A stretch of DNA of 64,000 nucleotides from NCBI GenBank assembly GCA_964588435.1, contig CAZPPI010000002.1:3542-67541 (forward strand), in the 5' to 3' direction. The notes under the pieces were generated by a model that saw only the letters and a program-made list of their open reading frames with translations, had not been told where the DNA came from and made no database searches. The stretch comes from an uncultured Gammaproteobacteria bacterium. GTDB taxonomy: Bacteria > Patescibacteriota > Patescibacteriia > Patescibacteriales > UBA12465. Shown piece by piece: positions 1-64,000 of this stretch. How positions within the stretch are numbered: the first letter of the stretch is position 1; each line of letters starts with the position of its first letter. Both the position numbers and the translations under genes were made by a program.

Positions 1-1066
1 ATTATCCCTGAGTTAAAAGATAAAAGGTCAAGCTCAGTACTTTCTGGAGTAGTCGAGAAACTATTGTTAAAAAATTTAATTTGATTTTTTTCTAACACTA
101 ATTCTAAACGATGTTCTAAATTTTTAAAATTAGCAACCGTCTTTTCGTAAATATTTTTTGATATTTTCAAAGCTTTCGTTACTTCAATGGCGGCGGCAAT
201 ATTTTCTTGATTATAGTCGCCTTTAATTTTTGTTTTTAAGTTGCCGGTCTGGAAATAAATAATTTTTTTATTTGATTTTTTTGAACTTAAAAATTTTTCG
301 TAAGTTTTAAATTTTTCTTTTAGCTTTTGATTAATAATTAATAATTTATTTTCCTTACCAAGAGCAATATTTAATTTGGCTTTAAAATAATCATTTAAAG
401 ATTTATGAAAATTTGGGTTATTTGGGTCAGCTGGAGCGAGATGCTCTTTAAATAAATTAGTAATAACAGAAATTTTTGGAGAAATTTTTAAATCTTCAAG
501 TTGAAAGCTTGATAGTTCTAAAACGACGAAATCATTTGGTTTTATTTTTTCTAAAAAGTTTAAAGGCGAGAGACCAATATTACCTCCGAGCCAAGCTTTT
601 GACTTAGTTTCTTTAGTTCTAACCTTTTTATTTAATTTTTTATTTTTTAAATAGTCAGAAATTATTTTGTGAATTAAAGTTGCAGTTGTCCCTTTGCCTT
701 TAGTTCCGGTAACACCGATTATATTTTTAGTCGGACAAAGTCGGAAAAAAACATCTAAGGCGGAACTTAAATAAGATCCCTTTTTTAAAGCTTCTTGAAC
801 TCCAGGGCAGGCAATTGGCCAACCAGGAGAACGAAATAAAATATCAAATTCAAATAAGTTATGATTAAACTCTTTTTCAAGTTGGTAATTTATTTTTATT
901 TTGGTATCTTTTTGAAATTTAGTTTCTATTTTTGCTAATAGTTCTTTCGGTCTTTTATCACAAATAGTAATTTCTTGACCCCTATTCTCTTTGAGTAAAA
1001 GTTTAAGCAAGGCTTGATTATCAAGACCAAGTCCGAGTAGGGCAATTTTTAAATTTTTAGTTTTTT
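1..1066 (-). CDS. murD: UDP-N-acetylmuramoylalanine--D-glutamate ligase MurD (3' end truncated by window edge)
   Basis: Minus-strand ORF starting at ATG 1064-1066 (MVAKKTKNLKIALLGLGLDNQALL...). Mur-ligase P-loop GVTGTKGKGTT and MurD-like N-terminal Rossmann region. The ORF runs off the window start. Confidence 0.7.
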
Positions 1067-1096
1067 TAGCAACCATTTTTTTTATTTCTTGTTTGA

Positions 1097-3844
1097 TTAT
1101 TTCAAGTCGCCCCAATTTTCCGCCACCCCACCTTCAACTTCAAGCGGAACTTTAAGTTTTAAAACTTCGGTCATTAGGTTTTTTATTTTTGGTAAATAAT
1201 AATCTAGCTTAGTCTTTTTCACTTCAAAAATCAACTCATCGTGAACTTGGAGTAATAAACGAATATTTTCACTATCATTTTTAATTAAATCATAGATATT
1301 AATCATCGCCATTTTTATAATATCAGCCGCTCCTCCTTGAATCGGGGCATTAATTGCAATTCGCTCCGCCGCTTTTTTAATCATGGGAATGGAAGAATTT
1401 ATTTCTGGCAAAGGACGTTTTCTACCAGAAATTGTAATGGTAAAACCTTTTTCTTGAGCTTCGGCAATTGACTTGTCCATCGCTTTTTTAATTCCTGGAT
1501 AAGAGGCAAAATATTTAGCAATAAAATCTTTGGCTTGGTAATAGGGAATATTAGCTGCTTGCGCTAGTCCATGAGGCCCTTGTCCGTAAATTATACCGAA
1601 ATTAGTTGCCTTGGCTTCTTGGCGCATCTTTTTTGTTACCTCATCAAGCTTAACATCATTAATCAAGGCTGCGGTCGATTTATGAATATCTTCTTTATTT
1701 AAAAAAGCACTTAGCATTTTTTTATCGCCTGATAAATGAGCGGCGAGCCTTAGTTCAATTTGCGAATAATCAAGTCCAAGCATCACATAATCTTTAGCGA
1801 CAATAAAAGCTTGGCGAATAATTTTTCCTTCTTCGGTTCGGGCAGGAATATTTTGTAAATTTGGATCGGTTGAAGATAGACGACCGGTGGCAGTAATGGC
1901 TTGATTAAAATGACTATGAATTCTTCCGGTTTTTTTATCAACTAATTTCGGCAGGGGATTAATATAGGTTGTAATTAATTTATTAGTTTCTCGATAATCT
2001 CTTAACTTAGAAATAATTGGGTGGGCTTCAAGTAATTTTTCTAATTCATCATCAGCGGTAGAGAAACCAGTTTTACCTTTCTTTATGCCGACGCTAGATA
2101 TCTTTAATTTTTCAAATAAAACTTCCTTTAGTTGTTTAGTCGAATTTATATTAAAATTTTCGCCAGCTAGTTGGTGAATTTCTTTTTCTAGTTTTTTTAT
2201 TTTCAAATCTAATTTTTTACCCAAAGATTTAATTGGTTTTTCATCAAATAAAACTCCGACGTTTTCCATCTCCCCCAAGACCTCAATTAAAGGTAATTCT
2301 ATTTTATTAAAAACTTCCAATAAGTTTTCTTCTTCAAGTCTTTTATTTAAAACTTTCTTTAGTTGAAAAATAATATCAGTTTCTCGGCCAATTTGTTCGG
2401 AAATTTTTTGAATATCAGGTCCATCAAGTTCTAAACTTAATTGTGTGCTTTTCTGTTCACTTCTAGTTTCTATTTTTTCATCAAGCCCTAGCTCTTTAAA
2501 AGCTAAAGAGCTAATTTCATGATTCCTGGTATTAGGATTTAAAAGATAAGAAGCTAGCATTGTATCAAAATAAAGACCACTTAACTTGATGCCTAGAGTT
2601 TTACAAAATAAGTATTCAGTTTTTAAATCATGACCAATTTTTTTAATTTTTTCGTCTTCAAGAATTTTTTTGAGTTCGTTTATTTCTTCTGTTTTTATAA
2701 AAAAAGCCTCACCTTCTTTTAGCGCCAAACTTAAACCTTGAACTGTTTGTTTTTCTCCGATCTTGGCACTAGCTATTTTTAGACTAAAAACTTTCGATTT
2801 TTCAATATTTTTTATTAAATCCAGGAGCTCGGTTTTCGTTTTTACTATTTTGTTAAGAGTTGCTTTTTTATTGACTTTAACAGAACTGTTAATTTTTTTA
2901 TTGTTTTCAATTTCTTCGCTTGGTTTGAAATCGCCGTCCTTGTTAGTTAATAAATCTTTTAAGGTTTTTACCTTAACAAGTAGGGATCTAAATTCAAATT
3001 CACTAAAGAGTTCAAAAACTTTTTCAGTTTTAAAAGTATTGAAGCGAGTTGTTTCTAAATTAAATTTTATTGGCGCTGATTGATTAATGGTTGCTAGTTC
3101 ACGGCTCATAAAGGCCTTGTCTTTATCAGTCTCTAGAAGTTCAATCGTTCTCTCTTTTAAACCACTTTCTTTTTTTTCAAGCGCCTGATAAATTCCTTCG
3201 AGATTTTCAAACTTCAACAAGAGTTCAGTTGCGCTTTTTTCACCAACGCCTCTTACTCCAGGAATATTATCACTTGGATCGCCGCGCAAAGCTTTATAAT
3301 CAATTATTTTATCCGCTCCGAAACCGTAGCGTTCTTTTATTTTTTCTTCATCATATAAAATACTGTCGGATAGTCCGCGACTCATAGTGTAGACTTTGGT
3401 ATCTTTATTAACTAATTGAAGTGTATCTAAATCTCCAGTGATAATTATTTTTTCCAAATTAGAATTTTCTGTTAGTTTGCAAATTGTTCCAATTAAGTCG
3501 TCTGCTTCAAAACCGCTGAGTTCAAAAACAGGAATGTCAAAGGCTTGAGCGAGACGTTTAATCAATGGAATTTGCTCATATAATTCATTTGGTGCTTTAA
3601 CTCTGGTCGCCTTATATTCGCTATAGGCCTCATGTCTAAAGGTTGGTCCTTTTTTGTCGAGAGTCAAAACAACATAATCAGGTCTAAATTCAGTTAAAGC
3701 TTTTAACATAAAAGAAGAAAAGCCATAAACGGCATTAACCAAAAGACCTCCTTTAGTCCTTAAAGTAGGTGGAATTGCGTGGAAACTTCTATGAATTAAG
3801 GCGTTTCCATCGATTATTATGAGTTTTTTCTTGTTTTTAGACAT
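1097..3844 (-). CDS. polA: DNA polymerase I
   Basis: 915 aa. N-terminal 5'-3' exonuclease motif (LIIIDGNALIHRSFHA), C-terminal family-A polymerase motifs (RRQAKATNFGIIYG, LLQVHDELIFE). Confidence 0.93.
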   Translation of the reverse strand: MSKNKKKLIIIDGNALIHRSFHAIPPTLRTKGGLLVNAVYGFSSFMLKALTEFRPDYVVLTLDKKGPTFRHEAYSEYKATRVKAPNELYEQIPLIKRLAQAFDIPVFELSGFEADDLIGTICKLTENSNLEKIIITGDLDTLQLVNKDTKVYTMSRGLSDSILYDEEKIKERYGFGADKIIDYKALRGDPSDNIPGVRGVGEKSATELLLKFENLEGIYQALEKKESGLKERTIELLETDKDKAFMSRELATINQSAPIKFNLETTRFNTFKTEKVFELFSEFEFRSLLVKVKTLKDLLTNKDGDFKPSEEIENNKKINSSVKVNKKATLNKIVKTKTELLDLIKNIEKSKVFSLKIASAKIGEKQTVQGLSLALKEGEAFFIKTEEINELKKILEDEKIKKIGHDLKTEYLFCKTLGIKLSGLYFDTMLASYLLNPNTRNHEISSLAFKELGLDEKIETRSEQKSTQLSLELDGPDIQKISEQIGRETDIIFQLKKVLNKRLEEENLLEVFNKIELPLIEVLGEMENVGVLFDEKPIKSLGKKLDLKIKKLEKEIHQLAGENFNINSTKQLKEVLFEKLKISSVGIKKGKTGFSTADDELEKLLEAHPIISKLRDYRETNKLITTYINPLPKLVDKKTGRIHSHFNQAITATGRLSSTDPNLQNIPARTEEGKIIRQAFIVAKDYVMLGLDYSQIELRLAAHLSGDKKMLSAFLNKEDIHKSTAALINDVKLDEVTKKMRQEAKATNFGIIYGQGPHGLAQAANIPYYQAKDFIAKYFASYPGIKKAMDKSIAEAQEKGFTITISGRKRPLPEINSSIPMIKKAAERIAINAPIQGGAADIIKMAMINIYDLIKNDSENIRLLLQVHDELIFEVKKTKLDYYLPKIKNLMTEVLKLKVPLEVEGGVAENWGDLK

Positions 3845-3996
3845 ACCTTAATTATATATAGAAAAGCCTAGTTTGGCAAAGTAAAAAAGGCCCCCTGAAA
3901 TATAGGCCTTTTAGCTTACGATTTTTTAGAATGTCGTTTTTTTTGTTTCAACTGATTTTTTTTCCATACGCATTAGTTTTTGATTTTTAAACAAAA

Positions 3997-4022
3997 ATCA
4001 CCCAAATAAATTTGGGTGATTG
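3997..4022 (-). terminator. Rho-independent terminator-like hairpin downstream of tRNA-Ala
   Basis: Perfect 10-bp inverted repeat aatcacccaaa/tttgggtgatt immediately 3' of the tRNA on the minus strand, followed by a T-rich tract. A second hairpin sits further on (aaaaggcc...ggcctttt, 3886-3915). Confidence 0.5.
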
Positions 4023-4030
4023 TTTGTTAG

Positions 4031-4104
4031 TGGACCCCAAGGGATTCGAACCCTTGACCCCCTGCTTGCAAAGCAGGTGCTCTAACCAGCTGAGCTAGGG
4101 GCCC
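4031..4104 (-). tRNA. tRNA-Ala: tRNA-Ala (anticodon UGC)
   Basis: Reverse complement reads GGGCCCCTAGCTCAGCTGGTTAGAGCACCTGCTTTGCAAGCAGGGGGTCAAGGGTTCGAATCCCTTGGGGTCCA. It folds as a cloverleaf with anticodon loop TTTGCAA and the G3:U70 alanine identity pair. T-loop is GGTTCGAATCC. CCA is not encoded. Confidence 0.9.
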
Positions 4105-4178
4105 AAAAATAATTTGAGCACGCGCCTTCTCACTGTTAAAAATATTAAATTAAGTCTAAGATAAAGTCAAGTTTATAA

Positions 4179-4424
4179 TTAATTATATTTTAATAATGGT
4201 CCTAAAAGCCAGCTCATGAAATTATTACCGCTTCCAGTAATAAAAATTATTCCTAAAAATAAAAAAACAAAACCAATTAATTTATAGCCGAGTCTTGAGC
4301 CACCAGATGATCCGAACTTGTCTTCAAACCAATTGATACTACCAAAATTATTTAAAAACCATTCGGTCTTGACTGCTAGTAATGCTCCGATGCCTAACAT
4401 TACTAACCCTAATGCTATATTCAT
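4179..4424 (-). CDS. small hypothetical membrane protein (81 aa, two hydrophobic helices)
   Basis: ORF with two predicted TM segments. No recognisable family. Sits directly downstream of the M23 peptidase gene. Confidence 0.45.
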   Translation of the reverse strand: MNIALGLVMLGIGALLAVKTEWFLNNFGSINWFEDKFGSSGGSRLGYKLIGFVFLFLGIIFITGSGNNFMSWLLGPLLKYN

Positions 4425-4451
4425 ATTTTTTAAATATTATTTAAGATAATT

Positions 4452-5618
4452 TTATTTTATATAATTTAAAGGATTATATCTAGTCCCATTAATTACAACT
4501 TCAAAGTGAAGATGCGGTCCAGTTGAACGACCAGTTGAGCCCATGGTTCCTATATTTTCACCTTTTTCTACGCTATCACCAACTTTAACATATAAAACTG
4601 ATAAATGACCATATCTAGTTTTTTTACCGTCACCGTGATTTATTAAAATCGTATTGCCATAACCACCATTCCAGCCAGTTGCAGCAATCTCAATTTTACC
4701 TGCTTCAGCGGCATAGATTGCAGTACCAGTTTTATTTCCAATATCAAGCCCATTATGAGCCCAGGAGAAATATTGAGTAATTCTTTTACCCTCAGTTGGC
4801 CAAACCATATCATCACCACTAGCCTGAACAACCGGAGCTTTAACTAAATCTTTAATTACAGAGACCCCGGTATAAGATGAGGCGGCTGAGGTTCTTGAGA
4901 CGACAGTTACTATCTTAGTTGCCCCTGGTAAAATTAATTTTTGTCCAATTTTTAAAGAAGCATCAACTGCGATGTTATTATGGGTTGCAATATCTTCATT
5001 TTCAATTTTATAAGTATTGGCAATTTTTGATAAGTTGTCACCGGATTTAACACTATAAAGTAAACCACTAAAAGGTAAAATGCTTAAAGTATCTCCGGGG
5101 TGAATTAAACTATAATTTCCAAGGTTGTTTGCCCATAAAATAGTATTAACTGAAATTCCAAAGCGGCTAGCAATTGAAGAAACAGTATCACCTAATTGTA
5201 CAACGTAATCAATTATTTCGGTTCTAACTTGAGTGCTAGTATTATCAATTTTGTTGCTGAAATTTTGTGGTTTTAAAATTAAATCACTTGATTCGTTAAG
5301 AGTTAATAATGAGGACTGAGTTTCGTTAGCATTTTCTGTTTTAAATATTTCGTCTTTATTAACGATACTTTCTTCTTCCTCTAATTTTTGTTTGGCGTCG
5401 GCTAAAATAGCAGGGTTTAATAATTCCTTTACTAAAACCTCTTCTATATTAGTATCAAAGTCAGAAAGAATTAAAGCTGCGGCAGTAGTTTTTGAAAGTT
5501 TAGCATTAGCTTCTTTTATTCCTTGATTAGGGAGAAAATTTGAAGCTGTTAAGATAAATAAAAAAATTAAAATAGCGCTGCCAGTCATTTCTTTTGATAA
5601 AATTTTTTTTAAAGGCAT
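4452..5618 (-). CDS. LysM-domain M23 family (LytM/lysostaphin-like) peptidoglycan endopeptidase
   Basis: Two LysM repeats (DTVSSIASRFGISVNTILWANNL and GDNLSKIANTYKIENEDIA). C-terminal M23 motifs (YGNTILINHGDGKKTRYGHL and STGPHLHFEV). Probable start is MPLKKILSKEM with a signal/TM at 5618, although the ORF stays open to 5702. Confidence 0.85.
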   Translation of the reverse strand: MPLKKILSKEMTGSAILIFLFILTASNFLPNQGIKEANAKLSKTTAAALILSDFDTNIEEVLVKELLNPAILADAKQKLEEEESIVNKDEIFKTENANETQSSLLTLNESSDLILKPQNFSNKIDNTSTQVRTEIIDYVVQLGDTVSSIASRFGISVNTILWANNLGNYSLIHPGDTLSILPFSGLLYSVKSGDNLSKIANTYKIENEDIATHNNIAVDASLKIGQKLILPGATKIVTVVSRTSAASSYTGVSVIKDLVKAPVVQASGDDMVWPTEGKRITQYFSWAHNGLDIGNKTGTAIYAAEAGKIEIAATGWNGGYGNTILINHGDGKKTRYGHLSVLYVKVGDSVEKGENIGTMGSTGRSTGPHLHFEVVINGTRYNPLNYIK

Positions 5619-5855
5619 GCCAGCCAATTCATTTTTTTTAAAACGAAAAATTTTAAAATAGATTGCGATTAATAAATCGTAAAATAAAACGCGAATGAGC
5701 AAGCGAAAAAATATAAGTATTACTCTTATTATTGCTGAGATTATTTTAGCAAAAAAACGAACGATTTTTATTATCGTTAGGGCTGTTTCTATAAAAAATT
5801 TTTTTATTTTTAGGTTTAATTTCTGTTTGATATGTTTTTCCCTTTTAAATAATTT

Positions 5856-6872
5856 TTAATCCACTATTACAGAGAAAGGCTTTTCTGATTTATAAGCCTT
5901 AGCGCCATTAGCACAATAATTCTTTATATTATTTTTAAAATAAGGTGGTTTAGTTGCCTGGATTTTACCAATAATAAAGTAGCTAAGTGCCATAATTAAA
6001 GCAGCTCCATTTTCTGGTTTTATTTTTATTTCCCAGCGTTGTTTTTTTTCACCAAAAAATTTATTTTCACCAAAGCTAATTATTAATTCTTTTTCCCAGG
6101 GAATAACAAATTTAGCATGGCGAGCTTCACCTTGGCTAAAGGCCCTAATTGATAGACGAGGACCAAAAAGTTCGTGTTTTTTTATCTCTAACATGGGAGC
6201 AATGTCGGTAAACTCATCAGGTAGGATGAAACTATAGGCTTTATAATTAACAAAATCTTTAGGAAAAGGCAAGTTTTTTAGTGTTGCTAGAATTTTCTTA
6301 GGTTCCGCATTTTCTGCACCCAAAATCATTCCTAAGTAAGTTGAAACATTATAAGTATAAGGTTCTCTTAATTTCTTGAAAATAAAAACCTTGTCGGCTA
6401 TTTTAGTAGCACTTGAATTAGGAGCACAACTAAAAAGTATGGTTTTTAAACCAAGCTTTTTAGCCAACTCTATTTCCCAGATAGAATCTTTTTCGCCAGA
6501 AGCAGAGATAATTAAAGCTTCTTTTATAAATTTTTTAGAAATTAGAGCTTGATATTCTTTGAGGATCCTCTTAAAATTACTTTCATTTGCAAAAATAGCC
6601 GCTTGATTTCTAAAAATAACTCGACCAGCATTATAAGCATTGCCACTGCCGACAATTATTGGCATGGCCTCAAAGAGCTTATCTGGAAAGCCAGGTTTTT
6701 CTTTAGTAAAAAAATTTAAAGCCGCTAAAACACTTTCATCTAAATTTTGAAGTTTTTCTTGTTTGGGTTTAGACTTGTTTATGAATTTTTCCATATTATT
6801 ATACAATAAAACTATAATCGCTAAATTAGCGATATTTAAATATAGTTTAGCATATATTTTATTATAATTCAT
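5856..6872 (-). CDS. SIS-domain sugar isomerase, bifunctional phosphoglucose/phosphomannose isomerase (PGI/PMI)-like
   Basis: Two SIS-like halves (IIVGSGNAYNAG and ISASGEKDSIWEIELAKKLG), each followed by a C-terminal PGI/PMI-like region. The true start may be the internal MEKFINKSK at 6794. The family call is by motif resemblance only. Confidence 0.4.
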   Translation of the reverse strand: MNYNKIYAKLYLNIANLAIIVLLYNNMEKFINKSKPKQEKLQNLDESVLAALNFFTKEKPGFPDKLFEAMPIIVGSGNAYNAGRVIFRNQAAIFANESNFKRILKEYQALISKKFIKEALIISASGEKDSIWEIELAKKLGLKTILFSCAPNSSATKIADKVFIFKKLREPYTYNVSTYLGMILGAENAEPKKILATLKNLPFPKDFVNYKAYSFILPDEFTDIAPMLEIKKHELFGPRLSIRAFSQGEARHAKFVIPWEKELIISFGENKFFGEKKQRWEIKIKPENGAALIMALSYFIIGKIQATKPPYFKNNIKNYCANGAKAYKSEKPFSVIVD

Positions 6873-6983
6873 CTTGATTTTTATTTCAATTTAGGTTATA
6901 ATTAAAATTACAAAAACTCCAAACTTAAATGAAAAAAATCTTGGAGTTTATTTTGTTGTTTTTTTAATGTAATATTTTTAAAT

Positions 6984-7703
6984 ATGTCGGGACATTCAAA
7001 ATGGGCGACTACGTATCGCCAAAAGGCTATAATTGATGCTAAAAAAGGAGCAATTTTTACTAAATTTGCTAATTTAATAACTATTTCCGCTAAAAAGGGC
7101 GGTGATCCTGAGGTCAATCCCGCTTTAAGAGCGGCAATTGATAGGGCTAAGAGCCTTAGTATGCCTAAAGATAATATTGAACGTGCGATAAAGCGGGGAA
7201 CAGGAGAGTTGGCTGGTGATCAAATCGAAGAATTATATTACGAAGGTTTAATTCCACCTAATATTCAAATTATTGTTAAGTGTGTTACTGATAATAAGAA
7301 TCGAAGTGGAGCAAGTGTTCGTCATATTTTTACTAAAAATGGTGGAGCTTTTGGGGCTGTTTTATGGAATTTTGAACAAAAAGGAGTTATTCAAATAGAT
7401 GCAGAAGATTTTAAAGTAAGCGGTCTTAATCTTGAAAAATTAGAACTTGAATTGATTGATGTTGGTATTATTGACTTTATTAGAGAAGATAGGGGTTTTG
7501 TAATTCAAACTGAGCTTGGTGATTTACAAAAGATAAAGGAACTACTCGAAACTAAAAACTTGAAAATTGAGTCAGCTGAAATTGAATATGTTGCTAAAGA
7601 GCAAATAGCCATTAATAAGGAAACAACAGAAAAGCTTGATAAAATTTTTTCTGAATTAGAAGATAATGAAGATGTAAGTGATTACTATACTAATGTAAGT
7701 TAA
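6984..7703 (+). CDS. yebC: YebC/PmpR family DNA-binding transcriptional regulator
   Basis: MSGHSKWATTYRQKAIIDAKKGAIFTKF...DPEVNPALRAAIDRAK is diagnostic of the YebC family. 239 aa. Confidence 0.92.
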   Translation: MSGHSKWATTYRQKAIIDAKKGAIFTKFANLITISAKKGGDPEVNPALRAAIDRAKSLSMPKDNIERAIKRGTGELAGDQIEELYYEGLIPPNIQIIVKCVTDNKNRSGASVRHIFTKNGGAFGAVLWNFEQKGVIQIDAEDFKVSGLNLEKLELELIDVGIIDFIREDRGFVIQTELGDLQKIKELLETKNLKIESAEIEYVAKEQIAINKETTEKLDKIFSELEDNEDVSDYYTNVS

Positions 7704-7711
7704 GATAATTT

Positions 7712-8185
7712 ATGGTTAGAATAATTTTAGGACTTGATCCCGGGATTGCTGATACTGGTTATGGGATAATAAGTTGTGAAAAAGGTAAGCTTTCTTGCTT
7801 AGCTTATGGTTCAATTAAGACGGAAATTAAAAAAGATTTATCTGAACGCTTGGAGATATTAGATTTTGAACTTAAAAAGTTAATTAAAAAATATCAACCA
7901 GAGCTTGTTGCCGTTGAACAGTTATTTTTTAATAAAAATGTTAAAACTGCCTTGATTGTTGGTCAGGCAAGAGGAGTTTTACTTTTAAGAATTAAAAAAA
8001 GTGGACTTAGAATGTTAGAATTTACTCCAGGACAAGTAAAACAGGCGGTAGCTACTTATGGTCGCGCTTCTAAAGTTCAAGTGCAAAAAATGGTAAAAAT
8101 AATTTTAGGTTTAAAGAGTCTACCTCAACCAGATGATGCTGCCGATGCTTTAGCAATTGCTATTTGCTCTTCGAGCTTTAAATAA
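7712..8185 (+). CDS. ruvC: crossover junction endodeoxyribonuclease RuvC
   Basis: IILGLDPGIADTGYGII N-terminus plus the acidic catalytic residues of the RuvC family. 157 aa. Follows the conserved yebC-ruvC linkage. Confidence 0.88.
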   Translation: MVRIILGLDPGIADTGYGIISCEKGKLSCLAYGSIKTEIKKDLSERLEILDFELKKLIKKYQPELVAVEQLFFNKNVKTALIVGQARGVLLLRIKKSGLRMLEFTPGQVKQAVATYGRASKVQVQKMVKIILGLKSLPQPDDAADALAIAICSSSFK

Positions 8186-8189
8186 ATTT

Positions 8190-9650
8190 ATGGCAAAAAA
8201 ATTGAAAATTGTCCATATTGTCTCAGAGGTCGCACCTTTTTCTAAGACTGGTGGTCTTGGTGATGTATCAAGAAGTTTACCTAAGGCACTTAGACGTTTG
8301 GGTCAGGAAGTTATGATTATTACCCCACTTTATGGCAAAATAATTGATAAAAAAACTTACAAACTTAAAATGCTTTTTAAGGGAGTTGATTTAAAAATTA
8401 ATAGTCAAGAAAGTGTTAAGGTTAATTATTGGCGTGGATATTTAATGGACGATTTGCCTGTTTATTTTGTTGAGTGTTCAAAGTTTTTTTCTAAATATAA
8501 AAAACTTTATGGCTCAAAAAATGAGAATGCAAAATTTTTAGTTTTTTCCGTTGCTGCTTTGAAATTATTATCAATTTTAAAATTTTCTGCCGACATTATT
8601 CATTGTCATGATTGGCAAACAGGTCTTATTCCTTATTATTTGAAAACAGATTTTCGTTATTCTAAAACTTTAAAAAATGCTAAAAGCGTTTTTACTATTC
8701 ATAATTTGATTTTCCAATTAGGACATAATTGGTGGGAAATACCTTTAGAAAAAAAAGATTATGGGAGGACAAGAGTTCCTCATCTTAGTGATCCTGGTTT
8801 AGAAAACATAAATTTTGCTAAACGAGCTATTCTTTCGGCTGATATTGTTAATACAGTTTCCGAGCAATATCGTTCAGAAATTATGACAAAAAAGTTTGGT
8901 CAAGATCTTCATCGAATTTTAAAAAATCGTGAAGCCAAACTTTTTGGAATTATTAATGGCATTGATTATAATACTTATAACCCAGAAAAGGATCCTGGGT
9001 TATATCGTCAATATTCTTTTTTAAATCATAAGGAAGCAAAACAAGATAATAAACTTTTCTTACAAAAAAAAGTTGGTTTACCGGAAAATATTAAAATACC
9101 AATTTTTTGTACTACTTCGCGGGTAACTTTTCAAAAAGGTTTTAATTTAATTTTGAAAATTTTGGAAAGTATTATCAAGCTTGATTTACAAATTATTTTT
9201 ATGGGAGATGGTAACCAAGAATATATTAAGCCAATAAAAAAATTACAAAAAAAATATCCGAAAAATATTGTTTGGTTACCTTTTTGTCAAAAATGGGAAA
9301 CCTTGCTTTATGCTGGTAGTGATTTTTTTCTTTTACCTTCTAATCATGAGCCTTGTGGAATTAACCAATTAATTGCTATGCGTTATGGTTGCATTCCGAT
9401 TGTTCGAGAAATTGGTGGTCTTTATGATACGGTTGAAAATTATAATCCAACTACTAAGAAAGGGAATGGTTTTACTTTTAAAACTGAAGAGGCTAACACT
9501 TTCTTTACAGCGATTGTTAGAGCCTTAGAAAACTATAAGTATAAAAAATCTTTTGAAAAACTTGTTAAAACAGCGATGAAAGAATCAAATAGTTGGGAAA
9601 TTCCCGCCAAGAAATATTTAGAACTTTATTATCAAGCACTTGAAGGTTAA
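8190..9650 (+). CDS. glgA: glycogen/starch synthase (GT5, ADP-glucose type)
   Basis: N-terminus KIVHIVSEVAPFSKTGGLGDVSRSLPKAL is the canonical GlgA KTGGL motif. C-terminal GT-B domain. Start placed at ATG 8190, since the longer ORF from 8157 overlaps ruvC. Confidence 0.88.
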   Translation: MAKKLKIVHIVSEVAPFSKTGGLGDVSRSLPKALRRLGQEVMIITPLYGKIIDKKTYKLKMLFKGVDLKINSQESVKVNYWRGYLMDDLPVYFVECSKFFSKYKKLYGSKNENAKFLVFSVAALKLLSILKFSADIIHCHDWQTGLIPYYLKTDFRYSKTLKNAKSVFTIHNLIFQLGHNWWEIPLEKKDYGRTRVPHLSDPGLENINFAKRAILSADIVNTVSEQYRSEIMTKKFGQDLHRILKNREAKLFGIINGIDYNTYNPEKDPGLYRQYSFLNHKEAKQDNKLFLQKKVGLPENIKIPIFCTTSRVTFQKGFNLILKILESIIKLDLQIIFMGDGNQEYIKPIKKLQKKYPKNIVWLPFCQKWETLLYAGSDFFLLPSNHEPCGINQLIAMRYGCIPIVREIGGLYDTVENYNPTTKKGNGFTFKTEEANTFFTAIVRALENYKYKKSFEKLVKTAMKESNSWEIPAKKYLELYYQALEG

Positions 9651-9668
9651 ATTTTTAATTAAAGTTTT

Positions 9669-10826
9669 ATGATTTGGATAAATTTTTTACATCTTTACCA
9701 GCCAGCTAATACTGACAATTATCATCTTCAAGAATCGCTTGATAAAAGTTATTGGCGTTTAATTCGTTTGTTAGAAAATAACCCTGAGTTGCGAATGACT
9801 TTTAATGTAAGTGGTTGTTTGTTGGAGCGTCTAGAAAACATGGGTAAACTTGATTTTATTGAAGCTTTAAAAAAATTAAATAATAGTGGACGCTTAGAAC
9901 TTGTTTCTTCGGCTGCTTATCACGGTTTTTTGCCACTCTTACCCGAGGAAGAAGTGAAAAAACAAATAGAGGAAAATGAAATAATTTTAAAGAGGTTTTT
10001 TGGTTCCAATTTTAAAGCTAAGGGATTTTTTTTACCAGAGATGTCTTACTCGCCAGCTTTAGCTAAAATTGTAAAAAGTTTTGGGTATGAGTGGATTATT
10101 TTGGATCAAATATCAGCTGTTTCTGAGCAAATTAATTCAGAACAAATTTTTATTGATGAGGCTAGCGGACTTAAAGTAATTTTTCGTCAACGCGAGTTTT
10201 CTCGAGCTTATCCACCAGATGAAATTTATAAATTGTTAACAGTTAATAAATCGGTAGTAGTTAGCGCGACTGATGCTGAACTTTATGGCTTAAGGCATGA
10301 GGACCCGACCGCTGAAATGGAGAAAGTCGCTGCTGATAAAAGAATTATTACTAAAACTGTTAGTGATTATATTGCTTCTTTTTCATTTGAAAATTTATTA
10401 ACTATAAAATTAAGGGAGTCTTCTTGGGAAAGCGAGGAGGAAGACATTCTTCAAGGGAAACCTTTTATTCTTTGGCAAGATAAAAAAAACATTATTCATC
10501 GTGATCTTTGGCGCTTAGCTAATCTTTCCTTAGGTTTGGGTGAAAAATTTAAAGATGATAAAAATATTGAATGGCACCGTTGGCACTTAGTTAGAGGTCT
10601 AGCTAGTTGTACTTTTTGGTGGGCGAGCGCTAATGATTTTGCTTCCAGTTTTGGACCCTATGCTTGGAACCCTGATATTGTTGAGCGTGGTTTAAACGAT
10701 TTATTGCGTTCAGTTAGAGCAATAGAAGATAAAAAAAGCTTAAGAGACAAATTAAAAGCTGAGGCTTTATGCCTTTGTATTAAAAAAAATTTATGGCGTC
10801 ATCATTGGCTTAAGCATTGGCTTTGA
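9669..10826 (+). CDS. glycoside hydrolase family 57 protein (alpha-glucan branching/glucanotransferase-like)
   Basis: GH57 signature regions: INFLHLYQP (region I), NVSGCLLERL, ELVSSAAYHGFLPLL, FFLPEMSY (nucleophile Glu region) and SATDAELYG. Short (385 aa) for a GH57 member. Confidence 0.6.
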   Translation: MIWINFLHLYQPANTDNYHLQESLDKSYWRLIRLLENNPELRMTFNVSGCLLERLENMGKLDFIEALKKLNNSGRLELVSSAAYHGFLPLLPEEEVKKQIEENEIILKRFFGSNFKAKGFFLPEMSYSPALAKIVKSFGYEWIILDQISAVSEQINSEQIFIDEASGLKVIFRQREFSRAYPPDEIYKLLTVNKSVVVSATDAELYGLRHEDPTAEMEKVAADKRIITKTVSDYIASFSFENLLTIKLRESSWESEEEDILQGKPFILWQDKKNIIHRDLWRLANLSLGLGEKFKDDKNIEWHRWHLVRGLASCTFWWASANDFASSFGPYAWNPDIVERGLNDLLRSVRAIEDKKSLRDKLKAEALCLCIKKNLWRHHWLKHWL

Positions 10827-10878
10827 AAATTTAGATTTAGTTTTAATAAAAAGAAAGGTTATTAAAGACAGATTATTT

Positions 10879-11922
10879 ATGAATAAAATTTTGCAGTTGT
10901 TAGATGAGGATTTTGTCCGCCAATATTTTGATCGTGAGCTCTTAGCTCTTTATCCAGATTTTTTAAAAATTGTTTCGGTTAAAATAAAACCTTATAAAAA
11001 ATTAATTTGGCAAACAACTTATCATGTCGTTGTCGCTTTTGAAGTTGAGTTTTTAACCAAGAAGAAGGACTTAGAGAGTGTTTTTTTAGTTTGTTCAGCT
11101 CATAGCGAGGAGCCAAGAGAAAATGTTTTTAAGGTTTTAACTTTTCTTCGACAACAGGGATTTGCTAATAACTGGATAGATATTCCTGCCCCTTTGTTTT
11201 TTTCTGAGGAGTTTAAGGGAGTGTTTTACACTGGTTTAAAAGGAGAAAATATTTTAAAGCAAGTGAGAATCGGTGGTGATATTGCTGCAGAAAAAATTGC
11301 TTTAGCGGGAAAACTATTTGCCGCTCTTCATTCTCTGCCTATTCAGGATGCTTCAAGGTTTAATTTGCAAAGGTCTAAGATTGCTAATGTTGTCCCAGGA
11401 GTTGAAGTAATATTGAGAGAAATGTCGCTACGTTATAAGGGCGTTTATGATGAGGATTTAAGAGAATTTTATGATCACTTTATTAATAAGGAAGCTGAAT
11501 TTTTTAAATCTGAAGAAAACTTAACCTTAATTCATGGTGATGCTCATCTAGAAAACATTATTGATACTGGCGTAGGACGCTTAGGTATTATTGATTTTGC
11601 TGATCTTTGCCTTAGTGATTTTGCTAGAGATTTAGGAACCTTTTTACAACAATTAGAATATCGAGCTACCAGTGTTAAAACTGGTTTAAGAAATCCAGAA
11701 GAAAATGCTCGATTTAAAAAAATATTTTTAGATGAATATACTAAAGCTAGGGGTTTGAAATTGGATAAAAATTTAAAAGCTAGAATTAAACTTTATTATG
11801 ATTGGACGATGTTAAGAACGGCAACTTATTTTTTTCTTAAAGCTGAAGTTGAGATTGAACGAGCTGAAGCTTTATTTACTAGAGTGCGAGCTAGTTTTAA
11901 AAAGAATGAGCCAATTATTTAA
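10879..11922 (+). CDS. aminoglycoside-phosphotransferase-fold kinase (possible sugar/maltokinase-like)
   Basis: Brenner catalytic motif LIHGDAHLENII and DFADL Mg-binding motif of the APH/choline-kinase fold. Sits in a glycogen-gene context. Confidence 0.55.
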   Translation: MNKILQLLDEDFVRQYFDRELLALYPDFLKIVSVKIKPYKKLIWQTTYHVVVAFEVEFLTKKKDLESVFLVCSAHSEEPRENVFKVLTFLRQQGFANNWIDIPAPLFFSEEFKGVFYTGLKGENILKQVRIGGDIAAEKIALAGKLFAALHSLPIQDASRFNLQRSKIANVVPGVEVILREMSLRYKGVYDEDLREFYDHFINKEAEFFKSEENLTLIHGDAHLENIIDTGVGRLGIIDFADLCLSDFARDLGTFLQQLEYRATSVKTGLRNPEENARFKKIFLDEYTKARGLKLDKNLKARIKLYYDWTMLRTATYFFLKAEVEIERAEALFTRVRASFKKNEPII

Positions 11923-12019
11923 GATAATTTTTTTTGCCCTTGCGAAATTTGGTTAAGACCATTAAAATTAAAGATAGAGTCGAGATTTTTAAAAATTTTT
12001 GTTAATTTACTACTGTTTT

Positions 12020-14611
12020 ATGTCTAGAAGGAAGAAAAAACAATCAGGCTTTGAAACTATTTCCATGCCATCTCTTGAACTTAGTGATAAGGCAAGAAAA
12101 AGTGTTTTTATTGTTATTTTAGCAGTGTTTGGTCTTATTAGCTTGTTAGGACTTTTTAATTTATCTGGTCATTTTGGTGGTTTTGTTGCTAAATATTTAG
12201 GGCTTATTTTTGGATTTGGAAAGTGGCTAGTACCTTTAATTTTTCTTTATTGGGCTTTAGTTGTGGCTGATAAAATTGGTCATTATTTAAAATTCTCTAA
12301 TTATTTAGGTTTATTTTTGCTATTTGTTTCCTATCAAAGTCTTTTTCATTTTTTTATTACTCAAGAAGCCTGGGAAGCTTCAGCTTTGGCTGGACGAGGA
12401 GGTGGTTATATTGGTTTATATTTAAGCCAAGCAACTAATTATGTTTTTGGTGTTTATGGTGGGGTTATAGTTCTTTTTGCTTTATTTTTAATTGCTTTAG
12501 TTTTAGCTTTTAATACTTCTTTAACAAAAATAATTGGTCGTGAATCTTTTTTGGCTAAAGTTTTTCTTCCTTTGTTTTTATTTTTTCAAGCACTTTTTTC
12601 TGGAAAAAATAAAATTGAGTCTGAAGAAGGGGAAAATGAAAATAAAGAGAGACTTAATGAATCTCAAGAATTTATTGATAATGCTCGAGAAGAAATTTTA
12701 AGTTCTTGGGCAAAAAAAGACATAAATTATTTAAGTGCTGAGGAAGAGAATTCTGGAGAAGATATTAATCCAGCTGCCTTGCATAAAGATGACTTAAAGG
12801 TTCAGGAAAAAATAGTTTGGCCGAAAAAGAGAATTAAGATTGATTTGCCTTTGGAGTTATTAAATAATAAATTTTCCAAAGCAATTGGTGGGGATATTGA
12901 TGTTAATGCTGAAAAGATTAAAAAAACTTTAGAGAAGTTTGGCATTGGGGTTGAGATGGGAGAAACGAAGGTTGGTCCAACGGTAACTCAATATACTTTT
13001 CGTCCAGCTGAGGGAGTTAAGCTTTCAAGAATAACAACTTTAAATAATGATCTTTCCTTATCTTTAGCGGCTCACCCAATTAGAATAGAGGCACCAATTC
13101 CAGGAAAATCTTTGGTTGGGGTTGAAGTTCCTAATAAAGCTAAGGCAATTGTTGGTCTTAGAGAAATTTTGGAAGATGATAACTTTAAAAAACGAAAAAA
13201 TAATTTGATGATTTCTCTTGGTAAAGATGTTGCTGGTATGGCTTGGCTTTATGATTTAACAAAAATGCCCCACTTATTAGTTGCTGGAGCAACTAATTCC
13301 GGTAAGTCAGTTTGTTTAAACGCAATCATTGTTTCTTTACTTTATCAAAATAATCCGGATGATGTGCGCTTTATTATGGTTGATCCAAAACGAGTAGAGC
13401 TCCCAACGTATAATGGAATTCCTCATCTTCTAACCCCAGTTATTACTGATGTTAATAAAACTATTAATGCTTTGAAATGGTGTTTAAATGAGATGGATAG
13501 ACGTTATGATTTATTAAATAAAGCTAATAAAAGAAATATTCAATCTTATAATACGACGACTAAAGAAAAACTGCCTTATATAATATTTATTATTGATGAG
13601 TTAGCCGACTTTATGATGACTAGCGGTAAAGAGATGGAGGCGGCGATTATTCGTTTAGCGCAAATGTCTCGAGCAATTGGAATTCATCTTATTTTAGCAA
13701 CTCAAAGACCAAGCGTTGATGTTATTACTGGTTTGATTAAAGCTAATATTCCAACTCGTATTGCTTTTTCTGTAGCTTCTTTAGTTGATTCTAAGACAAT
13801 TTTAGATTCATCGGGGGCAGAAAAACTTTTAGGTCAGGGGGATATGTTATTTTCTGCAGCTGAGTTTGCTAAACCAAAAAGAATTCAAGGAGCTTATTTG
13901 AGTGATGAGGAAATTAATGATGTTGTTAATTATATTAAAGAAAAAAGTGGTGCAGCTGATTATCTTGAAGGCGTTACTGATAGGCAGAAGGTTAATGGTA
14001 ATGCTGGAGTTGGTTTAGATGGGACTCATGGCGATGAAGACGAATTATTTGAAGAAGCTAAGGAAATAATTATTAAAGCGGGAAAGGCTTCAACTTCAAT
14101 GTTGCAAAGGCGGCTTTCTATTGGCTATGGTCGAGCAGCTAAAATTTTAGATATGCTTGAGGAAAATGGTATTATTGGCGCTTCTAATGGCTCGAAACCA
14201 AGGGAAGTTTTAATTAGTAGTGGGGAATATAATTCGGAAAAAGATTCTTTAAGTGGCATACCAATTCATAATCGGGATAGTTTTAGAGCACCAGAAAGTT
14301 ATTTTTCTTCAAGTCATGATGATGAAGATGATGAAGATGAAGATGGTAGTGATGATGGTATTTTGGTTTTTACTGATGATAGGGGAAATAAGGAAGATGT
14401 GGAAATCGAAACGATAGAAGACGAAGATAATTTGAATAAAAATAGTGAATTTTTATTAGATGAAGAAGAGATCAAAGAAATAGTTAACGATGAAGATGAA
14501 ATTTTAGAAGATATTAGAAACAAAGAAGAGAAAAAACAAGAATCAAATAATTCTACCGACGTAAAACCTTTGCCTTTCGAGGAAGATGATGAGATGTTTT
14601 TTTCTCGTTAA
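12020..14611 (+). CDS. ftsK: DNA translocase FtsK/SpoIIIE with long acidic C-terminal extension
   Basis: N-terminal polytopic membrane domain. Motor domain with Walker A GATNSGKS and Walker B IIFIIDELAD. Gamma winged-helix domain (SMLQRRLSIGYGRAAKILDMLEENGIIG). A further ~150-aa D/E-rich tail follows. Start placed at ATG 12020 rather than the upstream TTG at 11999. Confidence 0.9.
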   Translation: MSRRKKKQSGFETISMPSLELSDKARKSVFIVILAVFGLISLLGLFNLSGHFGGFVAKYLGLIFGFGKWLVPLIFLYWALVVADKIGHYLKFSNYLGLFLLFVSYQSLFHFFITQEAWEASALAGRGGGYIGLYLSQATNYVFGVYGGVIVLFALFLIALVLAFNTSLTKIIGRESFLAKVFLPLFLFFQALFSGKNKIESEEGENENKERLNESQEFIDNAREEILSSWAKKDINYLSAEEENSGEDINPAALHKDDLKVQEKIVWPKKRIKIDLPLELLNNKFSKAIGGDIDVNAEKIKKTLEKFGIGVEMGETKVGPTVTQYTFRPAEGVKLSRITTLNNDLSLSLAAHPIRIEAPIPGKSLVGVEVPNKAKAIVGLREILEDDNFKKRKNNLMISLGKDVAGMAWLYDLTKMPHLLVAGATNSGKSVCLNAIIVSLLYQNNPDDVRFIMVDPKRVELPTYNGIPHLLTPVITDVNKTINALKWCLNEMDRRYDLLNKANKRNIQSYNTTTKEKLPYIIFIIDELADFMMTSGKEMEAAIIRLAQMSRAIGIHLILATQRPSVDVITGLIKANIPTRIAFSVASLVDSKTILDSSGAEKLLGQGDMLFSAAEFAKPKRIQGAYLSDEEINDVVNYIKEKSGAADYLEGVTDRQKVNGNAGVGLDGTHGDEDELFEEAKEIIIKAGKASTSMLQRRLSIGYGRAAKILDMLEENGIIGASNGSKPREVLISSGEYNSEKDSLSGIPIHNRDSFRAPESYFSSSHDDEDDEDEDGSDDGILVFTDDRGNKEDVEIETIEDEDNLNKNSEFLLDEEEIKEIVNDEDEILEDIRNKEEKKQESNNSTDVKPLPFEEDDEMFFSR

Positions 14612-14666
14612 TTATTTATTTTCAATTTTTTAAAGATAATTAGTATAAATTAATAATTTTAAATTT

Positions 14667-15029
14667 ATGAATAATTTTGAAAATCCACAAGACATTATTA
14701 ATAAAGAAACTTTGGTTGATGCTGAAAAGTTAGCGCCGATTGAAAATATCAAAATTGTACAAGAACAGTTGGATGAGATAAAAGATAACCTTGAAAAATT
14801 AAAAGTTTTTCAAAAAGAAGTATCTGATGAAATTGATAAACATATTGATAGTTTATCCGATGCTATTAAAAGTCAGGAGCACTATCAAATAGAGTTAAAG
14901 TTGCATGAATTACAAACTGAGTTAACTTTAATTAGTTTAAAAATTAAAGAAAAGGTTGAGCAATTACAACTTATACTTTTATCAATGAATAAAATTAAAG
15001 ATTTAAATCAGGTATCGGTGCAAAATTAA
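14667..15029 (+). CDS. hypothetical coiled-coil protein (120 aa)
   Basis: Heptad-rich sequence lying between ftsK and the murE-like gene. No recognisable family. Confidence 0.5.
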   Translation: MNNFENPQDIINKETLVDAEKLAPIENIKIVQEQLDEIKDNLEKLKVFQKEVSDEIDKHIDSLSDAIKSQEHYQIELKLHELQTELTLISLKIKEKVEQLQLILLSMNKIKDLNQVSVQN

Positions 15030-15036
15030 ATTTAAA

Positions 15037-16470
15037 ATGCTCAACTTACTTAAAAAATTAATTCCTCAAAAAATTTTTAAAATTATAAGTCCGGCTTATC
15101 ATTTTATTTTGAGTTTTTTTGCTGCTTTTATTTATGGTTTTCCTAGCCATCGATTAATTGTTATTGGTGTTACTGGAACAGCTGGTAAAACTTCAACCGC
15201 TTATTTAATTACGAGGATGTTGACTGACGCTGGTTATAAAACTGGAATGACATCAACTACTATTTTTTCTGATGGAGAAAAGGAATGGCTTAATGATAAA
15301 AAAATGACAATGCCGGGGCGTTTTTTTATTCAAAAACTTTTAAAGAAAATGTTAAAAAACGCTTGTGTTTATGCTATTATTGAAACAACTTCAGAGGGAA
15401 TTAAACAATTTCGCCATCGTTTTATTAATTATGATACAGTTTTATTTACTGGTCTTTATCCAGAGCATATCGAGTCTCATGGTAGCTTTGAAAAATATAA
15501 AAAAGAGAAGGGAAAATTATTTGCTCATTTAAAAAGATGCGGGGTTAAACATTTAGATGAAAATAAGAGGATTGTAAAACCAGGGAGTCAGTTAAAAAAA
15601 TTAGATTTTAAACGGCTTGATAAAACTGTAATTATTAATGGTGATGACGCTGAAGCTGAATATTTTTTGAATTTTTGGTCAGAGGCAAAGATTATTTGTT
15701 CATTTCAGTCTGAAGATTTTTTAGTTGATTTAAAGACTAAGATAAAACCAGAGAACTTAAGCAATGATTTAACTTTTGTTCTTGGTCGTGATGTTGTGGG
15801 AACTGCTCAGGGAACTAGTTTTATTATTAATGATGAAAAGATAAATTTAAAATTGCTTGGTGATTTTAATGCTAAAAACGCAATTAATGCTTATGCTGTT
15901 GGCTTAAATCAAGGTCTTGCTAAAAATCAAATTAAAGTTGGGCTTGAAAGTGTTAGAGCTTTAGCGGGTAAACTTGAAATAGTAGAGCTCGGTCAAAATT
16001 TTAAGGTGATTGTTGATTATTCTTTTGAGCCTAAAGCCCTAGAAAATCTTTATAAAATTATTGATTTAATTCCGCACAATAAATTAATTCATCTTTTAGG
16101 TTCAACTGGGGGTGGGCGCGATAAAGCTCGCCGTCCTATTTTAGGAGCTTTAGCAGCTAAGAGGGCTGACATAATAGTTGTTAGTAATGAGGATCCTTAT
16201 GACGAAGATCCAGCAACTATTATCAATGAAGTTGCTCGTGGCGCGGAGCTTGAGGGTAAAGAATTAGGTAGGAACTTATTTAAAGTTCTAGATCGTCGCG
16301 AGGGCATAAAAAAATCACTAGAATTAGCAGAAAAAGATGATTTAGTTCTTTTTACTGGTAAGGGAGCGGAACAATTTATTTGTCTAGAGAAGGGTAAGAA
16401 AATCCCCTGGAATGAAACTGAGATTGTTAAAGAATTGGTTGTGGAAAAGATGTGTATTGACAAAAAATAA
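15037..16470 (+). CDS. murE: Mur ligase family protein, MurE-like (UDP-MurNAc-tripeptide synthetase)
   Basis: P-loop GVTGTAGKTST. C-terminal Mur-ligase motif LGSTGGGRDKARRPILG...VSNEDPYDEDP matches the MurE DNPR-EDP region. Confidence 0.6.
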   Translation: MLNLLKKLIPQKIFKIISPAYHFILSFFAAFIYGFPSHRLIVIGVTGTAGKTSTAYLITRMLTDAGYKTGMTSTTIFSDGEKEWLNDKKMTMPGRFFIQKLLKKMLKNACVYAIIETTSEGIKQFRHRFINYDTVLFTGLYPEHIESHGSFEKYKKEKGKLFAHLKRCGVKHLDENKRIVKPGSQLKKLDFKRLDKTVIINGDDAEAEYFLNFWSEAKIICSFQSEDFLVDLKTKIKPENLSNDLTFVLGRDVVGTAQGTSFIINDEKINLKLLGDFNAKNAINAYAVGLNQGLAKNQIKVGLESVRALAGKLEIVELGQNFKVIVDYSFEPKALENLYKIIDLIPHNKLIHLLGSTGGGRDKARRPILGALAAKRADIIVVSNEDPYDEDPATIINEVARGAELEGKELGRNLFKVLDRREGIKKSLELAEKDDLVLFTGKGAEQFICLEKGKKIPWNETEIVKELVVEKMCIDKK

Positions 16471-16630
16471 AAAATATAATAATATAAGTTTATCTTAACA
16501 CTTTTTTAGCTTTTAAAAAAAGTGATTTATCAAAAAAATAGTTAACTTAATAAAGTGAAACTCGAGCCATGTTTGGGGTGGGGTTTTTTGTGTTGAGTAA
16601 TTTTTTTTATTTTCTAATTAAACACATATT

Positions 16631-19600
16631 ATGTCCAATATTATGTCCAAGAGGAAATCATTTTCTGACTCTTTGTCAACTGTGCCAATGCCTGATTTGA
16701 TTGAAATTCAAACTGATTCTTATAAATGGTTTCTAAAAGAAGGTTTAGCTGAACTTTTTGATGAAATAAATCCAGTGACTGATTTTATTGGTCGTGATTT
16801 AGAATTATATTTTGATGACTACTATTTTGATGAACCAAAATTTTCTGAAATTGAAAGTCGTGATAAAAATATTACTTATGAAGCACCTCTTCGTATTAAG
16901 GCAAGGTTATTAAATAAAAAAACCGGTAAAGCGATTAATCAGGAAATTTTTTTAGGTGATTTTCCTTTAATGACTGGTAATGGAACTTTTATTATTAATG
17001 GGATTGAAAGAGTTATTGTTTCTCAACTTATCCGCTCGGCTGGAGTTATGTTTACCTCTGAATTCATTAAAGGAAAGAAAACTTATGGGGCGAAGATTAT
17101 CCCTAATCGAGGAGCTTGGTTAGAGATTGAAACTGATGCTAATAAAGTTCTTTGGGTTAGAATTGATCGCAAAAGAAAGGTTGCTGCCACCTCTTTGTTA
17201 AGAGCTTTTGGTTATTCAAGTGATGAAGAAATTAAAAAATTATTTGTTGATGTTGATTTAGTTAAAAATGAAGAAGAGCCAACCTTTATTGATGCGACAA
17301 TTGAAAAAGATGCGGCTAAAGATGAGGCTGAAGGTTTACAGGAAGTTTATCGTCGTATTCGTCCAGGAGATTTAGCTTCAGCTGAAAATGCTAAGCAACT
17401 TATTTATTCAATGTTTTTTCGTTTTGATCGTTATGACTTCGGGCGCGTTGGTCGTTATAAATTAAATCGTCGTTTTGGCTTAGATTTATCAGCCACAAAA
17501 AAAGAAAACAGAATTTTACGTCGTGAAGACTTAACTTTAATTTTAAAGGAAGTAATTAGATTAAATATTACTAAAGAACCAGAAGATGATATCGATCACC
17601 TTGGTAATCGTCGTATCAGGGCGATTGGCGGTTTAATTCAAAATCGTTTCCGGGTTGGGCTAGCTCGAATGGAAAGAATTATTAAAGATAGGATGTCAAC
17701 TTCTGATGTTTCTTCTTTAACTCCTTCAAAATTAGTTAATGCTCGTCCAGTTATTGGAGTTGTTCGTGAATTTTTTATGTCCTCCCAATTGTCTCAATTC
17801 ATGGATCAAACTAATCCTTTAGCAGAACTTGAACATAAGCGCCGTTTATCAGCTATGGGACCTGGTGGTTTAACTAGAGAAAGAGCTGGTTTTGATGTTC
17901 GTGATGTACATACTACTCACTATGGACGTATCTGTCCGATTGCTACTCCAGAAGGTCCAAATATTGGTTTAGTTGGTCACTTGGCGAGTTATGCTCGTTT
18001 AAATGTTTATGGTTTTTTAGAAGCTCCATATAAAAAAGTTATTCATGATAAAAAGGGTGCTTATGTTACTGATGAGATTGTTTATCTTGATGCTTTTGAA
18101 GAAGAAAAATATATTACAGCTGATGCTACTATTCCGACCGACAAGAATGGAAGATTTTTGGTAACAAAATTTGAGGTCAGAAAAAACGGTGAACCGGGAA
18201 TGGAAGATGTTAATAAAATTGATTTTGTCGGCGTCGCTGCTAATCAGATTATTTCTATTGCCACCTCTTTAGTCCCTTTCATGGAACATAACGATGGTCA
18301 AAGATCTTTGATGGGAACAAACATGCAACGTCAAGCCGTTCCTCTATTGAAAACTGAGGCCCCAATTGTTGGTACTGGGGTTGAAGCCCGAGCGGCGATA
18401 GACAGTGGCCACGTTGTTATTGCTTCTGAAGATGGGGAAATTACGGCCGTTGATGGAGCTTCGATTGAATTAACTAATAAAAAAGGAGAAAAACAGCTTT
18501 ATACTTTGAATAAATTTTTACGATCTAATTACTCAACCTGTCTAAATCAGCATCCGATTGTTAGTGTTGGCGATAAGGTTAAAAAGGGTGATGTTATTTC
18601 CGATGGTCCAGCAATTGATAATGGTGAATTGTCTTTAGGAAAAAATATTCTTGTTGCCTTTATGACCTGGGAAGGCTTTAATTATGAAGATGCGGTTGTT
18701 ATTTCTGAGAGGATGGTTAAAGATGATGTTTATTCTTCAATCCATATTGAAAATTATGTAATTGATGTTCGTGATACCAAGCTTGGTCCAGAAGTTATTA
18801 CTAATGATATTCCTAATATTTCTGAAGAGAAATTGAAAAATCTTGATGAGGATGGAATTATTAGAATCGGTGCTAAAGTTTCAAGCGGTGATATCTTGGT
18901 TGGTAAAATTACACCAAAAGGAGAAACAACTTTATCAGCTGAAGAAAAATTATTAAGAGCAATTTTTGGTGATAAAGCTAAGGATGTTCGTGACTCCTCT
19001 TTATACTTAGAGCATGGTGAACATGGGAAAGTTGTTGATATTAAAGTTTTCTCTCGTGAAGAGGGTGATAAATTATCGGCTGGTGTTTTGCAATCAATTA
19101 GAGTTTCCGTTGCTAATTTAAGAAAAATTCAAGTTGGTGATAAAATGTCTGGTCGTCATGGAAATAAGGGGGTTATCTCTCGGGTTGTACCAATTGAAGA
19201 TATGCCTTTTATGGCTGATGGTACTCCGATTGATGTAATTTTATCTCCACTTGGTATTATTTCTCGTATGAATTTGGGTCAGTTGCTTGAAACTCATCTT
19301 GGTTTTGCTGCTAAGAAGAATGGTTATAAAGTTATGACACCAGCTTTAAATGGTATTAAAGAACAGGATATTAGAGATGAACTTAGAAAAGCTGGCTTAC
19401 CTGAGGATGGAAAAATTACACTTTTTGATGGAAAGAGTGGTGAAGCTTATGATCATAAAATCACTGTTGGTTATAAATATATGCTTAAACTTAATCATAT
19501 GATTGAGGATAAGATTCACCAACGTTCAATTGGTCCCTACTCATTAATTACCCAACAACCTTTAGGAGGAAAAGCTCAATCAGGTGGTCAAAGATTTGGA

Positions 19601-20017
19601 GAAATGGAAGTTTGGGCGCTTGAGGGTTATGGGGCTGCTCATACTTTACAGGAAATGTTAACAATTAAATCTGATGATGTCCCAGGACGAAGTAAAGCCT
19701 ATGAAGCAATTATTAAAGGCGAGGAAATTGAGAAGTTAAATGTTCCTGAATCTTTTAATGTTTTAATTCGTGAGCTTAAAGGTTTGGGTCTTAATGTTGA
19801 TCTTCTTGGTGGTGACGGGCAAATTGCTTCCGAGGTTTTGACCGAACTTGATAGTGATTTTCAAGAAAAAGAAAAGACGGAATATAAAGATTTAAAAGAA
19901 GTTGCTTCTGAAGAGGCGGCTTTAGTTATTGCTGATGAGGGTGTCTTTGAAGATGAGCTTGGGGAAAATGAAGAACCGATTGTTGAGGATGAGAATGTAG
20001 CGGAAGAGTTAGAATAA
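16631..20017 (+). CDS. rpoB: DNA-directed RNA polymerase subunit beta
   Basis: 1128 aa. Conserved RpoB blocks such as GDKMSGRHGNKGV and RFGEMEVWALEGYGAA. Confidence 0.97.
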   Translation: MSNIMSKRKSFSDSLSTVPMPDLIEIQTDSYKWFLKEGLAELFDEINPVTDFIGRDLELYFDDYYFDEPKFSEIESRDKNITYEAPLRIKARLLNKKTGKAINQEIFLGDFPLMTGNGTFIINGIERVIVSQLIRSAGVMFTSEFIKGKKTYGAKIIPNRGAWLEIETDANKVLWVRIDRKRKVAATSLLRAFGYSSDEEIKKLFVDVDLVKNEEEPTFIDATIEKDAAKDEAEGLQEVYRRIRPGDLASAENAKQLIYSMFFRFDRYDFGRVGRYKLNRRFGLDLSATKKENRILRREDLTLILKEVIRLNITKEPEDDIDHLGNRRIRAIGGLIQNRFRVGLARMERIIKDRMSTSDVSSLTPSKLVNARPVIGVVREFFMSSQLSQFMDQTNPLAELEHKRRLSAMGPGGLTRERAGFDVRDVHTTHYGRICPIATPEGPNIGLVGHLASYARLNVYGFLEAPYKKVIHDKKGAYVTDEIVYLDAFEEEKYITADATIPTDKNGRFLVTKFEVRKNGEPGMEDVNKIDFVGVAANQIISIATSLVPFMEHNDGQRSLMGTNMQRQAVPLLKTEAPIVGTGVEARAAIDSGHVVIASEDGEITAVDGASIELTNKKGEKQLYTLNKFLRSNYSTCLNQHPIVSVGDKVKKGDVISDGPAIDNGELSLGKNILVAFMTWEGFNYEDAVVISERMVKDDVYSSIHIENYVIDVRDTKLGPEVITNDIPNISEEKLKNLDEDGIIRIGAKVSSGDILVGKITPKGETTLSAEEKLLRAIFGDKAKDVRDSSLYLEHGEHGKVVDIKVFSREEGDKLSAGVLQSIRVSVANLRKIQVGDKMSGRHGNKGVISRVVPIEDMPFMADGTPIDVILSPLGIISRMNLGQLLETHLGFAAKKNGYKVMTPALNGIKEQDIRDELRKAGLPEDGKITLFDGKSGEAYDHKITVGYKYMLKLNHMIEDKIHQRSIGPYSLITQQPLGGKAQSGGQRFGEMEVWALEGYGAAHTLQEMLTIKSDDVPGRSKAYEAIIKGEEIEKLNVPESFNVLIRELKGLGLNVDLLGGDGQIASEVLTELDSDFQEKEKTEYKDLKEVASEEAALVIADEGVFEDELGENEEPIVEDENVAEELE

Positions 20018-20047
20018 AATATTTTTCATAAATTAAGATCATAATAT

Positions 20048-23000
20048 ATGCTAAATCCGATAAAAACCAGTGATTTTGAGGCAATTAAACTCAAACTGGC
20101 TAGCCCTGAAGACATTTTGTCTTGGTCGCACGGTGAAATCATTCGTCCAGAAACGATAAATTATCGCACCCAAAAACCAGAAAAGGATGGCTTGTTTTGT
20201 GAAAAAATATTTGGACCAACTAAGGACTGGGAATGTGCTTGTGGTAAATATAAAAAAATTCGTTATAAAGGAATTGTTTGTGATAAATGTGGAGTTGAGG
20301 TAACAAGGAGCGTTGTTCGTCGCGAACGTTTGGGCCACATTACCTTACAAATTCCAGCAACTCATATTTGGTTTTTAAGAGGTTTGTCTTCGAAGATTGG
20401 TTTGCTTTTAAATATTGGCGTTCAATCTTTAGAAAAGGTTATTTATTATGCTAGTTTTATTGTTACTGATGTTGACGAGAGCTTAAAAGAGGCAACAATC
20501 GAACAAATTAAATCTGAATATAAAGCTAAGATTAAAAGTATTGAGAATGATTTTAAAAACCGTTTAAAGAGTTTAATTGAAGGTGATGAAAAAAATGTTG
20601 GACTTGATGAAAAGGCTTTATTAATTGAAAAAGAAGAGAAACTTGCTAGCTTAGAAGAAGATTTTATTCAAGTGCAAAAAGATTTAAAAGATTTGCGTCC
20701 ACTTTTAATTTTATCAGAAAGTGATTACCAGAGTTTAAGCATGAAATTTGGTCATATCTTTGAAGCTTCTATTGGAGCGGAAGCGATTAGAGGCTTATTG
20801 GCTAAAATTGATTTGAAATCAAGTATTGATAAATTAGAAGAAAAATTAAAAGAAGCAAATGAAGTTAAAAAAGAAAAATTAGTTAAACGATTAAAATTAC
20901 TTAAGAGTTTTTATAATAATAATATTCGTCCAGAGTGGATGATTATGACAATTGTTCCGGTTATTCCACCCGATTTAAGACCAATGGTTGCTCTTGATGG
21001 TGGTCGTTTTGCTGCTTCTGATTTAAATGATTTATATCGTCGTATTATTAATCGTAATAATCGTTTAAAACAATTAATCGAACTTAATGCGCCGGAAGTT
21101 ATTTGTCGTAATGAAAAAAGAATGCTTCAAGAAGCGGTTGATGCTTTAATTGATAATAGCGCTCGGCACACTAAAACGGTCGTTGCTTCAACTGGACAAA
21201 AAAGACAATTAAAATCTTTGGCTGATACTTTAAAGGGTAAGCAGGGTCGTTTCCGTCAAAACTTGTTAGGTAAGCGAGTTGATTATTCCGGTCGTTCGGT
21301 AATTGTTGTTAATCCAAAATTAAATTTAGATCAATGTGGTTTACCAAAAATTATGGCCCTAGAATTGTTTAAACCTTTTATTATTTCTCAATTAATTAAA
21401 CGCGAGATTGTTCATAACGTTCGTAGTGCTTCTCGTTATATTGAGGCAGGACATGATGATGTTTTTGATATTTTAGAAGAGGTTGTTCGTGAAGCTTTTG
21501 TTTTATTAAATCGCGCTCCGACTTTACATCGTTTGGGTATTCAGGCTTTTAGACCAGTTTTAATTGAGGGTAAGGCGATCCAGATTCATCCTCTTGTTTG
21601 TACTGCTTTTAATGCTGACTTCGATGGTGATCAGATGGCTGTTCATGTTCCTTTAACTAAGGAGGCAAGAGCTGAAGCTAGAGATTTAATGCTTTCAAGT
21701 CATAATCTACTAAAGCCAGCCACTGGTGAACCGATTGTTGCTCCGGGACAAGATATTGTTTGGGGTATTTATTATATTACTTTTGTCGAAGATAATTACG
21801 CCACTAAAATTAAAGAGAAAGCTAAACATTTTTATGATTTTGAAGAAGCAAAGTTAGCTTATGACAATAATAAAATTGATTTACATGAAGCAATTTTTGT
21901 TAAGGTGAATGATGAATTAATGAAAACAACTATTGGTCGCTTAATCTTTAATGAATTATTGCCAGAAAAATTAAGATTTATTAATGAGGTTGTTGGTAAG
22001 GGAAAAATTAGAGATTTAATTCGTGAATGTTTACGTGTTTATGGTGAAGAAGAAACGGTTAGATTTATTGATGGCTTAAAAAAGAGTAGTCTTAAATATA
22101 TTACTAAATCTGGTTTGTCTTGGGGCTTTGGTGATTTACCGAGCTTTAAAGAAAAGGATATTTTAATCAAAAAGACTAATGAAAGTGTAGAAATTATTAA
22201 TGAGCAATACGAGGAAGGGCTTTTAACTGATAGTGAAAGATATTCTAAAGTTATTCAAGAGTGGACTAAGACTAAGGATACGATTGCCGAAATTTGTAAA
22301 AAAGGTTTAACCGGAATTCTTCCAGTTTATTCTATGATTGATTCTGGCGCTCGTGGTTCTTGGGCTCAACCGGTTCAGATTTTAGGTATGAAAGGTTTAG
22401 TAACCTCGCCTTCAGGTGCAATTTTAGAGTTACCAGTTAAAGGAAACTTTAAAGAAGGTTTTGGTGTGCTTGAATATTTTATTTCAACCCATGGTGTGCG
22501 TAAAGGTTTGTCTGATACGGCCTTAAGAACAGCTAATGCTGGTTATTTAACTCGTCGTTTAGTTGATGTTTCTCAGGATGTGATTGTCTCAAAAGATGAT
22601 TGCGGCGATAAAGAAGGGATGATTTTAAATCGAACTCAAATTGAGAAAGATGGTGAAGACTTCTTCCGCAAAATTAGCGGTCGCTATTTAGCGATTGATG
22701 CTGTTAATAATAAGGGCAAGGTTATCTTGACTGCTGGAGAGATAATTGATGAAGAAAATTTAGAGATACTTAAAAAATCTGAAGTAGAGGAAGTCGTTGT
22801 TCGCTCAATTTTAAGTTGTAAGATGCATAAAGGAATTTGTGCTAAATGTTATGGTTGGGATTTAGCTTATAATAAGCCTGTAAAAATTGGAGCAACTGTT
22901 GGTGTTATTGCCGCTCAATCTATTGGTGAACCAGGAACCCAGCTTACTATGAGAACTTTCCACTCCGGAGGTGTAGCTAGTGGCGACGATATTACTCAGG

Positions 23001-23980
23001 GTTTACCGAGGGTAGAAGAAATTTTTGAAGCTAGAAGCCCGAAGAAGAAAGCTTTAATGGCCGATGTTGATGCTAAAGTTTCTGTTGAATTCGGCAAGAA
23101 AGCTATTAGAGATAAGAATAATAAAGAAATCATTGTTGATAATCCTCAGGTTAAAGTTTTAAGTCTCAAATTTAGTGGCAATGAACAAGATAAATATTAT
23201 TTTTCTGAAAAGGTTAATGAGCTTAAATTGGCTGGCGGCTTAACTGCCAAGGATACCAAAAAATTAGAAGTTAAAGTTTTAGTTAAAGATGGTGCGATTG
23301 TTTCTAAAAATACAGAATTATTCAAAGTTGGTTCCGAGGTTGTTAAATCAAAATCAAGTGGTAAAGCCGAGATTAGCGCTAAATATGTTTCAGTTGAACA
23401 CGAGGTCGAAAAGGTTAAAGAATTTTCAATTTTAAAGGGAACAATGTTAATGGTTAAAGATGGGGACCTTGTTAAAAGGGGGGATCAATTAACTGAAGGT
23501 AGTTTAGATTTACGTGAACTTTATAAACTAAAGGGTCAACTTGAAACTCAGAAATATATTATTTCTGAAATTCAATACGTTTACTCTTCTCAAGGTCAGC
23601 CTTTGAATGATAAGCATATCGAAATTATTGCCAGACAGATGTTCTCTCGTTTTTTAATTAAGGAATCAGGTGAAACTAGTTTATTACCAGGAGAAGTCGT
23701 TGAAGAAGAGGTTTTGGAAAGATCTAATAAGGGGATGAAGAAGAAATCTCAGGGTGAAAGATTATTGATGGGTATTACTAAAGCTTCCTTATCAACCGAT
23801 AGTTTCTTATCAGCCGCATCTTTCCAAGAAACTTCTCGTGTTTTAATTGATGCCGCGGTTAGTGGTAAGATTGATTATCTTGAGGGCTTGAAAGAGAATG
23901 TTATTATCGGTTGTTTAATCCCAGCCGGAACTGGCTATAAAGGTAAGAAAGCTAGAGCTGATTATAGTGAGAGTGAATAA
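20048..23980 (+). CDS. rpoC: DNA-directed RNA polymerase subunit beta'
   Basis: 1310 aa. Zn-finger [23 protein letters not shown], catalytic [12 protein letters not shown], bridge-helix and trigger-loop regions. Confidence 0.97.
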
Positions 23981-24030
23981 TGGTGAAGGCATCTTCTTGT
24001 TGTTAAAATAGATAAAAGATTATTATAAAA

Positions 24031-24062
24031 AGATGAGCCCTGTTTTTGGGGCTCATTTTTTA
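24031..24062 (+). terminator. Rho-independent terminator after rpoC
   Basis: GC-containing hairpin gatgagccc-tgttttt-ggggctcat followed by TTTTTT. Confidence 0.75.
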
Positions 24063-24101
24063 GTTGAAAATCTTAGCAAAATAAGCTAATATTAATAAGT
24101 A

Positions 24102-25652
24102 ATGAAAATAACTAAATTAAAAAATTGGCCGTTTCATTTGAAGCTCCGACTTGTTTTTGGGGTGTTTTTGTTAGTTATCTTAGTAGTTATTTTTTGCCTT
24201 AAAATTGTGCCTGATGGCAAAACTTTCTATAAAAAAACCTGGTCTAATAGTTTTTTTTCGGCTCGCGGGACTCTACTTGATTTTAGACCGGGGATTCGTT
24301 TTGATTCTAAGACTAAGGATTATTTAAAGATTATTGCTGAACCGATTTATTTTAACTTTTACGCCCCTCGTTCTTTTTCTAAAGCAAAAATAACAATTAA
24401 ATATTTTGATAATTTATCAAAGGAAACGCCAATAATTGAACTGGGCTTATTAAAAGGAGGACTTAATGGTAATTATGAACTTAAACCTCTTCAAAATAAA
24501 ATTATTGATGAATTAAAATTTTCTTGGGCTAAAATTGTTGATGACGGCGAAACTTTAATTTTACAAAGAGAAAAAATTTATGATAATGAACTTGAATTTC
24601 TCGCGGATTTATCTGTTGGTAAATTAAGAAACTGTGCTGGTGGTCCTTTAAGTTGTGCTGTTTTTTACAATTATAGTTATGACTATAATTACAAAGCTCC
24701 GCTTAATAATTTAAATCATTCATTAAAAATAAATCAAGCTCTTCGCGGTGAGCACCAATTTTTTAGTTATTTTAATCAAGGGAAATGGTTCTTGGATTTT
24801 AATTTTCGCGATTTAAATTTAAGTAGCGGTCAAGAAGTAGTACGAGTTGATATTTATTTAGCGGACAAATTAATTGAGAGTCAAAGCTTAAACGGACTTG
24901 ATTTAGCCCCTAGCAACGAAGGTTTTAATAATGCCAAGCCCCAGGGTGAAACTATTGGGGAACTTCGTTTTGCTGGTCTAGCCGAAGAAGGGGCTTTATA
25001 TAAAGTTGAAATTAAAGCCAGTAATGATATTGTCATTGAAAATATAGAGAGTTCTTCCAACCAAATCGTTTTTATTAATAAACTTTGGCCAGTTTATAGC
25101 GATGGTTTAAAAATTTCTACTGACGCTAATTTTTTATCAGTTAAAACTTTTGAAACCGAGTCATTAGGCCCCCTTTTTCTTAATGACGAAAAATTTGAGT
25201 TAGACACAACTTATAATAGCTTATTACTTGAAGTTAAAAATAAGGCTAGATACTTAAATGAACTAAGTCTTGAAAAAAGTGGGGTTTTAGTTGAGTTAAA
25301 TGGCTTTATTGCTTTAGCGGAAACTAAGTTTTTTAAACCTCTTCCTCAAAAAATGGACAGATTTTTTTCTAAAGACGGGGGAGCTTCTTATCTTTTGAGT
25401 AATTACAATTCCCCTAAAAAAGAGAAAGATTATAAAGTTACTAGTCTTGAATTTGATTTAGACTCGGCTTATTTAGAGGATAATTATTATTCCTTTGTTA
25501 TTTCTGTTCCTGGTCTAGAATTGTCTCAAAATTTTAACGATGAAGGATTGCCAATAGAATCTGAAAGTTATTTAGGAATTAAAGAAATTAAAATCGAAGT
25601 TGAGGGCAGAAGTTTAAGCGAAAAAATTAAAGAAGTAGTTCGAGGTCTATGA
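24102..25652 (+). CDS. hypothetical membrane-anchored extracytoplasmic protein (516 aa)
   Basis: Single N-terminal TM (LVFGVFLLVILVVIFCL) followed by a large hydrophilic domain. No motif recognised. Confidence 0.55.
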   Translation: MKITKLKNWPFHLKLRLVFGVFLLVILVVIFCLKIVPDGKTFYKKTWSNSFFSARGTLLDFRPGIRFDSKTKDYLKIIAEPIYFNFYAPRSFSKAKITIKYFDNLSKETPIIELGLLKGGLNGNYELKPLQNKIIDELKFSWAKIVDDGETLILQREKIYDNELEFLADLSVGKLRNCAGGPLSCAVFYNYSYDYNYKAPLNNLNHSLKINQALRGEHQFFSYFNQGKWFLDFNFRDLNLSSGQEVVRVDIYLADKLIESQSLNGLDLAPSNEGFNNAKPQGETIGELRFAGLAEEGALYKVEIKASNDIVIENIESSSNQIVFINKLWPVYSDGLKISTDANFLSVKTFETESLGPLFLNDEKFELDTTYNSLLLEVKNKARYLNELSLEKSGVLVELNGFIALAETKFFKPLPQKMDRFFSKDGGASYLLSNYNSPKKEKDYKVTSLEFDLDSAYLEDNYYSFVISVPGLELSQNFNDEGLPIESESYLGIKEIKIEVEGRSLSEKIKEVVRGL

Positions 25653-25855
25653 AGAAAATAACTGAAAGACAAAAAGAGATACTGAAAATTGTTGTGCAGG
25701 AATTTTTTTATTTTCTTAGTGTTTTAGTTGCCGCTTTTTTTGTTCTTGATATTATTTTTCGGGGGTTAATTACAGCTTACTTAAATTTAAACCTCCTTTT
25801 TCTCCTTTGGATAATAATAGCTTTAATTGATTTGCGGTTTAATAAGAAAAAATAA
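25649..25855 (+). CDS. small membrane protein (68 aa)
   Basis: Start overlaps the upstream stop as ATGA (translational coupling). Two hydrophobic helices. Ends 1 nt before the murJ start. Confidence 0.45.
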   Translation: MKKITERQKEILKIVVQEFFYFLSVLVAAFFVLDIIFRGLITAYLNLNLLFLLWIIIALIDLRFNKKK

Positions 25856-25856
25856 A

Positions 25857-27503
25857 ATGATAAAAGATATTTTTAAAAAACAAATAAATAGTATCACGGT
25901 TGCCGCTGCTTTAGTAGCGATATCTTCTTTAGCCTCTCGTCTTTTAGGAGTTTTACGTGATCGTATTTTAGGTGGTAAATTTGGCGCTGGGCAAGAACTT
26001 GATATTTATTTTGCCGCTTTTAAAATTCCCGATCTTATTTATGGCTTAATTGTTTTAGGGGCATTATCGGCGGGCTTTATTCCTGTTTTTACTAAGTTAA
26101 TTAAGGATTATAAATGTGACAAAAAAAATCCGGCTGAAGTTTATGAAGTAAATAAAGAAGCTTGGCTTTTATCAAGTAATGTTTTAACAATTTTGTTTTT
26201 TGCGCTCGCACTACTGTCTATTTTAGGTTTTATTTTTGCTCCCTTTTTAACAAAACTTGTTGCTCCTGGCTTTAATTTGACCGATCAAGCTTTAACGGCA
26301 AAACTAACTAAAATAATGTTTTTATCCCCAATACTTTTAGGTATATCCGGGATTTTTGGGGGCATGCTTCAATCATTTAAACGTTTCTTAGTTTATTCAT
26401 TGGCGCCAATTTTTTATAATTTGGGTATTATTTTTGGAGCAGTTTATTTAGTTGATATTTATGGACAGATCGGTTTAGCTTGGGGAGTTGTTTTAGGCGC
26501 CTTGCTTCATTTATTAATTCAAATTCCTACGATTTATAGTCTTGGTTTTCGTTATTCTTTTCGTTTTTCTTTAAAAGATAAGAATGTTTTAGAAATCTTT
26601 AGAGTTATGGTTCCGCGAATGATGAGTCTCGCAATTTCCCAGGTTAATTTATTAGTTATTACTGCTCTTGCTTCTGGTTTAGCAAGCGGCTCTTTAACTG
26701 TCTTTAATTTAGCGAATAATTTACAATCTTTTCCAGTAGGAATTTTTGGTATTTCTTTTGCTGTTGCCGCTTTTCCACTTTTATCGGCGACAGCCTTTAA
26801 TAAAGAAGTGCTTGCTAAAAACTTTTCTCAAGCTTTTCGACAGATTTTATTTTTTATTGTTCCGGCTACAGTTTTGATGATAATTTTACGAGCACAAATT
26901 GTTAGAATTGTTTTTGGGACGGGAAACTTTAGTTGGCAAGATACTATTTTAACCATGAATACCTTAGCTTTTTTCTCAATGAGTTTATTTGCTCAAGCGA
27001 CGATTCCTCTTTTAGTCAGAGTTTTTTATGCAAGACATAATTCCAAAACCCCTTTTTATTTAGGGTTAATTACAGTTTTTGTTAATATTATTTTATCTCT
27101 TTTCTTCGCTAAAACCATGGGTGTTACTGGTTTAGCTTTAGCTTTTTCGCTCTCAAGTATTTTAAATTTTTTACTATTATTTTTTTGGTTATATCTTGAA
27201 ACGGGAGCGATTAAATTTCAAGAAATTGTTTTTTCTGTGGCTAAGTTTAGCATTGCGGCAATTTTGGCCGGACTCGGAGCTCAAGCGACAAAGTATTTAG
27301 TTTGGCCTTATATTGATATGACAAGATTTAGCGGCGTTTTTATTCAACTTATTTCAGCTGCTATTGTCGGCACTTTAATTTATGCTCTTATTTGTTATCT
27401 TTTGCGTAGTGTTGAATTGTTAGATTTTATTGAATCTTTGAAGCGACGTTTTCCTTTTAGAAAGGTTAAAATTAGTGATCAGGGAGAGGCGCGTGGTCTT
27501 TGA
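25857..27503 (+). CDS. murJ: murein biosynthesis integral membrane protein MurJ (lipid II flippase)
   Basis: N-terminal ALVAISSLASRLLGVLRDRILGGKFGAGQELDIYFAAFKIPDL is typical of MurJ/MviN, with a 14-TM architecture. Start placed at ATG 25857. Confidence 0.88.
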   Translation: MIKDIFKKQINSITVAAALVAISSLASRLLGVLRDRILGGKFGAGQELDIYFAAFKIPDLIYGLIVLGALSAGFIPVFTKLIKDYKCDKKNPAEVYEVNKEAWLLSSNVLTILFFALALLSILGFIFAPFLTKLVAPGFNLTDQALTAKLTKIMFLSPILLGISGIFGGMLQSFKRFLVYSLAPIFYNLGIIFGAVYLVDIYGQIGLAWGVVLGALLHLLIQIPTIYSLGFRYSFRFSLKDKNVLEIFRVMVPRMMSLAISQVNLLVITALASGLASGSLTVFNLANNLQSFPVGIFGISFAVAAFPLLSATAFNKEVLAKNFSQAFRQILFFIVPATVLMIILRAQIVRIVFGTGNFSWQDTILTMNTLAFFSMSLFAQATIPLLVRVFYARHNSKTPFYLGLITVFVNIILSLFFAKTMGVTGLALAFSLSSILNFLLLFFWLYLETGAIKFQEIVFSVAKFSIAAILAGLGAQATKYLVWPYIDMTRFSGVFIQLISAAIVGTLIYALICYLLRSVELLDFIESLKRRFPFRKVKISDQGEARGL

Positions 27504-27577
27504 TTTAATAGTTTTTCGGGCTTGACCACAAGACTAGCTTATGGAAGAATAGAGGAATAGATGATAAATATAAAATT

Positions 27578-29398
27578 ATGAAAGATATAGTTAAAATTAG
27601 AAATTTCTCAATTATTGCTCATATTGATCACGGGAAATCAACTTTGGCTGATAGGATGTTAGAAATAACAGGAACAGTTGATAAACGAAAAATGAAAGAT
27701 CAAATTCTTGATGGCATGGATATTGAAAGAGAAAGAGGAATTACCATTAAATTACAACCAGCAACTATGGAATATCAAGGATTTCGTTTGAATTTAATTG
27801 ATACTCCGGGTCACGTTGATTTTTCTTATGAAGTTTCTCGTTCTTTAGCGGCAGTAGAAACAGCCGTTCTTTTAGTTGATGCTAGTCAAGGGATTCAAGC
27901 CCAGACTCTAGCTAATTTATATCTTGCTTTAGCTCAAGATTTGATAATTATTCCGGTTATTAATAAGATAGATTTGCCGGCTGCCGATATTCCGAAAGCA
28001 AAAAGAGAAATTATTGACTTACTTGGCTGCAAAGAGGAGGAAATAATTTGTGCTTCTGGAAAAACCGGCGCTGGAGTTGAAGAAATTCTACAGAGAGTTA
28101 TTAGTTTTGGTGAACCACCAAAAGATTTAATTAAAGACAATGAAACTACTCCTCGGGCCTTAATTTTTGATTCAAAATACGACGCCTATCGTGGTGTTGT
28201 TGCTTATATTCGAGTCTTTAACGGTCAAATCAAAAAAGGTGATAAAATAAAACTGCTTTTCACTAAAGCGGAGAGCGAAGTTTTAGATTGTGGTTTTTTT
28301 AAACCTGATTATTTCTCAACTGGCGTGATTGATTCGGGAGAAATCGGCTATGTTATTACCGGCTTCAAACAGGTTGGTGATTGTCGTGTTGGTGATACGC
28401 TCTCTGCCGGGCAAGGCTCTTCTTTTAGCGCTAATGTTAATCCTTTGCCTGGCTATGAAGAAGTTCGTCCGATGGTTTATGCGGGAATTTTTCCTCGTGA
28501 AGGCAATGATTTTAAAGATTTACGCGATGCGATGGAAAAATTAAAATTAAATGATGCTTCATTATCTTATGAACCAGAGCGATCTGATGCTCTTGGTCTT
28601 GGTTTTCGTTGTGGTTTTCTAGGACTACTCCACCTCGAAGTTTTCCAAGAACGGCTAAGACGAGAGTATGGACTTGATTTAATTGTTACAGTTCCGAGTG
28701 TTGCCTATCAAGTAATAAAATCTGATGGTGAAGAGATAGTAGTTAGAACCCCACAAAGATTGCCGGAACCAAATCAGATTAGTAAGATTTTAGAACCTTG
28801 GGTTAGACTTGATATCGTTGTCCCAAAAAATTACATGGGTAATGTTATTAAACTTACTCAGGAAAAAAAAGGATTTTATCGTAATACTGAATATTTATCT
28901 TCTGAGGGTGAAAGTAGTCGTGTTTTACTTCATTATGAGATGCCTTTATCGGCTATTTTAACTGACTTCTATGATAAATTAAAAAGTGTTTCGGCTGGTT
29001 ATGCCTCGATTAATTATGATTATTTAGATTATCGTGAGGCCGATGTTGTTAAGCTTGACATTTTAGTGGCTGATGATATTGTTGAGTCTTTAGCAACCAT
29101 TATTTATCGTGATGATGCTTATCGTGAGGGTCGGGCGGTAGTAGAAATTTTAAAAGATAGTCTGCCTCGTCAAATGTTTGCTGTCAAAATCCAGGCTTCT
29201 ATTGGGGCGAAGGTTATTGCCGCCGAAAGAATTCCAGCGATGAGAAAAGATGTGACCGCTAAACTTTATGGCGGTGATGTTAGTCGCAAGCGCAAACTGT
29301 TAGAAAAACAAAAAAAGGGAAAAAAGAAAATGATGGCGGCTGGTAAAGGTAGCGTTGAAATTCCCTCTGATACTTTTGTTAAAATTTTAAAAAGATAA
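27578..29398 (+). CDS. lepA: translation elongation factor 4 (LepA)
   Basis: IRNFSIIAHIDHGKSTLADR G1 motif, DTPGHVDF G3, and the LepA-specific C-terminal domain. Confidence 0.95.
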   Translation: MKDIVKIRNFSIIAHIDHGKSTLADRMLEITGTVDKRKMKDQILDGMDIERERGITIKLQPATMEYQGFRLNLIDTPGHVDFSYEVSRSLAAVETAVLLVDASQGIQAQTLANLYLALAQDLIIIPVINKIDLPAADIPKAKREIIDLLGCKEEEIICASGKTGAGVEEILQRVISFGEPPKDLIKDNETTPRALIFDSKYDAYRGVVAYIRVFNGQIKKGDKIKLLFTKAESEVLDCGFFKPDYFSTGVIDSGEIGYVITGFKQVGDCRVGDTLSAGQGSSFSANVNPLPGYEEVRPMVYAGIFPREGNDFKDLRDAMEKLKLNDASLSYEPERSDALGLGFRCGFLGLLHLEVFQERLRREYGLDLIVTVPSVAYQVIKSDGEEIVVRTPQRLPEPNQISKILEPWVRLDIVVPKNYMGNVIKLTQEKKGFYRNTEYLSSEGESSRVLLHYEMPLSAILTDFYDKLKSVSAGYASINYDYLDYREADVVKLDILVADDIVESLATIIYRDDAYREGRAVVEILKDSLPRQMFAVKIQASIGAKVIAAERIPAMRKDVTAKLYGGDVSRKRKLLEKQKKGKKKMMAAGKGSVEIPSDTFVKILKR

Positions 29399-29407
29399 AA
29401 TACTAAT

Positions 29408-29503
29408 ATGAAAAAGAAAAAGGCGATGAAAATCTTTTGGCTCCTTGTTTCAATTATGGTGATTTTTTCCATGGTTGCCTGGACTTCGATGGTTGGATTT
29501 TAA
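29408..29503 (+). CDS. possible small hydrophobic peptide (31 aa)
   Basis: ATG-initiated ORF MKKKKAMKIFWLLVSIMVIFSMVAWTSMVGF in the lepA-recJ spacer, with a Lys-rich N-terminus and one TM. Below the ORF-track cutoff. Speculative. Confidence 0.25.
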   Translation: MKKKKAMKIFWLLVSIMVIFSMVAWTSMVGF

Positions 29504-29516
29504 ATAAAATATTTAC

Positions 29517-31349
29517 ATGAAAATTTGGCAATTAGAATCTTCTGCTCCAGAAAAATTATTTCAGGATAATCAAAATCTTGATCCGGTCCTTTTGCAATTG
29601 CTTTATAATCGAGGCTTAACTACGGCCCTAGAAATTAAAGAATTTATTTCCGGAGAGCTACGAGAAGATTTAAAACTTGGTTTAAACAAAGGTGAGAAAG
29701 GGGATTTTTATAACCCTTTTTTATTTCGTGATATGACGGCAGTAGTTGATTTAATTATTACTCATATTAAAGCTGGCAATAAAATTGTGGTTTATGGCGA
29801 CTATGATGCTGATGGTGTTACTTCCTCAGTTATCTTACTTGAAACTCTAAAAACTTTAAAAGCTGAGGTAGAAATTTACTTACCAGATAGAGTTTCTGAA
29901 GGTTATGGCTTGAATAAAGCCGCTCTCAAAGTTATTGCTGAACAAGGGTTTAAACTTTTAATTACCGTTGATAATGGAATTAGAAATAAAGCAGAAGCTG
30001 ATTATGCTAAAGAATTAGGGCTTGATATTGTTATTACCGATCACCATGTTTTACCAGAAAAAGAAGAGGATTATCCAACCTGTTTATTTATTGATCCAGC
30101 TGATACCCGGGAAAAATATCCGTTTAAAGTTTTAGCTGGTGTTGGGGTCGCTTTTAAGTTAATTAGCGCCCTCCTTTATAAATCAAATTTAGAGCCAAAA
30201 CAAAAAAAACTAATTAGTGATAAAGCTTTAGATTTAGTTGCGGTTGGCACGGTTGCTGATATGGTTAGCTTGCTTGGTGAAAATCGTTTGTTAGTTAAAA
30301 AGGGCCTAGAAGTTTTAAATAAAAAGAAACGTCTTGGTTTAAATAAATTAATGGAAGTTGCTAATATTAATAGTGATAAAAAACTTGAAGCTTGGAATAT
30401 TGGTTGGCAAATTGGTCCGCGTCTTAATGCTGCTAGTCGCTTAGCTCATGCTAATAGCGCTTTCGCGCTTTTAACAACCACCGATGAAGATGAGGCGTCT
30501 GAATTAGCTGAAGAATTAAATCAAAGAAATATTAGTCGTCAAAAAATTACTGAAGAAATTAGTGCTCAGGTTGAAGAACAAATTGATAGAAATAACTTAC
30601 CAAAAATAATTATTGGCATCGCTGCCGAAGGCCAGATTTGGAATGAGGGAGTTATTGGTTTAGTGGCGGGGCGAATTGCCGATAAATATTATCGCCCAAC
30701 TCTTATCATTACTCGCCTAATTGAAGATTTCGAATTTAATGCTAAGTTGAACAAAGTTATACCAAAAAAATTAAACTTTAAAGGATCTGGTCGTTCGATT
30801 GAGGGCTTTAATTTAATTGAAGCTATTGAAGCTAGCTCTGAACATGTTGATAAATATGGTGGGCATCCGATGGCCTGTGGTTTTTCTGTTAAAGATGAAG
30901 AAAAATTATTAAAATTTAAAGAAAAACTTGAAGAGCTTGCTTCTAATTTAAGTGAAAAAGATTTAATCCCTAAATTAACAATTGAAGCAGAGCTTGATTT
31001 CTCTGAAATTAATTTAGAACTCTTAGAAAAAATTGAACAACTCGCTCCTTTCGGTCAGCATAATCAACAGCCCCGCTTTGTCTCTTATCAATTGAAAATA
31101 AATGATATTAATTTGATGGGTTTTGAAAATCAGCACATCAAACTTCGTTTAATATCTTCTGATAATTCAAGTTTAAGAAATCATTCTTTTTCCGCTCTAT
31201 CATTTGGTGACGCTAAAAAATATGAGACCTTGAAAGTTGGCGATATTATCGATTTAGTTTATTATTTAGATATCAATGATTTTAATGGCAGAAGAGAGCC
31301 TCAGTTAAAAATTATTGATCTTAAACTAAGTGAAATTAGTAATGATTAA
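29517..31349 (+). CDS. recJ: single-stranded-DNA-specific exonuclease RecJ
   Basis: DHH motifs (VYGDYDADGVTS, ITDHH) and the DHHA1 domain (GGHPMACG). Confidence 0.9.
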   Translation: MKIWQLESSAPEKLFQDNQNLDPVLLQLLYNRGLTTALEIKEFISGELREDLKLGLNKGEKGDFYNPFLFRDMTAVVDLIITHIKAGNKIVVYGDYDADGVTSSVILLETLKTLKAEVEIYLPDRVSEGYGLNKAALKVIAEQGFKLLITVDNGIRNKAEADYAKELGLDIVITDHHVLPEKEEDYPTCLFIDPADTREKYPFKVLAGVGVAFKLISALLYKSNLEPKQKKLISDKALDLVAVGTVADMVSLLGENRLLVKKGLEVLNKKKRLGLNKLMEVANINSDKKLEAWNIGWQIGPRLNAASRLAHANSAFALLTTTDEDEASELAEELNQRNISRQKITEEISAQVEEQIDRNNLPKIIIGIAAEGQIWNEGVIGLVAGRIADKYYRPTLIITRLIEDFEFNAKLNKVIPKKLNFKGSGRSIEGFNLIEAIEASSEHVDKYGGHPMACGFSVKDEEKLLKFKEKLEELASNLSEKDLIPKLTIEAELDFSEINLELLEKIEQLAPFGQHNQQPRFVSYQLKINDINLMGFENQHIKLRLISSDNSSLRNHSFSALSFGDAKKYETLKVGDIIDLVYYLDINDFNGRREPQLKIIDLKLSEISND

Positions 31350-31359
31350 AATATTTTCT

Positions 31360-31764
31360 ATGCAAAAGATTATTATTTATAGTGATGGTGGCGCTCGTGG
31401 TAATCCAGGGCCAGCCGGAATTGGCGCGGTTTTATATGATGAACATAAAAATCTATTAGCAGAAATTTCAAGTTATCTTGGGGTTGCCACTAATAATCAG
31501 GCCGAGTATAAAGCTTTAATTGCCGCCTTGAAAAAAGCCAAAGAGCTGGGCGCTAAAGAGATTGATTGTTTTTTAGATAGCGAATTGGTTGTTAAGCAAT
31601 TGAGACGAGAATATAAAGTTAAAAATGCTGAGCTCGCTCCATTATTTTTAGAAATTCATAATCTTTCTTTAAGTTTCCAGAAAATAAATTATAACCATAT
31701 TCGTCGAGAGCTAAATAAAGAAGCCGATCGTTTAGCTAATGAAGCGATGGATAGGGGTTTATAA
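31360..31764 (+). CDS. rnhA: ribonuclease HI
   Basis: IYSDGGARGNPGPAGIGAV...TNNQAEYKALIAAL...DSELVVKQL matches the RNase H catalytic core. ATG 31360 is preferred over the in-frame GTG at 31330, which would overlap recJ. Confidence 0.85.
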   Translation: MQKIIIYSDGGARGNPGPAGIGAVLYDEHKNLLAEISSYLGVATNNQAEYKALIAALKKAKELGAKEIDCFLDSELVVKQLRREYKVKNAELAPLFLEIHNLSLSFQKINYNHIRRELNKEADRLANEAMDRGL

Positions 31765-31803
31765 CTGATTGGAATAATTGATTTTATTTTTTTGAATCAA
31801 TCT

Positions 31804-32949
31804 TTATTTTTTCGGACAAGCGGGAACACTAATATGAAGGTGGTCGCCTTCATTAAGAATAAAGCCGGGGCCACTTGTATACACACCACAAGCATTAGCT
31901 GCCTTAACTAAAAGAGTTGTATTTTCTTCATCGCCTAAATCTACGGCATAAGATTTATTAGTTCCAGTGCCGCCGCCATAATGACATGATCCGCAAGAAT
32001 GAACGCAGCCTTTACCGTTACAAGATGTTTCGCAAGCGGTTAAATTACCAATATATTTACTATCACTAATTGATGATATGCGACCGATTCCATTTGGTAA
32101 ATTACTTCTCATGCAGTTAAGGAAATTTGCTAATTCTGGGCTAGCATCATTAATTTGATTGATAATTCCTGGGTCCCATTTCCAACCATCAGTATTAATG
32201 TTAGAAGAATAAGAACCTGAAGGAGTGTTTGGTGCCTGCCCAGTAGTTATTGACTTTAATTTTGTTAACTCTGGATTAACTTCATAAAGAATCATATAAG
32301 CAGAGAATAATATAACTAAACCGGTAATACTTCCGCCGATTAAACCTTTGGCTTTTGAAACTTTTCCCGAGTCGCCACCTGAAGTAAGCCAGAGTAAACC
32401 GCCTGCCATTAACATTAAGGCAGCAAGAATTCCTCCTACAGTTAAACCGTAATTATAAATTGAGGCTACATATTTAGCAATCCAATTGATAGAGCAGGAA
32501 TAATTTCCGCCTTCTACATTAACACAACTAACATCAGCCTCATCAAAAACTAAACCAGGTATTTGTATTTGTAGCTCAGGCGCATTAAATTTTGGTGCGT
32601 TGCTAACGGGTGTAGGCGTATTTAGAACTATTATACTATCTTCTGGGGCACAGCAACAAACGGGAGCGCTGTATAGACCACAACTAGCCTTACTAATATC
32701 ACAATCAGGTGGCCCGTCAATTGAAAAAGTTGTTCCAACTCTGCCGCCTACATATAAACTAGCACAATATTCAGCGCTAGTTTTAGAACTGTCATTACAA
32801 CTAAAAGCACAATTAGCAGCTTGAGCATTATTTGGCCAAACAAGAATTAAACTATAAACAAAAAAAATTCCTAAAACAAATAAAGATAAATATTTTTTTT
32901 GAATAATTTTAAATTTTTTATTTCTTGATTTTCCTGAAAGAAATGTCAT
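31804..32949 (-). CDS. Cys-rich secreted membrane-hairpin protein, pilin-like (VirB2/TrbC-like topology), paralog 1
   Basis: Signal/TM. Cys-rich N-domain. Conserved two-helix hairpin core IYNYGLTVGGILAALMLMAGGLLWLTSGGDSGKVSKAKGLIGGSITGLVILFSAYMILYEVNPEL, shared almost verbatim with the ORF at 33866-34804. A Cys-rich C-terminal domain ends ...SYAVDLGD...GDHLHISVP. Confidence 0.6.
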   Translation of the reverse strand: MTFLSGKSRNKKFKIIQKKYLSLFVLGIFFVYSLILVWPNNAQAANCAFSCNDSSKTSAEYCASLYVGGRVGTTFSIDGPPDCDISKASCGLYSAPVCCCAPEDSIIVLNTPTPVSNAPKFNAPELQIQIPGLVFDEADVSCVNVEGGNYSCSINWIAKYVASIYNYGLTVGGILAALMLMAGGLLWLTSGGDSGKVSKAKGLIGGSITGLVILFSAYMILYEVNPELTKLKSITTGQAPNTPSGSYSSNINTDGWKWDPGIINQINDASPELANFLNCMRSNLPNGIGRISSISDSKYIGNLTACETSCNGKGCVHSCGSCHYGGGTGTNKSYAVDLGDEENTTLLVKAANACGVYTSGPGFILNEGDHLHISVPACPKK

Positions 32950-32963
32950 ATTTTTAGAAATTT

Positions 32964-33860
32964 TTATATTTTAGTCATTCTATATTTCTCAATATTTTTT
33001 TGTGCTAAATTTTGGATATCTTTTAAGTCAGATTTTTTTAGATGTTTAAATCTGCCTTGTTGCATTAAATACTCTTCAACTGACTTCGCCTGGAAGCCCT
33101 GACTAACACTCGAAGTACTTAATTTTCCCTCAACAAATTCAACTAAAGGGTATAAGCCAGTTTGAACTGCTAATTTACCAAACATCACCGCTTCGTCATT
33201 TTTTATTTTCCAACCAGGAATACAGGGACTTAAAATTTGGATATAACTTGGACCAGTAGTTGCTAAGGCTTTTTTAACTTTGTTAGTTATATCATCAGGA
33301 AAACCAGTTGTTGATTGGGCAACATATTTTAAGCCGTGAGCTAAAGCAATAGCTAGCATATCTTTTTTGACTTGACTTGAGCCGATAGATTCTTTACCAC
33401 TCGGACTGGTTGTCGTATCGGCTCCATAAGGAGTTGCGGCGGAAGCTTGAACGCCTGTATTAGAATAAGCTTCAGTGTCATAACAAATATATAAAATATT
33501 TTCTCCTCTTTCCCACATGCCGCTTATTTGTCCAAAACCAATATCATAAGTTCCGCCATCACCCGCTTGAACCACGACTTTTGTTTTTTTATCACCCTTA
33601 TTTTTCAGGGCGGCATTAATACCGCTAGCAACACTAGAAGCATTTTCAAATAAGGAATGAATCCAAGGTAAGCCCCAAGAACTTTGTGGATAGGCTGTTG
33701 TTGTTACCTCTAAGCAACCGGTTGCATTAGCGATAATTGTATCTTCGTTTAGACCTCGCATAACTGCTTGAGCGGCTGAAAGTTGACCACAACCAGCACA
33801 GGCATTATGGCCAGGGGAAAGAAATTTTTTCGGTTTTTTGGATGTATTGCTGTTTTTCAT
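32964..33860 (-). CDS. porB: pyruvate/2-oxoacid:ferredoxin oxidoreductase beta subunit (TPP-binding)
   Basis: N-terminal CAGCG, plus the TPP-binding motif GDGGTYDIG...YDTEAYSNTG. Confidence 0.88.
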   Translation of the reverse strand: MKNSNTSKKPKKFLSPGHNACAGCGQLSAAQAVMRGLNEDTIIANATGCLEVTTTAYPQSSWGLPWIHSLFENASSVASGINAALKNKGDKKTKVVVQAGDGGTYDIGFGQISGMWERGENILYICYDTEAYSNTGVQASAATPYGADTTTSPSGKESIGSSQVKKDMLAIALAHGLKYVAQSTTGFPDDITNKVKKALATTGPSYIQILSPCIPGWKIKNDEAVMFGKLAVQTGLYPLVEFVEGKLSTSSVSQGFQAKSVEEYLMQQGRFKHLKKSDLKDIQNLAQKNIEKYRMTKI

Positions 33861-33865
33861 AGAAA

Positions 33866-34804
33866 TTATTTTAGACTTTTTAACTTACAATATCCATTTG
33901 TTTTGTTAATATCATTTTTATCATTTCTTTCGCAATAAAATAATGAACCAGATTCAGCTTTTCCTTCCTGAGTAATAGTACATAAAGTTTTATCATCTCC
34001 TGGACGACATTCATCAGCGGTTATTTTTCTTCCTAAGATGGAACTATCAAAACAGTGTGATATTGCCCCTACTGTATTACCCCCAGTGACACAAGTGCAA
34101 CAAACATCAGAGGGATCATAACAATAATGAGTAGCGCCTTGTTGTCCAGCTGTAAACATTGTTCTGCATTCTCCATTTGAAGGACAAGAAGTTGCTTGAT
34201 AATCAGCTTCACAACTTGTAAAAATTTGTCCAGCTTTTTCTCCTGTTGTATATCTAGTGTAGCCCTTTTCTTCTTTAACTTCAAAAGTTATAGCTCCTTG
34301 TTCTTTATGACAACATTGAACGTCATAAGTTAAAATATTCTGTACCACTATCATTTTAACCCCCTTCATTTGTACTAAATCAGGATTAATTGTATTTAAA
34401 ATAAAATAAGCTCCCATTAAAATAACTACGCCCGTTATGCTGCCGGCAATAATACCTTTAGCTTTTGAAACTTTACCAGAATCACCACCGGAAGTAAGCC
34501 AAATTATGCCTCCAGCCATTAACATTAAAGCTGCTAAAATTCCACCAATCATTATTCCATAATCATAAATTGCTTTAATGTATCTAGCTAATAAGTCGCT
34601 TACAATAAAACCATCCTGATCGGAAGAGCCAACTGCAGTTTGTCCAGAAATTGAAGAAAAGGGAATTTCTATTTGTGGAGTAAAATAAATAGTTTTAATT
34701 TCTTCGCTTTGAGCTAAAATTGGTTTAGTCGCAAAAGCTGCGGCTAAAAAGAAGAGGGCGAAAACTACGATAAATATTTTTATTGTTTTGAAACTTTTAA
34801 CCAT
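33866..34804 (-). CDS. Cys-rich secreted membrane-hairpin protein, pilin-like (VirB2/TrbC-like topology), paralog 2
   Basis: Signal peptide. Hairpin core IYDYGIMIGGILAALMLMAGGIIWLTSGGDSGKVSKAKGIIAGSITGVVILMGAYFILNTINPDL. Cys-rich C-terminal domain of about 170 aa. The start overlaps the porA stop by 8 nt. Confidence 0.6.
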   Translation of the reverse strand: MVKSFKTIKIFIVVFALFFLAAAFATKPILAQSEEIKTIYFTPQIEIPFSSISGQTAVGSSDQDGFIVSDLLARYIKAIYDYGIMIGGILAALMLMAGGIIWLTSGGDSGKVSKAKGIIAGSITGVVILMGAYFILNTINPDLVQMKGVKMIVVQNILTYDVQCCHKEQGAITFEVKEEKGYTRYTTGEKAGQIFTSCEADYQATSCPSNGECRTMFTAGQQGATHYCYDPSDVCCTCVTGGNTVGAISHCFDSSILGRKITADECRPGDDKTLCTITQEGKAESGSLFYCERNDKNDINKTNGYCKLKSLK

Positions 34805-35990
34805 AAAATTTTAAGCTATCATTTTTTTTAGGGCTATCTATAATAATTTTTTTAATTATTACTTCGCTAACATCACGACCACCTAGACCGACAATATAAT
34901 TTTTAATCAGAGCGTTCCTATTTTTTTGCTTACTTAAAGTTTCAACGATATCATTATAAAGCGGGCCGGCTTGACCTAGACTAATAGCTTTCTCTAAAAC
35001 AGCGACATGAGTATTTGGTTTTATTAGTTTTAAGACTTCCTGAGCCGGGAAGGGACGATAGGTTTTTATTTTTAATAAACCAACTGAACTTTTAAGTTTT
35101 TTATCACTTATTATTGTTTCTAAAATTGTACCATTAAGTGAACCAAGGGCAACTAAAATTACTTTTGGATTTTTTGGTCCTAAATATTCAACTAAACCAT
35201 TATCTTTATTATTAAAACCTAAAATTTTAATCATCAAAGCATATTCTTTTTTTATTGAGTCTAATGATTTGATTAAATCTTGATGCAAACTTTCTCTGGT
35301 TTCCATGTAATAAGCAGGAGGGAAAAAAGCGCCAAAAGTTTTAGGATTTTTTGGATCAAGGTAAGTTCCTTTTGCCGGCTTATAATCGGGTAGGAATTTT
35401 TTAACTTTAGCTCTGGTTGGAATAATTACCGGTTCATAAGAATGGGTTAAAATAAAGCCGTCCATATTTACCATTACTGGTAGCCCGTGTTTTTCGGCTA
35501 TTTTATAAGCAAGCAGATGTTGATTAATTGCTTCTTGAGAATCAGAGGCAAAAAATTGGATAAAACCGGAATCTTTAATATTCATCACATCACTATGATC
35601 ATTCCAAATTGAAATTGGTGCCGAAATAGCGCGATTAGCACAGGTCATAACAACCGGCAATCTCATGCCGGCGATATTATGGATAACTTCGGCCATTAAT
35701 AGCAAGCCTTGTGAACTAGTAGCACTATAAACCCTAGCGCCCGCGGCACTTGCCCCTAAAACGATTGAAGCGGCTGCAAATTCGCTTTCAGCTCGTAAGT
35801 ATTCATAATCCGCTTCTCCCTCAGCTTTTATTTTAGCAAGATCTTCAACGATATGGGTCTGGGGAGTTATTGGATAAGCAGAAATAACATTTGGTTTAAT
35901 GTTTTTTATCGTTAAAGCGACCGCCCTTGAACCCTCAAGAATTTCTCTTTTTCCTTCATTAGTTTTATTTATAATTTTATTTTTTGTCAT
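34797..35990 (-). CDS. porA: pyruvate:ferredoxin oxidoreductase alpha subunit
   Basis: GSRAVALTIKNIKPNVISAYPITPQT...SATSSQGLLLM are PorA domain I motifs. Confidence 0.88.
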   Translation of the reverse strand: MTKNKIINKTNEGKREILEGSRAVALTIKNIKPNVISAYPITPQTHIVEDLAKIKAEGEADYEYLRAESEFAAASIVLGASAAGARVYSATSSQGLLLMAEVIHNIAGMRLPVVMTCANRAISAPISIWNDHSDVMNIKDSGFIQFFASDSQEAINQHLLAYKIAEKHGLPVMVNMDGFILTHSYEPVIIPTRAKVKKFLPDYKPAKGTYLDPKNPKTFGAFFPPAYYMETRESLHQDLIKSLDSIKKEYALMIKILGFNNKDNGLVEYLGPKNPKVILVALGSLNGTILETIISDKKLKSSVGLLKIKTYRPFPAQEVLKLIKPNTHVAVLEKAISLGQAGPLYNDIVETLSKQKNRNALIKNYIVGLGGRDVSEVIIKKIIIDSPKKNDSLKFYG

Positions 35991-36004
35991 AAATTTTCCA
36001 GTGA

Positions 36005-36274
36005 TTAAAAATCTTCTTCCATCCTAATAGCTTTAACTGGGCATTCTTTAGCACAAAGACCACAACCTTTACAATAATTATAATCGGGTATTGGTTTTAG
36101 TTTGTCATAGCCCTTAACTTTTTTCATCTCAATACAATTTTCAGGACAAATTTTGGCACAAAGACCACAGCTAATGCAGATATCTTTATCGATAATTGGT
36201 TTATGATTTCGCCAAGGGCCAGTTTTATTTTTAAGAGAACTATTTGGTTCAGCGATTAATTTTTTTATACTCAT
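36005..36274 (-). CDS. porD: pyruvate:ferredoxin oxidoreductase delta subunit (2x[4Fe-4S] ferredoxin)
   Basis: Two CxxCxxCxxxCP clusters: CISCGLCAKICP and CKGCGLCAKECP. Confidence 0.85.
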   Translation of the reverse strand: MSIKKLIAEPNSSLKNKTGPWRNHKPIIDKDICISCGLCAKICPENCIEMKKVKGYDKLKPIPDYNYCKGCGLCAKECPVKAIRMEEDF

Positions 36275-36282
36275 ATAATTAA

Positions 36283-36831
36283 TTATTTATTTGAAAAAGC
36301 TTTTTCAATCGCTTTAATATTTTTTTCAACAATTTCTTTGCCCTTATCTTTAAATTTTATTTCAATTGCTTTTTTTAAAGATTCAAGAGAAACGAGTTTG
36401 GTAAATTTAGCAAAAGCACCTAAAATAACGGTGTTAACGATGTTTTTGCCAATTATTTCTAAAGCAATTTCAGTTGCTGGAGAAAAGTATAAATTTTTTT
36501 TGTTTTTTAATTCTTCCCAGCGATTTTTTTTAGCGTTAATAATAATTTTTGTTTCATCATTAATACCAGTTAAAATATTATTAGAATCTAATAAACTTGA
36601 ATCTTGAATAATTAAAACACTTGGTTCATAAATCTGTTCCCTCGTAGTTATTTTTTTTCTACTAATTCTGGCGTAGGCTTGGATTGGTGCTCCGGTCCTT
36701 TCTACTCCAAAATTTGGAAAAGCTTGAGCTTCAAGTCCATCGTAGAAAGCGGCTATAGCAATTAATTCAGCGGCCGTTACCACACCTTGTCCGCCTCGAC
36801 CGTGTATTCTTATTTGTTCTAAATTGTTCAT
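36283..36831 (-). CDS. porG: pyruvate:ferredoxin oxidoreductase gamma subunit
   Basis: IRIHGRGGQGVVTAAELIA...FGVERTGAP is typical of the POR/KOR gamma subunit. Confidence 0.85.
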   Translation of the reverse strand: MNNLEQIRIHGRGGQGVVTAAELIAIAAFYDGLEAQAFPNFGVERTGAPIQAYARISRKKITTREQIYEPSVLIIQDSSLLDSNNILTGINDETKIIINAKKNRWEELKNKKNLYFSPATEIALEIIGKNIVNTVILGAFAKFTKLVSLESLKKAIEIKFKDKGKEIVEKNIKAIEKAFSNK

Positions 36832-36834
36832 ATT

Positions 36835-37605
36835 TTAATTAAGGGTTTTTAAGCCAAGAATTAGTTCAATTAAATTTTCTTTACTTAATCCTCCGATTAT
36901 TTCTAAACCATTAATAAACCAAGTTGGTGTGCCCTTGATTCCTAATTTTTCGCCATCTTCATAATCTTTTTTTATTTGACTAAGATATTTTTTGTCTTCA
37001 ACACATTTATTAAATTTTTCTATATCCATTTCTAGAATTTCTGCCATTTGTCCTAGAGCATATTTTTTTTCTTCTTCATCAATTACAATTGCTAAATCTT
37101 CTTGTAAATCAAAAATAAGGTCATGCATTTCCCAAAATTTTCCTTGTTCACCAGCGCAACGGGCACCAAGGGATAAAACAATTGAATCTTGTCCTGGATA
37201 ATCACGATAAACAAAACGAACATCATTTTTAAATTCCTCGGCGACAGCTTTAATTATTTTAGAAATTTGAGCACTATAAACACAAGAAAAGTTACTAAAG
37301 TTTGTGATAATAAGTGGTTCCTTATCTAATTCTGTTTTTTCTGCTCCTAAATAATAGTTATCATTATTTCCCGCAATTAATTTAATTCTTTCCTCGGCTG
37401 CCATAATCAGGGAATTCTCTAATTCTTCTTTTTGTATTTTTTTTACTTCATCAAAAATATAAAAAGTTGCTAGGAAGACAAGAATAAACAATAAAATTGC
37501 TATTATTATAATTAAAATTCCCCACCATTTTTTGTGCCAAGGTAATAATTCTTTCTGGTGGCGAGCTTTCATTTTTGCATACTCAATTCTATCAGAAATA
37601 CTCAT
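36835..37605 (-). CDS. membrane-anchored DsbA/BdbD-like thioredoxin-fold protein with CxxS active site
   Basis: N-terminal TM. DsbA-family hallmarks ARCAGEQGKFWEMHDLIF and GTPTWFINGL. The active-site position reads FSNFSCVYSAQ (Cys-x-x-Ser rather than CxxC). Confidence 0.65.
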   Translation of the reverse strand: MSISDRIEYAKMKARHQKELLPWHKKWWGILIIIIAILLFILVFLATFYIFDEVKKIQKEELENSLIMAAEERIKLIAGNNDNYYLGAEKTELDKEPLIITNFSNFSCVYSAQISKIIKAVAEEFKNDVRFVYRDYPGQDSIVLSLGARCAGEQGKFWEMHDLIFDLQEDLAIVIDEEEKKYALGQMAEILEMDIEKFNKCVEDKKYLSQIKKDYEDGEKLGIKGTPTWFINGLEIIGGLSKENLIELILGLKTLN

Positions 37606-37693
37606 AAACTTTTTAAATTGAAAATATAGCTAAATTAAGTTATAATTTAAACAAATACAGGGTATTTTGTTTAAATTTATTATAACATACTTT

Positions 37694-38470
37694 ATGAAAA
37701 TAATCTCTTGGAATGTTAATGGTTTGCGAGCGGTTTTAAAAAAAGGATTTTTAAATTTTCTAGATCAAGAAAAGCCGGATATTTTATGTCTTCAGGAGAT
37801 AAAAATTTCTAGTGGAGCAATTATTAAAGAGAAATTTGATTTTAAAGATTATTTAGAATTTTATTATCCCGCTATTAGGCCTGGTTATAGTGGCACGGCA
37901 ATTTTTATCAAAGAAAGTTTAATAAAAAAGGGGAAAAGTTTTAAGGTTAAAAATGGTTTTAGTGTTGGCGACTTTGACGATGAGGGGCGAACTCAAGTTT
38001 TAGAGACGGAAAATTTTTATTTAATTAATTCTTATTTTCCTAACTCTCGAGCGGATTTGAGTCGACTCGATTTTAAAATTAAATTTAATGAAGAAATTTT
38101 AAGTCTAGCAAAAAGATTAGAAAAGAAAAAACCAGTAATAATGACTGGTGATTTTAATGTTGCTCACGAAGAAATTGATTTAGCTCGTCCTCAAGCTAAC
38201 GAAGGGGAATCGGGTTTTACTAGGGAAGAGCGGACCTCAATGACAAAAATTTTAGCCGCTGGTTTTATTGATAGTTTTCGTGTTTTAAATCCCGATAAAG
38301 CTCAATATTCTTGGTGGAGTTTTAGAGCGGGGGCAAGACAAAGGAATGTTGGTTGGCGGATTGACTATTTCTGTGTATCCGCTAAACTTAAAAAATCAAT
38401 AAAAAAGGCTTATATTTTAGATAAAGTCATTGGTTCAGACCATGCTCCGATTGTTTTGGAAATCCTTTAA
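37694..38470 (+). CDS. xth: exodeoxyribonuclease III / AP endonuclease
   Basis: MKIISWNVNGLRA...LCLQEIK...TGDFNVAH...GSDHAPIV are EEP-family catalytic motifs. Start placed at ATG 37694 rather than the upstream 37667. Confidence 0.88.
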   Translation: MKIISWNVNGLRAVLKKGFLNFLDQEKPDILCLQEIKISSGAIIKEKFDFKDYLEFYYPAIRPGYSGTAIFIKESLIKKGKSFKVKNGFSVGDFDDEGRTQVLETENFYLINSYFPNSRADLSRLDFKIKFNEEILSLAKRLEKKKPVIMTGDFNVAHEEIDLARPQANEGESGFTREERTSMTKILAAGFIDSFRVLNPDKAQYSWWSFRAGARQRNVGWRIDYFCVSAKLKKSIKKAYILDKVIGSDHAPIVLEIL

Positions 38471-38485
38471 AATAACTTTAAACAT

Positions 38486-40933
38486 ATGTACGATCATCAA
38501 GCTTTGGAGAAAAAATGGCAGAAAATTTGGGCTGACTCAAATCTTTATCAGACGGTTGAGGACTTCTCTAAACAAAAATATTATATTTTAGATATGTTTC
38601 CTTATCCTTCCGGGGTTGGTCTTCATGTTGGTCACCCTAAAGGTTATATTGCGACTGACATTTTTGCTCGCTATAAAAGATTTAAAGGCTTTAATGTTTT
38701 ACACCCAATGGGCTGGGACGCTTTTGGTTTACCGGCAGAAAATTATGCTATAAAAAATAAAGTTCATCCAAGAAAAGCAACTGATGAAAATATTGTAAAT
38801 TTTAAAAAACAACTTTCAATTCTTGGCTTTTCTTATGATTGGGAACGGGAAGTTAATACAACTGATCCAGCTTATTATAAATGGACTCAATGGATTTTTT
38901 TACAAATGTGGAAAAAGGGGTTAGCTTATGAATCATTTGAACCAATTAATTGGTGTCCCTCTTGCCAGACTGGTTTAGCTAATGAAGATTTAGAAAATGG
39001 ATTATGTGAAAGATGTGGTAGTGAGGTTGAACAAAAACCGATGCGTCAATGGGTTTTAAAAATTACTGATTACGCTGATCGTTTACTTGATGATTTAGAA
39101 AAATTGCCAAATTGGGAGAATGCAATTAAAGACATGCAGAGAAATTGGATTGGTAGAAGTCAAGGGGCGGAGATAATTTTTAAAATTAAAGACAGCAAAG
39201 CGGAAATAAAAGTTTTTACAACTCGAGTTGATACAATTTTTGGTTGCACCTACGTTGTTTTAGCTCCGGAAAATAAATTGTTAAATGAGTTAAAGGGAAA
39301 AATAAGAAACTTTCCTCTTGTTCAAGAATATCTTGAACTCGCTAAGCACAAAACAGAACTGCAAAGAACCGATTTAAATAAAGATAAAACGGGAGTTGTT
39401 TTAGAGGGACTTTATGCAATTAATCCTTTTAATGGTGAGGAGCTTAAGATTTTTGTTGCTGACTATGTTCTTAACTCTTATGGAACGGGAGCGGTTATGG
39501 CGGTTCCAGCTCATGACGAAAGAGATTTTGAGTTTGCGGAAAAATATGGTTTGAAAATTAAAACTTCAATTGGGCAAAAACAAGGTAATCGTATTTTGGT
39601 TGGAGAAAAAAGTTGTTTTACTGCTGATGGTTATTTGGTTAATTCCGGAAAATTTAATGGCTTAAGTTCAGGGGAGGCACGTTTAGAGTTGACCGCTTGG
39701 TTAGAAAAAAATAATTTAGGTTCGGTAAAAACTAATTATAAAATTAAAGATTGGGTTTTTTCTAGGCAAAGATATTGGGGCGAGCCGATACCCCTTATTC
39801 ATTGTCCTAAGTGTGGTATTGTGGCTGTGCCGGAAGAGTCATTACCATTAAAACTACCCGAAGTTGAGAGTTATGAGCCAAGTGGAACTGGTGAGTCACC
39901 TTTAGCTGGAATTGATGATTGGGTTAATACGAGTTGTCCAAAATGTGGTGGAGCGGCTAAAAGAGAAACAAATACTATGCCGCAATGGGGTGGTTCTTGT
40001 TGGTATTATTTACGTTATATTGATCCGAAGAACGATTTAGTTCTAGTTGATAAAGAAAAAGAAAAATATTGGTCGCCGGTTGATTTTTATGTTGGTGGAG
40101 CCGAACATGCGACGCGTCACTTAATTTATGCTCGTTTTTGGCATAAGTTTTTATTCGATATCGGCGTGGTAAATTATGATGAGCCGTTTACGAGATTACA
40201 ACAAGTTGGTTTAATTATAGGAGAAGACGGAAGAAAGATGTCAAAGCGTTGGGGTAATGTTGTTAATCCTAGTGAAATTGCCTTGAAATATGGAGCTGAT
40301 TCTTTGCGGGTTTATGAGATGTTCATGGGGCCATTTTCTCAAACGGTTGTTTGGAATTCTAATGGTCTAATTGGTGCTAGAAAATTTTTAGAAAAAGTGG
40401 AAAATTTATTAAGTAATTTTTCGTCAGAGTTAGAACCAGAGATTGAAGAAGAAAAAATTGTTTCTTTGCTTCATAAAACAATTAAAAAAGTTCAAAGCGA
40501 TATCGAAAGTTTTTCGTTTAATACCGCGGTTTCTGCTTTGATGATTTTTATTAATGAGTGTACTTCTTATAAACAGGCTAATGGGAAACTTCCATTAAAA
40601 AGAGATAATTTAAAACTTTTTATTATAATTTTATCGCCCTTTGCTCCCCATTTATCAGAAGAAATTTGGCAAATATTAGGAGAAAAAGATAGTGTTTTTC
40701 AATCATCTTGGCCAAAATTTTCTGAAGAGTTGGCTCAAGATAAATTAATTAATTTAATTGTTCAGGTTAATGGTAAATTAAGGGCAACGTTAGAAGTTGA
40801 AGCTGAAATTTCCGAAGAAGAAGCTTTTAAATTAGTTTTAGAAAATGAAAAAGTTAAAACCCATATTGCTGGCAAGAAACTATTGAAAAAGATTTTTGTT
40901 AAGGGTAAATTGATTAATTTAGTTGTTGAATAA
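38486..40933 (+). CDS. leuS: leucine--tRNA ligase
   Basis: HVGHPKGY (HIGH motif), KMSKRWGN (KMSKS motif), and the CP1 editing domain. Confidence 0.95.
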   Translation: MYDHQALEKKWQKIWADSNLYQTVEDFSKQKYYILDMFPYPSGVGLHVGHPKGYIATDIFARYKRFKGFNVLHPMGWDAFGLPAENYAIKNKVHPRKATDENIVNFKKQLSILGFSYDWEREVNTTDPAYYKWTQWIFLQMWKKGLAYESFEPINWCPSCQTGLANEDLENGLCERCGSEVEQKPMRQWVLKITDYADRLLDDLEKLPNWENAIKDMQRNWIGRSQGAEIIFKIKDSKAEIKVFTTRVDTIFGCTYVVLAPENKLLNELKGKIRNFPLVQEYLELAKHKTELQRTDLNKDKTGVVLEGLYAINPFNGEELKIFVADYVLNSYGTGAVMAVPAHDERDFEFAEKYGLKIKTSIGQKQGNRILVGEKSCFTADGYLVNSGKFNGLSSGEARLELTAWLEKNNLGSVKTNYKIKDWVFSRQRYWGEPIPLIHCPKCGIVAVPEESLPLKLPEVESYEPSGTGESPLAGIDDWVNTSCPKCGGAAKRETNTMPQWGGSCWYYLRYIDPKNDLVLVDKEKEKYWSPVDFYVGGAEHATRHLIYARFWHKFLFDIGVVNYDEPFTRLQQVGLIIGEDGRKMSKRWGNVVNPSEIALKYGADSLRVYEMFMGPFSQTVVWNSNGLIGARKFLEKVENLLSNFSSELEPEIEEEKIVSLLHKTIKKVQSDIESFSFNTAVSALMIFINECTSYKQANGKLPLKRDNLKLFIIILSPFAPHLSEEIWQILGEKDSVFQSSWPKFSEELAQDKLINLIVQVNGKLRATLEVEAEISEEEAFKLVLENEKVKTHIAGKKLLKKIFVKGKLINLVVE

Positions 40934-40946
40934 AAAAAATTAAAAA

Positions 40947-41882
40947 ATGTCTGAAATATTAAAAAGAACAAGAGAAATCTGCCGGTTACTTGAAATAAAA
41001 CCAGCCCGATCAAAGGGGCAAAATTTTTTAATTAATGAAAAAATTTATGATGAGATTGTAAAAGTTGCAGAAATTTCCGCGGATGATGTCGTTTTAGAAG
41101 TTGGTCCTGGTTTGGGTTTTTTAACAGCGAAATTGGCGGAAAAAGCTAGACAAGTAATCGCTGTTGAGCTTGATGATAAAATTGCTTCTTATTTGGAGAT
41201 GGCGATTGCTGCTCAGGATGTTGAAAATATTTTTATTGTTAATGAGGATGTTCTGCGTTTTAATTTGGGGGCTTTTTTTGAAAAAAATGGCTTTAAAAAG
41301 CAACAAAAATATAAAATCGTCGCTAATTTACCATATAACATTAGCTCAATTTTTTTAAGAACTTTTTTATCTTCTCAATTAAAACCGGAGTCAATTACTT
41401 TGATGTTACAGAAGGAAGTTGCTAATAGAATTATTGCTCAAGCGCCTGATAATAATTTATTAGCTCTTTCCGTTGCTTTTTATGGCGAAGCAAAAATTAT
41501 TCGTGAGGTTAAGGCGGGTAATTTTTGGCCAGAACCTAAAGTTGATAGCGCTGTGATTAAAATTAGTCTAAATAAAGATGATCACTGGCGTGATTTTTTA
41601 ATTGCTAATAAAATTATTAAATTCAGTAAGAAAAAAGATGATTTATTTTTAGAACGAGAAATTTTAGGTCTAGAAAGAAAGTTTTTTAGAATGTTAAAGG
41701 TTTCTTTTAGTGCAAAACGAAAAATGCTTAAAAATAACTTAGCCGCTGGACTAGAAATTAAGGCTTTAGAACTTGAAGAAAATTTACTTTCAATTGGGAT
41801 TGATTTAAAGACTAGAGCCGAAAATTTAAGCCTTGAAGATTTCAAAAAATTATTTGCGACTATTTATAAATTTATGATATAA
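40947..41882 (+). CDS. rsmA: 16S rRNA (adenine1518/1519-N6)-dimethyltransferase RsmA/KsgA
   Basis: KGQNFLINEKI...VLEVGPGLGFLT (SAM-binding motif I)...NLPYNISS. About 30 aa longer at the C-terminus than typical. Confidence 0.88.
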   Translation: MSEILKRTREICRLLEIKPARSKGQNFLINEKIYDEIVKVAEISADDVVLEVGPGLGFLTAKLAEKARQVIAVELDDKIASYLEMAIAAQDVENIFIVNEDVLRFNLGAFFEKNGFKKQQKYKIVANLPYNISSIFLRTFLSSQLKPESITLMLQKEVANRIIAQAPDNNLLALSVAFYGEAKIIREVKAGNFWPEPKVDSAVIKISLNKDDHWRDFLIANKIIKFSKKKDDLFLEREILGLERKFFRMLKVSFSAKRKMLKNNLAAGLEIKALELEENLLSIGIDLKTRAENLSLEDFKKLFATIYKFMI

Positions 41883-41899
41883 TAAGGGCATAGATTTTT

Positions 41900-41918
41900 A
41901 GTCTTTAAAGACTTTTTT
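41900..41918 (+). terminator. weak terminator-like hairpin between rsmA and the T4SS-like locus
   Basis: agtct-ttaa-agact hairpin followed by TTTTTT, immediately before ATG 41919. The stem is short. Confidence 0.3.
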
Positions 41919-42581
41919 ATGCTTGAAAATTATCACTTGTCGAGGGAAGACTCTTTAGAAAAAAAAGCTTCAAGAACGCGGAAACTAGTAATTTTTATTT
42001 TTACAGTTGTTGGCGTTTTTTTGTTATTAATAGGTTTTCGTCAGTTAAAAAATAATATCTATAATCCTTTTAGTTTTGCTAATCAGGAAACTAAAGATTT
42101 AAGTTCGGCTGAAGCTGAGGTTCTTTCTTCTTATATCTTGCAGACAACCGATACTGATGTTGATAATTTTTCTGATTATGATGAGTTGTATGTTTATGGG
42201 ACTTCACCTTTTTTGGCTGATACAGATTCCGATGGAATAAGTGATTATGATGAAATTCAGGGTGAAACTGATCCACTTTGTGCTAAAGGTCAAGATTGTT
42301 ATGGATTAAGAGACCCAAGTTTTGTTGTTGCTCCTGATTTATCAGGAAATACCGGAACTAATATTAACGAGACTTCAACAACTCAAGACGAAGACTTGGC
42401 TATTATCGAGGATATAATTAGTGGTCAAGCAGATCCGGCGTTTTTACGAAACCTGCTTTTAAATAATGGTTTTAATGAGGAAGAGTTAAATCAAATAAGT
42501 GATGAGGATTTACAAGCCGCTTATTTTGAGGTTGTTAGTGAACAACTTTCGGCGCAACAAGAAGAAATAAATAATCAATAA
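41919..42581 (+). CDS. secreted/membrane-anchored protein with thrombospondin type-3-like Ca-binding acidic repeats
   Basis: N-terminal TM, then DTDVDNFSDYDEL...DTDSDGISDYDEIQGETDP (DxDxDGxxDxxD-type repeats) and an acidic tail. Confidence 0.6.
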   Translation: MLENYHLSREDSLEKKASRTRKLVIFIFTVVGVFLLLIGFRQLKNNIYNPFSFANQETKDLSSAEAEVLSSYILQTTDTDVDNFSDYDELYVYGTSPFLADTDSDGISDYDEIQGETDPLCAKGQDCYGLRDPSFVVAPDLSGNTGTNINETSTTQDEDLAIIEDIISGQADPAFLRNLLLNNGFNEEELNQISDEDLQAAYFEVVSEQLSAQQEEINNQ

Positions 42582-42593
42582 TATAGAAATAAA

Positions 42594-45500
42594 ATGAAAA
42601 ACTTTTTATTTTTTTTGGAAGATAAAAAACATAAAAATCTTAAAAATTGTTATTGGCTTTTTTTGATTTTTATTTTCGCTTTTTCTTTTAGTTTTTTTCA
42701 GATTCAAGAAGTAAAGGCTCAGGCTGTTGTAACTGATCCCGGAGCCATGGCGCAAAGAACGGTTGAATCGGTCAAACAAACATTTTGGCAGAAATTAGGG
42801 ACGGCTCTGAAGAAAGCGGGGTCCATTGCTTTTAATAGAACTCTACAAAGCTCTTTAAATAAAATTGCTTATGATGCCGCTAATTATATTGGTGCTGGTG
42901 GTGATGGTCAAAAACCATTATTTCGGACTGAGGGGTTGGGTGATTATATGAAAAAGATTGGTGATGAAGCGGGCGGTCAATTTTTAGAAACTTTTGTCAG
43001 AAATCTTGATACCTCCAATGCAACCTCCACTCTTTCTTGTGAAAAGCGTCTAGAGAATTGTTTAACCGATTGTTATCGTCAGGCTAATGGTTACGATCCA
43101 GCTGATGCAGAAAGTCTTAAGTATTTTAGAGATGGTGTGGCGGCTGGTTATGTTGGCGCTGGAGGGCAAGATACAAAGGGCGAGGTTATTGTCGCTGGAC
43201 AAGCTTGTGTTAAACAATGTGAACTTGGAAATACGAGTTGTGTTAGTAATCCTAATAATAATAAGTTAGGCTCAGCTTCTGATGTTAATTCTTTTAATGT
43301 TTGTCAGCCCTCATCAATTGAGGTGAAATTAAAAATCAGTCTTGGTTTAGTTGAACAGAATCGCCCGACTGGTCCAAATTGTACCGCGACCACAATAATT
43401 AATAATTGGGGTGATGATATTGATAAAAAGTTGGCTTCAATTTCTGATGGAAGTTTTTTAAAAAACATTGATAATATTTTTGATCCACGAGCGAATGATT
43501 TAGGAATTTATTTTTTGGCACGAACAGATCTTTCCGCACAATCAAAAATAGAAGTGGATAAGGCTGTATTGGAGGATACAAAAACTGGCGGCTGGATTGA
43601 TGTTAGAAATATTGCCGGTGAATTAAAAGGAACACCCGATACTGCTAAAAACGCTGAAGCCGATGCTAGAGCTATTAGAATAGCAAATTTTGGAAAGACT
43701 ACTGGTGATATTTTTGTTGATGCAGCTAATTTATTTCTAAATCAACTTGCAATTAGTGCTTATAATAATTTGATGCGAAAATTGTCTGATAAAAAAGCTG
43801 ATGCAGGGCCAGCTTTAGCTGATCCTGGAGTTGATCCTAATTTTTCTAGTGTTTCGAGTATGCGAGAGAAAACTAGAGTTCTAATAGAGACAAATTTTGA
43901 GTCGAAAGCTGATTATAGTGTTTTATCTGAATTAGCAGCTTGTCCTAATCCTGGAAATCCTGGACCAAACAATTGTGTAATTGATGACAGGTTTATGCAA
44001 GCTATTGTTGAACAGAAGACTGTTGGTGAAGCGATTAAAGAGGGTTATTTGAACTCGAACTGGAAAGTAGAAAAAGATGTTTTTGCTTCTGCTTATAATA
44101 ATCATTATTCTTTACGTAATATTAAAATTTTAAGAAAATATCGAATCGTCCCTCTTGCTTGGGAGGTTGCGATTGAGAAAGCTTTTGAAGATGAGGAGAT
44201 ACCGGAAAATGTTACCCTTGGTGATTTAGTCGCTTGTTTTTCTGAGAATGATGAATTTGATAAATTTAGTACTAATTTTAAGAGCAGTGATATAAGTTGG
44301 TGCCAGGGTTTAGTTGATCCAAACTGGGTTTTGAAAGCCCCACTTAATTATTGTGGTCAATCTGGCAGTGGTTCCCATATTCTTAATATGACGATGATTC
44401 CTAGTCTTTCTAGTAGTGAACAATTAATTATTACTCGTGCAGATGATTATTGTGCTGATAATCAAAGTTGTATTAAGGAAAGTAAAGAAGGTGCTTGTGA
44501 TCTTTATGGTTATTGTACTGAGGACCGAAGAACTTGGAATTTTGAAAGTGACTCTTGCTCTCCGATAAATAATACTTGTCAAAGTTTTATTAATACAAGT
44601 AATCAAGCAACCGCATCTTATTTAGAAAATACTCTTGATTATGGCGATTGTAACGCTGATTCGGCTGGTTGTCGTCGCTATTCTTTATTTGGTAAATATA
44701 ATGAAAATGGCTCTGTCTCTTGGAATCTTTTTAACAATTTATTCTTTAATAAAAATTTAGTTTCCTGTAATTCTGAAAATGAAGGTTGCTCTGAATTGAT
44801 GCGGATTAAGCCGACTTGGGGATTTAATTTTGTGACCGATTCTGCTTTTAATTTTTTTGGTCTTAATCAGGAACCGGCCGGATCTAAGCTCGGACCATGG
44901 GGAGTATTAGCTGGGGCTAACGCTCAGATTATTAATACTAACGAAGAAGCACCTGATTTTACCGGCAACTCAAAAGCTATTAAAATTTCTGGATCTAATG
45001 GGGCAGGGTTTGAATCAAGCTCTGAAGTTTTTCCTGAAAATTTACAAATTTTAATTAATCAAGATTATACTCTAAGTGCTGATATTTTCTTATTTAGTGG
45101 TGACAGAGTCCAAATGTTTTTAAATCCTGGCGATAAACAAGTGTCAACGGTTGTTAATCAGAGTGGTTATTGGCAAAGAGTTAGTTTAACAATTAATACT
45201 GATTCTGGTTTCTATGAGCCTAAATTTTCCTTTGTTGGTTATGGGTCTTCGGTTAGTTTTTATGTTAAAAATATTAAATTTGAATTAAGTGGTGTCGAGA
45301 CAACTTATAATAATTATGGTAGCTATATTAGTAGGGCAGGAAGCTTGTTATCAGCTCGATTTAGTCAAAAATTATTACCGGCTTATTTACATGAGACTTG
45401 TTATGTTGATTCTGTTTCAGCTTCAAAGGATTATACTTTAAAAAGTGATGCTCCAGCTATTTGTTCTAATTATGCTAGACAATGTAATCAGGATGAGGTT

Positions 45501-48500
45501 GGTTGTGAACTATTTATTAATAGTTATGATAATTTTTCAACTCCAGCTCAAGTAAATAGTTCTGACTATTGTGCTGGTGAATGTGTTGGTTACGACGTTT
45601 ATATTGCTAAAGAAAATTATTTTAATCCAACAGAAGCTCAGAATTTAATTCCTAATTCAACTACTAAATGTGCTCAGTCTGCCGTTGGTTGTAACGAATT
45701 TACTAATTTAGATGCAGTTGCTAAGGGTGGCGAGGGAAAAGAATATTATTCTGAATTAAAGCAATGTATCAAGCCAAATTCTGGGCAATGTGCTAATTTT
45801 TATACCTGGGAGAGCTCTGCTGGTGGTTATCAAATTAAAACTTATAGTTTACAAAAAGACAATAATAATAATCCTTTAATCAACTATGGCGATCAAGCTT
45901 CAGGTGACTGTAGCGATATCTTTGGTCTACCGCTTAGCGATCCTCGTTATAATCCTGATTGTAGAGAATTTAGAAACACTTCCGGCCAGGTTTCCTATCG
46001 TTTAATTTCAAGAGTCATAACTTGTTCAGATAATTGTTTCAGTTATCGTTTAAATAGCAATAATATTCATCCGACCGCTAAAACCCAGGCTGAATGTAAT
46101 AGTAGCAGTGATGAAACTTATTGGAATAGTTCAAATTCTACTTGTCTTACTTGTTTAAATGGCGGTAAGTGGGATACAAATCAAAATGCTTGTGTTTATC
46201 AAGCGATCCCTGGGGAAGGAAAATCTTGCCAAGCCTCTCAAGTCGGCTGTCGGGAGTATAATGGTAATCGTGGTAATGATGTTCGTTTAATTGCCAATTA
46301 TGATTTTGAAAATGGTCTTAGTGGTTGGTATTCAAACTGTACTGATGGAGTTGACTGGAGCCCAGTTGCTAATAATCAACAAGGAAGTTCACTATTCTAT
46401 AATTCTTCCGCTAGTTCCTGTGAATCGTCTGGTGGTGAAAAGGTTGCTAAGATAAAGCTTGGTTTAGAAATTAAAGCTGGAAGAGCTTATAGTTTGAAAT
46501 TTTTAGCTCGTTCTGCTGAAGCTAATATTTTAGAAATTTATTTTGAGAGTGTTGACGGCGATAGATATTTCTTTAATTTATCGGCGGTGGCTGAAAGAGA
46601 TGGCGCAGTATCAATTAAGGGTGGAAATGAATGGGCTATTTATCAAGTTAATTTAGAAAATGTGACTGAAACCCTAGGTTTTGATGGCACTTTAAATATT
46701 TCTGCTAGTCATGATTTTTATATTGATGATTTGCTTTTAACTGAGATTAGTAATCGTTATTATTTTATTAAAGATTCAATTAAAATTCCTGATGTTTGTT
46801 ATTATGATAATTCAGGAAAATATCAAGGCGCTGATTATAATCTAGGCTGCTCTCAATATAAAGACAAAGATAATTATATTCATAATTTACATAATTTTAC
46901 CAAGCTTTGTCCTAGCTCTTCGATTGGTTGTGAACAAATGATTACAACTAATAATTATACTTCGCCCCAGGCTATGTCTTGGAATGTGAATAATTTAGGA
47001 CAATCTTGCGACCCTGGCGATGAAGGGTGTTTAACAGTTGAAAGAGATAAGATAATATATGTGGTCTATGATAAATCAAAATCTTGTCTTGCTAATGACA
47101 TCGGTTGTAGCCGAATGGGGGAGGGTCTTGGTTCTGGTTATGATATTAGTTGGTCTGATGTTTTTAAATTGAATAACCCTAATAATTACAATCAAACTTT
47201 ATGTGCTGAGGGAGATTTAGGTTGTGAGGAATATCGAGATATTAATAGTGGTGGTCTAAGTTACTTTAGAAATCCAGCAAATAATTTATGTGTTTATCGT
47301 TCCAGTAGTAATCCTGAGATTTCTGGTAAGGCTTGGTATAAAGTTCCAGTAAAAAGATGTGATTTAAATAGTAATGGCTCGATTGAAGGACTTGAAGTTG
47401 GGGGGACAATTTGTTCTAAAGATGAAGATTGCGTTTCAGGAACTTGCGTTGTTGATAACAATGATTATACTTGTTCAGTTTCCTATTTAAAAACTATTGG
47501 TTATGGTGGTTTAGGGGCGGCAATCCCTGTACCTGATAAATCGGTGGCTTTGTGTGATGCCGCCGCCGCTGGTTGTACAGAATATATTGATCCAGTTAGT
47601 AAATTTAATCCTAATTTAGTAAAAAATCCCGAATATAATGATGGTGGCAAGGGTTGGGGTGAAGATATTTGGCCTCAAGTTAATGGTAATCCAATAGGTA
47701 AAACTGAACAGGTCATTAGTTTAGAGAGAAATAAACTTTATGGTTTTAGAGCGACGGATAAGAGTGGGGGTGTTGTTGACGGAGGAGTTAGCCTTAAATT
47801 TATTGGTGATGTTAGAATTTTAGGCGAGGAGACTATCGATACGATAAAAAAATTAGGAACTAGTAATAATTTTGGCGATGTAACTAAATTATTAACTATT
47901 AATGCCAATTATCCTTATATTATTTTTAATTCTTTGAGTAATTATTCAGCTCTCTTATCGGGCGGGGACGCAAGTTATATTATTGAATTAAAAGAATTAG
48001 CAATTGACTATAATATTAGAGGGGATGTTGATGGTAGTAGTTGTAATGGTTTAGTAAATTTTGATACTGGTTGTATTTTATTTAATGAACGCTCAATTGC
48101 TGGGGCAGCTGGTTTGGAATTAAATAAATTTAATGCCTTGGCGGGTGATGGTGTGCCAGTCATTAGTTATAGCCCCTATAATGCCAATAAACTATTAAAA
48201 GTAAGACCTGATAGAACTTGTGCTTCTTGGCTTTCTTGTACTTCCTATGCTTTAAATAGTGATGGTTCAAAATCTTGTAGCTCAGTTGCTGAATGTAATC
48301 TATTAGATGATAAAAATGAGTGCCTTAATTTTATTGTCAGACCAGAAGCTGAAAGCATTGTTTTTGATGCAGAAAAAAATCGTAATGCGACCGGTTACGC
48401 TTTGGCGGGAAATTATTATTTTAACAACATTAAGGAAGTTGGTCTTAATACTAGTGTTCGTTATGACTTTGAAGAAAATATTCCTCCTTTGAGCTGTGTA

Positions 48501-50942
48501 CGGGCCAATAGTGCTGGAGAGCCCTTGATTAATGACACCGGCTTTTGTTCCTTTGATGAAAACATAATTAAAGACAGCTTGATTCGTGAACCGGGACTAA
48601 TTAGCTATCCGGCTAAAGGAAAAACTTATTTAAAAGTTTCTCCTCTTCAAGCAATTTCTCCTCATGCAGGAGGCTCATATGTTGTTTTGCCAGAAGCGGG
48701 AGAATATTATTTAAGTTATTTACTTAATACTCAGAATTCTAATACTTCAGCTAAAGTATCAATTGAAAACGTTTCTAATAGAAATATTATGCATGACATG
48801 GGAGTAGAAGAACAAGCCCCTAATGGTTGGGAGAGAAAAATTCATAAAATAACAACAGTTAAGGATAATGTTAAAATTAGAATTTATTTAAGTTTAGTGG
48901 AAACGGGTAGTTCGGGGCCAGTTTATTTTGATGATATAAATATTGAAACAGTTTTAAGGGTGGCTGAGAATGATTATCGTGCTCGTGATTGTCGACTTTA
49001 TCCGAACTCTTCTAGTTTTGGTTGTCAGGAAGTTGAAAATTCGGTGGTTAGAAATGGGGTTGAGGGTTATTGTCTTGAATATGATTTAGCTAATTCAAGT
49101 GTTTGTCAACTCTGGATGCCAATTGATAGAATTGCCTCGTCTAAAATAAATAGTAATCAGCTTGGTTATAATGGTAAATACCCTCTTAGTTATTGTGCTT
49201 TGGCTAACAGTAATTTTCTTTATCTTGAAAAAAGAGAAGCGGCTGTAGTTAAAGAAGAAAGTATTAGAAGAAATAGTGATGATTATTTAGATGTTCGTGT
49301 TTGTTATTATCCGGGAACAGCTCTTAATTATTGTCAGTCAATGTTTTATGCTAGTAGTTCGATTGAAATAATGCCAACTTCAACTCCTTTAGGACAACCA
49401 ATTAGTACTTCTGGCGAATATAACGTTACCATTACCTATGATAATAACAATCCTGATAGTGAGCCAATTATTACTGTTGGTGGTCAACAAGATTTAACTC
49501 AAGAAGAGCAAGAAGAATTACCAGAAAATCTTGTTATTGTTGGTGGAAAAGTTAAAGATTTAGGGAATATTCCGGTGGTTTCTGAATATTGTGGTGATTC
49601 AGGAAATTATTTCTTAATGGTCACCCAAGATTTGAAACAAGAAAACGGGTTATTTAAACGAGATGATGTGGCCATCACCTACCTTTGTTTACCAATTAAT
49701 AATTATAATTATTATACTCCTGATAGAACCTTTAGATACGTAGCGACAAAATCAGAACCGATAACAACTTTTAGTGGTGTGCAGAAAGTTTATCCAATTA
49801 CTGATGGTTGGTATTTAGCTGATGGTTTTCATAACGCTGCGGGGATAGCCCCAGAAAATAAAAGAGGGGGTAGTCCTGGTGGTTTTGATGAACTTTATAA
49901 TGCTGATCCACCTCTTCGAGTTTTGGATTTAAATTATTCAATACCAGCTGGAGAAGATGATTTAAAAAAGATTTCAAGTAGTGATCCTGATGAAGTTTTT
50001 CGTTTAACTTGTGATAAATTTGTTGAAGCCGTTTCTGGTTCCGGGGATAATATGGCTTGGACTAGCAGAGTTGCGCTTGGTTCAAATTATATAGTTACTT
50101 CAACAAATCCGATTATACGATACAATGGTTATATTAGACAGATTGGCGACATTCCTTTCGGAGCAGCTTCTTGGCCCGATGATTTTAATTTGGCAAAAAG
50201 TGAGAGGGTTCCTTTATATAATCAATACTCAGCTAAAAATAAAGAAGATGTTTTTGCTGGACGTCCTTATGGTTGTAACGCTAAAGATGCTCAGGGGGTC
50301 GCTAACTGTTCTAGTATTGGCTATTGCAGCGCTAATCCCGACGTTTATTGTTTAGTTGATAATACCGGACTATTTAATGCCAATACTTATGATATCACTC
50401 GTCATTCTTGTGGTACTTGGGGAACCTGTAAACCTCTATGGACCATTCCTACAGGAGCCTATCAATCTAGCGTGCTAATATCTTATCTTAAAGATTACCC
50501 TAGCGCCCTTAGTCAATTATTTATCCAAGCTCCAGTTGCTTATGAGTTTAAAGATGATGCTGGGGGTTATGTTAGTGCTACTGGATATTATAATTCTAAT
50601 ATGGCTGGGTCTAATCCTGGAGTTTCAAACCTTAAACTTTATAAAGCTGATACGAGCATTGAATTTAATGCTGATTCTGGAATTAGAGCTGGTAATTACC
50701 GCTTGGAATTTAATTCAAATATTGACTCTGATCATCAACCACTGAAAGAAATATTTATTGATTGGGGGGATGGATTTAAGCAGGTTATTATTGGTGAGGA
50801 TTCAAAGAGTAGCTCATCTGAAGCTAGACATATTTTCTACCATTTCTATCCTGATAACAGAGCGTTAGATAGCACAATTATCAGGGTTAGAGTTTATGAT
50901 AATTGGAAGAAAGGATCAACTGATGCGATTTTAACAAGATAA
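42594..50942 (+). CDS. giant (2782 aa) secreted Cys-rich surface protein with CBM4/9-like jelly-roll modules
   Basis: Signal peptide ending VKAQA. Uninterrupted 8.3 kb ORF with more than 100 Cys. At least three modules with the N-x-[DE]-F-E-x-G-x-x-G-W carbohydrate-binding signature: around nt 44815-45290 (IKISGSNGAGFESS...), 46295-46750 (NYDFENGLSGW...FYIDDLLLTEI) and 47620-48010 (NPEYNDGGKGWGEDIW...). Confidence 0.85.
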   Translation: MKNFLFFLEDKKHKNLKNCYWLFLIFIFAFSFSFFQIQEVKAQAVVTDPGAMAQRTVESVKQTFWQKLGTALKKAGSIAFNRTLQSSLNKIAYDAANYIGAGGDGQKPLFRTEGLGDYMKKIGDEAGGQFLETFVRNLDTSNATSTLSCEKRLENCLTDCYRQANGYDPADAESLKYFRDGVAAGYVGAGGQDTKGEVIVAGQACVKQCELGNTSCVSNPNNNKLGSASDVNSFNVCQPSSIEVKLKISLGLVEQNRPTGPNCTATTIINNWGDDIDKKLASISDGSFLKNIDNIFDPRANDLGIYFLARTDLSAQSKIEVDKAVLEDTKTGGWIDVRNIAGELKGTPDTAKNAEADARAIRIANFGKTTGDIFVDAANLFLNQLAISAYNNLMRKLSDKKADAGPALADPGVDPNFSSVSSMREKTRVLIETNFESKADYSVLSELAACPNPGNPGPNNCVIDDRFMQAIVEQKTVGEAIKEGYLNSNWKVEKDVFASAYNNHYSLRNIKILRKYRIVPLAWEVAIEKAFEDEEIPENVTLGDLVACFSENDEFDKFSTNFKSSDISWCQGLVDPNWVLKAPLNYCGQSGSGSHILNMTMIPSLSSSEQLIITRADDYCADNQSCIKESKEGACDLYGYCTEDRRTWNFESDSCSPINNTCQSFINTSNQATASYLENTLDYGDCNADSAGCRRYSLFGKYNENGSVSWNLFNNLFFNKNLVSCNSENEGCSELMRIKPTWGFNFVTDSAFNFFGLNQEPAGSKLGPWGVLAGANAQIINTNEEAPDFTGNSKAIKISGSNGAGFESSSEVFPENLQILINQDYTLSADIFLFSGDRVQMFLNPGDKQVSTVVNQSGYWQRVSLTINTDSGFYEPKFSFVGYGSSVSFYVKNIKFELSGVETTYNNYGSYISRAGSLLSARFSQKLLPAYLHETCYVDSVSASKDYTLKSDAPAICSNYARQCNQDEVGCELFINSYDNFSTPAQVNSSDYCAGECVGYDVYIAKENYFNPTEAQNLIPNSTTKCAQSAVGCNEFTNLDAVAKGGEGKEYYSELKQCIKPNSGQCANFYTWESSAGGYQIKTYSLQKDNNNNPLINYGDQASGDCSDIFGLPLSDPRYNPDCREFRNTSGQVSYRLISRVITCSDNCFSYRLNSNNIHPTAKTQAECNSSSDETYWNSSNSTCLTCLNGGKWDTNQNACVYQAIPGEGKSCQASQVGCREYNGNRGNDVRLIANYDFENGLSGWYSNCTDGVDWSPVANNQQGSSLFYNSSASSCESSGGEKVAKIKLGLEIKAGRAYSLKFLARSAEANILEIYFESVDGDRYFFNLSAVAERDGAVSIKGGNEWAIYQVNLENVTETLGFDGTLNISASHDFYIDDLLLTEISNRYYFIKDSIKIPDVCYYDNSGKYQGADYNLGCSQYKDKDNYIHNLHNFTKLCPSSSIGCEQMITTNNYTSPQAMSWNVNNLGQSCDPGDEGCLTVERDKIIYVVYDKSKSCLANDIGCSRMGEGLGSGYDISWSDVFKLNNPNNYNQTLCAEGDLGCEEYRDINSGGLSYFRNPANNLCVYRSSSNPEISGKAWYKVPVKRCDLNSNGSIEGLEVGGTICSKDEDCVSGTCVVDNNDYTCSVSYLKTIGYGGLGAAIPVPDKSVALCDAAAAGCTEYIDPVSKFNPNLVKNPEYNDGGKGWGEDIWPQVNGNPIGKTEQVISLERNKLYGFRATDKSGGVVDGGVSLKFIGDVRILGEETIDTIKKLGTSNNFGDVTKLLTINANYPYIIFNSLSNYSALLSGGDASYIIELKELAIDYNIRGDVDGSSCNGLVNFDTGCILFNERSIAGAAGLELNKFNALAGDGVPVISYSPYNANKLLKVRPDRTCASWLSCTSYALNSDGSKSCSSVAECNLLDDKNECLNFIVRPEAESIVFDAEKNRNATGYALAGNYYFNNIKEVGLNTSVRYDFEENIPPLSCVRANSAGEPLINDTGFCSFDENIIKDSLIREPGLISYPAKGKTYLKVSPLQAISPHAGGSYVVLPEAGEYYLSYLLNTQNSNTSAKVSIENVSNRNIMHDMGVEEQAPNGWERKIHKITTVKDNVKIRIYLSLVETGSSGPVYFDDINIETVLRVAENDYRARDCRLYPNSSSFGCQEVENSVVRNGVEGYCLEYDLANSSVCQLWMPIDRIASSKINSNQLGYNGKYPLSYCALANSNFLYLEKREAAVVKEESIRRNSDDYLDVRVCYYPGTALNYCQSMFYASSSIEIMPTSTPLGQPISTSGEYNVTITYDNNNPDSEPIITVGGQQDLTQEEQEELPENLVIVGGKVKDLGNIPVVSEYCGDSGNYFLMVTQDLKQENGLFKRDDVAITYLCLPINNYNYYTPDRTFRYVATKSEPITTFSGVQKVYPITDGWYLADGFHNAAGIAPENKRGGSPGGFDELYNADPPLRVLDLNYSIPAGEDDLKKISSSDPDEVFRLTCDKFVEAVSGSGDNMAWTSRVALGSNYIVTSTNPIIRYNGYIRQIGDIPFGAASWPDDFNLAKSERVPLYNQYSAKNKEDVFAGRPYGCNAKDAQGVANCSSIGYCSANPDVYCLVDNTGLFNANTYDITRHSCGTWGTCKPLWTIPTGAYQSSVLISYLKDYPSALSQLFIQAPVAYEFKDDAGGYVSATGYYNSNMAGSNPGVSNLKLYKADTSIEFNADSGIRAGNYRLEFNSNIDSDHQPLKEIFIDWGDGFKQVIIGEDSKSSSSEARHIFYHFYPDNRALDSTIIRVRVYDNWKKGSTDAILTR

Positions 50943-51006
50943 TTATTTTACTGTTAAGAAGAAAAAAAATAAGGTATAATTTAGAGAGAATTAAGTTTAG
51001 TTGCTT

Positions 51007-51543
51007 ATGCACGTTGATGATAATTTATTAGAAAGGACTAGTGATGAGGATGAGGATGAAGATTTTTCTTTTGATGGTGAGTCTTATGACCAAGGTGAAG
51101 AAGAGAGTCAAATAGGGAATCAGGGTCGAGCAAGAGATGATGTTGACGACAGTGCCCCCCAGTCTTTAAGAGAGGCGAGAATAATAGAGAAAGCTAAACT
51201 TGATAGTCAAAGTAAAAAAGAGGAGTTAAAAAAAACAGCAAAAGCAGAGGCGTCTTCAAAACTTTTAACTATATGCTTTTCCCTTAAAACTCTAGGTGCT
51301 TCCTGGGGACTATCAGCTCTTTATGGAAATGTTCATCTTTTTTTAAAGTATACAGTTAATAATAAATTAAGGGGATTAAGTTTAAGAGAGTCAATGATAT
51401 TGTTGTTGTGTGATGTAATTATAATTTTATTAATTATTATCCAGGTTGCTCTTATTGCTTTAATTGTTGGCTTTATTAAAAATCCTCTTGAAGCTATTAA
51501 AAGTATATTAGAAAGCGTGTTCCCGAATTGGAAAAATATTTAA
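51007..51543 (+). CDS. small protein with acidic N-terminus and C-terminal hydrophobic hairpin (possible T4SS membrane component)
   Basis: DEDEDEDF-rich N-terminal half. Two C-terminal hydrophobic segments (LLTICFSLKTLGASWGLSALYG and MILLLCDVIIILLIIIQVALIALIVGFI). Immediately upstream of the VirB6-like gene. The ORF track starts at TTG 51001. Confidence 0.45.
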   Translation: MHVDDNLLERTSDEDEDEDFSFDGESYDQGEEESQIGNQGRARDDVDDSAPQSLREARIIEKAKLDSQSKKEELKKTAKAEASSKLLTICFSLKTLGASWGLSALYGNVHLFLKYTVNNKLRGLSLRESMILLLCDVIIILLIIIQVALIALIVGFIKNPLEAIKSILESVFPNWKNI

Positions 51544-51574
51544 TTGGTTTTATTAAAAAATAAGTTGCAAAAAA

Positions 51575-54169
51575 ATGAAAATTAATATTTTCAAGAAAAT
51601 AAATAACTCCCTGGGAAAAAAATCAATAATTATTATTAGTGTTTTGGTTTTTTTGGGCTTATCTTTAGCCGCTCCGGCTTCTGCTGATTGGGCAATCACA
51701 GTATTTGGTGGTATCTTAAAAATAATTATTGGCGGGGTTGGACTTATTTTAATTTTAGCTATTAGAGCTTTAGTTTATGTTGCTCAATATTCAACTTTTT
51801 TAAACTCGGGCGCCGTTACCCTTGGCTGGGTTATAGTTCGTGATCTTTGTAATATGTTTTTTGTGGTCGTTCTTTTAATTATTGCTTTTGGAACAATTCT
51901 AAATATAGAAAAATATAATTATAAAAAGTGGTTGCCAAAATTAATTTTGATGGCAATTTTAATTAATTTTTCTAAAACTATTTGTGGGGTTTTAATTGAT
52001 ATTGCTCAAGTGGTGATGCTTACTTTTGTTAATTCTTTTAGCACTATTGGTGCCGGAACCTTGGTTAATGTTTTGGGGATTACCGATATTTTGCAAATAG
52101 CAAAAAGTGGTAATGAAGATATTGGTTTTTGGACGGTTATCGGTGCTTATTTACTTGGCTTAGCCTACGTTATTGTGTCTCTAATAGTAGTTATTACGAT
52201 GATATCGATGCTCGCTATTCGTATTGTCATGATTTGGATTTATGTTGTTTTATCACCTTTAGCTTATCTTTTGTCAGCTTTTCCCGGGGGTCAATCTTAT
52301 GCTTCAAAATGGTGGACTGAGTTTACTAAAAATTTAATTGTTGGACCAGTTTTAGCTTTTTTTCTTTGGTTATCTTTTGCTGCTTTAACCAGTGATCAAG
52401 TAAGAGATGCTCAAACAATAGATGAGGCTAGTAGATTAGAGCAAAATAAGTTATTAGGTTTTGATCCTGATGAGGCCTCAATCGAAACTAAAGCTTCTAG
52501 TCCTGGAGCTTTAATTAAATTTATCATTGCAATTGGGATGCTTGTTGGTGGTCTTAAAATTGCTCAAGAGGTTGGCGGTGCCGCCGGTTCTATGGCAGGC
52601 AAGGGAATGGCAGCGGTTAATAAAGCGGGCAAGATTGGTTTAGCGGGTGCGGCGGCGATTACTGGAGTAAGAGCGGCTAAGGGAATTTATAAAAATTATA
52701 GCTCTGCCAGAAAATCAGCCCGAGAAGATAAATATAAGAATGCCGCAGTTAAGATGGCGGATGGAATTGGGAGGGCTAAAAAAAGTGTCGGCGGAGCGGT
52801 TACTGGTGGTTTGCAAAAAGTTAAAGATAGTACTTTTGGTAGAAGAGAGGCAAAAGCTAAAAAACTTCAAGCTGAGGCTAGAGTAGAGAGTACAGAAATC
52901 GATACAATAAAACAGAACCTTAATCAAAAGAAGGGTGTGGTCGGTGATTATCAGTATGATGAGGGTGTTAAGAGTTGGCGTCATAGCATAACAGGAATGG
53001 TAACTGGAGAAGAAAGAGTTAGAGAAAAGGCTGATGAGATTATTAAAGCTAAAGATGACGTTGTTAGCGCTAAACAAACAGAGGCAGAGAAACTACATTT
53101 CAAACAACAAAAAATAGATGATGTTTTGAAATATGGAGCCTTAGCTGCTGGAGGCATAGCTGGACTTGCCCTTGGCGGCGTCCCAGGACTTCTTGTTGCT
53201 GGAGGGGCCGCAGTTGGAGCTTCGCGTGGTTATGATAAATTTAAAAATGCTGGTAAAACCGATTTAGGGATTGCTTCTGGATTTCGTCTAAAGGAGATTA
53301 AGAAGGAAAAAGATGCTTTGAAAGATGAGGATAATGGAAGTGTGATTGCTAAGATGGATGATCGTACTATTAGCGCTTTTGAGAGAGCAGCTGCGGCTTT
53401 AGAAGCGATGGATAGAGGTTTGCTTTCCTCTGAACAAGCAGAATCTAAGAAAAAAATGATTGCGAATGAGATTGGCGGAGTCGATGAGAATGGTGATTTT
53501 AAGGATAAAAAAGTTGGTAATTATTTTGAATCGATTGCTGAAAGAAAAAATATTTCCGCTTCTTCTGATTTTCAAGATTTAAAAAGTGAAAATCCTGAAG
53601 TAAAGAGTCGAGCTGAAAGAAATGTTAGAGATAATGTTGAAAAAGGTAATTATAGCCTAGAATCTCTTGACGTAGGAGCAATTAGAGCGATTGGTCCTCA
53701 ATTAGTTGCCGCGATGAAGGCTAAAGACTTTGGCGCTCAATTTACTGCAATGAAAGACCAAGCTAAAAAGCGAGAGATTGTTGAGATGTTAAAGAAACTG
53801 GTTAATAAAGATACTAGCGGATTGCCAAGCGGTAGTATTGAAAAAAACAATGCTGAAGCGGGAAAATTAGAGGCGATGAAGAGATTGAATCAAGTTACGG
53901 ATTTAAATACGGCAACGGTTGGAATTTCTGATCCCGTAGATAGACAGGCTAAAAAAGAAGCGATTTTGGCTGATTTATCTTTTACTCAATTGGCGGATGT
54001 TTTTAATGGCAATGATAAAAAACAGCAAGATGCAATTGTTGAAGCTATACAAAAGTCTAGTCGTGAGGATAAACTTAGTATTTTTGTGACCGCAGAAAAA
54101 TCTTTAAGGGGAACATCTCAGGTTGCTAAAGATTTGCGCTCTGAGGCTAAGCTTAATTTAGAAGTTTGA
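51575..54169 (+). CDS. VirB6/TrbL-like polytopic T4SS inner-membrane protein with ~500-aa hydrophilic C-terminal extension
   Basis: Signal/TM followed by 6-7 TM helices in about 300 aa, with an architecture like TrbL/VirB6/ConG. Then a Gly/Ala-rich linker and a long charged C-terminal domain. Confidence 0.55.
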   Translation: MKINIFKKINNSLGKKSIIIISVLVFLGLSLAAPASADWAITVFGGILKIIIGGVGLILILAIRALVYVAQYSTFLNSGAVTLGWVIVRDLCNMFFVVVLLIIAFGTILNIEKYNYKKWLPKLILMAILINFSKTICGVLIDIAQVVMLTFVNSFSTIGAGTLVNVLGITDILQIAKSGNEDIGFWTVIGAYLLGLAYVIVSLIVVITMISMLAIRIVMIWIYVVLSPLAYLLSAFPGGQSYASKWWTEFTKNLIVGPVLAFFLWLSFAALTSDQVRDAQTIDEASRLEQNKLLGFDPDEASIETKASSPGALIKFIIAIGMLVGGLKIAQEVGGAAGSMAGKGMAAVNKAGKIGLAGAAAITGVRAAKGIYKNYSSARKSAREDKYKNAAVKMADGIGRAKKSVGGAVTGGLQKVKDSTFGRREAKAKKLQAEARVESTEIDTIKQNLNQKKGVVGDYQYDEGVKSWRHSITGMVTGEERVREKADEIIKAKDDVVSAKQTEAEKLHFKQQKIDDVLKYGALAAGGIAGLALGGVPGLLVAGGAAVGASRGYDKFKNAGKTDLGIASGFRLKEIKKEKDALKDEDNGSVIAKMDDRTISAFERAAAALEAMDRGLLSSEQAESKKKMIANEIGGVDENGDFKDKKVGNYFESIAERKNISASSDFQDLKSENPEVKSRAERNVRDNVEKGNYSLESLDVGAIRAIGPQLVAAMKAKDFGAQFTAMKDQAKKREIVEMLKKLVNKDTSGLPSGSIEKNNAEAGKLEAMKRLNQVTDLNTATVGISDPVDRQAKKEAILADLSFTQLADVFNGNDKKQQDAIVEAIQKSSREDKLSIFVTAEKSLRGTSQVAKDLRSEAKLNLEV

Positions 54170-54241
54170 TAAAGCCAAGAGAAGATCCTTTCTGTTAGAA
54201 TATTTAATGATAAGCTATTGTTAAAAAACAAAATTTAAACT

Positions 54242-55408
54242 ATGCCAACAAATATAACTGATAAACAATTTAATGAGAAATATGTCGACTTACCCGAGGA
54301 GGCAAAGTTCTTTTTTAGTTCTGAAAAAAATGGCGCAAATATTTTAGCCCTTGCTTCTGAATATAAGTTAGAACCAGACATTATTTATTCTTTAAATTTT
54401 TTAGCAGTTAATTCCGGTTTTGACTTTTCTCTACTTGAGGAAAAAATTAAAACTTTAAATTTAAGTGGCATAAGCTCAACCAGGTTTTGGCAGGATTTTA
54501 TTGGTCGCTTATTATTGCCAATTTCTGAGGCGATGGAAGAAAGTTCTGACGGGAAAATTAATATTGCTAAGGTTTTAAAAAGCACGGGGGCAAAATTGGA
54601 AAAATATCAAAGTTATGTTAATCAATTAAGAAATGAAATTGAGGATGATATTTTAAAAGCAGCCGAAGAAGAGGTTGAAGCTTATAAAAAGAGTTTTGAT
54701 ATTAAAGAAGAGAGCCAATATATTTTTAATCTTTTATCCGAGGATATTTTAATAGTTTTAAATTCTAAAAGTTTTGAAGCGGCCGCCGCTTTAAATCGTA
54801 GTTTAATTTTTCTCTTATTTAATGCCGAGAATTTTAAGGATGAAGCTTTGAGAAAAATTTTTGCTAACAAGCAATTAATTGGTGAGGAAAAAATTTCTGT
54901 TGACAATAAAGAAGTTATGCCAACAGTTTCTGCTTGGCTTAAGGATTTTATCAAAAAAAACAGTTCAAGTTTATTTGATGATTTAATTTTAGCTCAATAC
55001 CTAAATACCTCTGAAAACGCTAAAGTTCTTCAACCAAAAGAAAAAGAGCTTTTAGGTAATTTAATTCGTTTTTATAAAAATATTGCTTTTTTTCCAGAAA
55101 GCATGAACGAAATACCGCCTCAGAAATGGCAAATATTCCCTTTTGACGCGACTAGTTATTGGCAAGAGATTGAGGGTTCAGTAAAAAATAAAAAACAACT
55201 CGGTTTACCAACGGAACCAGAAATAATTGAAGAGGATGTTGGGGAGAGTAACGATGTCCTAAGTGAGAAAGATTTTAAGCCGGAAAATTATGATGATAGT
55301 GCGGAACTGAGAAATTTACGAGAGTTATTAGCTTCTTTCCCGCCCGCTAGTTTAGAAAGAAAAGCGATTAACGAAGAAATTAAAAGATTACAACGAGATA
55401 AAAAATAA
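54242..55408 (+). CDS. hypothetical cytoplasmic protein (388 aa) within the T4SS-like locus
   Basis: No TM and no recognisable motif. Its stop lies 1 nt from the next gene's start. Confidence 0.5.
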   Translation: MPTNITDKQFNEKYVDLPEEAKFFFSSEKNGANILALASEYKLEPDIIYSLNFLAVNSGFDFSLLEEKIKTLNLSGISSTRFWQDFIGRLLLPISEAMEESSDGKINIAKVLKSTGAKLEKYQSYVNQLRNEIEDDILKAAEEEVEAYKKSFDIKEESQYIFNLLSEDILIVLNSKSFEAAAALNRSLIFLLFNAENFKDEALRKIFANKQLIGEEKISVDNKEVMPTVSAWLKDFIKKNSSSLFDDLILAQYLNTSENAKVLQPKEKELLGNLIRFYKNIAFFPESMNEIPPQKWQIFPFDATSYWQEIEGSVKNKKQLGLPTEPEIIEEDVGESNDVLSEKDFKPENYDDSAELRNLRELLASFPPASLERKAINEEIKRLQRDKK

Positions 55409-55409
55409 A

Positions 55410-56819
55410 ATGTTTGATTATTTGCAAAAATTCAATAATTTACCAAATACTTTACGCGATAAAGTTTCTTCACCGACAGCAATGCGGGCAGTTTCGGCTT
55501 TGGAATTAAAATATAAAGTTGATTTAGCCGCTCTGGTGATGAAAGTGATGGCAAAAACTTTAAAAGTTAAGGATTTGCCAGAGTATTTTATTAATGAATT
55601 TTCTTTGAGCCAGGAGGACGCTCGCGCTTTAAACGACGATATTTTAAAAGAAATTTTTGCACCGGTTAGTGAATATTTATCTTTAGACGAAACTAAAAAG
55701 TCGCCGAAAATTAATGAATTTTCTTCAACTTTAGTTAGAGAGTTTGGCTTATCTTTGCCGAGTGAAGATCTTTATTCTCGCTTAAATAATATAATGTTAA
55801 CTTTTTTAAAAGGAGTTAGAAGCAAAATAGATGCTAAAAGCGCTTTGATGAAAAAGGTTGAGTTTGGAGGATTAGGCTTAACTCAGGAAGAGGCGGATCG
55901 AGTTTTTAAATTAGCTGAAAAAAGGGATATTCAAAAAGATTCTTTAGTTATTAAAGACCTTCCAATCGTTGAAGAGGAAGTAAAGAATTCTTCGCTTGAT
56001 CAAGCTCTTATAGATCAGGCGGTAAAAGAAGAAATTTCAACCGCGCCAATATTAGAAAAAAGTTCGAAAGAAAAATTGGATAAAATTATTATGGCGGCGG
56101 AGATGAATTCAGTCCCAGTTTATGATTTAAAGAAATCTTTAGTTGAAAAAACAGATATAGATAAAGAATCTTTATTACCAAAAGAAGAAAAACAGAATAT
56201 CTTGCCAGTAACAGAGAATAGGCTTAAGCTTGAGGAAAAATTGGAAGTAAAAACCGGATTAACTCAAGAAGAGACTCAGGCAGAAATTCGAGAACCAGTT
56301 CAAGAAACAATACCAGTACCGGCTCAAGAAGAAGTTCAGACAAAAATATCGCCGATTGAAGAAGCTGATTTAAAGAAAGATTTAAAAGGGGAGCAAGAAA
56401 ATTATGTTGCCCCAACAACTTTAAATTTGAATTTTAAACGCCCAGCGCCGACTTCAAATAAACCAAGGATGGAAGATATTAAACCGGTAGCAAAGGCAAT
56501 GAGTCCGATTGATGAATTAGCGTTTCTTGATTTAGTAAATTTTCGCCGTCTTTCTGATAATTCTGATGAAGCAGTTTTGAAGATTTTTAATAAAATTAAA
56601 TTGTTGGAAAAGGATGGCTATGATAAGATGGTTTCGGGGGTAAAAGCTTGGCGCCAAAATGAAGTTAATCGTTTATATGTAAAAATTGGCCAGGAGACTT
56701 TACTTAAAGGCCTGTCCTTGAAAGAGGTTATTGTTGAACGTCAAAAAAGAAACATGCCTTTTTTAAAGGTTGAAGAAATTAATGCAATTTCCAAATTGAA
56801 TGGAAGGTTATCTTTTTAA
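55410..56819 (+). CDS. hypothetical charged protein (469 aa) within the T4SS-like locus
   Basis: Lys/Glu-rich, with no TM and no NTP-binding motif, so it is not a VirD4 or VirB11. Confidence 0.5.
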   Translation: MFDYLQKFNNLPNTLRDKVSSPTAMRAVSALELKYKVDLAALVMKVMAKTLKVKDLPEYFINEFSLSQEDARALNDDILKEIFAPVSEYLSLDETKKSPKINEFSSTLVREFGLSLPSEDLYSRLNNIMLTFLKGVRSKIDAKSALMKKVEFGGLGLTQEEADRVFKLAEKRDIQKDSLVIKDLPIVEEEVKNSSLDQALIDQAVKEEISTAPILEKSSKEKLDKIIMAAEMNSVPVYDLKKSLVEKTDIDKESLLPKEEKQNILPVTENRLKLEEKLEVKTGLTQEETQAEIREPVQETIPVPAQEEVQTKISPIEEADLKKDLKGEQENYVAPTTLNLNFKRPAPTSNKPRMEDIKPVAKAMSPIDELAFLDLVNFRRLSDNSDEAVLKIFNKIKLLEKDGYDKMVSGVKAWRQNEVNRLYVKIGQETLLKGLSLKEVIVERQKRNMPFLKVEEINAISKLNGRLSF

Positions 56820-56822
56820 AAT

Positions 56823-57254
56823 ATGCAGCAATTTATCGTACCACAATTTATTGATGTTGAAGCAAAAATTATTGGCCCGATTACCGCTCCTCAATTTTTG
56901 ATTTTACTTGCAGCTACTTTAATAATAGCTCTTTGTTATCGCCTTCTTCATTTCACTCCTTTCCTAATAGTTACTGTTATAGTCCTTGGTTTAGCTGGCA
57001 CTTTCGCCTTTGTTAAAATAAATGGCCGATCTTTTCATTATTTTATTTTAAATTTATTACAAACAACTCGCCGACCCAATGTTAGAGTTTGGAATCATAA
57101 AATTGTCGTTAATGAGCAAACAGAAAAAACATCAATTCAGAAAATTGACTATAAACCTCTACCAAAAAAAGAGTATAAAAAATCAAGACTAGCAGAGATC
57201 TCTTTGATCGTTGATACTGGTGGTAAATATAGAGGGGAAAATCAGAATCTTTAA
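56823..57254 (+). CDS. VirB3-like small two-TM protein (ConD/PrgI-like position)
   Basis: 143 aa with two TM helices (ITAPQFLILLAATLIIALCY and FLIVTVIVLGLAGTFAFV). Sits directly upstream of VirB4, which is the conserved VirB3-VirB4 arrangement. Confidence 0.45.
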   Translation: MQQFIVPQFIDVEAKIIGPITAPQFLILLAATLIIALCYRLLHFTPFLIVTVIVLGLAGTFAFVKINGRSFHYFILNLLQTTRRPNVRVWNHKIVVNEQTEKTSIQKIDYKPLPKKEYKKSRLAEISLIVDTGGKYRGENQNL

Positions 57255-57263
57255 AATATAATT

Positions 57264-57929
57264 ATGGCTAAAAATAAGATTAAAAATTCAACCCAAGAGC
57301 ATCTTGATATCGCTGAAATCAGAGATGATATTGTTGTTATGAAAGATGGAACCTTACGTTCTGTTATTATGGTTTCTAGTATTAATTTTTCTTTAAAGAG
57401 TGAAGACGGTCAAAACGCAGTTATTGGCGCTTATGTTCGCTTTTTGAATAATTTAAATTTTCCTTTACAAATTATTATTCAATCCAGAGAATTAGATATT
57501 GATAATTATTTAGAGTACTTAAAAATAAAAGAGAAGGAACAGACGAATCGTTTATTAAAAGTACAAACGGCCGACTATATTGAATATATTAAAGAATTAA
57601 CTTCGTTAGGAAAAATAATGAATAAAAGATTTTTTGTCGTTGTTCCCTATAGCGCCTTGTCAGATAAACGAAAAGGATTTTTTAGTCTCTTAGGCGAGGC
57701 TCTGCGACCAGCAACAATTTTAAAATTAAAAGAAAAAACTTTTAGAAAATATCAGGAAATGCTTGATCGTCGGGTTGATAGTGTAATTGGTGGGCTAGAA
57801 TCTATGGGGGTAACAACGACGAGACTTGATACCCAGAGTTTAATTGAATTATATTATAAAACTTATAATCCAGAATCATCAAGAAACCAGGAATTACCAG
57901 ATTTAGATAAGATGAGAGTTGAGCGTTAA
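57264..57929 (+). CDS. virB4: VirB4/TrbE-family ATPase, N-terminal domain fragment (in-frame with next ORF, separated by a single TAA)
   Basis: HLDIAEIRDDIVVMKDGTLRSVIMVSSINFSLKSEDGQNAVIGAYVRFLNNLNFPLQIIIQ matches the VirB4/CagE/TrbE N-terminal pattern. It ends at TAA 57927-57929, in the same frame as the ATG at 57939. Confidence 0.6.
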   Translation: MAKNKIKNSTQEHLDIAEIRDDIVVMKDGTLRSVIMVSSINFSLKSEDGQNAVIGAYVRFLNNLNFPLQIIIQSRELDIDNYLEYLKIKEKEQTNRLLKVQTADYIEYIKELTSLGKIMNKRFFVVVPYSALSDKRKGFFSLLGEALRPATILKLKEKTFRKYQEMLDRRVDSVIGGLESMGVTTTRLDTQSLIELYYKTYNPESSRNQELPDLDKMRVER

Positions 57930-57938
57930 TTTTTATCT

Positions 57939-59825
57939 ATGATAAATTTCAATAAGAAAGTAACAAAAAAAATAAAGATGAATGAGCCAGTTTCTCTCAG
58001 AAAAAAAACTGAGGCTTCTTTAATTGAGAGAGATCCTCTTCTAACTAGAGAAATTATTGAAGAGGAAAAGACTTTTCGTCGTGGAGTTTTATCGGTCCGT
58101 GATATTATTGCTCCCTCTGCTTTAAAGGTTGAAACAAATAATATTCGTTTGGGTAATAAATTTTTACGAACAATTTTCGTTGTCGCTTATCCGCGTTATA
58201 TTTCAGTTGGTTGGTTTGCTCCCATTATTAATTTAAATGTTACGTTTGATATTTCGATGTTCTTCTATCCGATTGCTAGCTCTATTGTTCTAAAACAATT
58301 AAAGGATAAGGTTGGTAATTTAGAGGCACAAATTATTGCTGATGCTGACAAGGGAGCTGCTCGTGATCCCTTAAGAGAAACGGCTTTACGAGATATTGAA
58401 TATTTGCGAGATGCTTTAACTCAGGGGACGGAAAAATTTTTTCAATTTGCCCTTTATACTACTTTATATGCTGATAATATAGAAGATCTCGATCGTTTGT
58501 CAGACCAGGTTGAGGATATTTTCGGTTCACGTTTGGTCAATTCTCGTCGGGTTTATTATCAGGCTGAACAAGGCTTTAATTCAACCTTACCACTAGGAAA
58601 TGATGAACTCTATATTACTTTTAATATGAATTCTTCGCCGATTGCCTCTTCTTTTCCATTTATTTCATCGGAGTTAACTAGTGACAGCGGAATTTTGTAT
58701 GGTATCAATCGTCATAATAATAGTTTAATTATTTTTGATCGTTTTTCTTTACAAAACGCTAACTCGGTTGTTTTTGCTACCTCTGGGGCGGGAAAAAGTT
58801 ATGCAATTAAATTAGAAATTTTACGTTCCTTGATGCTCGGCACTGAAGTTATTGTTATTGATCCAGAAAGGGAATATAAACATCTTGCTGAAGCTGTTGG
58901 CGGAACTTATGTTAATATTTCTTTATCATCTGATAATAAAATTAACCCTTTTGATTTACCTAGTTCAATTGGCGGCGACGCTAGACCAAAAGATATTATT
59001 AGAAGTGCGGTTATTACAATCAAGGGCTTGATTAAGTTGATGATTGGCGGTCTTAATTATGATGAAGATTCTTTGATGGATAGAGCATTACTCGAAACTT
59101 ATGCTAAGAAAGATATTACCCCAGACGCTGATTTGTCAAAAATTGAGCCGCCAATTATGTCAGATTTAGAACAGGTATTAGAGGGGATGGAGGGCGGAAA
59201 TAATCTAGTGTCGCGACTAAAAAAATATACCAAAGGAACTTTTGCTGGTTTATTAAATAACCAAACTAATGTGCAAATGGATAATCAGTTGGTTTGTTTT
59301 TCCGTTCGAGATTTAGAAGATGAGCTTAGACCGATGGCGATTTATACAATTGTTAATTATATTTGGAACATTGTTAGGAGCGAGATGAAAAAAAGAATTT
59401 TAGTTATTGATGAAGCTTGGTGGATGATGCAAAATGAGGATAGTGCTAAATTTATTTTTGCCCTTGTTAAGCGTTGTCGTAAGTATTATTTAGGAGTTAC
59501 AACAATTACTCAAGATGTTAATGACTTCTTAACTTCACCTTACGGTCAAGCGATTGTTAATAATTCTTCTTTACAGATTTTGATGAAACAAGCTCCGGCC
59601 GCAATTGAGCAAATTCAAAAAACTTTTTTACTTACTGAGGGTGAGAAATATTTATTGCTTGAATGTGGAATTGGTGAGGGAATATTTTTTGCTGGTAATA
59701 AACATGTAGCGATGAAAGTCGTTGCTTCTTATACCGAGGACCAATTAATAACCTCTGATCCACGTCAATTGCTAGAAATCGAAGAAGCAAAGAAAGACTT
59801 TGCGGAGAGTCAGGACCTAGAATAA
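57939..59825 (+). CDS. virB4: VirB4/TrbE-family T4SS ATPase, C-terminal ATPase portion
   Basis: Walker A VVFATSGAGKSYAIKL, Walker B RILVIDEAWWMM, and a C-terminal VirB4-type domain. 221 aa + 628 aa gives a typical VirB4 length. Confidence 0.8.
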   Translation: MINFNKKVTKKIKMNEPVSLRKKTEASLIERDPLLTREIIEEEKTFRRGVLSVRDIIAPSALKVETNNIRLGNKFLRTIFVVAYPRYISVGWFAPIINLNVTFDISMFFYPIASSIVLKQLKDKVGNLEAQIIADADKGAARDPLRETALRDIEYLRDALTQGTEKFFQFALYTTLYADNIEDLDRLSDQVEDIFGSRLVNSRRVYYQAEQGFNSTLPLGNDELYITFNMNSSPIASSFPFISSELTSDSGILYGINRHNNSLIIFDRFSLQNANSVVFATSGAGKSYAIKLEILRSLMLGTEVIVIDPEREYKHLAEAVGGTYVNISLSSDNKINPFDLPSSIGGDARPKDIIRSAVITIKGLIKLMIGGLNYDEDSLMDRALLETYAKKDITPDADLSKIEPPIMSDLEQVLEGMEGGNNLVSRLKKYTKGTFAGLLNNQTNVQMDNQLVCFSVRDLEDELRPMAIYTIVNYIWNIVRSEMKKRILVIDEAWWMMQNEDSAKFIFALVKRCRKYYLGVTTITQDVNDFLTSPYGQAIVNNSSLQILMKQAPAAIEQIQKTFLLTEGEKYLLLECGIGEGIFFAGNKHVAMKVVASYTEDQLITSDPRQLLEIEEAKKDFAESQDLE

Positions 59826-59862
59826 AGTACAGCTAATTTTTAAAATAATTAATTTAAAATAT

Positions 59863-60477
59863 ATGGATAATAATAGAAAAAAGATTGGTATTATGTTAAT
59901 AATTTTAGGGCTTTTAATAATTGCTTTAATAATTTATTTTGGTTTTATTAAAAAAGACAAAGACGAGCCAATTATAACTGAAAACCCTGTGGTTGATTTA
60001 CCGTTACCGGCTGGAGATGACTTAACAAATCCTGGAGATATAGCTCGTTCTTGGCAACCAAATTTAAGCGCTGAAGCGGATCATGTTTTTAATGAAACGG
60101 ATTTGGAAAAACGTGCTAAAGCTTTTGCTGAGAGATTTGGCTCTTATTCGAATCAATCAAATTATAGTAATTTTTCCGACCTAGAAATATTTATGACCAA
60201 GAGTTTCTCTGATTGGACCGAATCTTATGTCGAACAGTTAAGAGAGAGTGCTCCTGGTTATGAAGTCTATTATGGGATAAGTACAAGAGCTTTAACGACT
60301 GAGTTAATTAGTTTTGATGAAGCCTCTAGCAAGGCGGAGATTAATGTTTTAACCGAAAGAAGTGAATCTTCAGCCAATGGCGGTGATTTAGAGCCTTATC
60401 AACAAAAAATACTTTTAAAATTCAATAAAGTAGCTAATGATTGGTTGGTTGACGCTGCTTATTGGGAGAAAAGATAA
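59863..60477 (+). CDS. membrane-anchored periplasmic protein, VirB8-like position (hypothetical)
   Basis: N-terminal TM (IGIMLIILGLLIIALIIYFGFI) plus a hydrophilic domain of about 170 aa, directly after VirB4. The size and topology fit a VirB8/NTF2-like bitopic protein, but no motif was verified. Confidence 0.35.
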   Translation: MDNNRKKIGIMLIILGLLIIALIIYFGFIKKDKDEPIITENPVVDLPLPAGDDLTNPGDIARSWQPNLSAEADHVFNETDLEKRAKAFAERFGSYSNQSNYSNFSDLEIFMTKSFSDWTESYVEQLRESAPGYEVYYGISTRALTTELISFDEASSKAEINVLTERSESSANGGDLEPYQQKILLKFNKVANDWLVDAAYWEKR

Positions 60478-60482
60478 AATTT

Positions 60483-61829
60483 ATGGCGGGAATGAAAAAA
60501 ATATTTTCTTGTACGAATTGTGGCGCCCAATCTCTGAAATGGAGTGGGCGCTGTTTGGAGTGTGGTTCTTGGGGAACTTTAGTTGAGGAATTACTAGATG
60601 ATAAGGAAGTGAAAAGAGAGGCATTAAAAAAGATTGCTGGCGCTGAGATGATTTCTCTTGGTTCCTTAAAGCAGGAAAAATTAACTCGTTTTAAAACTAA
60701 TATTTCTGAAATCGATAGAGTTTTGGGCGGAGGAATTGTTCCCGGTTCTTTAATTCTATTAAGCGGAGAGCCAGGAATTGGTAAATCAACTTTAGTCGCC
60801 CAGATTGCTTCCTTAGCTGGGGAAGGAGAGCTTACTGCTTATGTTAGCGGTGAGGAATCAGCTTTGCAGGTTCGTGATCGAATGGCGCGCTTAGAAGTTA
60901 ATTTCGAAAAAATTAAATTCATTTCTGAGACTAATGTGGAAAAAATCATTGCTGCTGTTTTAAAAGAAAAACCAGCAGTTTTAGTTGTTGATTCAATTCA
61001 AACAGTTTATTCCTCTTTAATTCCTTCTGAGGCGGGCGGGATTTCTCAAATTAGAACGGCGGCGGTTAAATTTTTAGAACTTGCTAAAGAAAATAATATT
61101 GCTGTCATTTTAATTGGCCACATAACTAAAGATGGCCAAGTTGCGGGTCCGAAGTCATTAGAGCATATAGTTGACACCGTCTTGTATCTTGAAAATGAGG
61201 CGGGAAGTAATCATTGTTTTTTAAGAGCAACAAAAAATCGTTTTGGTTCAGTTAATGAGCTTGGAGTTTTAGAAATGACAAGCAAAGGTTTTAAAGAAAT
61301 TAAAAATCCTGGAGCAATTTTTATTGAAACAGTTGGAGGTAATTTATCGGGTTCGGTTGTTTCCTGTGTAATGGAGGGGAGTCGACCATTTTTAGTTGAT
61401 GTTCAGGCTTTAGTTTCAAAAACAGTTTTTGGTTATCCACAAAGGAAGGCGAGCGGCTTTGATTTAAATCGTTTAGCTGTTTTAAGTGCAGTTATTAGCA
61501 AGCGAACAAAAATTAATTTAACTGCTCAAGATATAATTTTAAATTTAGCGGGCGGTTTAAAAGCTTCTGATCCCGCTCTTGATTTAGCAGTTGCTGTCGC
61601 AATTATATCTTCTGTTAGTGATAAAAAAATTTTTCGTGAAACAATTGTTTTAGGAGAGATTGGTTTAGGCGGAGAAATTAGGCCGGTTAGTAAATTTGAG
61701 CAGAGAGTTAAGGAGGCGGAGCGGCTTGGTTTTAAAAAAGTTATTGCTCCAATGGTTAATATTAAAGATTCTAAATTAGAATTTTTAAGAGTAAAAAATT
61801 TGCAAGAGATAGTTGAGCTTATTAAATAA
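60483..61829 (+). CDS. radA: DNA repair protein RadA/Sms
   Basis: C4 zinc finger CTNCGAQSLKWSGRCLECGSWG, RecA-like Walker A GEPGIGKSTL, KNRFG motif, and a Lon-protease-like C-terminal domain. Start placed at ATG 60483. Confidence 0.9.
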   Translation: MAGMKKIFSCTNCGAQSLKWSGRCLECGSWGTLVEELLDDKEVKREALKKIAGAEMISLGSLKQEKLTRFKTNISEIDRVLGGGIVPGSLILLSGEPGIGKSTLVAQIASLAGEGELTAYVSGEESALQVRDRMARLEVNFEKIKFISETNVEKIIAAVLKEKPAVLVVDSIQTVYSSLIPSEAGGISQIRTAAVKFLELAKENNIAVILIGHITKDGQVAGPKSLEHIVDTVLYLENEAGSNHCFLRATKNRFGSVNELGVLEMTSKGFKEIKNPGAIFIETVGGNLSGSVVSCVMEGSRPFLVDVQALVSKTVFGYPQRKASGFDLNRLAVLSAVISKRTKINLTAQDIILNLAGGLKASDPALDLAVAVAIISSVSDKKIFRETIVLGEIGLGGEIRPVSKFEQRVKEAERLGFKKVIAPMVNIKDSKLEFLRVKNLQEIVELIK

Positions 61830-61842
61830 AGCCAATAAAAAT

Positions 61843-61874
61843 AAAAAAAACGAGCTTGGGAGCTCGTTTTATCG
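61843..61874 (+). terminator. Rho-independent terminator after radA
   Basis: aaaaaaaacgagct-tggg-agctcgtttt is a hairpin flanked by an A-run and a T-run, so it could act in both directions. Confidence 0.75.
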
Positions 61875-61925
61875 TCAAAATTCTTGACTTAGTTTTTATT
61901 GGTTGACCTAGTTTTTTGGTATTCA

Positions 61926-62240
61926 CTAGGCCACACATTTTTTTTCAGGCAGACGGTGGTGTTTTTGAAGTGGTGCAATTATTGCTAGAGCTTTTTTTTC
62001 TGCTTTTTTGTTCAGAAAAATAAGCTCGCTCACGGTTACTAACTTGGAAGTCCGGGAGGAATGTCCTGTAAATTTCCCCACGATTTGGTTCTGGTCGATG
62101 TCGAAATGAATTTCTTCAACTCTGCCTTGTTCTCCCTGGCGAGAACATGATATTCCTGATTTGCACATGTTTAAAATAGTTTTAAATTTACAATTTGGTT
62201 TATCTATTGGTTTCAAAAATCGTTTTGATCTCAAAGTCAC
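61926..62240 (-). CDS. hypothetical protein (104 aa) in compositionally atypical region
   Basis: The only ORF over 60 aa in a roughly 550-bp GC-richer stretch. No family recognised. It may be non-coding. Confidence 0.25.
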   Translation of the reverse strand: MTLRSKRFLKPIDKPNCKFKTILNMCKSGISCSRQGEQGRVEEIHFDIDQNQIVGKFTGHSSRTSKLVTVSELIFLNKKAEKKALAIIAPLQKHHRLPEKKCVA

Positions 62241-62434
62241 TTATTGAGTTTTATCCAATTTTTAAGTTTTTATTTAAGTTTTAAAGTTCGATTTTTTTTC
62301 TAAGTAGATAATATAATATTAAGTTTTTTAGTCCCTTTTGTCAATTAAAAATGGTAAAAATTATTAATGAGAACCATTAATGTCAACAAGGGGGGGCGCA
62401 AAAGTTTGTCTCCAACTAGCTACGACACTAGCTA

Positions 62435-62463
62435 TTGACATTTAATAAAAAGTATGCTATAAT
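62435..62463 (+). promoter_or_regulatory. consensus sigma70-type promoter (TTGACA-N17-TATAAT)
   Basis: Exact TTGACA (62435-62440), a 17-nt spacer, and exact TATAAT (62458-62463). It sits about 36 nt upstream of the ATG at 62500. Confidence 0.7.
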
Positions 62464-62499
62464 GTATTTAGCAAATGAACATTAACAAAATATAATATA

Positions 62500-62748
62500 A
62501 TGAAAAAGATGAAAGTTTTGAGTATCGTTGCGACCAAGGTTCTTCTTGTCATAACGGGGTTAATCTTCTTACTCGGACTGGCCGGATTAGCCGAGTCAGT
62601 TTCGTTAGGGTCTGTTCTTTGGGCAATCTTTTCGGTTGCCATAATTTTTTTGTCGCTAAAGGGCATTATCTGTCTGGTAAAAACAAAAAATTTCAAGACA
62701 ATCAATCGCCTTGAAGGCCCGAAAAGTCTTGGTGAGCCGATGGAATAA
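62500..62748 (+). CDS. small membrane protein (82 aa) with atypical codon usage
   Basis: Bracketed by the consensus promoter and a strong terminator. Two predicted TM helices. G/C-rich third codon positions, unlike the rest of the window. Confidence 0.5.
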   Translation: MKKMKVLSIVATKVLLVITGLIFLLGLAGLAESVSLGSVLWAIFSVAIIFLSLKGIICLVKTKNFKTINRLEGPKSLGEPME

Positions 62749-62771
62749 AGGACTAGCTGTCCTAAGTATTA

Positions 62772-62796
62772 AGGAGTCAAATGACTCCTTTTTTCT
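62772..62796 (+). terminator. Rho-independent terminator
   Basis: GGAGTC-aaat-GACTCC hairpin followed by TTTTTTC. A second small hairpin (aggac-tagct-gtcct) precedes it. Confidence 0.7.
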
Positions 62797-62812
62797 TTGT
62801 CAAAAACGCTTT

Positions 62813-64000
62813 TTATTCTAGGTGAAAATCTCTATCTAAAGCTCCGAGCTTGGCTTTGAGTAAGGGGTAATTTTTTAAATTCTCATCTTCTTTTAAAATT
62901 TTATAGGCGAAGTCGCGAGATTTTTTTATTGTCTCTAAGTCAAATAAAGCGAGAACGCTTAAATCAAAAAAGCCGCTTTGATAGGAACCAAAAATTTCGC
63001 CGCCACCTCTTAAGCTTAAATCAATTTTTGCTAAATCAAGACCGCGACTATATTTTTCTAAAGATTTTAATCGTTCAAGTGTTTTCTCATTTTTTATTTC
63101 ATCCTTGCTTGGAAAAAGAAAACAATATGACTCTAAGTCGCTCCTATTAACTCGACCCCGAAGTTGATGTAATTGTGCTAAACCAAAACGATCAGCGCCC
63201 TCAATTAATATAATAGTTGCATTAGGAATATCAATTCCAACCTCAATCACCGTTGTTGCCATTAAAATATCAATTTTTTTGGTCGCAAAGTCTGCCATGA
63301 TTTTTTCCTTTTCATCTTTTTTTAATTTGCCGTGGATTAAAGCAACTTTAAATTCTTTAAAATCAGCGGCGGCAATTTTTTCATATTCCTCTTGAGCCGA
63401 TTTAAAAGAAATTTTATCAGAGGCTTTAATTAGAGGATAGACAAAAAAAGCTTGGCGACCATTTTTAATTTCTTTTTTTATAAAGTCATAAATTTTCTCT
63501 CTTTCGTTTTCTTTACAAACTTTTGTTTTAGTTTTTTTTCTTCCAAGAGGAAGCTCGTCTATTAAGGATAAATCTAAGTCACCATAAATTGCTAAAGACA
63601 TAGAGCGGGGAATTGGAGTTGCCGTTAATGAGAGAAAATGAGGACTTGAATTTCCTTCTTTATTTAAGTCAATTATTTTTTTTCTCTGATTAACCCCGAA
63701 GCGATGTTGTTCATCAACAATAACTAAGCCTAGATTTTTTAAAACCGATTTTTCTTGAATTAAAGTTTGAGTGCCAATCACAAGATCTGCTTCTTCTGGA
63801 TTTCCTATTTTATAGGAGCGAGTTTTTAGGGCAATTTTAAAATTATAAGCTTCTAGAAGTTTGGAAATTGTTTTAAAGTGTTGTGCTGCTAAAATCTCAC
63901 TTGGGACCATTAGAGCCGCTTTCTTGGTGTTTAAAGCTGTATTTAACATCGCAATCACCGCGACCAAAGTTTTACCACTACCAACATCACCTTCTAATAA
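62813..64000 (-). CDS. recG: ATP-dependent DNA helicase RecG (5' end beyond window)
   Basis: Helicase motifs: DEQHRFG (motif II, DExH), LSLTATPIPRS (motif III), and the arginine finger QLRGRVNR. The window ends inside the ORF. Confidence 0.85.
   Translation of the reverse strand, partial: LLEGDVGSGKTLVAVIAMLNTALNTKKAALMVPSEILAAQHFKTISKLLEAYNFKIALKTRSYKIGNPEEADLVIGTQTLIQEKSVLKNLGLVIVDEQHRFGVNQRKKIIDLNKEGNSSPHFLSLTATPIPRSMSLAIYGDLDLSLIDELPLGRKKTKTKVCKENEREKIYDFIKKEIKNGRQAFFVYPLIKASDKISFKSAQEEYEKIAAADFKEFKVALIHGKLKKDEKEKIMADFATKKIDILMATTVIEVGIDIPNATIILIEGADRFGLAQLHQLRGRVNRSDLESYCFLFPSKDEIKNEKTLERLKSLEKYSRGLDLAKIDLSLRGGGEIFGSYQSGFFDLSVLALFDLETIKKSRDFAYKILKEDENLKNYPLLKAKLGALDRDFHLE

Follow-up and report, generated by a model that had tools for sequence, protein, structure and literature searches.

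The closest described relatives of the proteins reported here are the VirB2-like pilins of Patescibacteria (PF18895), known from the essential array of Ca. Southlakia epibionticum ML1 and from the arrays of PMC12102498. In one cultivated patescibacterium, pilins of this type are linked to the T4SS and are essential (PMC10633639); the T4SS of CPR typically come with several paralogous, divergent pilins (PMC12102498, PMC10633639), and CPR VirB2 homologues have been counted within +/-20 genes of virB4 (PMC12102498). The window, by which we mean the whole 64-kb stretch of DNA analysed, comes from an ultra-small bacterium of the Patescibacteria/CPR and encodes two such proteins, pos1 (312 aa; pilin-like 2) and pos2 (381 aa; pilin-like 1). 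They share with the patescibacterial pilins the HMM family, a signal peptide followed by a two-helix hairpin with a short basic loop, the presence of several divergent paralogues per genome, and a location within about 20 genes of virB4, but they are 3-4 times larger and carry Cys-rich ectodomains, one of the two paralogue families is fused to peptidoglycan hydrolases, and the genes interleave with por behind a DsbA-like gene instead of being arrayed in the T4SS cluster.

Other systems resemble parts of the locus. The kinds of catalytic domain in the pos2 family (SLT, CHAP/NlpC-P60-like, metallopeptidase) are those of VirB1 and of the monoderm T4SS hydrolases PrgK, TraG(pIP501) and TcpG, the monoderm ones being likewise membrane-tethered; local wall opening for the apparatus is the presumed role of the whole group. 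Unlike hydrolases of the VirB1/PrgK type, pos2 is anchored by a VirB2-like hairpin and not by a single TM helix, its gene lies outside the T4SS cluster, and its catalytic class varies among close strains. Polymorphic toxins (CdiA-CT, Rhs, LXG, 'evolved' VgrG/PAAR) also join a constant N-terminal trafficking part to a recombined C-terminal enzyme, and pos2 resembles them in its sharp breakpoint and incongruent histories; it differs in having no immunity gene, in that the modules seen are all wall hydrolases, and in that its secretion route is putative. In F-like T4SS, the thioredoxin-fold proteins TrbB/TraF are encoded alongside Cys-rich transfer proteins. Here too an extracytoplasmic thiol-disulfide protein is encoded with Cys-rich T4SS-family surface proteins, although the DsbA-like gene of the window heads a metabolic operon and its product has CxxS, not CxxC. 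The por genes themselves keep the subunit order gamma-delta-alpha-beta and the four Pfam signatures of the porGDAB operon of anaerobes, whereas one or two pilin-like genes part porA from porB, here and in most CPR-type loci.

Pilin-like genes within a dsbA-por unit

Seven genes follow one another on the minus strand, namely dsbA-like, porG, porD, porA, pos1, porB and pos2 (Table 1), with intergenic gaps of 3, 8, 14, -8, 5 and 14 nt in that order. The order porG-porD-porA-[pilin-like 2]-porB-[pilin-like 1] given in the earlier note agrees with the coordinates, and Pfam finds the four POR subunits; the 8-nt overlap of the pos1 start with the porA stop and the 5 nt between the pos1 end and porB were both given exactly, and pos2 lies 14 nt beyond the end of porB. 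The unit is larger than that note described, the dsbA-like gene being a seventh member that ends 3 nt before porG. All four POR subunit domains are intact and far above the Pfam cut-offs (POR, Fer4 x2, POR_N with PFOR_II, TPP_enzyme_C). Co-transcription of the inserts with the por genes, which had also been claimed, is plausible as judged from gene spacing: no gap exceeds 14 nt, and a sequence scan found no terminator-like site between the genes of the unit. One transcript would probably carry all seven genes, starting 5' of the dsbA-like gene. A promoter-like TTTAAA-17-TATATT lies there on the minus strand (37651-37623), a consensus match only, in an upstream region where the count of promoter-like sites is not above shuffled expectation. 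Downstream of pos2 is a convergent RNase H gene (31330-31764), the same neighbour being found in relatives, and the chromosomal surroundings of the unit are housekeeping genes (murJ, lepA, recJ, leuS).

Table 1. Positions of the features discussed, with residue ranges for protein domains and the supporting Pfam matches
Feature	Position	Strand	Residues	Matches and remarks
Putative operon promoter	37606..37666	-		61-nt divergent intergenic region 5' of the dsbA-like gene
dsbA-like gene	36835..37605	-		First in unit; Thioredoxin_4 3e-17, DSBA 3e-10
porG	36283..36831	-		POR gamma subunit; PF01558 POR 1.4e-40
porD	36005..36274	-		POR delta subunit, 2x[4Fe-4S] ferredoxin-like; Fer4 family matches down to 1.9e-14
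porA	34797..35990	-		POR alpha subunit; POR_N 1.2e-69, PFOR_II 4e-20
pos1	33866..34804	-	312 aa	Pilin-like
pos1 VirB2-like hairpin	34388-34594	-	aa 71-139	
pos1 C-domain	33869-34357	-	aa 150-312	Cys-rich, beta-rich; 14 Cys
porB	32964..33860	-		POR beta subunit, TPP-binding; TPP_enzyme_C 7.5e-21
pos2	31804..32949	-	381 aa	Pilin-like
pos2 N-domain			aa 45-150	Cys-rich; 10 Cys
pos2 VirB2-like hairpin	32248-32487	-	aa 155-234	
pos2 C-domain	31807-32244	-	aa 236-381	Putative LAS/M15-like zinc peptidase; 8 Cys
T4SS-like cluster	42594..60477	+		PrgI 1.1e-6, TraG P-loop/AAA_10 6e-30
PrgI/VirB3-like gene	56823-57254	+		In T4SS-like cluster
VirB4-like ATPase gene	57939-59825	+		In T4SS-like cluster

For an unbiased count of the embedding, por loci were retrieved by PorA alone, and those with a DsbA-like gene upstream were taken as CPR-type. 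A pilin gene directly follows porA in 10 of the 14 informative loci of CPR type. The other loci, about 130 in number, include no such case, and in them porA and porB are adjacent at a median distance of 3 nt. Relatives with the same block have PorA identities of 90-92%, 74% and 59-71%, and Paceibacter-like genomes (PorA 54-55%) have an embedded pilin with other flanks, 790-820 aa long with 24-27 Cys (up to 820 aa in L017); the por-embedded pilins contain 12-27 Cys each in all cases. Strain-specific rearrangement noise is ruled out by this layout, which is shared with related and distant CPR genomes.

The exact placement of the insertion between porA and porB, kept across deep CPR lineages, raises the idea that the hairpins hold POR at the membrane or, together with the DsbA-like protein, connect the oxidation of pyruvate with thiol/disulfide chemistry outside the cytoplasm; the overlap of the pos1 start codon with the porA stop, the DsbA-like gene that heads CPR por operons even without a pilin, and the very strong conservation of the cytoplasmic loop all speak in its favour. 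We nevertheless consider such coupling very improbable. The hairpin core lacks both cysteines and cofactor motifs, which leaves electrons no evident route; the POR subunits are ordinary by Pfam, the partner domains are wall hydrolases and not redox modules, and four CPR-type por operons do without the insert. Unrelated small genes also occupy the porA-porB junction in other CPR genomes, and passive insertion tolerance therefore fits as well as functional coupling.

The arrangement had been called unusual. The novelty of the proteins was overstated, since the family and its proximity to virB4 in CPR are already published (PMC12102498), but the por embedding and these domain fusions seem undescribed, the literature searched making no mention of large Cys-rich ectodomains, hydrolase fusion or por interleaving behind a DsbA-like gene.

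The shared hairpin core

A near-identical core of about 60 aa had been described for the two proteins. A shared core is indeed present, with 65% identity over 80 aa (BLASTP, E 2e-34) and 38 of 43 residues identical at its centre, cytoplasmic loop included, the earlier length and identity being slightly generous. Since the pos1 and pos2 cores fall in mostly separate clades of a tree of cores and their synonymous sites have diverged (third positions identical in 18 of 38 codons), the two are, by their sequences, old paralogues under purifying selection. The proposed topology of two TM helices around a short basic loop, as in the VirB2/TrbC type, is borne out by PF18895, Kyte-Doolittle analysis and AlphaFold2 alike. 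The helices are joined by the short, basic loop SGGDSGKVSKAK; hydrophobic segments (Kyte-Doolittle) lie at residues 1-32, 78-107 and 117-139 of pos1 and 18-42, 167-192 and 202-224 of pos2, giving in both an N-terminal signal or TM segment followed by the two-helix hairpin, and the AlphaFold2 model of pos1 places helices at aa 71-104 and 109-139 with a pLDDT of about 90. We infer that the signal peptide is cleaved, with the N- and C-terminal domains outside and the basic loop in the cytoplasm.

In the Pfam search, with a gathering cut-off of 26.6 bits for PF18895 T4SS_pilin, pos1 scores 30.0 bits, above the cut-off, and pos2 26.0 bits, 0.6 under it, the pos2 orthologues reaching 30.9-33.4 bits; at E<=1e-3 the profile matches 102 of 112 pos2 homologues and 60 of 62 pos1 homologues. 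PF04956 TrbC/VirB2 matches neither window protein at E<=0.1, and because just 5 of the 112 pos2 homologues match it (best E 5.9e-6), the window proteins are related to that family at the superfamily level only. On profile evidence, both inserts belong to PF18895 T4SS_pilin, the VirB2-like family known from Patescibacteria. They are not plain pilins: at 312 and 381 aa, with ectodomains of about 105-170 aa beside the core, they are too large for a bare PF18895 pilin, and the hairpin carries large extracytoplasmic modules.

Extracytoplasmic modules and cassette exchange

Cys-rich domains had been said to flank the core in both proteins, which is true of pos2 (18 Cys, split into 10 on the N-side and 8 on the C-side) but not of pos1, whose 14 Cys are all C-terminal. 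After a signal peptide of about aa 1-31, pos1 has a short N-segment with a conserved FTPQIEIP motif, and its C-domain is a confidently predicted, rare beta-rich, cysteine-rich fold. The protein would display a lineage-specific disulfide-rich beta domain, with a possible binding or adhesion role.

The signal peptide of pos2 spans about aa 1-44, with cleavage between AQA and A. Its C-domain has no match in Pfam or NCBIfam, gave only noise in a profile search against the PDB, and reached a probability of 0.7% when hhalign compared it with C-domains of the VanY type found in sister proteins. Invariant in an alignment of nine sequences are S86-C-H88-Y-G90, Y99-x-x-D102 and H135-x-H137 (domain numbering), the first motif of which may, in our own reading, be SxHxxG...xAxD with a 7-residue insert, and the domain in the window is probably a LAS/M15-like zinc peptidase. 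The sole partner domains in the 112 pos2 homologues are VanY/Peptidase_M15, NlpC/P60, Amidase_5, 3D, Amidase_2, SLT and SLT_3, six hydrolase classes in one family; one SLT-pilin homologue sits in a different gene context.

Between the window and strain L001, pos2 is 98% identical through the N-domain and core, and the C-domains are then unrelated; the DNA is about 99% identical across the N-domain and first helix and then unalignable. The C-domain of L001 is NlpC/P60 (26.3 bits vs a cut-off of 23) and differs from that of the window even though POR is about 100% identical between the two. Against L008, identity is 51% in the N-domain and core and 74% in the C-domain; the N/C identity pairs of the pos2 comparisons are 98%/none, 51%/74% and 79%/89%. 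Such alignments point to incongruent histories of the N-part and the C-domain and mark the latter as an exchangeable cassette. In our proposal, pos2 would act as a hairpin-anchored peptidoglycan hydrolase with a replaceable catalytic C-domain. No immunity gene was found directly 3' of pos2, in the window or in relatives, the convergent RNase H gene standing there instead.

NlpC/P60, VanY/M15, Amidase_2, SLT and 3D are also the usual autolysin repertoire. Together with the housekeeping surroundings and the loose virB4 linkage, this would suit pos1 and pos2 as housekeeping anchored autolysins or surface proteins that remodel the cell's own wall in growth and division, the hairpin being a mere anchor and no T4SS being involved. 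We regard this as unlikely, because a swap of catalytic class between strains with virtually the same POR is unexpected for housekeeping autolysins and PF18895 proteins elsewhere are T4SS-linked and essential (PMC10633639). The hairpin, moreover, is far more conserved than a plain anchor needs (38/43 between old paralogues, loop included), and this suggests a specific partner.

Relation to the T4SS-like cluster

The window also holds a T4SS-like cluster (Table 1), and the claim that it has no VirB2 stands: no PF18895-like core was found elsewhere in the 64 kb, that cluster included. The pilin-like genes lie 15-17 genes and 21-25 kb from the VirB4-like gene, and their conserved immediate neighbours are por and dsbA, not virB4. 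In solved conjugative pili both pilin termini point outward, so the topology does not exclude appended domains; it leaves room for them if pos1 and pos2, as the earlier note suggested, build the pilus of the neighbouring T4SS, polymerised into a filament with a surface decorated by the ectodomains. Both proteins are in PF18895 and are its only representatives in the window, their genes fall inside the +/-20-gene zone used for CPR VirB2 (PMC12102498), and CPR T4SS typically have paralogous, divergent pilin sets (PMC12102498, PMC10633639). A structural role is doubtful all the same, as an ordinary VirB2-like pilin has roughly 100 aa against their 312 and 381 aa (up to 820 aa in L017), one of the paralogue families bears enzymes and not adhesin-like or bare termini, domains of 150-170 aa on each subunit of a helical pilus would be sterically questionable, linkage is kept with por and dsbA and not with virB4, and small pilins may sit elsewhere in the genome, outside the window.

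We favour, with moderate confidence, the reading that VirB2-family hairpins, expressed along with DsbA and POR, display disulfide-rich or wall-degrading modules. The POR genes would provide a strong, constitutive expression setting, the DsbA-like protein would serve the disulfides of pos1, pos2 and other Cys-rich surface proteins, and the nearby monoderm-type T4SS would most likely handle the hairpin, by analogy with VirB2-like subunits elsewhere. Against this link to the T4SS speak the conserved neighbourhood, which is por and not virB4, and the SLT-pilin homologue in its separate gene context. Such dependence on the T4SS would put the enzymes at the secretion/attachment site, opening the cell's own or the host's wall as the presumed target of the pos2 hydrolase, and pos2 would in effect be a VirB2-VirB1 fusion, providing a wall-hydrolase function, which seems to be missing from most T4SS loci of CPR. 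A further and rather speculative step, to which we assign a low probability, would make the hairpin a trafficking module by which the patescibacterial T4SS displays or delivers polymorphic wall-degrading effectors (candidate set LAS/M15, NlpC/P60, amidase, SLT, 3D) against the host wall, the dsbA-por embedding coupling attack to metabolism. If true, this would represent a new effector class merging the VirB2 and VirB1 roles, and host attack would be tied to the central energy metabolism of the epibiont via the dsbA-por operon.

The DsbA-like protein has a thioredoxin fold and an N-terminal TM anchor, with its domain facing outward. Such a gene stands ahead of porG in 30 loci of CPR type, against 0 of 145 other loci. 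A disulfide link is proposed because the embedded pilins are Cys-rich and the DsbA-like gene is always upstream of them. The active site is CVYS (CxxS) in the window and close relatives and CxxC in most homologues, and because of this replacement the protein of this lineage may not be a disulfide oxidase. The DsbA-like gene stays upstream of por even in genomes without an embedded pilin (L013, L020, L021, L103), an observation that counts against the disulfide link. The T4SS-like cluster also encodes a 2782-aa Cys-rich surface protein (89 Cys) and an 864-aa polytopic membrane protein.

Conservation of the dsbA-por-pilin unit

Ordinary chromosomal DNA makes up the window, with polA, rpoB, rpoC, ftsK, murJ, lepA, recJ, leuS, radA and recG present and a G+C content of about 33%, and its nearest public relatives are Candidatus Falkowbacteria MAGs. 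Within 6984-61829 all genes lie on the plus strand, except for one minus-strand block of seven head-to-tail ORFs, in which a DsbA-like gene precedes the four subunits of pyruvate:ferredoxin oxidoreductase (POR; Pfam E-values from about 1e-14 to 1e-70) and two genes for pilin-like proteins, referred to here as pos1 and pos2, follow porA and porB, respectively. The gene-to-gene spacing along the unit is 3, 8, 14, -8, 5 and 14 nt, no terminator-like hairpins were found between its genes, and a promoter-like site, a consensus match only, is present in the 61 nt of divergent intergenic sequence that precede the DsbA-like gene; no regulatory RNA was detected upstream of the operon, tRNA-Ala being the only Rfam match in the window. 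The earlier note had claimed that pilin-like genes are inserted in the por operon, and this order and spacing bear it out. The unit may represent one conserved head-on operon running against a possible replication-related strand bias. Near 6.9 kb, GC skew and gene orientation both switch, and the skew is locally negative across the unit.

Features of the window and of compared loci from other genomes (L handles)
Feature	Locus	Coordinates	Strand	Remark
DsbA-like gene	window	36835-37605	-	Pfam Thioredoxin_4/DSBA; first gene of unit
porG	window	36283-36831	-	Pfam POR subunit
porD	window	36005-36274	-	Pfam POR subunit
porA	window	34797-35990	-	Pfam POR subunit
pos1, 312 aa	window	33866-34804	-	between porA and porB
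porB	window	32964-33860	-	Pfam POR subunit
pos2, 381 aa	window	31804-32949	-	last of seven ORFs
pos2 C-domain	window	31807-32244	-	replaced in L001
Replacement C-domain	L001	6370-6894		last gene
Genes after porB	L176	6820-10315		three consecutive genes
PF18895-SLT fusion	L177	8001-9893		630 aa
Junction genes unrelated to pilins	L016	7289-7678
	L091	4954-5804
	L092	5194-5618
	L099	2450-3262, 681-1301
	L103	5323-5979
LysM-LysM-Peptidase_M23 protein	window	4452-5702	-	secreted wall hydrolase
TSP3-repeat protein	window	41919-42581	+	small
Secreted protein, 2782 aa	window	42594-50942	+	89 cysteines, no Pfam domain
Monoderm-type T4SS-like cluster	window	42594 to ~60477	+	giant surface protein, 864-aa polytopic, PrgI/VirB3-like, VirB4-like
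T4SS-like genes without Pfam match	window	51001-60477	+	180, 864, 388, 469, 221, 204 aa
radA	window	60462-61829
recG	window	62813-63967

Four other contigs encode an identical pos1 protein, among the same neighbouring genes as in the window, and the homologues at 57%, 50%, 47%, 44%, 43% and 39% identity are all located in a shared block, leuS(-) exoIII(-) / dsbA porG porD porA pilin porB pilin / rnhA(-) recJ(-) lepA(-), in which two sampled pos2 homologues are found too. Unbiased searches of a species-dereplicated genome collection and of metagenomes with PorA alone as query yielded 16 loci in which porG is immediately preceded by a DsbA-like gene, and in 14 of these the sequence beyond porA was long enough to be informative. 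A gene of the PF18895 type (T4SS_pilin) directly follows porA in 10 of these 14, the loci without one being L013, L020, L021 and L103, and a pilin gene follows porA on two more contigs truncated on the upstream side. Of about 130 informative por loci that lack DsbA (Omnitrophota, Zixibacteria, Firestonebacteria, Actinomycetota and others), not one carries a pilin gene after porA, and the median porA-porB distance is 3 nt. The arrangement also occurs outside this block: in two Paceibacter-like genomes (PorA 54-55% identical) that differ in their flanks, the order is dsbA-porGDA-pilin-porB, with embedded pilins of 791 and 819 aa containing 24-27 cysteines. Strain-specific rearrangement noise, raised in the earlier note as a possible explanation, can be ruled out, since the insertions recur in related genomes and, of 28 informative DsbA-type loci, at least 24 have this layout, the Paceibacter-like ones included. 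In other CPR (Patescibacteria) genomes, unrelated genes occupy the porD-porA or porA-porB junctions, namely small paired toxin-antitoxin-like ORFs, a 129-aa helical protein, a nucleotidyltransferase-like gene and a lipoprotein-like gene; insertions are evidently tolerated by CPR por operons, which seem to be frequent sites of such events.

All CPR-type loci, and none of the others, have the DsbA-like gene ahead of porG, and the gene keeps this place next to por in loci that lack an embedded pilin. Most por-linked homologues have a CPxC-type CxxC active site; the second active-site cysteine is lost in the protein of the window (CVYS, i.e., CxxS) and in its closest relatives, which have CVYS, CPYS or CEFS. 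The anchor is N-terminal and carries positive charge on its cytoplasmic side, from which an outward orientation of the thioredoxin domain is expected. That this protein serves the cysteine-rich pilin-like proteins is an attractive hypothesis, under which the 2782-aa surface protein, at a distance of 5 kb, would be another client.

The hairpin core shared by pos1 and pos2

Both proteins have a signal-like N-terminal segment and two hydrophobic helices. In the AlphaFold2 model of pos1 (62-sequence alignment, mean pLDDT 84), the helices span residues 71-104 and 109-139, each about 30 residues long, with the loop SGGDSGKVSKAK connecting them; the beta-rich domain that comes after them is mostly above pLDDT 90. 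PF18895 is matched by pos1 at 30.0 bits, by pos2 at 26.0 bits (cut-off 26.6) and by pos2 orthologues at 31-33 bits; of 112 pos2 homologues, 102 contain PF18895 and 5 additionally contain TrbC/VirB2 (PF04956). These matches and the two-helix model agree with the earlier assignment to VirB2/TrbC-type pilins. The competing possibility that the core represents a sortase-substrate or other anchor family was rejected, as no such Pfam or NCBIfam match was obtained and no LPxTG motif is seen on reading pos1 and pos2. Given a cleaved signal peptide and the basic loop, a VirB2-like topology is expected, with a cytoplasmic loop and both large domains outside the cell, and an extracytoplasmic location of these domains agrees with the cysteine counts (pos1 has 14, all C-terminal; pos2 has 18, 10 N-terminal and 8 C-terminal).

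The two cores align over 80 aa with 65% identity (E 2e-34), and their central 43 residues include 38 identities. Third codon positions agree at 18 of these 38 residues, which argues that the likeness is kept by protein-level selection and not by recent gene conversion. In a neighbour-joining tree of the 85-aa cores, computed without support values, the proteins between porA and porB and those after porB fall into mostly separate clades, indicating that the pair is old; together with the diverged synonymous sites, this rules out a recent duplication or gene conversion behind the near-identical cores.

The pos1 C-domain is confidently modelled and has nine cysteine columns conserved at 90% or more. 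Its fold has no Foldseek match in the PDB, no Pfam domain is found in this region of the 62 pos1 homologues, and only seven representatives occur among 1.84 billion clustered proteins. Our guess is that it forms a disulfide-stabilised binding module.

Exchange of the pos2 C-domain among wall hydrolases

In strain L001, which has POR proteins about 100% identical to those of the window, a 410-aa protein occupies the pos2 position; it shares 98% identity with pos2 across the N-domain and hairpin, and the C-domains are unrelated, that of the window having been replaced in L001 by an NlpC/P60 domain (26.3 bits, cut-off 23). The DNA is about 99% identical up to the first helix, drops within the second and is unalignable after the NPELT motif; homology does not return before the 3' end of the convergent RNase H gene that comes next. 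The exchanged segment has its recombination breakpoint within the conserved hairpin and its far end just ahead of the RNase H gene. Identities across the N-domain plus core and across the C-domain are 51% and 74% between the window and L008, and 79% and 89% between L001 and L005; judged from these sequence comparisons, the two parts of the pos2 family have incongruent histories.

Apart from one marginal Ycf66_N match, the Pfam partner domains in the 112 pos2 homologues are wall hydrolases only: VanY, NlpC/P60 and 3D (4 members each), Peptidase_M15, Amidase_5 and Amidase_2 (3 each), and SLT and SLT_3 (1 each). Because of its motifs, weak fold evidence and a position otherwise filled by wall hydrolases, the C-domain of pos2 in the window is probably a LAS/M15-like zinc peptidase. 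Extra pilin-like copies after porB are local duplications. In L176, one of the two sampled pos2 homologue loci, the first two genes after porB match PF18895 (with Peptidase_M15_4 and VanY) and the third, lacking a Pfam match, is recognized by the core HMM only; the hydrolase-bearing paralogue seems to have expanded locally here. Outside any por context, L177 carries a fusion of PF18895 to an SLT lytic transglycosylase, flanked by a LemA/M48 peptidase pair and by radA, with type IV pilus genes close by.

Links to POR and to the T4SS-like cluster

The family of pos1 and pos2 is known and was recently described, so these proteins do not count as categorically new. What appears to be new is the deeply conserved interleaving of pilin-like genes with dsbA and porGDAB in CPR, the large disulfide-rich ectodomains on the hairpin proteins, and the modular, strain-variable wall-hydrolase cassette on the after-porB paralogue; no mention of hairpin-hydrolase fusions or por-embedded pilins was found in the papers searched. 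The economical reading of the por linkage is co-expression in a strong operon. Redox or membrane-tether coupling of the pilin-like proteins to POR has a low probability, as the hairpin contains no Cys or cofactor motifs and no positive evidence points to direct coupling. The linkage is an unexplained tie of surface machinery to core metabolism in streamlined genomes, and the deeply conserved placement of pilin genes between porA and porB, downstream of a DsbA-like gene, provides a clean, easily scored synteny marker. Even if co-expression is all that the linkage reflects, it cautions against annotating CPR 'metabolic operons' as free of envelope genes.

The T4SS-like cluster contains no PF18895 gene, in keeping with the earlier claim that it lacks a VirB2 of its own, and tblastn, a custom core HMM and Pfam searches of the T4SS-cluster ORFs detected no further pilin genes in the window. 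The genes for pos1 and pos2 are 15-17 genes away from virB4, so that published surveys would already count them as 'VirB2 near virB4'. The co-localisation of CPR T4SS clusters with recombination genes (PMC12102498) is matched by radA and recG, which follow the cluster. The 2782-aa protein, directly upstream of the T4SS-like genes, is preceded by the TSP3-repeat protein, and this pair is also present in relatives.

Patescibacteria depend on host bacteria. In the only cultivated patescibacterial model, a monoderm-type T4SS and VirB2-like pilins are essential, and a recognisable VirB1 wall hydrolase is absent from most patescibacterial genomes (PMC12102498, PMC10633639). The conserved subfamily whose pilin hairpin is fused to interchangeable peptidoglycan hydrolases is a concrete candidate for the missing VirB1-type activity, and it is a candidate for strain-specific host interaction too; its catalytic domains are small and amenable to in vitro testing. 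The LysM-LysM-Peptidase_M23 protein is another wall hydrolase encoded in the window, and domains of this type have been listed as VirB1-associated in CPR (PMC12102498).

Follow-up and report, generated by a model that had tools for sequence, protein, structure and literature searches.

A probable chromosomally fixed, Gram-positive-style type IV secretion system in a Falkowbacteria-like genome, adjoined by a candidate host-contact module

Results

Core genes of the secretion locus

The window, meaning the whole 64 kb stretch of DNA analysed, contains a block of + strand genes at 41919-60477, which the first-pass annotation described as a reduced type IV secretion system (T4SS) of the monoderm type. 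All of the ORFs that it named are real and located as described, but its gene list omitted a 221-aa TrsD-like ORF. Its VirB4, PrgI/VirB3, VirB6 and VirB8-like assignments all held up, in support of a monoderm-type system related to the MPF_FATA class.

The virB4 gene (57939-59825, +) encodes a 628-aa ATPase, the C-terminal motor part of a VirB4 of the MPF_FATA/CD1110 type. It scored above the cutoff of NCBIfam conju_CD1110 (363.3 bits, cutoff 325), matched Pfam P-loop_TraG (6e-30) and the VirB4 C-domain structure PDB 4ag5 (1.6e-44), and contains the Walker A (ATSGAGKS) and Walker B (ILVIDE) motifs noted earlier. The omitted ORF (57264-57929, +) encodes a TrsD/TraC-like protein, the separate equivalent of the VirB4 N-domain (NCBIfam TrsD, 3.5e-8; VirB4_plasma positions 97-233, 1.2e-11; CD1110 positions 10-90), and its homologues carry the TraC-like domain PF26593. 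This gene is present in 78 of 79 relatives, with 65-86% identity, and lies 9 nt from virB4. The same TrsD/VirB4 split occurs in a Pontibacillus plasmid. Upstream, a 143-aa protein (56823-57254, +) with two TM helices (residues 20-38 and 48-66) belongs to the PrgI family (PF12666, 29.5 bits, GA 27), in agreement with its earlier description as a VirB3-like two-TM protein.

The 204-aa bitopic protein following VirB4 (59863-60477, +), previously placed as VirB8 by position, has an N-terminal TM helix and an NTF2-like domain, and gave no sequence-level match. A Foldseek search of the PDB with its AF2 model (pLDDT 83.6) returned VirB8 folds, with the PrgL VirB8 domain (7aed, E 2.2e-5) at the top and CagV, Rickettsia VirB8, R388 TrwG, TraE, TraH and TcpC among the further top matches. 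The protein is thus predicted to be VirB8-like from its modelled fold only, with TM-scores of just 0.4-0.7.

VirB6 and associated proteins

The 864-aa protein encoded at 51575-54169 (+) has about seven TM segments in its first 330 residues (a TM domain of ~340 aa), followed by a hydrophilic, Ala/Lys/Gly-rich extension of 519 aa. The extension varies in length, the total length in relatives being 838-1223 aa. This architecture is as the first-pass annotation had it, but its VirB6/TrbL-like assignment failed a direct test, as neither the window protein nor 28 close homologues matched the TrbL model. A profile of the family recovered 168 proteins, several of which do match TrbL: P0067, 49% identical to the window protein, scored 37.2 bits against a GA of 25.9, while P0042 and P0021 scored 24.2 and 22.6 bits. 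Only through these homologues is the protein assigned as a putative extended VirB6/TrbL-like channel subunit. HMM evidence was obtained for VirB4 directly and for VirB6 by way of TrbL-positive homologues.

Upstream of VirB6, a 180-aa protein (51001-51543, +), listed earlier as a small acidic/membrane protein, is acidic at its N-terminus (26 D/E among residues 1-90) and hydrophobic at its C-terminus, the former predicted to be cytoplasmic and the latter to be hairpin-like. No significant Pfam or NCBIfam match was found, and T4SS_pilin was unmatched. An ORF of the same architecture precedes VirB6 in about 30 relatives.

Two proteins, u388 (388 aa, helical, 54242-55408, +) and u469 (469 aa, 55410-56819, +), lack TM segments and family matches, as expected from their earlier listing as cytoplasmic proteins of no family; for u388, searches of Pfam, NCBIfam and the PDB were all negative. 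u469 has two helical domains at its N-terminus, then a disordered Pro-rich linker of ~170 aa and, at its C-terminus, a helical domain that is highly conserved; its gene always lies directly upstream of prgI. Alignment of u388 with the u469 family (hhalign probability 98.3%, E 1.9e-14, 88 columns) revealed a shared N-terminal domain of ~90 aa. In 44 of 79 relatives, u388 was found after VirB6. The link of both proteins to the T4SS is one of synteny only, which suggests that they may act at its cytoplasmic face, for example as adaptors replacing a coupling protein.

TSP3 protein and Cys-rich giant

The first gene of the block (41919-42581, +) encodes a 220-aa bitopic protein (TM 22-40) with predicted bacterial TSP3 repeats (Ca-binding, thrombospondin type 3-like; Pfam TSP3_bac, 25.4 bits, GA 25), as had been proposed. 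It is followed by a gene for a secreted giant of 2782 aa (42594-50942, +), with the signal peptide and Cys-rich composition (89 Cys) expected of the surface protein described before. The giant contains 14 C-x6-C motifs, compared with 2.8±1.6 in shuffled sequences, and 10 copies of C-x4-[AVIE]GC-x-[ER]-[YFM]. Its family comprises 757 representative relatives (median length 2655 aa in the top 150), and CBM_4_9 is carried by giant homologues. With its jelly-roll/CBM-like modules, the giant is a candidate host-binding adhesin or T4SS tip component. In L082 and L083, the gene for a distant giant homologue is likewise immediately preceded by one for a TSP3_bac protein.

A membrane-anchored DsbA-like thioredoxin is encoded at 36835-37605 (-) (Pfam Thioredoxin_4, 3.3e-17; DSBA, 3.3e-10). 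It may help to form disulfides in the Cys-rich secreted parts, with which its association is only positional. The DsbA(-)/ExoIII/LeuRS/KsgA flank also occurs upstream of one distant giant homologue.

VirB2-like pilins

The scan for VirB2 in the window revealed two pilin-domain genes, located 7-10 kb upstream of the T4SS block on the opposite strand. The first (33866-34804, -) encodes a secreted 312-aa protein in which a signal peptide and a VirB2-like pilin hairpin precede a Cys-rich C-terminal domain (Pfam T4SS_pilin, 30.0 bits, GA 26.6). Its 381-aa paralogue (31804-32949, -), which scored just under that threshold (26.0 bits), combines a signal peptide and a Cys-rich N-domain with the pilin hairpin and, at its C-terminus, a Cys/His-rich domain. 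The two proteins are 65% identical over the 80-aa hairpin (E 2e-34).

Transcription unit

A hairpin at 41886-41924 (+), between ksgA and the TSP3 gene, covers the TSP3 start codon; it may terminate ksgA, act as a 5' regulatory structure, or both. The weak terminator called earlier at 41900 is thus a real and strong hairpin (dG -11.9 kcal/mol, z -4.55; none of 200 shuffled sequences was equally stable). The sequence TTGCGA-18-TATAAT with TG, at 41854-41883, resembles a promoter.

At the other end, radA (60462-61829, +), encoding a DNA repair/recombination protein with Pfam KaiC/ATPase, ChlI, Zn-ribbon and Lon_C domains, follows the VirB8-like gene without a gap. RNA folding gave no structured intergenic region before radA. 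The next strong hairpin, ACGAGCUUGGGAGCUCGU followed by the U-tract UUUUAU (61847-61874, +; dG -12.4, z -4.53), lies beyond it. Intergenic gaps across the unit are 1-72 nt, internal terminators are not in excess over chance (10 vs 12.1), and strong hairpins are confined to its two ends. Because these hairpins enclose the genes, one at 41886 and the other past radA (~61870), a single transcription unit probably runs from ~41.9 kb through radA as its last gene, rather than ending at 60477 as annotated.

Chromosomal setting and conservation

The locus is flanked by housekeeping genes and has the same GC content as its surroundings. Related loci numbered 80, all in Falkowbacteria/Patescibacteria MAGs (VirB4 identity 79-94%). 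The position between ksgA and radA is fixed in ~80 species-level relatives, in which the order u469-PrgI-TrsD-VirB4-VirB8-like-RadA is also kept, and the entire KsgA-TSP3-giant-...-VirB4 cassette is kept in three distant relatives. VirB4 and TrsD have median identities of 84% and 76% to their relatives, above those of RadA (67%) and RecG (56%), which suggests that the T4SS genes are under selection. The best VirB4 outside the CPR is 35% identical; these matches are on Bacillota/Actinomycetota plasmids that share the pilin-VirB6-VirB3-TrsD-VirB4 gene order.

Pfam scans covering all ORFs of 100 aa or more agreed with the earlier statement that the window encodes no VirD4, relaxase, VirB11 or VirB7/9/10 outer-membrane core. 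Nor did the 64 kb contain an integrase, att-like repeats, flanking direct repeats, comEC or comEA. The sole FtsK-like ATPase in the window (11999-14611) was rejected as a coupling protein, since its 4TM, alpha and gamma domains are those of a true FtsK. A T4CP, relaxase or comEC could be encoded outside the window; in a 2025 survey, VirD4 homologues lay far from virB4 in many Patescibacteria (PMC12102498).

Discussion

Identity of the locus

The locus is very probably a chromosomally fixed, Gram-positive-style T4SS typical of Patescibacteria (CPR), a machine found in the majority of these ultra-small bacteria, in a Candidatus Falkowbacteria-like genome of class ABY1. Such loci were published between 2023 and 2025 (PMC12102498, PMC10633639, PMC12857230), with a Patescibacteria VirB4 clade, TrsD, PrgI, VirB2 arrays and no relaxase described (Quinonero-Coronel et al. 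2025, PMC12102498). The component set, including TrsD and VirB2-like pilins, is the normal complement of this lineage and not a minimal one as first thought. This T4SS lineage is nested in the monoderm MPF_FATA conjugation class; judging from its nearest neighbours, the window VirB4 would belong to the Patescibacteria clade. Two features appear undescribed: the conserved module of the TSP3 protein and ~2,700-aa Cys-rich giant, and the paralogous cytoplasmic helical proteins u388 and u469, which lack a known fold.

Proposed function and alternatives

The membrane translocon comprises the extended VirB6/TrbL, PrgI/VirB3, the split VirB4 (TrsD-like N-domain and motor) and the VirB8-like protein. 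In the mechanism that we propose, the giant and the pilins would attach the cell to a host bacterium, and VirB4/TrsD would then drive macromolecules through VirB6/VirB3/VirB8 and so past the single membrane and the wall. The cargo may plausibly, at a little under even chances, be host or environmental nucleic acid, taken up for RadA-dependent recombination or nucleotide salvage. In Southlakia the T4SS is essential for epibiotic growth (PMC10633639), and possible T4SS-like tubes and host RNA uptake were described in a cultured member (bioRxiv 10.64898/2026.06.21.733656). A simple competence role is not favoured, because in Saccharibacteria the T4SS is essential while comEC-dependent transformation is not.

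The same machine could instead export effectors or toxins into the attached host, with radA a mere neighbouring housekeeping gene; protein as the cargo is possible, though we consider it rather unlikely. Protein export or another alternative role was proposed for the Saccharibacteria system (Wang et al. 2023, PMC10633639), a coupling protein and relaxase are absent near the locus here, and the long disordered linkers and conserved terminal domains of u388/u469 could fit secreted substrates or chaperone-adaptors. However, the locus contains no recognisable effector, toxin or immunity genes, and systems that translocate effectors as a rule depend on a T4CP, Ptl and Brucella VirB being exceptions (PMC12102498). 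Moreover, in 60 of 73 relatives the radA start is 60 nt or less from the end of the VirB8-like gene, and the published linkage of the ABY1 T4SS to radA, recG and comF (PMC12102498) points to nucleic acid. The radA adjacency may also be neutral synteny within one family.

Conserved synteny, the only link of the TSP3 protein and giant to the T4SS, suggests that they form an extracellular host-contact module belonging with it. It is doubtful that they are an independent Sec-exported adhesin pair working without the neighbouring T4SS, although both have an ordinary Sec-type signal or anchor, the giant's resemblance to VirB5 is at the motif level only, and metabolic genes inserted between the VirB6-u388 and VirB4 modules in about half of the relatives show that modules can be physically uncoupled. 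Against independence, all three distant relatives examined retain the TSP3-giant-small membrane protein-VirB6 order, with giants only ~30-37% identical, and in 19 loci (those whose flank reached far enough) the C-terminal end of the giant is encoded upstream of VirB6. The gaps in the module are 12-58 nt, with no internal terminator.

An integrated conjugative element or its remnant is highly improbable, and conjugative DNA export at best very unlikely: the VirB4 is of a conjugation-type family (CD1110, MPF_FATA) with plasmid-borne closest relatives outside the CPR, but the native GC content, the fixed ksgA-radA position, a VirB4 more conserved than RadA and RecG, and a window free of relaxase, T4CP, integrase and flanking direct repeats all argue against a known conjugative element.

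Comparison with known systems

The giant recalls VirB5/TrbJ minor pilins such as Agrobacterium VirB5 in its gene position upstream of VirB6 and in its mature N-terminus after the signal peptide, AQAVVTDPGAMAQ, where VirB5 proteins read AQFVVSDPATEA, AQFVVTDPGNTY and AQVAVFDNASIAQ. However, the similarity spans the signal peptide and ~15 residues only (hhalign probability 32%), no PDB profile match was found, and the giant is more than 10 times longer; against DUF4141 of Bacteroidetes conjugative transposons it scored 23.4 bits, below the GA of 30. Extended VirB6 proteins, for example the Rickettsiales paralogues, begin with five or more hydrophobic helices and continue into a large, hydrophilic C-proximal domain (PMC12857230). 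The window VirB6 fits this plan, but its extension has no detectable similarity to those of Rickettsiales.

In the DNA-uptake T4SSs, Helicobacter pylori ComB and Sulfolobales Ced, VirB4-based import proceeds without a relaxase. The present system is likewise VirB4-based, with a probable operon link to radA and no relaxase in the window, but comEC and comEA are absent from the window. H. pylori ComB differs in being diderm, with VirB7/9/10, and the NCBIfam similarity to Sulfolobales CedB is weak (E 1.2e-11; 44 bits, far below the 700-bit cutoff).

With the conjugative MPF_FATA systems (pCF10 Prg/Pcf, pGO1 Trs, C. difficile CTn2 CD1110), the locus shares PrgI and a VirB4 above the CD1110 equivalog cutoff; the TrsD-like split N-domain is shared with the pGO1 subclass, and the best structural match of the VirB8-like protein is the PrgL-like VirB8 fold. 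The locus on the Pontibacillus megaplasmid has the same pilin/VirB6/VirB3/TrsD/VirB4 order and a 35% identical VirB4. In contrast to MPF_FATA systems, the window cluster is chromosomally fixed and lacks a relaxase, a T4CP (PcfC/VirD4), a PrgB-type LPXTG adhesin and a VirB1-type hydrolase, and it has the VirB2-like pilins that classical Gram-positive members lack.

The Patescibacteria-clade T4SSs (PMC12102498), including Southlakia epibionticum SEML1_0006-0019 (PMC10633639), differ in several respects. The window pilin-like genes are large (312 and 381 aa), encode additional Cys-rich domains, and do not form an array within the cluster but alternate with POR genes. Whereas in Southlakia a peptidase or lysozyme gene comes after virB4, none does so here. 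Both papers leave the u388/u469 family and the TSP3 protein and ~2,700-aa giant unmentioned, and report that no adhesins were detected. The locus nevertheless shares with this clade a chromosomal VirB4 of MPF_FATA ancestry beside TrsD, PrgI/VirB3, VirB6, VirB2-like pilins with sequence-divergent paralogues, the absence of a nearby relaxase or T4CP and of an outer-membrane core, and a nearby ksgA, and with its ABY1 members the radA/recG linkage and detectable VirB8 homologues.

Organization of the locus and its surroundings

ORF listing and translation showed a tight block of genes, all on the plus strand, between 41919 and 61829, with gaps of 1-72 nt. Every gene named in the first-pass annotation was recovered at its reported position. 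The list nevertheless omitted a 221-aa ORF (57264-57929), and the end that it assigned to the unit (60477) probably falls one gene too early: radA is adjacent, and the next strong hairpin lies at 61847-61874. Terminator-like sites were not in excess inside the block (10, compared with 12.1 in shuffles), and its three larger gaps showed no folding. Strong hairpins were present at the block ends only, on the plus strand: one upstream (41886-41924, dG -11.9, z -4.55), and one with a U-tract after radA (61847-61874, dG -12.4, z -4.53). The start of radA lies no more than 60 nt from the stop codon of the VirB8-like gene in 60 of 73 relatives. The short gaps, the lack of internal terminator excess, the end hairpins and the adjacency of radA suggest that the unit is best drawn from 41.9 to 61.9 kb, and that it is probably a single operon that includes radA. 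The upstream hairpin, located between ksgA and the TSP3 gene, includes the start codon of the latter in its pairing, and could affect translation besides termination.

The GC content of the window is 30-39% throughout. [quoted passage not shown] Housekeeping genes elsewhere in the window include polA, ruvC, ftsK, rpoBC, murJ, lepA and recJ. The RecG-like ORF (62813-63967, minus strand) encodes 384 aa with a DEAD domain from residue 2 and no N-terminal wedge domain, and may be truncated, split, or disrupted at its true start near the window end. ORFs without a Pfam match are located at 24102-25652 (516 aa), 5856-6872 (minus strand, 338 aa), 14667-15029 (120 aa) and 61926-62240 (minus strand, 104 aa); the last of these, downstream of radA, is kept in only a few close relatives.

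Conservation of gene order in relatives

When species-representative genomes were scanned with VirB4, 80 loci were found (VirB4 identity 79-94%), all of them from MAGs of Candidatus Falkowbacteria or unclassified Patescibacteria; some of these MAGs bear plainly wrong submitter names. Virtually every locus keeps the order u469-PrgI-TrsD-VirB4-VirB8-like-RadA, its genes a few nucleotides apart. In about half of the relatives, VirB6-u388 lies immediately upstream of the u469-VirB4 module; in the remaining half, PPDK pieces, SAM synthetase, AdoHcy hydrolase and PfkB are found between the two modules. Three relatives (L005, L016 and L025) carry, 5' of the u469 homologue, several tandem genes that contain only a PEP-utilizer mobile domain together with N-terminal regions of no recognized family. 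Next to them is a PPDK_N gene, and in some relatives they lie in the interval that separates the T4SS modules.

Three distantly related giants, approximately 30-37% identical to the one in the window, have the full cassette on their contigs: KsgA, a TSP3_bac protein, the giant (CBM_4_9), proteins of ~220, ~850-1010, ~350-400 and ~415-475 aa, PrgI, TraC-like, VirB4 and a ~190-aa protein. In one such contig (L082; 9975-12929, 17478-18101), an SNF2-family helicase gene separates the giant gene from that of the small membrane protein, and a RhuM-family gene comes after the homologue of u388.

VirB4 is encoded by two genes

The product of 57939-59825 belongs to the VirB4-based T4SS superfamily, as the first-pass annotation had proposed, noting Walker motifs. 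It matched the NCBIfam model conju_CD1110 (VirB4-like conjugal transfer ATPase, CD1110 family) with 363 bits, above the curated cutoff of 325, and contains Walker A (ATSGAGKS) and Walker B (ILVIDE) motifs. Further matches were obtained with TIGR00929 (6.8e-38), P-loop_TraG (6e-30) and AAA_10, and in the PDB with the solved VirB4 C-domain (4ag5, 1.6e-44) and TrwK (3e-5).

The ORF missing from the earlier gene list (57264-57929) ends 9 nt 5' of virB4 and was found in 78 of 79 relatives. It matched NCBIfam TrsD at 3.5e-8, below the curated cutoff, and its homologues contain the TraC-like domain PF26593. In models of full-length VirB4, the TrsD-like protein covers the N-terminal ~100-230 positions and the 628-aa VirB4 spans the rest. 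These complementary matches indicate that VirB4 is encoded by two genes, and the split recurs in 78 of 79 relatives as well as a Pontibacillus plasmid, which shows that it is not a frameshift. Across ~79 related genomes, VirB4 and TrsD are better conserved (median identity 84% and 76%) than RadA and RecG (67% and 56%), which argues for strong purifying selection. The nearest non-CPR VirB4 matches are CD1110-family proteins of Bacillota and Actinomycetota (35% identity). Judging from the 80 nearest genomic relatives, all of them Patescibacteria, VirB4 would probably fall in the Patescibacteria clade nested in MPF_FATA.

PrgI, VirB6 and VirB8-like subunits

The proposed VirB3-like protein with two TM helices (56823-57254) was borne out by a match to Pfam PrgI (29.5 bits, GA 27). 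For the proposed VirB6/TrbL protein (51575-54169, 864 aa), the direct HMM test failed and an indirect one succeeded. The protein has ~7 TM segments within residues 1-330, followed by a 519-aa Ala/Lys/Gly-rich extension. No TrbL match was found with Pfam or NCBIfam in the full protein, its N-terminal 360 aa or 28 homologues, and a PDB profile search returned low-complexity matches only. A family profile of the TM domain recovered 168 proteins, several of them TrbL-positive and one above threshold. This homologue (P0067), retrieved at E 1.5e-87 and 49% identical to the window VirB6, scored 37.2 bits against TrbL (GA 25.9), and three further homologues scored 19-24 bits. By way of these TrbL-positive homologues, the protein is assigned as a probable VirB6/TrbL polytopic subunit.

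The bitopic protein in the VirB8 position (59863-60477) had no sequence-level relatives of known function in Pfam, NCBIfam and further sequence searches. Its AF2 model (pLDDT 83.6) contains a TM helix and an NTF2-like α+β domain. A Foldseek search of the PDB gave named VirB8-family or VirB8-like chains as 13 of the 14 best matches (E 2e-5 to 8e-4), including PrgL of pCF10, CagV, Rickettsia VirB8, R388 TrwG, pKM101 TraE, pIP501 TraH and TcpC; an IcmL-like T4SS protein ranked ninth. The predicted fold points to a VirB8-like bitopic NTF2-fold protein.

Pilin-like and other secreted or wall proteins

Two VirB2-like pilin-domain genes elsewhere in the window had been overlooked, both on the minus strand. 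The first (33866-34804, 312 aa) scored 30.0 bits against T4SS_pilin (GA 26.6), and the second (31804-32949, 381 aa) scored 26.0 bits against the same threshold. Their hairpins are 65% identical, and both proteins are secreted, each with extra Cys-rich domains. The genes lie ~15-17 genes upstream of virB4, inside a range of ~20 CDS; in the relatives, no pilin-like genes were found within ±10 kb of virB4. Both are interleaved with pyruvate:ferredoxin oxidoreductase (POR) subunit genes of the same strand, in the order POR-alpha, pilin-like, POR-beta, pilin-like, and their products exceed usual pilins, which are far smaller. An M15/LAS peptidase domain, suggested by motifs in the 381-aa protein, had no Pfam or PDB support and was dropped.

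A membrane-anchored DsbA-like thioredoxin (36835-37605, minus strand) adjoins the locus, which encodes several Cys-rich secreted proteins, and the DsbA(minus)/ExoIII/LeuRS/KsgA flank is also found upstream of one distantly related giant. A possible VirB1-type wall hydrolase, an M23 peptidase that carries two LysM domains, is encoded ~52 kb from virB4 (4452-5702, minus strand); VirB1 homologues can carry such domains, according to a 2025 survey (PMC12102498).

Accessory proteins of the locus

In the TSP3 protein (41919-42581, 220 aa), a bacterial TSP3 repeat was matched at 25.4 bits (GA 25), and there is a single TM helix. The adjoining giant (42594-50942, 2782 aa) starts with a signal peptide and contains 89 cysteines, with 14 C-x6-C motifs, compared with 2.8±1.6 in shuffles, and ten copies of the motif C-x4-[AVIE]GC-x-[ER]-[YFM]. 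Residues 1-460 retrieved 757 cluster representatives (E≤1e-30 for 151), with lengths mostly of 2,400-3,000 aa. In this family, the signal peptide is followed by the start [AQ]-x-[PV]-V-x-D and then a helical segment, both of them conserved. The mature start of the giant, AQAVVTDPGAMAQ, resembles those of VirB5 proteins from Ti and Sym plasmids (AQFVVSDPATEA, AQFVVTDPGNTY). Comparison with four VirB5 proteins by hhalign gave a probability of 31.6% over 32 columns, the common ground being the short N-terminal motif only. The N-terminus scored 23.4 bits against DUF4141, below the GA of 30, with matches in 3 of 29 family members. DUF4141 is a family of Bacteroidetes conjugative transposons, adjoining traJ and near traG. 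A PDB profile search with the N-terminus found no match. The VirB5-like character of the N-terminus is a lead rather than a finding.

The 180-aa protein is acidic at its N-terminus and hydrophobic at its C-terminus; its relatives keep the same position and architecture, and no known family was matched. Its candidacy as VirB2 pilin was rejected as unproven, with T4SS_pilin, TrbC and Mbov_0395 absent from the protein and 27 positional homologues; the same set gave two weak matches to CD1108 (E 0.0085).

The cytoplasmic proteins u388 (54242-55408) and u469 (55410-56819) have an N-terminal domain of ~90 aa in common (hhalign 98.3%, E 1.9e-14). For u469, three confident all-helical domains and a ~170-aa disordered Pro-rich linker are predicted. 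Neither protein had sequence matches in Pfam, NCBIfam or the PDB, no Pfam domain was present among the matches listed for u469 homologues (120 of 396), and an HMM of the u469 N-domain found no further paralogue in the window.

Possible roles of the locus

Conjugation is an unlikely role. Consistent with the first-pass annotation, Pfam scans that covered every ORF of 100 aa or more in the 64 kb window detected no relaxase, VirD4-type coupling protein (T4CP), VirB11 or VirB7/9/10; no integrase was detected either. Repeats flanking the locus were AT-rich chance matches, none of them att-like, and the chromosomal position of the locus is conserved in ~80 relatives. Its setting is chromosomal and non-mobile. 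A conjugative element with an integrase or relaxase and att sites, the case that the annotation had set against its own reading, was not found in the window. An integrative conjugative element or conjugative plasmid, which would have a relaxase, T4CP, integrase and att or oriT boundaries, was rejected on these results from the window.

Patescibacteria, which rely on host cells, account for much of bacterial diversity. In Southlakia epibionticum, epibiotic growth requires T4SS genes (PMC10633639). That the system is essential in one genetically tested lineage gives interest to its cargo and host-contact parts. We suggest that the giant and the TSP3 protein would form a host-contact module, and that u388 and u469 may be cytoplasmic adaptors. 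As to cargo and direction, we tentatively favour nucleic-acid uptake, because of the operon link with radA and the association of ABY1 systems with comF and recG. Protein export ranks second, and appears rather unlikely. A fuller scheme is improbable: the giant and the TSP3 protein would be the missing adhesin or tip, docked by the VirB5-like N-terminus on VirB6 or a pilin stalk and choosing the host surface, and the machine, co-transcribed with radA and with u388/u469 replacing the coupling protein, would import host nucleic acid. The giant as a VirB5-like adhesin of the T4SS is itself of low probability.

Comparison with known systems

Membership of the DNA-import T4SSs (Ced, ComB) was rejected, with scores far under the cutoffs for CedB (44 bits, cutoff 700) and CedD (20 bits, cutoff 600). 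The closest non-CPR VirB4 (35% identity) is from Pontibacillus sp. plasmid NZ_CP062975.1 (351.8-361.4 kb), an 898-kb replicon described as 'non-mobilizable', in which the T4SS genes are located beside flagellar genes. The order there is pilin-like, pilin-like, TrbL-like (779 aa), VirB3/TraL-like, TrsD-like, VirB4 and a 1050-aa DD-metalloendopeptidase, and it may represent a further case of this type of T4SS in a role other than conjugation.

In a survey of 3,035 genomes, VirB4 of the Patescibacteria-clade T4SS is nested in MPF_FATA and TrsD is its commonest companion; PrgI, VirB6 and VirB2-like paralogues are present, relaxases are nearly absent, and ksgA is often close (PMC12102498). Within class ABY1, the T4SS is co-located with radA, recG and comF, and nearly all detectable VirB8 homologues belong to this class (PMC12102498). 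The survey as a whole detected no adhesins (PMC12102498). A 2025 review sets these T4SSs apart as newcomers that form a distinct group, and gives a definition of 'extended VirB6' proteins (PMC12857230). For a cultured member, a preprint of 2026 describes tubes, possibly T4SS pili, and host RNA uptake (bioRxiv 10.64898/2026.06.21.733656). No mention of the TSP3-giant module or the u388/u469 family was found in these papers.

Like the surveyed systems, the locus has no adjoining relaxase or T4CP and no VirB7/9/10 core in the 64 kb window, and it shares with them TrsD next to virB4, PrgI, VirB6, a VirB8-like protein and VirB2-like pilins. VirB4, TrsD, PrgI, VirB6 (indirectly), the VirB8-like protein (by fold) and the pilin-like proteins were identified, and synteny is conserved; that this is a T4SS ordinary for its phylum is well supported. 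The match indicates that the first-pass annotation was right to read a monoderm-type T4SS, probably used for something other than classical conjugation, yet the system is of a published kind. It is no new kind of system, but a clean ABY1/Falkowbacteria example, with a VirB8-like subunit rarely found in other classes, the probable operon link with radA, and conserved, undescribed accessory genes. The latter encode the TSP3 protein, a giant whose ~2,700-aa family has hundreds of representatives, and the cytoplasmic paralogues u388 and u469. They offer concrete candidates for the parts of the T4SS that recognize the host and handle the substrate.

Follow-up and report, generated by a model that had tools for sequence, protein, structure and literature searches.

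A large part of bacterial diversity falls within the Patescibacteria, and their cells are believed to grow attached to those of other organisms. To our knowledge, Saccharibacteria are the only lineage among them for which hosts or contact molecules have been described. The locus considered here raises the question of what a very large, cysteine-rich protein encoded upstream of T4SS genes does, and whether it could be such a contact molecule, as was proposed in a preliminary description made from the sequence alone. The analysis covers a stretch of 64,000 nucleotides, called the window below. A Saccharibacterium cannot grow epibiotically without its T4SS and its glycan-binding surface proteins (PMC10633639), and CPR bacteria have large extracellular proteins rich in cysteine for which a role in attachment has been proposed (PMC4736985). 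Near the T4SS genes of Patescibacteria no PrgB-type adhesin was found (PMC12102498).

The reading frame and its family

The layout of the encoded protein, referred to as the giant in the following, is given here with window coordinates.

42594..50942, + strand: giant ORF, 2782 aa plus stop, ATG start, single reading frame
42594..42719, + strand: predicted Sec signal peptide, aa 1-42, from sequence features and family consensus
42720..44789, + strand: N-terminal region, aa 43-732, mostly alpha-helical by prediction (low-confidence model)
44790..45308, + strand: module M1, aa 733-905, CBM4/9-type beta-jelly-roll, first segment of the preliminary description
45309..46265, + strand: Cys-rich linker 1, aa 906-1224, 20 cysteines
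46266..46769, + strand: module M2, aa 1225-1392, CBM4/9-type beta-jelly-roll, second segment of the preliminary description
46770..47585, + strand: Cys-rich linker 2, aa 1393-1664, 20 cysteines
47586..48029, + strand: module M3, aa 1665-1812, small CBM16-like beta-sandwich, third segment of the preliminary description
48426..48968, + strand: module M4, aa 1945-2125 (approximate), fourth CBM-like module by profile matches
49224..49943, + strand: hypervariable, indel-rich region, aa ~2211-2450, from the family alignment
49944..50939, + strand: conserved C-terminal region, aa 2451-2782, with a PKD-like motif at its end

The single 8.3 kb ORF that had been described is indeed there, with no competing internal ORF of 80 aa or more on either strand. 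Its GC content is even (0.344-0.355), its GC skew is likewise uniform, and NCBI holds an identical protein (P0001). The collinear architecture over residues 1-2782 recurs in dozens of independent assemblies, including the closed chromosome CP066698.1 (locus L035). A chimeric misassembly, which the preliminary description had named as the danger to its proposal, or a run of fused genes is effectively ruled out by these observations, so that the probability left for an artefact is negligible; nothing was found in favour of one. The ORF is real, intact and non-chimeric.

More than 250 full-length homologs are found at 40-79% identity, and the N-terminal 696 aa are matched by 1231 clusters at 50% identity (E≤1e-3). 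The collinear homologs are about 2600-2950 aa long, and the clusters nearly all 2400-2950 aa. At least 230 species-representative genomes carry a relative, almost all of them from Candidatus Falkowbacteria/Patescibacteria, and of the 80 listed records 79 have a single locus per genome. Neither Pfam-A nor NCBIfam has a model for the family, and no paper describing it was found in full-text searches of the literature. We are dealing with an unnamed, large and strongly conserved family of Falkowbacteria-type ultra-small bacteria, and few exported proteins of Falkowbacteria are as large or as well conserved as the giant.

Modules, cysteines and ends of the giant

The secretion signal of the preliminary description is borne out as a signal-peptide-like N-terminus, in which a lysine-rich n-region is followed by a hydrophobic core (aa 19-38) and then by V-K-A before Q. 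A42 is invariant in the family and the cleavage-site consensus is 'AxAQ'; judged by these features, signal peptidase would cut after A42 (VKA↓Q). The mature N-terminus proposed in this way reads 'QAVVTDP'. Most homologs match aa ~233-735, and no known fold or family was matched in the first ~700 residues. A VirB5/TrbJ-like N-terminus, suggested by a weak DUF4141 match and by this start of the mature protein, was rejected, the match being present in one of 18 members and placed over the signal peptide. VirB5 identity was also absent from the PDB phmmer and plasmid tblastn searches, and the DUF4141 literature was uninformative on this point.

The three segments flagged in the preliminary description (aa 741-899, 1234-1386 and 1676-1806) each lie within a confident, beta-rich block of the AlphaFold2 model, which covers aa 720-1900, that is, M1-M3 (pLDDT 73-94). 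M1 is all-beta with pLDDT 80-94, M2 is all-beta with ~77-89, and M3 has 9 strands with 73-88. With this model Foldseek gives 187 PDB matches at E≤1e-3, pooled over the model as a whole rather than assigned to individual modules. The single-domain matches are to CBM22, CBM4, CBM16, CBM70 and a porphyran-CBM, with target TM-scores of 0.57-0.69 (4xuo, a CBM22, 0.67; 2y6j, a CBM4-2, 0.67; 2zey, a CBM16, 0.62; 8xmz, 0.69), and the best of them stem from xylanases, cellulases and a laminarinase. Multi-domain matches include GH101 enzymes, Cry protoxins and binary-toxin translocases, but their TM-scores are about 0.1, and it is therefore the CBM-like domains alone that match. The structural check that had been suggested thus finds CBM-type jelly-rolls in all three segments; a fourth module, at aa ~1945-2125, comes from profile matches and had not been listed.

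The other suggested check, a search with Pfam CBM_4_9, gave no match to the giant itself even at E≤10, but it did so for 16 of 18 homologs at E≤0.01 (best 5.3e-8), with scores above the 25.9-bit cut-off for P0022 (28.3 bits), P0027 (26.7 bits) and P0079 (29.4 bits). Membership accordingly holds at the level of the family and not for the giant alone. The P0027 match corresponds to giant aa 816-880 in M1, a module that is also matched at aa 768-905 by NCBIfam GTA_spike_fiber (E=2.3e-5, under the curated cut-off). In P0022 and P0079, CBM_4_9 and Mann_GBD_bact (Pfam) correspond to aa 1236-1353 in M2, for which there is a weak PDB match to 1gui, a CBM4. For M3 the Pfam search gave no match; its cropped family profile (A5) matches only CBM16 structures (2zew, 2zex, 2zey, 3oea, 3oeb) at marginal E-values of 0.03-0.08, and CBM16 structures of this set are also among the Foldseek matches. 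In M4, finally, CBM_4_9_1 (BppA domain 1; Pfam) in P0079, with E=4.2e-6, corresponds to aa 2032-2116, and there is a weak PDB match to 4d0q, a CBM70 (E=0.03).

The preliminary description had recognised the modules by NYDFENGLSGW-type signatures and had called them repeated. The exact signature occurs once in the giant, within M2; M3 has the looser 'NLVKNPEY...GKGW', and M1 begins differently. As to repetition, the fold type is shared, but BLASTP between modules gave no significant pairs, and of the hhalign comparisons among the four modules the best is M1 versus M4 at E=1e-3, the others being weak. They are thus repeats in structure and not the product of recent duplication. In the same vein, self-BLASTP of the whole protein for tandem repeats gave no off-diagonal matches, and BLASTP with 120-aa fragments gave nothing significant (best E=0.017). 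The four internal modules are beta-jelly-rolls of the CBM4/9/16/22 type, anciently diverged and placed mid-chain. Invariant aromatic residues in them include W1245, Y1299, F1327, W1347 and Y1350, and from the predicted fold and the family the modules would be expected to bind glycans.

The number of cysteines is 89, rather than the more than 100 first reported, within a range of 88-126 among the homologs. The enrichment itself is real, as cysteine amounts to 3.2% of the giant versus 0.78% of the other 38 ORFs of the window, about a fourfold difference, and 83 of the 89 are conserved at ≥90%. The spacing analysis proposed earlier gives 14 C-x6-C pairs versus 2.8 expected (maximum 9 in 2000 shuffles), and the stricter motif C-x5-G-C-x-[ERST]-[YFLMWV] occurs 8 times versus 0.01 expected. 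Many of the cysteines belong to short C-x6-C loops, often of the form C-x5-G-C-x-E/R-aromatic, that stand immediately before M1-M3; the loops of linker 1 are at aa 957, 964, 1026 and 1212, and those of linker 2 at aa 1439, 1472, 1498, 1537 and 1654. Across the family these linkers are better conserved than the jelly-roll modules. Column conservation is 0.56-0.74 in linker 1, mostly above the flanking modules, and reaches 0.76 in linker 2, the most conserved part of the giant.

At aa ~2211-2450 the column conservation falls to 0.13-0.41; here the alignment has some 200 inserted columns, and the gap fraction reaches 0.61. The last ~100 aa carry a PKD-like motif, 'IDWGDG...H.FYH.Y...DNW'; PKD or PKD_4 is matched in only 3 of 19 cropped homologs, marginally (E=0.017-0.04), and not in the giant. 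The PDB profile search with the C-terminal region was empty, and no known fold or family was matched in the last ~650 residues. About 1350 residues in total (aa 43-732 and ~2126-2782), about half of the giant, are thus without a recognisable fold, and its main activity could lie there. The sortase motif LP.T[GAN] occurs nowhere in the giant, and its C-terminus has no hydrophobic segment that could serve as a membrane or wall anchor.

Gene neighbourhood

The genes that may bear on the function of the giant are the following.

36835..37605, - strand: membrane-anchored DsbA-like thioredoxin (Pfam Thioredoxin_4 E=3.3e-17, DSBA E=3.3e-10)
41919..42581, + strand: TSP3 protein, 220 aa, with an N-terminal TM anchor at aa 19-44 (Pfam TSP3_bac)
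51001..51543, + strand: 180-aa protein with acidic N-terminus and C-terminal hydrophobic segment, a conserved small neighbour
51575..54169, + strand: 864-aa polytopic membrane protein, 7-8 TM by TM scan, with a hydrophilic C-terminal half
56823-57254, + strand: PrgI/VirB3 (Pfam PrgI E=1.1e-6)
57264-57929, + strand: TrsD (NCBIfam TrsD E=3.5e-8)
57939-59825, + strand: VirB4/TraG P-loop ATPase (Pfam P-loop_TraG E=6.4e-30)

The Ca-binding, TSP3-like neighbour of the preliminary description is confirmed by Pfam TSP3_bac (E=1.2e-5, 25.4 bits versus a cut-off of 25). Its gene ends 12 nt 5' of the giant and is the most constant neighbour, found upstream in 70 of 75 loci by tblastn; phmmer recovers the protein in three loci that tblastn missed (L064, L071 and L033). 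A promoter-like site lies just 5' of this gene (41854-41883); the counts of the promoter/terminator scan are not above those of shuffles, and the site was not counted as evidence.

Downstream of the giant, the 864-aa polytopic protein follows in 48 of 49 loci, while locus L064 keeps the TSP3 protein and the giant and has no 864-aa protein downstream. Identification of this protein as VirB6 by profile failed, with no match in Pfam (E≤10), NCBIfam or PDB and a negative result also in a Pfam check of its homologs for faint hits. By topology and position it is a candidate for an extended VirB6 analogue.

The T4SS core genes (56823..59825) are on the same strand downstream, so that the giant does stand at the head of a T4SS-like locus in the window, as had been stated; this arrangement is not general, VirB4 being within 10 kb downstream in only 18 of 45 related loci. 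Metabolic genes part the two blocks in L003, L008, L015 and L077, and at least in L077 the inserted block is what brings the giant-VirB4 distance above 10 kb. A possible VirB8 analogue is also present downstream in the window. The pilin-like proteins near the giant are Cys-rich too, and no VirB1-type hydrolase is recognisable in the locus. The DsbA-like gene is upstream of the giant in 58 of 58 loci, and its product is a candidate oxidase for the exported Cys-rich proteins of the neighbourhood. Finally, leuS (LeuRS), ksgA (KsgA), xth and the DsbA gene are as syntenic with the giant as the T4SS genes are, and the gene order is thus no proof of a T4SS role.

Known systems, rival explanations and meaning

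In fold, the four modules resemble the CBM4, CBM9, CBM16 and CBM22 domains (Pfam CBM_4_9, PF02018; galactose-binding-like), according to model and profiles, including the versions used for receptor binding by phages and GTAs (BppA domain 1, GTA head-spike fibre). M2 and M3 also share the 'N..FE.G...GW'-type signature on the first strand. The giant differs from these systems in that its modules are accompanied by no recognisable catalytic domain, are separated by long disulfide-rich linkers and themselves score under the Pfam thresholds. A second resemblance is to the Cys-rich CPR proteins of Peregrinibacteria (Anantharaman et al. 2016, PMC4736985) and the giant surface proteins of Vampirococcus (PMC8080830), which belong to other lineages and form a descriptive class rather than a homology family. 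With them the giant has in common a length of more than 1000 aa, a signal-peptide-like start, cysteine above background, a disulfide-formation gene nearby (here the DsbA-like gene at 36835-37605) and a proposed role in attachment. Its cysteine content of 3.2% compares with 7.2% +/- 2.4% in the Peregrinibacteria proteins (PMC4736985), and it is one conserved locus of constant length instead of a variable multigene cluster, with defined CBM-type modules and a T4SS neighbourhood.

The giant does not belong with PrgB, VirB5 or the repeat-type adhesins. Like PrgB and other adhesins of the aggregation-substance type in Gram-positive conjugative T4SS (pCF10), it would be large, exposed at the surface and presumably concerned with cell-to-cell contact, and in the window its gene precedes VirB6-like, VirB3 and VirB4 genes, the T4SS being of the monoderm type (MPF-FATA-like; PMC12857230). 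Unlike PrgB, it has no LPXTG anchor, its architecture is unrelated (no polymer-adhesin domain of the GbpC or antigen I/II type was found by Pfam in the giant or 18 homologs), and it is chromosomal and lineage-wide, not carried on a mobile element. With VirB5, TrbJ and TraC, the pilus-tip proteins of Gram-negative T4SS, it would share Sec export, a VirB6-like candidate beside it, VirB2-like pilins in the system and, in the low-confidence model, a helical N-terminal region; it is about 12 times larger, and no sequence or fold similarity to them was found, the three-helix-bundle family included. LapA, SiiE, Bap-like RTX adhesins and Ig-repeat MSCRAMMs are comparable in size and in the predicted extracellular location, and a Ca-binding partner is present in the form of the TSP3 protein, but the giant lacks tandem Ig-like or cadherin-like repeats, has an N-terminal Sec signal and not a C-terminal T1SS signal, and is predicted to be disulfide-stabilised, with a length that is constant across species.

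The reading that we prefer, and that we consider about evenly poised between right and wrong, is that of a Sec-exported, disulfide-stabilised, glycan-binding extracellular or surface protein of Falkowbacteria-type Patescibacteria. An adhesin role is plausible, and a host-attachment adhesin belonging to the T4SS locus would be a reasonable reading. CBM-type folds are found in enzymes, toxins and phage fibres as well, and the fold is therefore no proof of such a role. Host-range adhesins do not typically combine a near-constant length and strong purifying conservation with a lack of tandem repeats, as the giant does.

One could go further and assign the giant to the T4SS of Patescibacteria itself, as an extracellular part dedicated to it that would form a tip, a stalk or a contact site, in analogy to VirB5 (pilus tip) or PrgB (mating adhesin). 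Its lectin modules would then face the target cell, and the VirB6-like 864-aa protein would be its docking site. The pCF10 gene order, prgB...prgH-prgI-prgJ, appears to be mirrored by the locus. In favour are also the nearly constant position upstream of the VirB6-like candidate (48/49 loci), the PrgI, TrsD, VirB4 and possible VirB8 genes downstream, the Cys-rich pilin-like neighbours, and the fact that Patescibacteria have VirB2-like pilins and that an adhesin has yet to be identified for their T4SS (PMC12102498, PMC12857230). However, the family is confined to Falkowbacteria-type genomes whereas the T4SS is spread across Patescibacteria (PMC12102498), and the giant can therefore not be a core part of it. 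Similarity to VirB5, TrbJ, TraC or PrgB was absent by Pfam, PDB and plasmid tblastn, the weak DUF4141 match of one member overlaps the signal peptide, VirB4 is often distant or separated by metabolic genes, and the VirB6 identity of the 864-aa protein lacks profile support. We consider this component role unlikely, and the same holds for the wider proposal that the giant, the TSP3 protein and the 864-aa protein together form the missing host-contact module of the Patescibacterial T4SS/pilus in Falkowbacteria, as a functional counterpart of VirB5/PrgB. There, the lectin-studded, disulfide-locked giant would bring the secretion channel into position and pick the host by its surface glycans, the choice being made by the variable jelly-roll modules together with the hypervariable stretch at aa 2211-2450.

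The giant might instead face its own producer, as a housekeeping scaffold of the envelope (surface-layer, sheath or wall-associated) whose modules bind the cell's own wall glycopolymers. A single locus in 79 of 80 listed records, constant length and strong purifying selection across hundreds of species, and a conserved order among the housekeeping genes xth, leuS and ksgA all agree with this, and since the giant has no anchor of its own, self-binding modules would explain its retention. Known S-layer proteins, however, tend to be far smaller and to contain little cysteine, an outward-facing, diversifying interface better fits the hypervariable region and the relatively variable modules, and T4SS and pilin genes flank the giant; a scaffold is in our view quite unlikely. 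More doubtful still is an enzyme that processes polysaccharides or cell walls, or else a perforating, toxin-like factor. In this case the CBM-like modules would only provide targeting, and either the helical N-terminal region or the C-terminal third would contain an unrecognised catalytic or membrane-active domain. Glycoside hydrolases are the classical carriers of CBM4/9/16/22 modules, the best single-domain matches come from such enzymes, multi-domain matches to GH101 enzymes, Cry protoxins and binary-toxin translocases were obtained, the locus has no recognisable VirB1-type hydrolase, and the roughly 1350 residues without an assigned fold offer room. On the other side, Pfam searches of 18 family members gave no match to glycoside hydrolases, lyases, lysozymes, peptidases or pore-forming families, NCBIfam, PHROGs and PDB profile searches gave none either, and the Cry, toxin and GH101 chains match with TM-scores of about 0.1. 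The low quality of the model for the N-terminal region allows no judgement on this case. The PHROGs scan also gave no matches to phage fibre families.

For the preferred glycan-binding surface protein, the following mechanism can be envisaged. The giant (about 300 kDa) would be exported via Sec and cut by signal peptidase at the predicted site, and the conserved membrane-anchored DsbA-like oxidoreductase would aid the formation of roughly 40 disulfides, resulting in a rigid, protease-resistant scaffold. The jelly-roll modules would bind a cell-surface polysaccharide, most likely that of the host or partner cell that such bacteria rely on, with a specificity tuned by the less conserved modules and the hypervariable region. 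The giant may be retained on the producer surface non-covalently, by the TSP3 protein and/or the 864-aa polytopic protein, and may cooperate with the adjacent T4SS and the Cys-rich pilin-like proteins; to the T4SS it would be at most a lineage-specific accessory, not a core part.

The giant adjoins machinery that is essential for epibiosis in the one genetically tractable relative. Its four expressible lectin-type modules provide handles for glycan arrays or fluorescent host-fishing probes, and its hypervariable region one for tracking specificity. If it should turn out to be only a scaffold of the producer's own envelope, the giant would still be a defining envelope protein of the lineage. 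If the host-contact reading is true, it would be a determinant of host range throughout a candidate phylum that has no cultured member.

Integrity and family of the giant protein

The ORF at 42594-50942 (+) starts with ATG and encodes a giant protein of 2782 aa, with no overlapping ORF of at least 80 aa found on either strand. The GC content and skew are even along its whole length; the GC content of the window is low, about 0.30-0.39. Among 5.8 billion proteins searched, an identical NCBI entry was found, together with more than 250 homologs. Essentially all of these homologs are 2600-2900 aa long and full-length collinear, at 40-79% identity; they are named only 'hypothetical protein' and come from Candidatus Falkowbacteria or Patescibacteria group. 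With aa 40-735 as the query, phmmer gave 1231 matches at E<=1e-3 among 1.84 billion cluster representatives (826 at E<=1e-30), nearly throughout of 2400-2950 aa, and a search across genomes, one for each GTDB species, located relatives in 230 of them, including the closed 977-kb Falkowbacteria chromosome CP066698.1. The collinear full-length homologs, the identical entry, the closed chromosome and the even GC and skew rule out an assembly artefact, and the chimeric ORF considered in the preliminary description is excluded by these sequence comparisons. The family is kept across a candidate phylum. It carries no Pfam or NCBIfam annotation and is not described in the literature searched, where no paper on it was found, while the protein belongs to a kind already noted, that of large Cys-rich CPR surface proteins and multi-CBM surface proteins.

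Two observations concern the records themselves. In MAG WB02no5_39_7 the gene is present on two contigs, in full (aa 7-2773) and in part (aa 951-2219), which could point to a duplicate of the gene, to heterogeneity among strains or to an artefact of binning. Furthermore, many GTDB records with a clearly Patescibacterial locus (L006, L010, L012, L037, L052 and others) go under the title 'uncultured Gammaproteobacteria bacterium', 'Bacillota bacterium' or 'Saccharimonadales', and the titles are unreliable for the taxonomy of these loci.

Modules and cysteine scaffold

The protein is an intact, exported-type and disulfide-rich one. Its N-terminus, MKNFLFFLEDKKHKNLKNCYWLFLIFIFAFSFSFFQIQEVKA followed by QAVV, fits a cleavable Sec signal: the n-region is basic, aa 19-38 form a hydrophobic core, and a small-x-small site is present, with A42 invariant in the family (consensus 'AxAQ'). 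No LPXTG-like motif or C-terminal hydrophobic segment was found; the last ca 100 aa contain a PKD-like motif, and PKD profiles match the C-terminal region marginally in 3 of 19 cropped homologs. The model of aa 1-735 has a mean pLDDT of 55 and consists mainly of long helices; only the stretches aa 150-220 and 440-580 are modelled with confidence. The sole Pfam match of the protein, DUF4141 (E=0.003), overlaps the signal peptide and occurs in 1 of 18 family members. An explicit test of a VirB5/TrbJ-like N-terminus gave no support, and PHROGs gave no match to the protein.

The preliminary description had proposed at least three CBM4/9-like modules, at aa 741-899, 1234-1386 and 1676-1806, which fall in our M1 (aa 733-905), M2 (aa 1225-1392) and M3 (aa 1665-1812). 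An AlphaFold2 model of aa 720-1900, built from a 45-sequence alignment, has a mean pLDDT of 67, and its three confident all-beta blocks, at aa ca 732-990 (pLDDT 80-94), 1230-1385 (77-89) and 1680-1801 (73-88), coincide with these segments. Foldseek against the PDB gave 187 matches at E<=1e-3, and the single-domain matches are to carbohydrate-binding modules:

CBM22: 4xuo, target TM-score 0.67
CBM4: 2y6j, target TM-score 0.67; also 3p6b
CBM16: 2zey, target TM-score 0.62
CBM70: 4d0q
Porphyran CBM: 8xmz, target TM-score 0.69

Multi-domain chains were also matched (Cry protoxins, ELAPOR1, GH101 enzymes and binary-toxin translocases), with TM-scores of ca 0.1, and the similarity to them is therefore limited to CBM-like or Cys-rich pieces. 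With Pfam, the protein itself matches no CBM family, but 16 of 18 family members match CBM_4_9 (best E=5.3e-8). Three homologs score above the curated cut-off, with matches corresponding to aa 816-880 (M1), 1236-1353 (M2) and 2030-2116. The last of these, CBM_4_9_1/BppA, delimits a predicted fourth CBM-like module, M4 (aa ca 1945-2125), which had been missed; it also has a weak PDB match to CBM70 (E=0.03). M1 of the protein itself matches the NCBIfam 'GTA head spike fibre' family at E=2.3e-5, under the curated cut-off. M3 has no Pfam match, and its cropped family profile retrieves from the whole PDB only CBM16 structures (E=0.03-0.08), the same ones as in the Foldseek results. On the basis of the fold model, Foldseek, the homologs' Pfam matches and the M3 profile, we assign all three segments as CBM-type jelly-rolls, with strong support for M1 and M2 and moderate support for M3.

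Most of the preliminary description of the protein holds; the exceptions are the cysteine count and the wording 'repeated'. Self-comparison reveals no recent internal repeats. Profile-profile similarity among the modules is weak (best M1 against M4, E=1e-3), which indicates ancient divergence, and the exact string NYDFENGLSGW, described as a signature type marking three modules, is present once only (aa 1235-1245).

The cysteines number 89 (3.2%, against a mean of 0.78% in the other 38 window ORFs of at least 100 aa), not more than 100 as initially stated, and 83 of them are conserved at >=90% in an alignment of 28 homologs (41-78% identity). Their spacing is far from random: C-x6-C pairs occur 14 times against 2.8 expected (shuffle maximum 9, n=2000), and C-x5-G-C-x-[ERST]-[YFLMWV] 8 times against 0.01. 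Loops of this kind lie immediately N-terminal of M1 (C725-C732), M2 (C1212-C1219) and M3 (C1654-C1661). Column conservation is highest in the Cys-rich linkers (0.62-0.76) and lower in the jelly-roll cores (0.42-0.56), and the stretch at aa ca 2211-2450 is hypervariable, with many indels (0.13-0.41).

Gene neighbourhood

Between 37.6 kb and 61.8 kb of the window the gene direction is mostly uniform. The features are:

31804-32949 (-), T4SS_pilin protein (PF18895), 18 Cys in 381 residues
32964-33860 (-), pyruvate:ferredoxin oxidoreductase subunit gene
33866-34804 (-), T4SS_pilin protein (PF18895), 14 Cys in 312 residues
34797-35990 (-), pyruvate:ferredoxin oxidoreductase subunit gene
36283-36831 (-), pyruvate:ferredoxin oxidoreductase subunit gene
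36835-37605 (-), membrane-anchored DsbA-like thioredoxin, divergent, about 5 kb upstream of the giant gene
xth, leuS and ksgA (+)
41919-42581 (+), 220-aa TM-anchored TSP3 protein, ending 12 nt 5' of the giant gene
42594-50942 (+), giant protein
180-aa protein (+)
51575-54169 (+), 864-aa protein
388-aa and 469-aa proteins (+)
PrgI/VirB3, TrsD and VirB4 (+)
59863-60477 (+), 204-aa TM protein, immediately 3' of VirB4
radA (+)

The TSP3-like neighbour is present as first described: the giant protein has a Ca-binding, TM-anchored partner. Just 5' of the TSP3 gene lies a promoter-like site (41854-41883, +; TTGCGA, 18-nt spacer, TATAAT, upstream TG; 10/12 match); overall, promoter- and terminator-like sites are not more numerous than in shuffles, and no terminator-like site occurs between the giant gene and the next genes. 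In the 864-aa protein, 7-8 TM segments fall within the first ca 330 aa and a further one lies at aa 522-543, while the C-terminal half is hydrophilic. Pfam, NCBIfam and the PDB gave no match to this protein, and its family of more than 1200 clusters includes members called 'APC family permease' or 'DMT family transporter' in some sources. It is a possible extended VirB6 analogue, the likeness being one of topology and position only. In the 204-aa protein a TM segment lies at the N-terminus, and Pfam gives a weak NTF2-like (YvbJ) match (E=0.022); the protein may possibly be an analogue of VirB8, which is reported to be difficult to find in Patescibacteria (PMC12102498).

Conservation of neighbours in 83 related loci (denominators are the loci informative for each neighbour)
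TSP3 upstream of the giant gene: 70/75
KsgA: 69/69
xth: 59/59
DsbA: 58/58
Pilin: 54/57
864-aa protein, 0.6-8 kb downstream: 48/49
388-aa protein: 32/47
VirB4 within 10 kb: 18/45

In three more loci scored absent by tblastn, phmmer detects TSP3. In locus L064 both TSP3 and the giant gene are retained, but no 864-aa protein lies downstream. The constant unit is TSP3 and the giant gene, the polytopic protein usually included. The odd interleaving of T4SS_pilin with oxidoreductase genes is kept in the same 54 of 57 loci, with up to 28 cysteines in the pilin-like proteins. A PfkB-AdoHcyase-MetK block, absent from the window, follows the 388-aa homolog in L003, L008, L015 and L077 and places VirB4 beyond the flank analysed. 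In L077, whose flank is long enough, the T4SS genes continue on the far side of the insertion, beginning with the 469-aa homolog that opens the 469-aa/PrgI/TrsD/VirB4 block. The DsbA-like protein suits a neighbourhood that encodes many exported, Cys-rich proteins, and its link to the giant protein is circumstantial.

The gene had been placed at the head of a T4SS-like locus. PrgI/VirB3, TrsD and VirB4 do lie downstream and the adjacency is real, yet it sits within a generally frozen gene order and for this reason carries small specific functional weight, leaving the giant-T4SS link weak.

Possible role at the cell surface

A direct part in the T4SS, as a VirB5/PrgB analogue, is suggested by gene position only and appears rather unlikely. 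A survey of Patescibacteria T4SS from 2025 reports systems of the monoderm type (MPF-FATA-like) that have VirB2-like pilins, and states that adhesins such as PrgB were not detected (PMC12102498). The constant length and strong conservation of the protein would suit a scaffold of the cell's own envelope, which we regard as unlikely, and the ca 1350 residues with no assigned fold leave room for an enzymatic or membrane-active role, which seems quite improbable. A scaffold that is conserved while its modules vary, and the presence of a hypervariable stretch, favour an outward-facing recognition role.

Related cases are on record. Large Cys-rich extracellular proteins 'that may function in attachment' are described in Peregrinibacteria (PMC4736985), giant surface proteins are noted in Vampirococcus (PMC8080830), and Southlakia epibionticum cannot grow on its host without the T4SS, the T4SS pilins and several surface proteins with glycan-binding domains (PMC10633639). 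The adhesin reading is plausible but unproven. According to it, the protein would be folded oxidatively, with the DsbA-like oxidase close by, into a rigid extracellular scaffold; membrane-anchored neighbours would hold it at the surface, where it may bind surface polysaccharide, the target being a host or partner cell.

Follow-up and report, generated by a model that had tools for sequence, protein, structure and literature searches.

Two consecutive open reading frames in the window analysed here, a 64,000-nt stretch of contig CAZPPI010000002.1, resemble successive parts of one VirB4 ATPase and are parted by a single TAA, which raises the question of whether this stop codon is a mutation, an error in the sequence or the boundary between two genes. 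The first-pass annotation of this DNA had framed the locus as a VirB4 interrupted by a stop, and had named a genuine two-polypeptide VirB4, a recent nonsense mutation and an assembly or sequencing error as possible explanations. Our analysis supports two native T4SS genes, one TrsD-like and one coding for a short-form VirB4, whose products probably assemble non-covalently as one VirB4 subunit, and we put the probability of this reading at roughly 0.93. The host is a Falkowbacteria-like patescibacterium, and its T4SS is chromosomal.

Identity of the two open reading frames

Re-reading of the sequence bore out the layout that had been described. ORF1 occupies 57264-57929 on the plus strand, from an ATG at 57264 to the TAA at 57927-57929, and encodes 221 aa. 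ORF2 follows on the same strand at 57939-59825, from an ATG at 57939 to a stop codon at 59823-59825, and encodes 628 aa. The two lie in the same frame, and the 9-nt spacer between them reads TTTTTATCT (57930-57938). The TAA at 57927 is the only in-frame stop met between 57264 and the one at 59823, and the spacer contains no other.

ORF1 matched the N-terminal parts of three VirB4 models, aligning with positions 97-233 of 894 in the VirB4_plasma profile and 10-90 of 752 in the CD1110 profile, and its product, a soluble protein, corresponds to the first ~200 residues or so of a full-length VirB4. It also matched the NCBIfam TrsD/TraD model NF041427 over profile positions 9-143 of 201 (E = 3.5e-8) at 33.5 bits, against a cut-off of 200. 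Judged by this match, ORF1 is homologous to TrsD/TraD but lies outside that narrow curated subfamily. In the broad sense in which TrsD-like proteins are described in PMC12102498, namely small stand-alone proteins that have remote homology to the VirB4 N-terminus and adjoin virB4, ORF1 belongs among them, being located 9 nt upstream of virB4 in the window. The Pfam scan of ORF1 returned no significant family at E <= 0.01, and at E <= 10 it gave only noise-level matches, including TraC_F_IV at E = 0.099. PF26593 (TraC-like) is present in the precomputed annotations of ORF1 and of all 120 best homologues (of 3117), but was not returned for ORF1 by hmmscan of a local Pfam-A copy, which possibly did not include that model. 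In the search against sequences of PDB chains nothing meaningful was found for ORF1, the best match being MutS2 (E = 0.099); the likeness to VirB4 structures surfaced at the level of fold only. The best and only strong match of the predicted fold was the R388 TrwK/VirB4 structure (7O41/7O42), with moderate values (TM about 0.5, 12-18% identity). By sequence and predicted fold together, ORF1 is a homologue of the VirB4 N-terminal module.

ORF2 passed the threshold of a curated VirB4 family, scoring 363.3 bits (cut-off 325, E = 2.6e-108) against the NCBIfam CD1110-family VirB4 model NF045971 over positions 180-733 of 752. It covered positions 292-893 of 894 in the VirB4_plasma profile, and its Pfam matches were P-loop_TraG, AAA_10 and DUF87. 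The crystallised VirB4 C-terminal domain (PDB 4AG5) matched ORF2 residues 245-605, its C-terminal 360 residues, at E = 1.6e-44. This VirB4-type C-terminal domain carries both Walker A (ATSGAGKS, aa 280-287, 58776-58799, plus strand) and Walker B (ILVIDEAW, aa 487-494, 59397-59420, plus strand). ORF2 thus holds the rest of the VirB4 N-terminal region and the C-terminal ATPase domain; the polypeptide does not have the complete N-terminal region, and the missing stretch is the one matched by ORF1 in the profile alignments. Along both VirB4_plasma and CD1110, coverage by ORF1 and then ORF2 was collinear and non-overlapping over the full-length VirB4, in agreement with the earlier description of an N-terminal VirB4-like piece followed by a Walker A/B ATPase.

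No Shine-Dalgarno motif was found before ORF2, which is uninformative, since 21 of 22 genes in the window do not have one either. That survey looked for a Shine-Dalgarno-like core in the 20 nt preceding each of 22 plus-strand starts; the leaders were A/T-rich, and the source genome seems to start translation without Shine-Dalgarno pairing. Promoter and terminator scans of 54000-62000 gave counts not above those of shuffled controls. A weak hairpin at 57995-58014 lies inside the 5' end of ORF2 and was not taken as evidence of a terminator.

Conservation of the split and origin of the stop codon

The orthologous loci of 80 species-representative genomes with 58-92% amino-acid identity to ORF1, almost all of them Falkowbacteria or Patescibacteria MAGs, were compared with the window. 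An ORF1 homologue with its own stop codon, followed by an ORF2 homologue, was present in 80/80, and an uninterrupted gene in none of the 80; these genomes are phylogenetically related and do not amount to 80 independent events. The stop codon of the ORF1 homologue was TAA in 65 genomes, TAG in nine and TGA in six. The two genes stood in relative frame 0, 1 and 2 in 22, 23 and 35 genomes, respectively. The in-frame share of 27.5% (22/80) did not differ from the one third expected by chance (binomial p = 0.29), and the common frame of ORF1 and ORF2 in the window is therefore a coincidence. The spacers in the relatives ranged from -4 nt, an ATGA overlap found in five of them (L057 and L059-L062), to +89 nt, and many of these lengths cannot be divided by three; in L067-L070 and L073, all in frame 0, further in-frame stops occur within the spacer. 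The start of ORF2 is likewise kept: in most relatives the tblastn alignments begin at query residue 1, with the MI[ND]F motif at the gene's own ATG. At the sequence level, the comparison shows two separately terminated and separately initiated genes whose pairing and order are conserved.

Walker A (GxGKS) was found in 70 of the 71 complete ORF2 homologues and Walker B in all 71. Against the closest relative, L001, dN/dS was 0.044 for ORF1 and 0.035 for ORF2, and across both ORFs the values against L001-L003 ranged from 0.035 to 0.056. Relaxed selection was sought in these three comparisons and was not found for either ORF; the ratios indicate that both genes are under strong purifying selection. 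Several of the related records have unexpected titles. Many MAG records are titled 'uncultured Gammaproteobacteria bacterium' (e.g. L002-L004 and L009-L011), while L049 bears the title 'Bacillota bacterium' and L074 'Nanoarchaeota archaeon'. The oddly titled records all carry the patescibacterial locus at 62-86% identity, and they seem to reflect wrong taxonomic labels or wrongly binned contigs in public databases.

The split was also followed beyond these 80 loci. A word-indexed search returned 3117 homologues of ORF1, the best 120 of which are all 218-231 aa long, and an exhaustive HMMER search of 50%-identity representatives returned 2379 clusters at E <= 1e-3. Of the representatives of the best 150 clusters (36-64% identity), a single one is fused; the other 149 stand alone, at lengths of 132-443 aa. 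The fused protein, P0204, has 898 aa, with an ORF1-like part at residues 9-223, an ORF2-like part at residues 303-890 and, at the junction, a Pro/Ala-rich low-complexity linker of ~80 residues. Many of the longer stand-alone relatives of ORF1 have a tail similar to this linker, and together the linker and the tails indicate that the gene boundary coincides with a flexible junction. The first-pass annotation had suggested checking whether the break falls at a domain boundary. It does fall at a flexible junction, but not at the border where the N-terminal region meets the ATPase domain, for it lies at about residue 175-230 of the full-length VirB4 profiles, within the N-terminal region. In many stand-alone TrsD-like relatives, P0132, P0144, P0155 and P0176 among them, the tail is C-terminal, 100-200 aa long and dominated by Pro, Ala, Gln and Thr, and in P0198 and P0122 the low-complexity extensions are N-terminal instead.

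These observations bear directly on the origin of the TAA. A recent nonsense mutation, splitting a continuous virB4 and leaving the T4SS as a decaying pseudogene system, would fit the appearance of the window, with its shared frame, single TAA, 9-nt gap and ATG just downstream, but it would fit that appearance only. The same split throughout the related genomes, in each of the three possible frames and over spacers of differing length, argues against it, as do a dN/dS of about 0.04 for both parts, the intact Walker motifs, the conserved N-terminus of ORF2 at its own ATG and the existence of stand-alone ORF1 homologues in thousands. We consider such a mutation extremely unlikely, and with it the pseudogenisation that had been proposed as one option. 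The idea that assembly or sequencing created the TAA draws on the general possibility of such errors in a metagenome-assembled genome and on nothing beyond it. We discount it almost entirely, because exactly the same 221-aa protein was called in the Logan assemblies of three separate runs (SRR29243442, SRR8925774 and SRR29243437); moreover, ORF1 relatives at 96-98% identity have a similar length of 221-223 aa, and the stop stands at the same position in every one of the 80 related genomes. The orthologous-locus comparison, which had been recommended as a check, thus points to a native gene structure and not to a lesion, and the description of one VirB4 interrupted by a stop does not hold, whereas the option of a genuine two-polypeptide VirB4 is supported by the same two genes in all these relatives.

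Two further explanations accept the TAA as real. Programmed readthrough or recoding of the TAA could yield some fused VirB4 besides the two separate proteins, and the common frame of ORF1 and ORF2, the spacer free of other stops and the existence of P0204 would be in keeping with this. Yet the in-frame state is not kept among the relatives, at a share slightly below chance, and the additional stops in frame-0 spacers and the ATGA overlaps in five genomes do not agree with it either. No bacterial genetic code is known to reassign TAA. Readthrough is accordingly a very improbable explanation. Alternatively, the TrsD-like protein could be an independent accessory factor, for example a chaperone-like or regulatory one, related to the VirB4 N-terminus by ancestry only. 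This would leave ORF2 without the region that ORF1 supplies, its coverage starting only at position 180 of 752 in CD1110 and 292 of 894 in VirB4_plasma; in addition, fused relatives join both parts in the same order, the two genes are adjacent in 80/80 genomes, and the one strong fold match of ORF1 is to VirB4 itself. An independent role of this kind therefore seems unlikely to us, and the two-gene VirB4 is preferred.

Gene neighbourhood and known two-gene systems

Directly upstream of the pair, at 56823-57254 on the plus strand, lies a gene for a PrgI-family (VirB3-like) small membrane protein of 143 aa (PF12666 PrgI, E = 1.1e-6, 29.5 bits, cut-off 27) with two TM-like segments, at aa 16 and 35. 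In 78 of the 80 related loci a PrgI gene likewise precedes the pair in the same orientation, and the short-form VirB4 is thus encoded together with another T4SS component. Further upstream, at 51575-56819 on the plus strand, three ORFs of 864, 388 and 469 aa were assigned to the cluster by position only and had no Pfam or NCBIfam matches. The 864-aa protein is polytopic, with 10 TM-like segments, and by topology only is a candidate VirB6. Same-strand upstream homologues of the 469-aa ORF were detected in 77/80 loci and of the 388-aa ORF in 36/80; the 864-aa ORF was detected in 4/80, its position being at the edge of the 4-kb flanks compared. Downstream of the pair, a gene at 59863-60477 on the plus strand encodes 204 aa with one TM-like segment near the N-terminus; its product matched no Pfam or NCBIfam family significantly, and a same-strand homologue follows the pair in 70/80 loci. 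This ORF shares 16 nt with a RadA-like gene (60462-61829, plus strand) if the latter begins at its listed TTG; RadA comes after the cluster in 64/80 relatives.

The cluster is chromosomal and lies among housekeeping genes (33% GC): MurJ, LepA, RecJ, LeuRS and KsgA precede it, and RadA and a RecG-like helicase follow. A scan of 19 ORFs of the window revealed neither a coupling protein (VirD4/TcpA) nor a relaxase. A giant ORF of 2782 aa (42594-50942, plus strand) borders the T4SS-like cluster on its upstream side; it has one TM-like segment, at the N-terminus, and matched nothing in Pfam. It had no homologue in the 80 related loci, whose 4-kb flanks end short of that position, and its product may be a lineage-specific surface protein or adhesin.

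Two-gene VirB4 is a known and published native structure of patescibacterial and pGO1-type monoderm T4SSs. In Patescibacteria, TrsD, a remote homologue of the VirB4 N-terminus, is the most abundant T4SS component, with 1,664 copies beside virB4; it has no assigned function, and its copy in Ca. Southlakia epibionticum ML1 is listed as essential (Quinonero-Coronel et al. 2025, PMC12102498). Guglielmini et al. 2014 (PMC4027160) is also cited for this homology, but the name TrsD was not found in its text. Quinonero-Coronel et al. found TrsD elsewhere among MPF-FATA prototypes in the pGO1 subclass only, noted that the coupling protein and relaxase are usually not near virB4 in Patescibacteria, and cites VirB3 as the anchor of VirB4 to the inner membrane (PMC12102498). 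Tn-seq in Ca. Southlakia epibionticum showed the T4SS cluster to be essential for growth as an epibiont, and neither coupling nor relaxase proteins could be recognised in that system (Wang et al. 2023, PMC10633639). The locus in the window resembles these patescibacterial pairs in phylum, in chromosomal location, in the small TrsD-like gene beside virB4 and in the adjacent PrgI/VirB3 homologue (PMC12102498, PMC10633639). There is no substantial difference; the lineage is another one (Falkowbacteria-like, 92% identical to a Falkowbacteria MAG), and the sole peculiarity of the genes in the window is their shared reading frame.

In the MPF-FATA pair TrsD/TrsE of Staphylococcus pGO1, a ~200-aa homologue of the VirB4 N-terminus is likewise encoded directly upstream of a ~620-aa VirB4. 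A Planococcus plasmid carries 'TrsD' directly upstream of a 623-aa DUF87 ATPase, and on a Pontibacillus plasmid the gene for a 621-aa CD1110-family VirB4 begins within that for a 274-aa protein. ORF1 is only 23-29% identical to these Firmicutes plasmid proteins, and the locus in the window, unlike the pGO1-type systems, lies on a chromosome among housekeeping genes and not on a conjugative plasmid. Full-length single-chain VirB4 proteins, such as TrwK of R388 (PDB 7O41/7O42) and the monoderm CD1110- and Mbov_0397-family proteins, differ in that one polypeptide takes the place of the two found here.

Proposed assembly of a two-polypeptide VirB4

We propose that the TAA marks an ancestral gene boundary and that the products of ORF1 and ORF2 probably come together, by non-covalent contacts, as the counterpart of a single VirB4 subunit. 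Their association is suggested by the adjacency of the genes, by the fused relatives, in a Rosetta-stone argument, and by the VirB4 structure. The TrsD-like module would probably provide the portion nearest the membrane, by which the ATPase docks on the VirB3/PrgI-like product of the gene immediately before the pair, and binding to PrgI is likewise suggested by the adjacency, the fused relatives and the VirB4 structure. With genes so tightly spaced, and in some relatives overlapping by ATGA, coupled production of the two proteins in roughly equal amounts would be favoured.

The split might itself have a function, in that a detachable TrsD-like module would regulate when and where the ATPase docks on the PrgI/VirB3-VirB6 platform, for example upon host contact. 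We regard this as a possible though doubtful extension of the two-gene reading. The long disordered tails of many TrsD-like relatives might mediate such regulated docking. If this were true, the detachable module would add a level of control absent from single-chain VirB4 systems.

For annotation, two same-frame ORFs that match one VirB4 could lead a reader or a pipeline to miscall the patescibacterial T4SS a pseudogene, a system that the only species tested cannot do without for growth as an epibiont. Two genes are the normal form in Patescibacteria and in monoderm systems of the pGO1 type, and the T4SS of this patescibacterium is therefore to be taken as intact.
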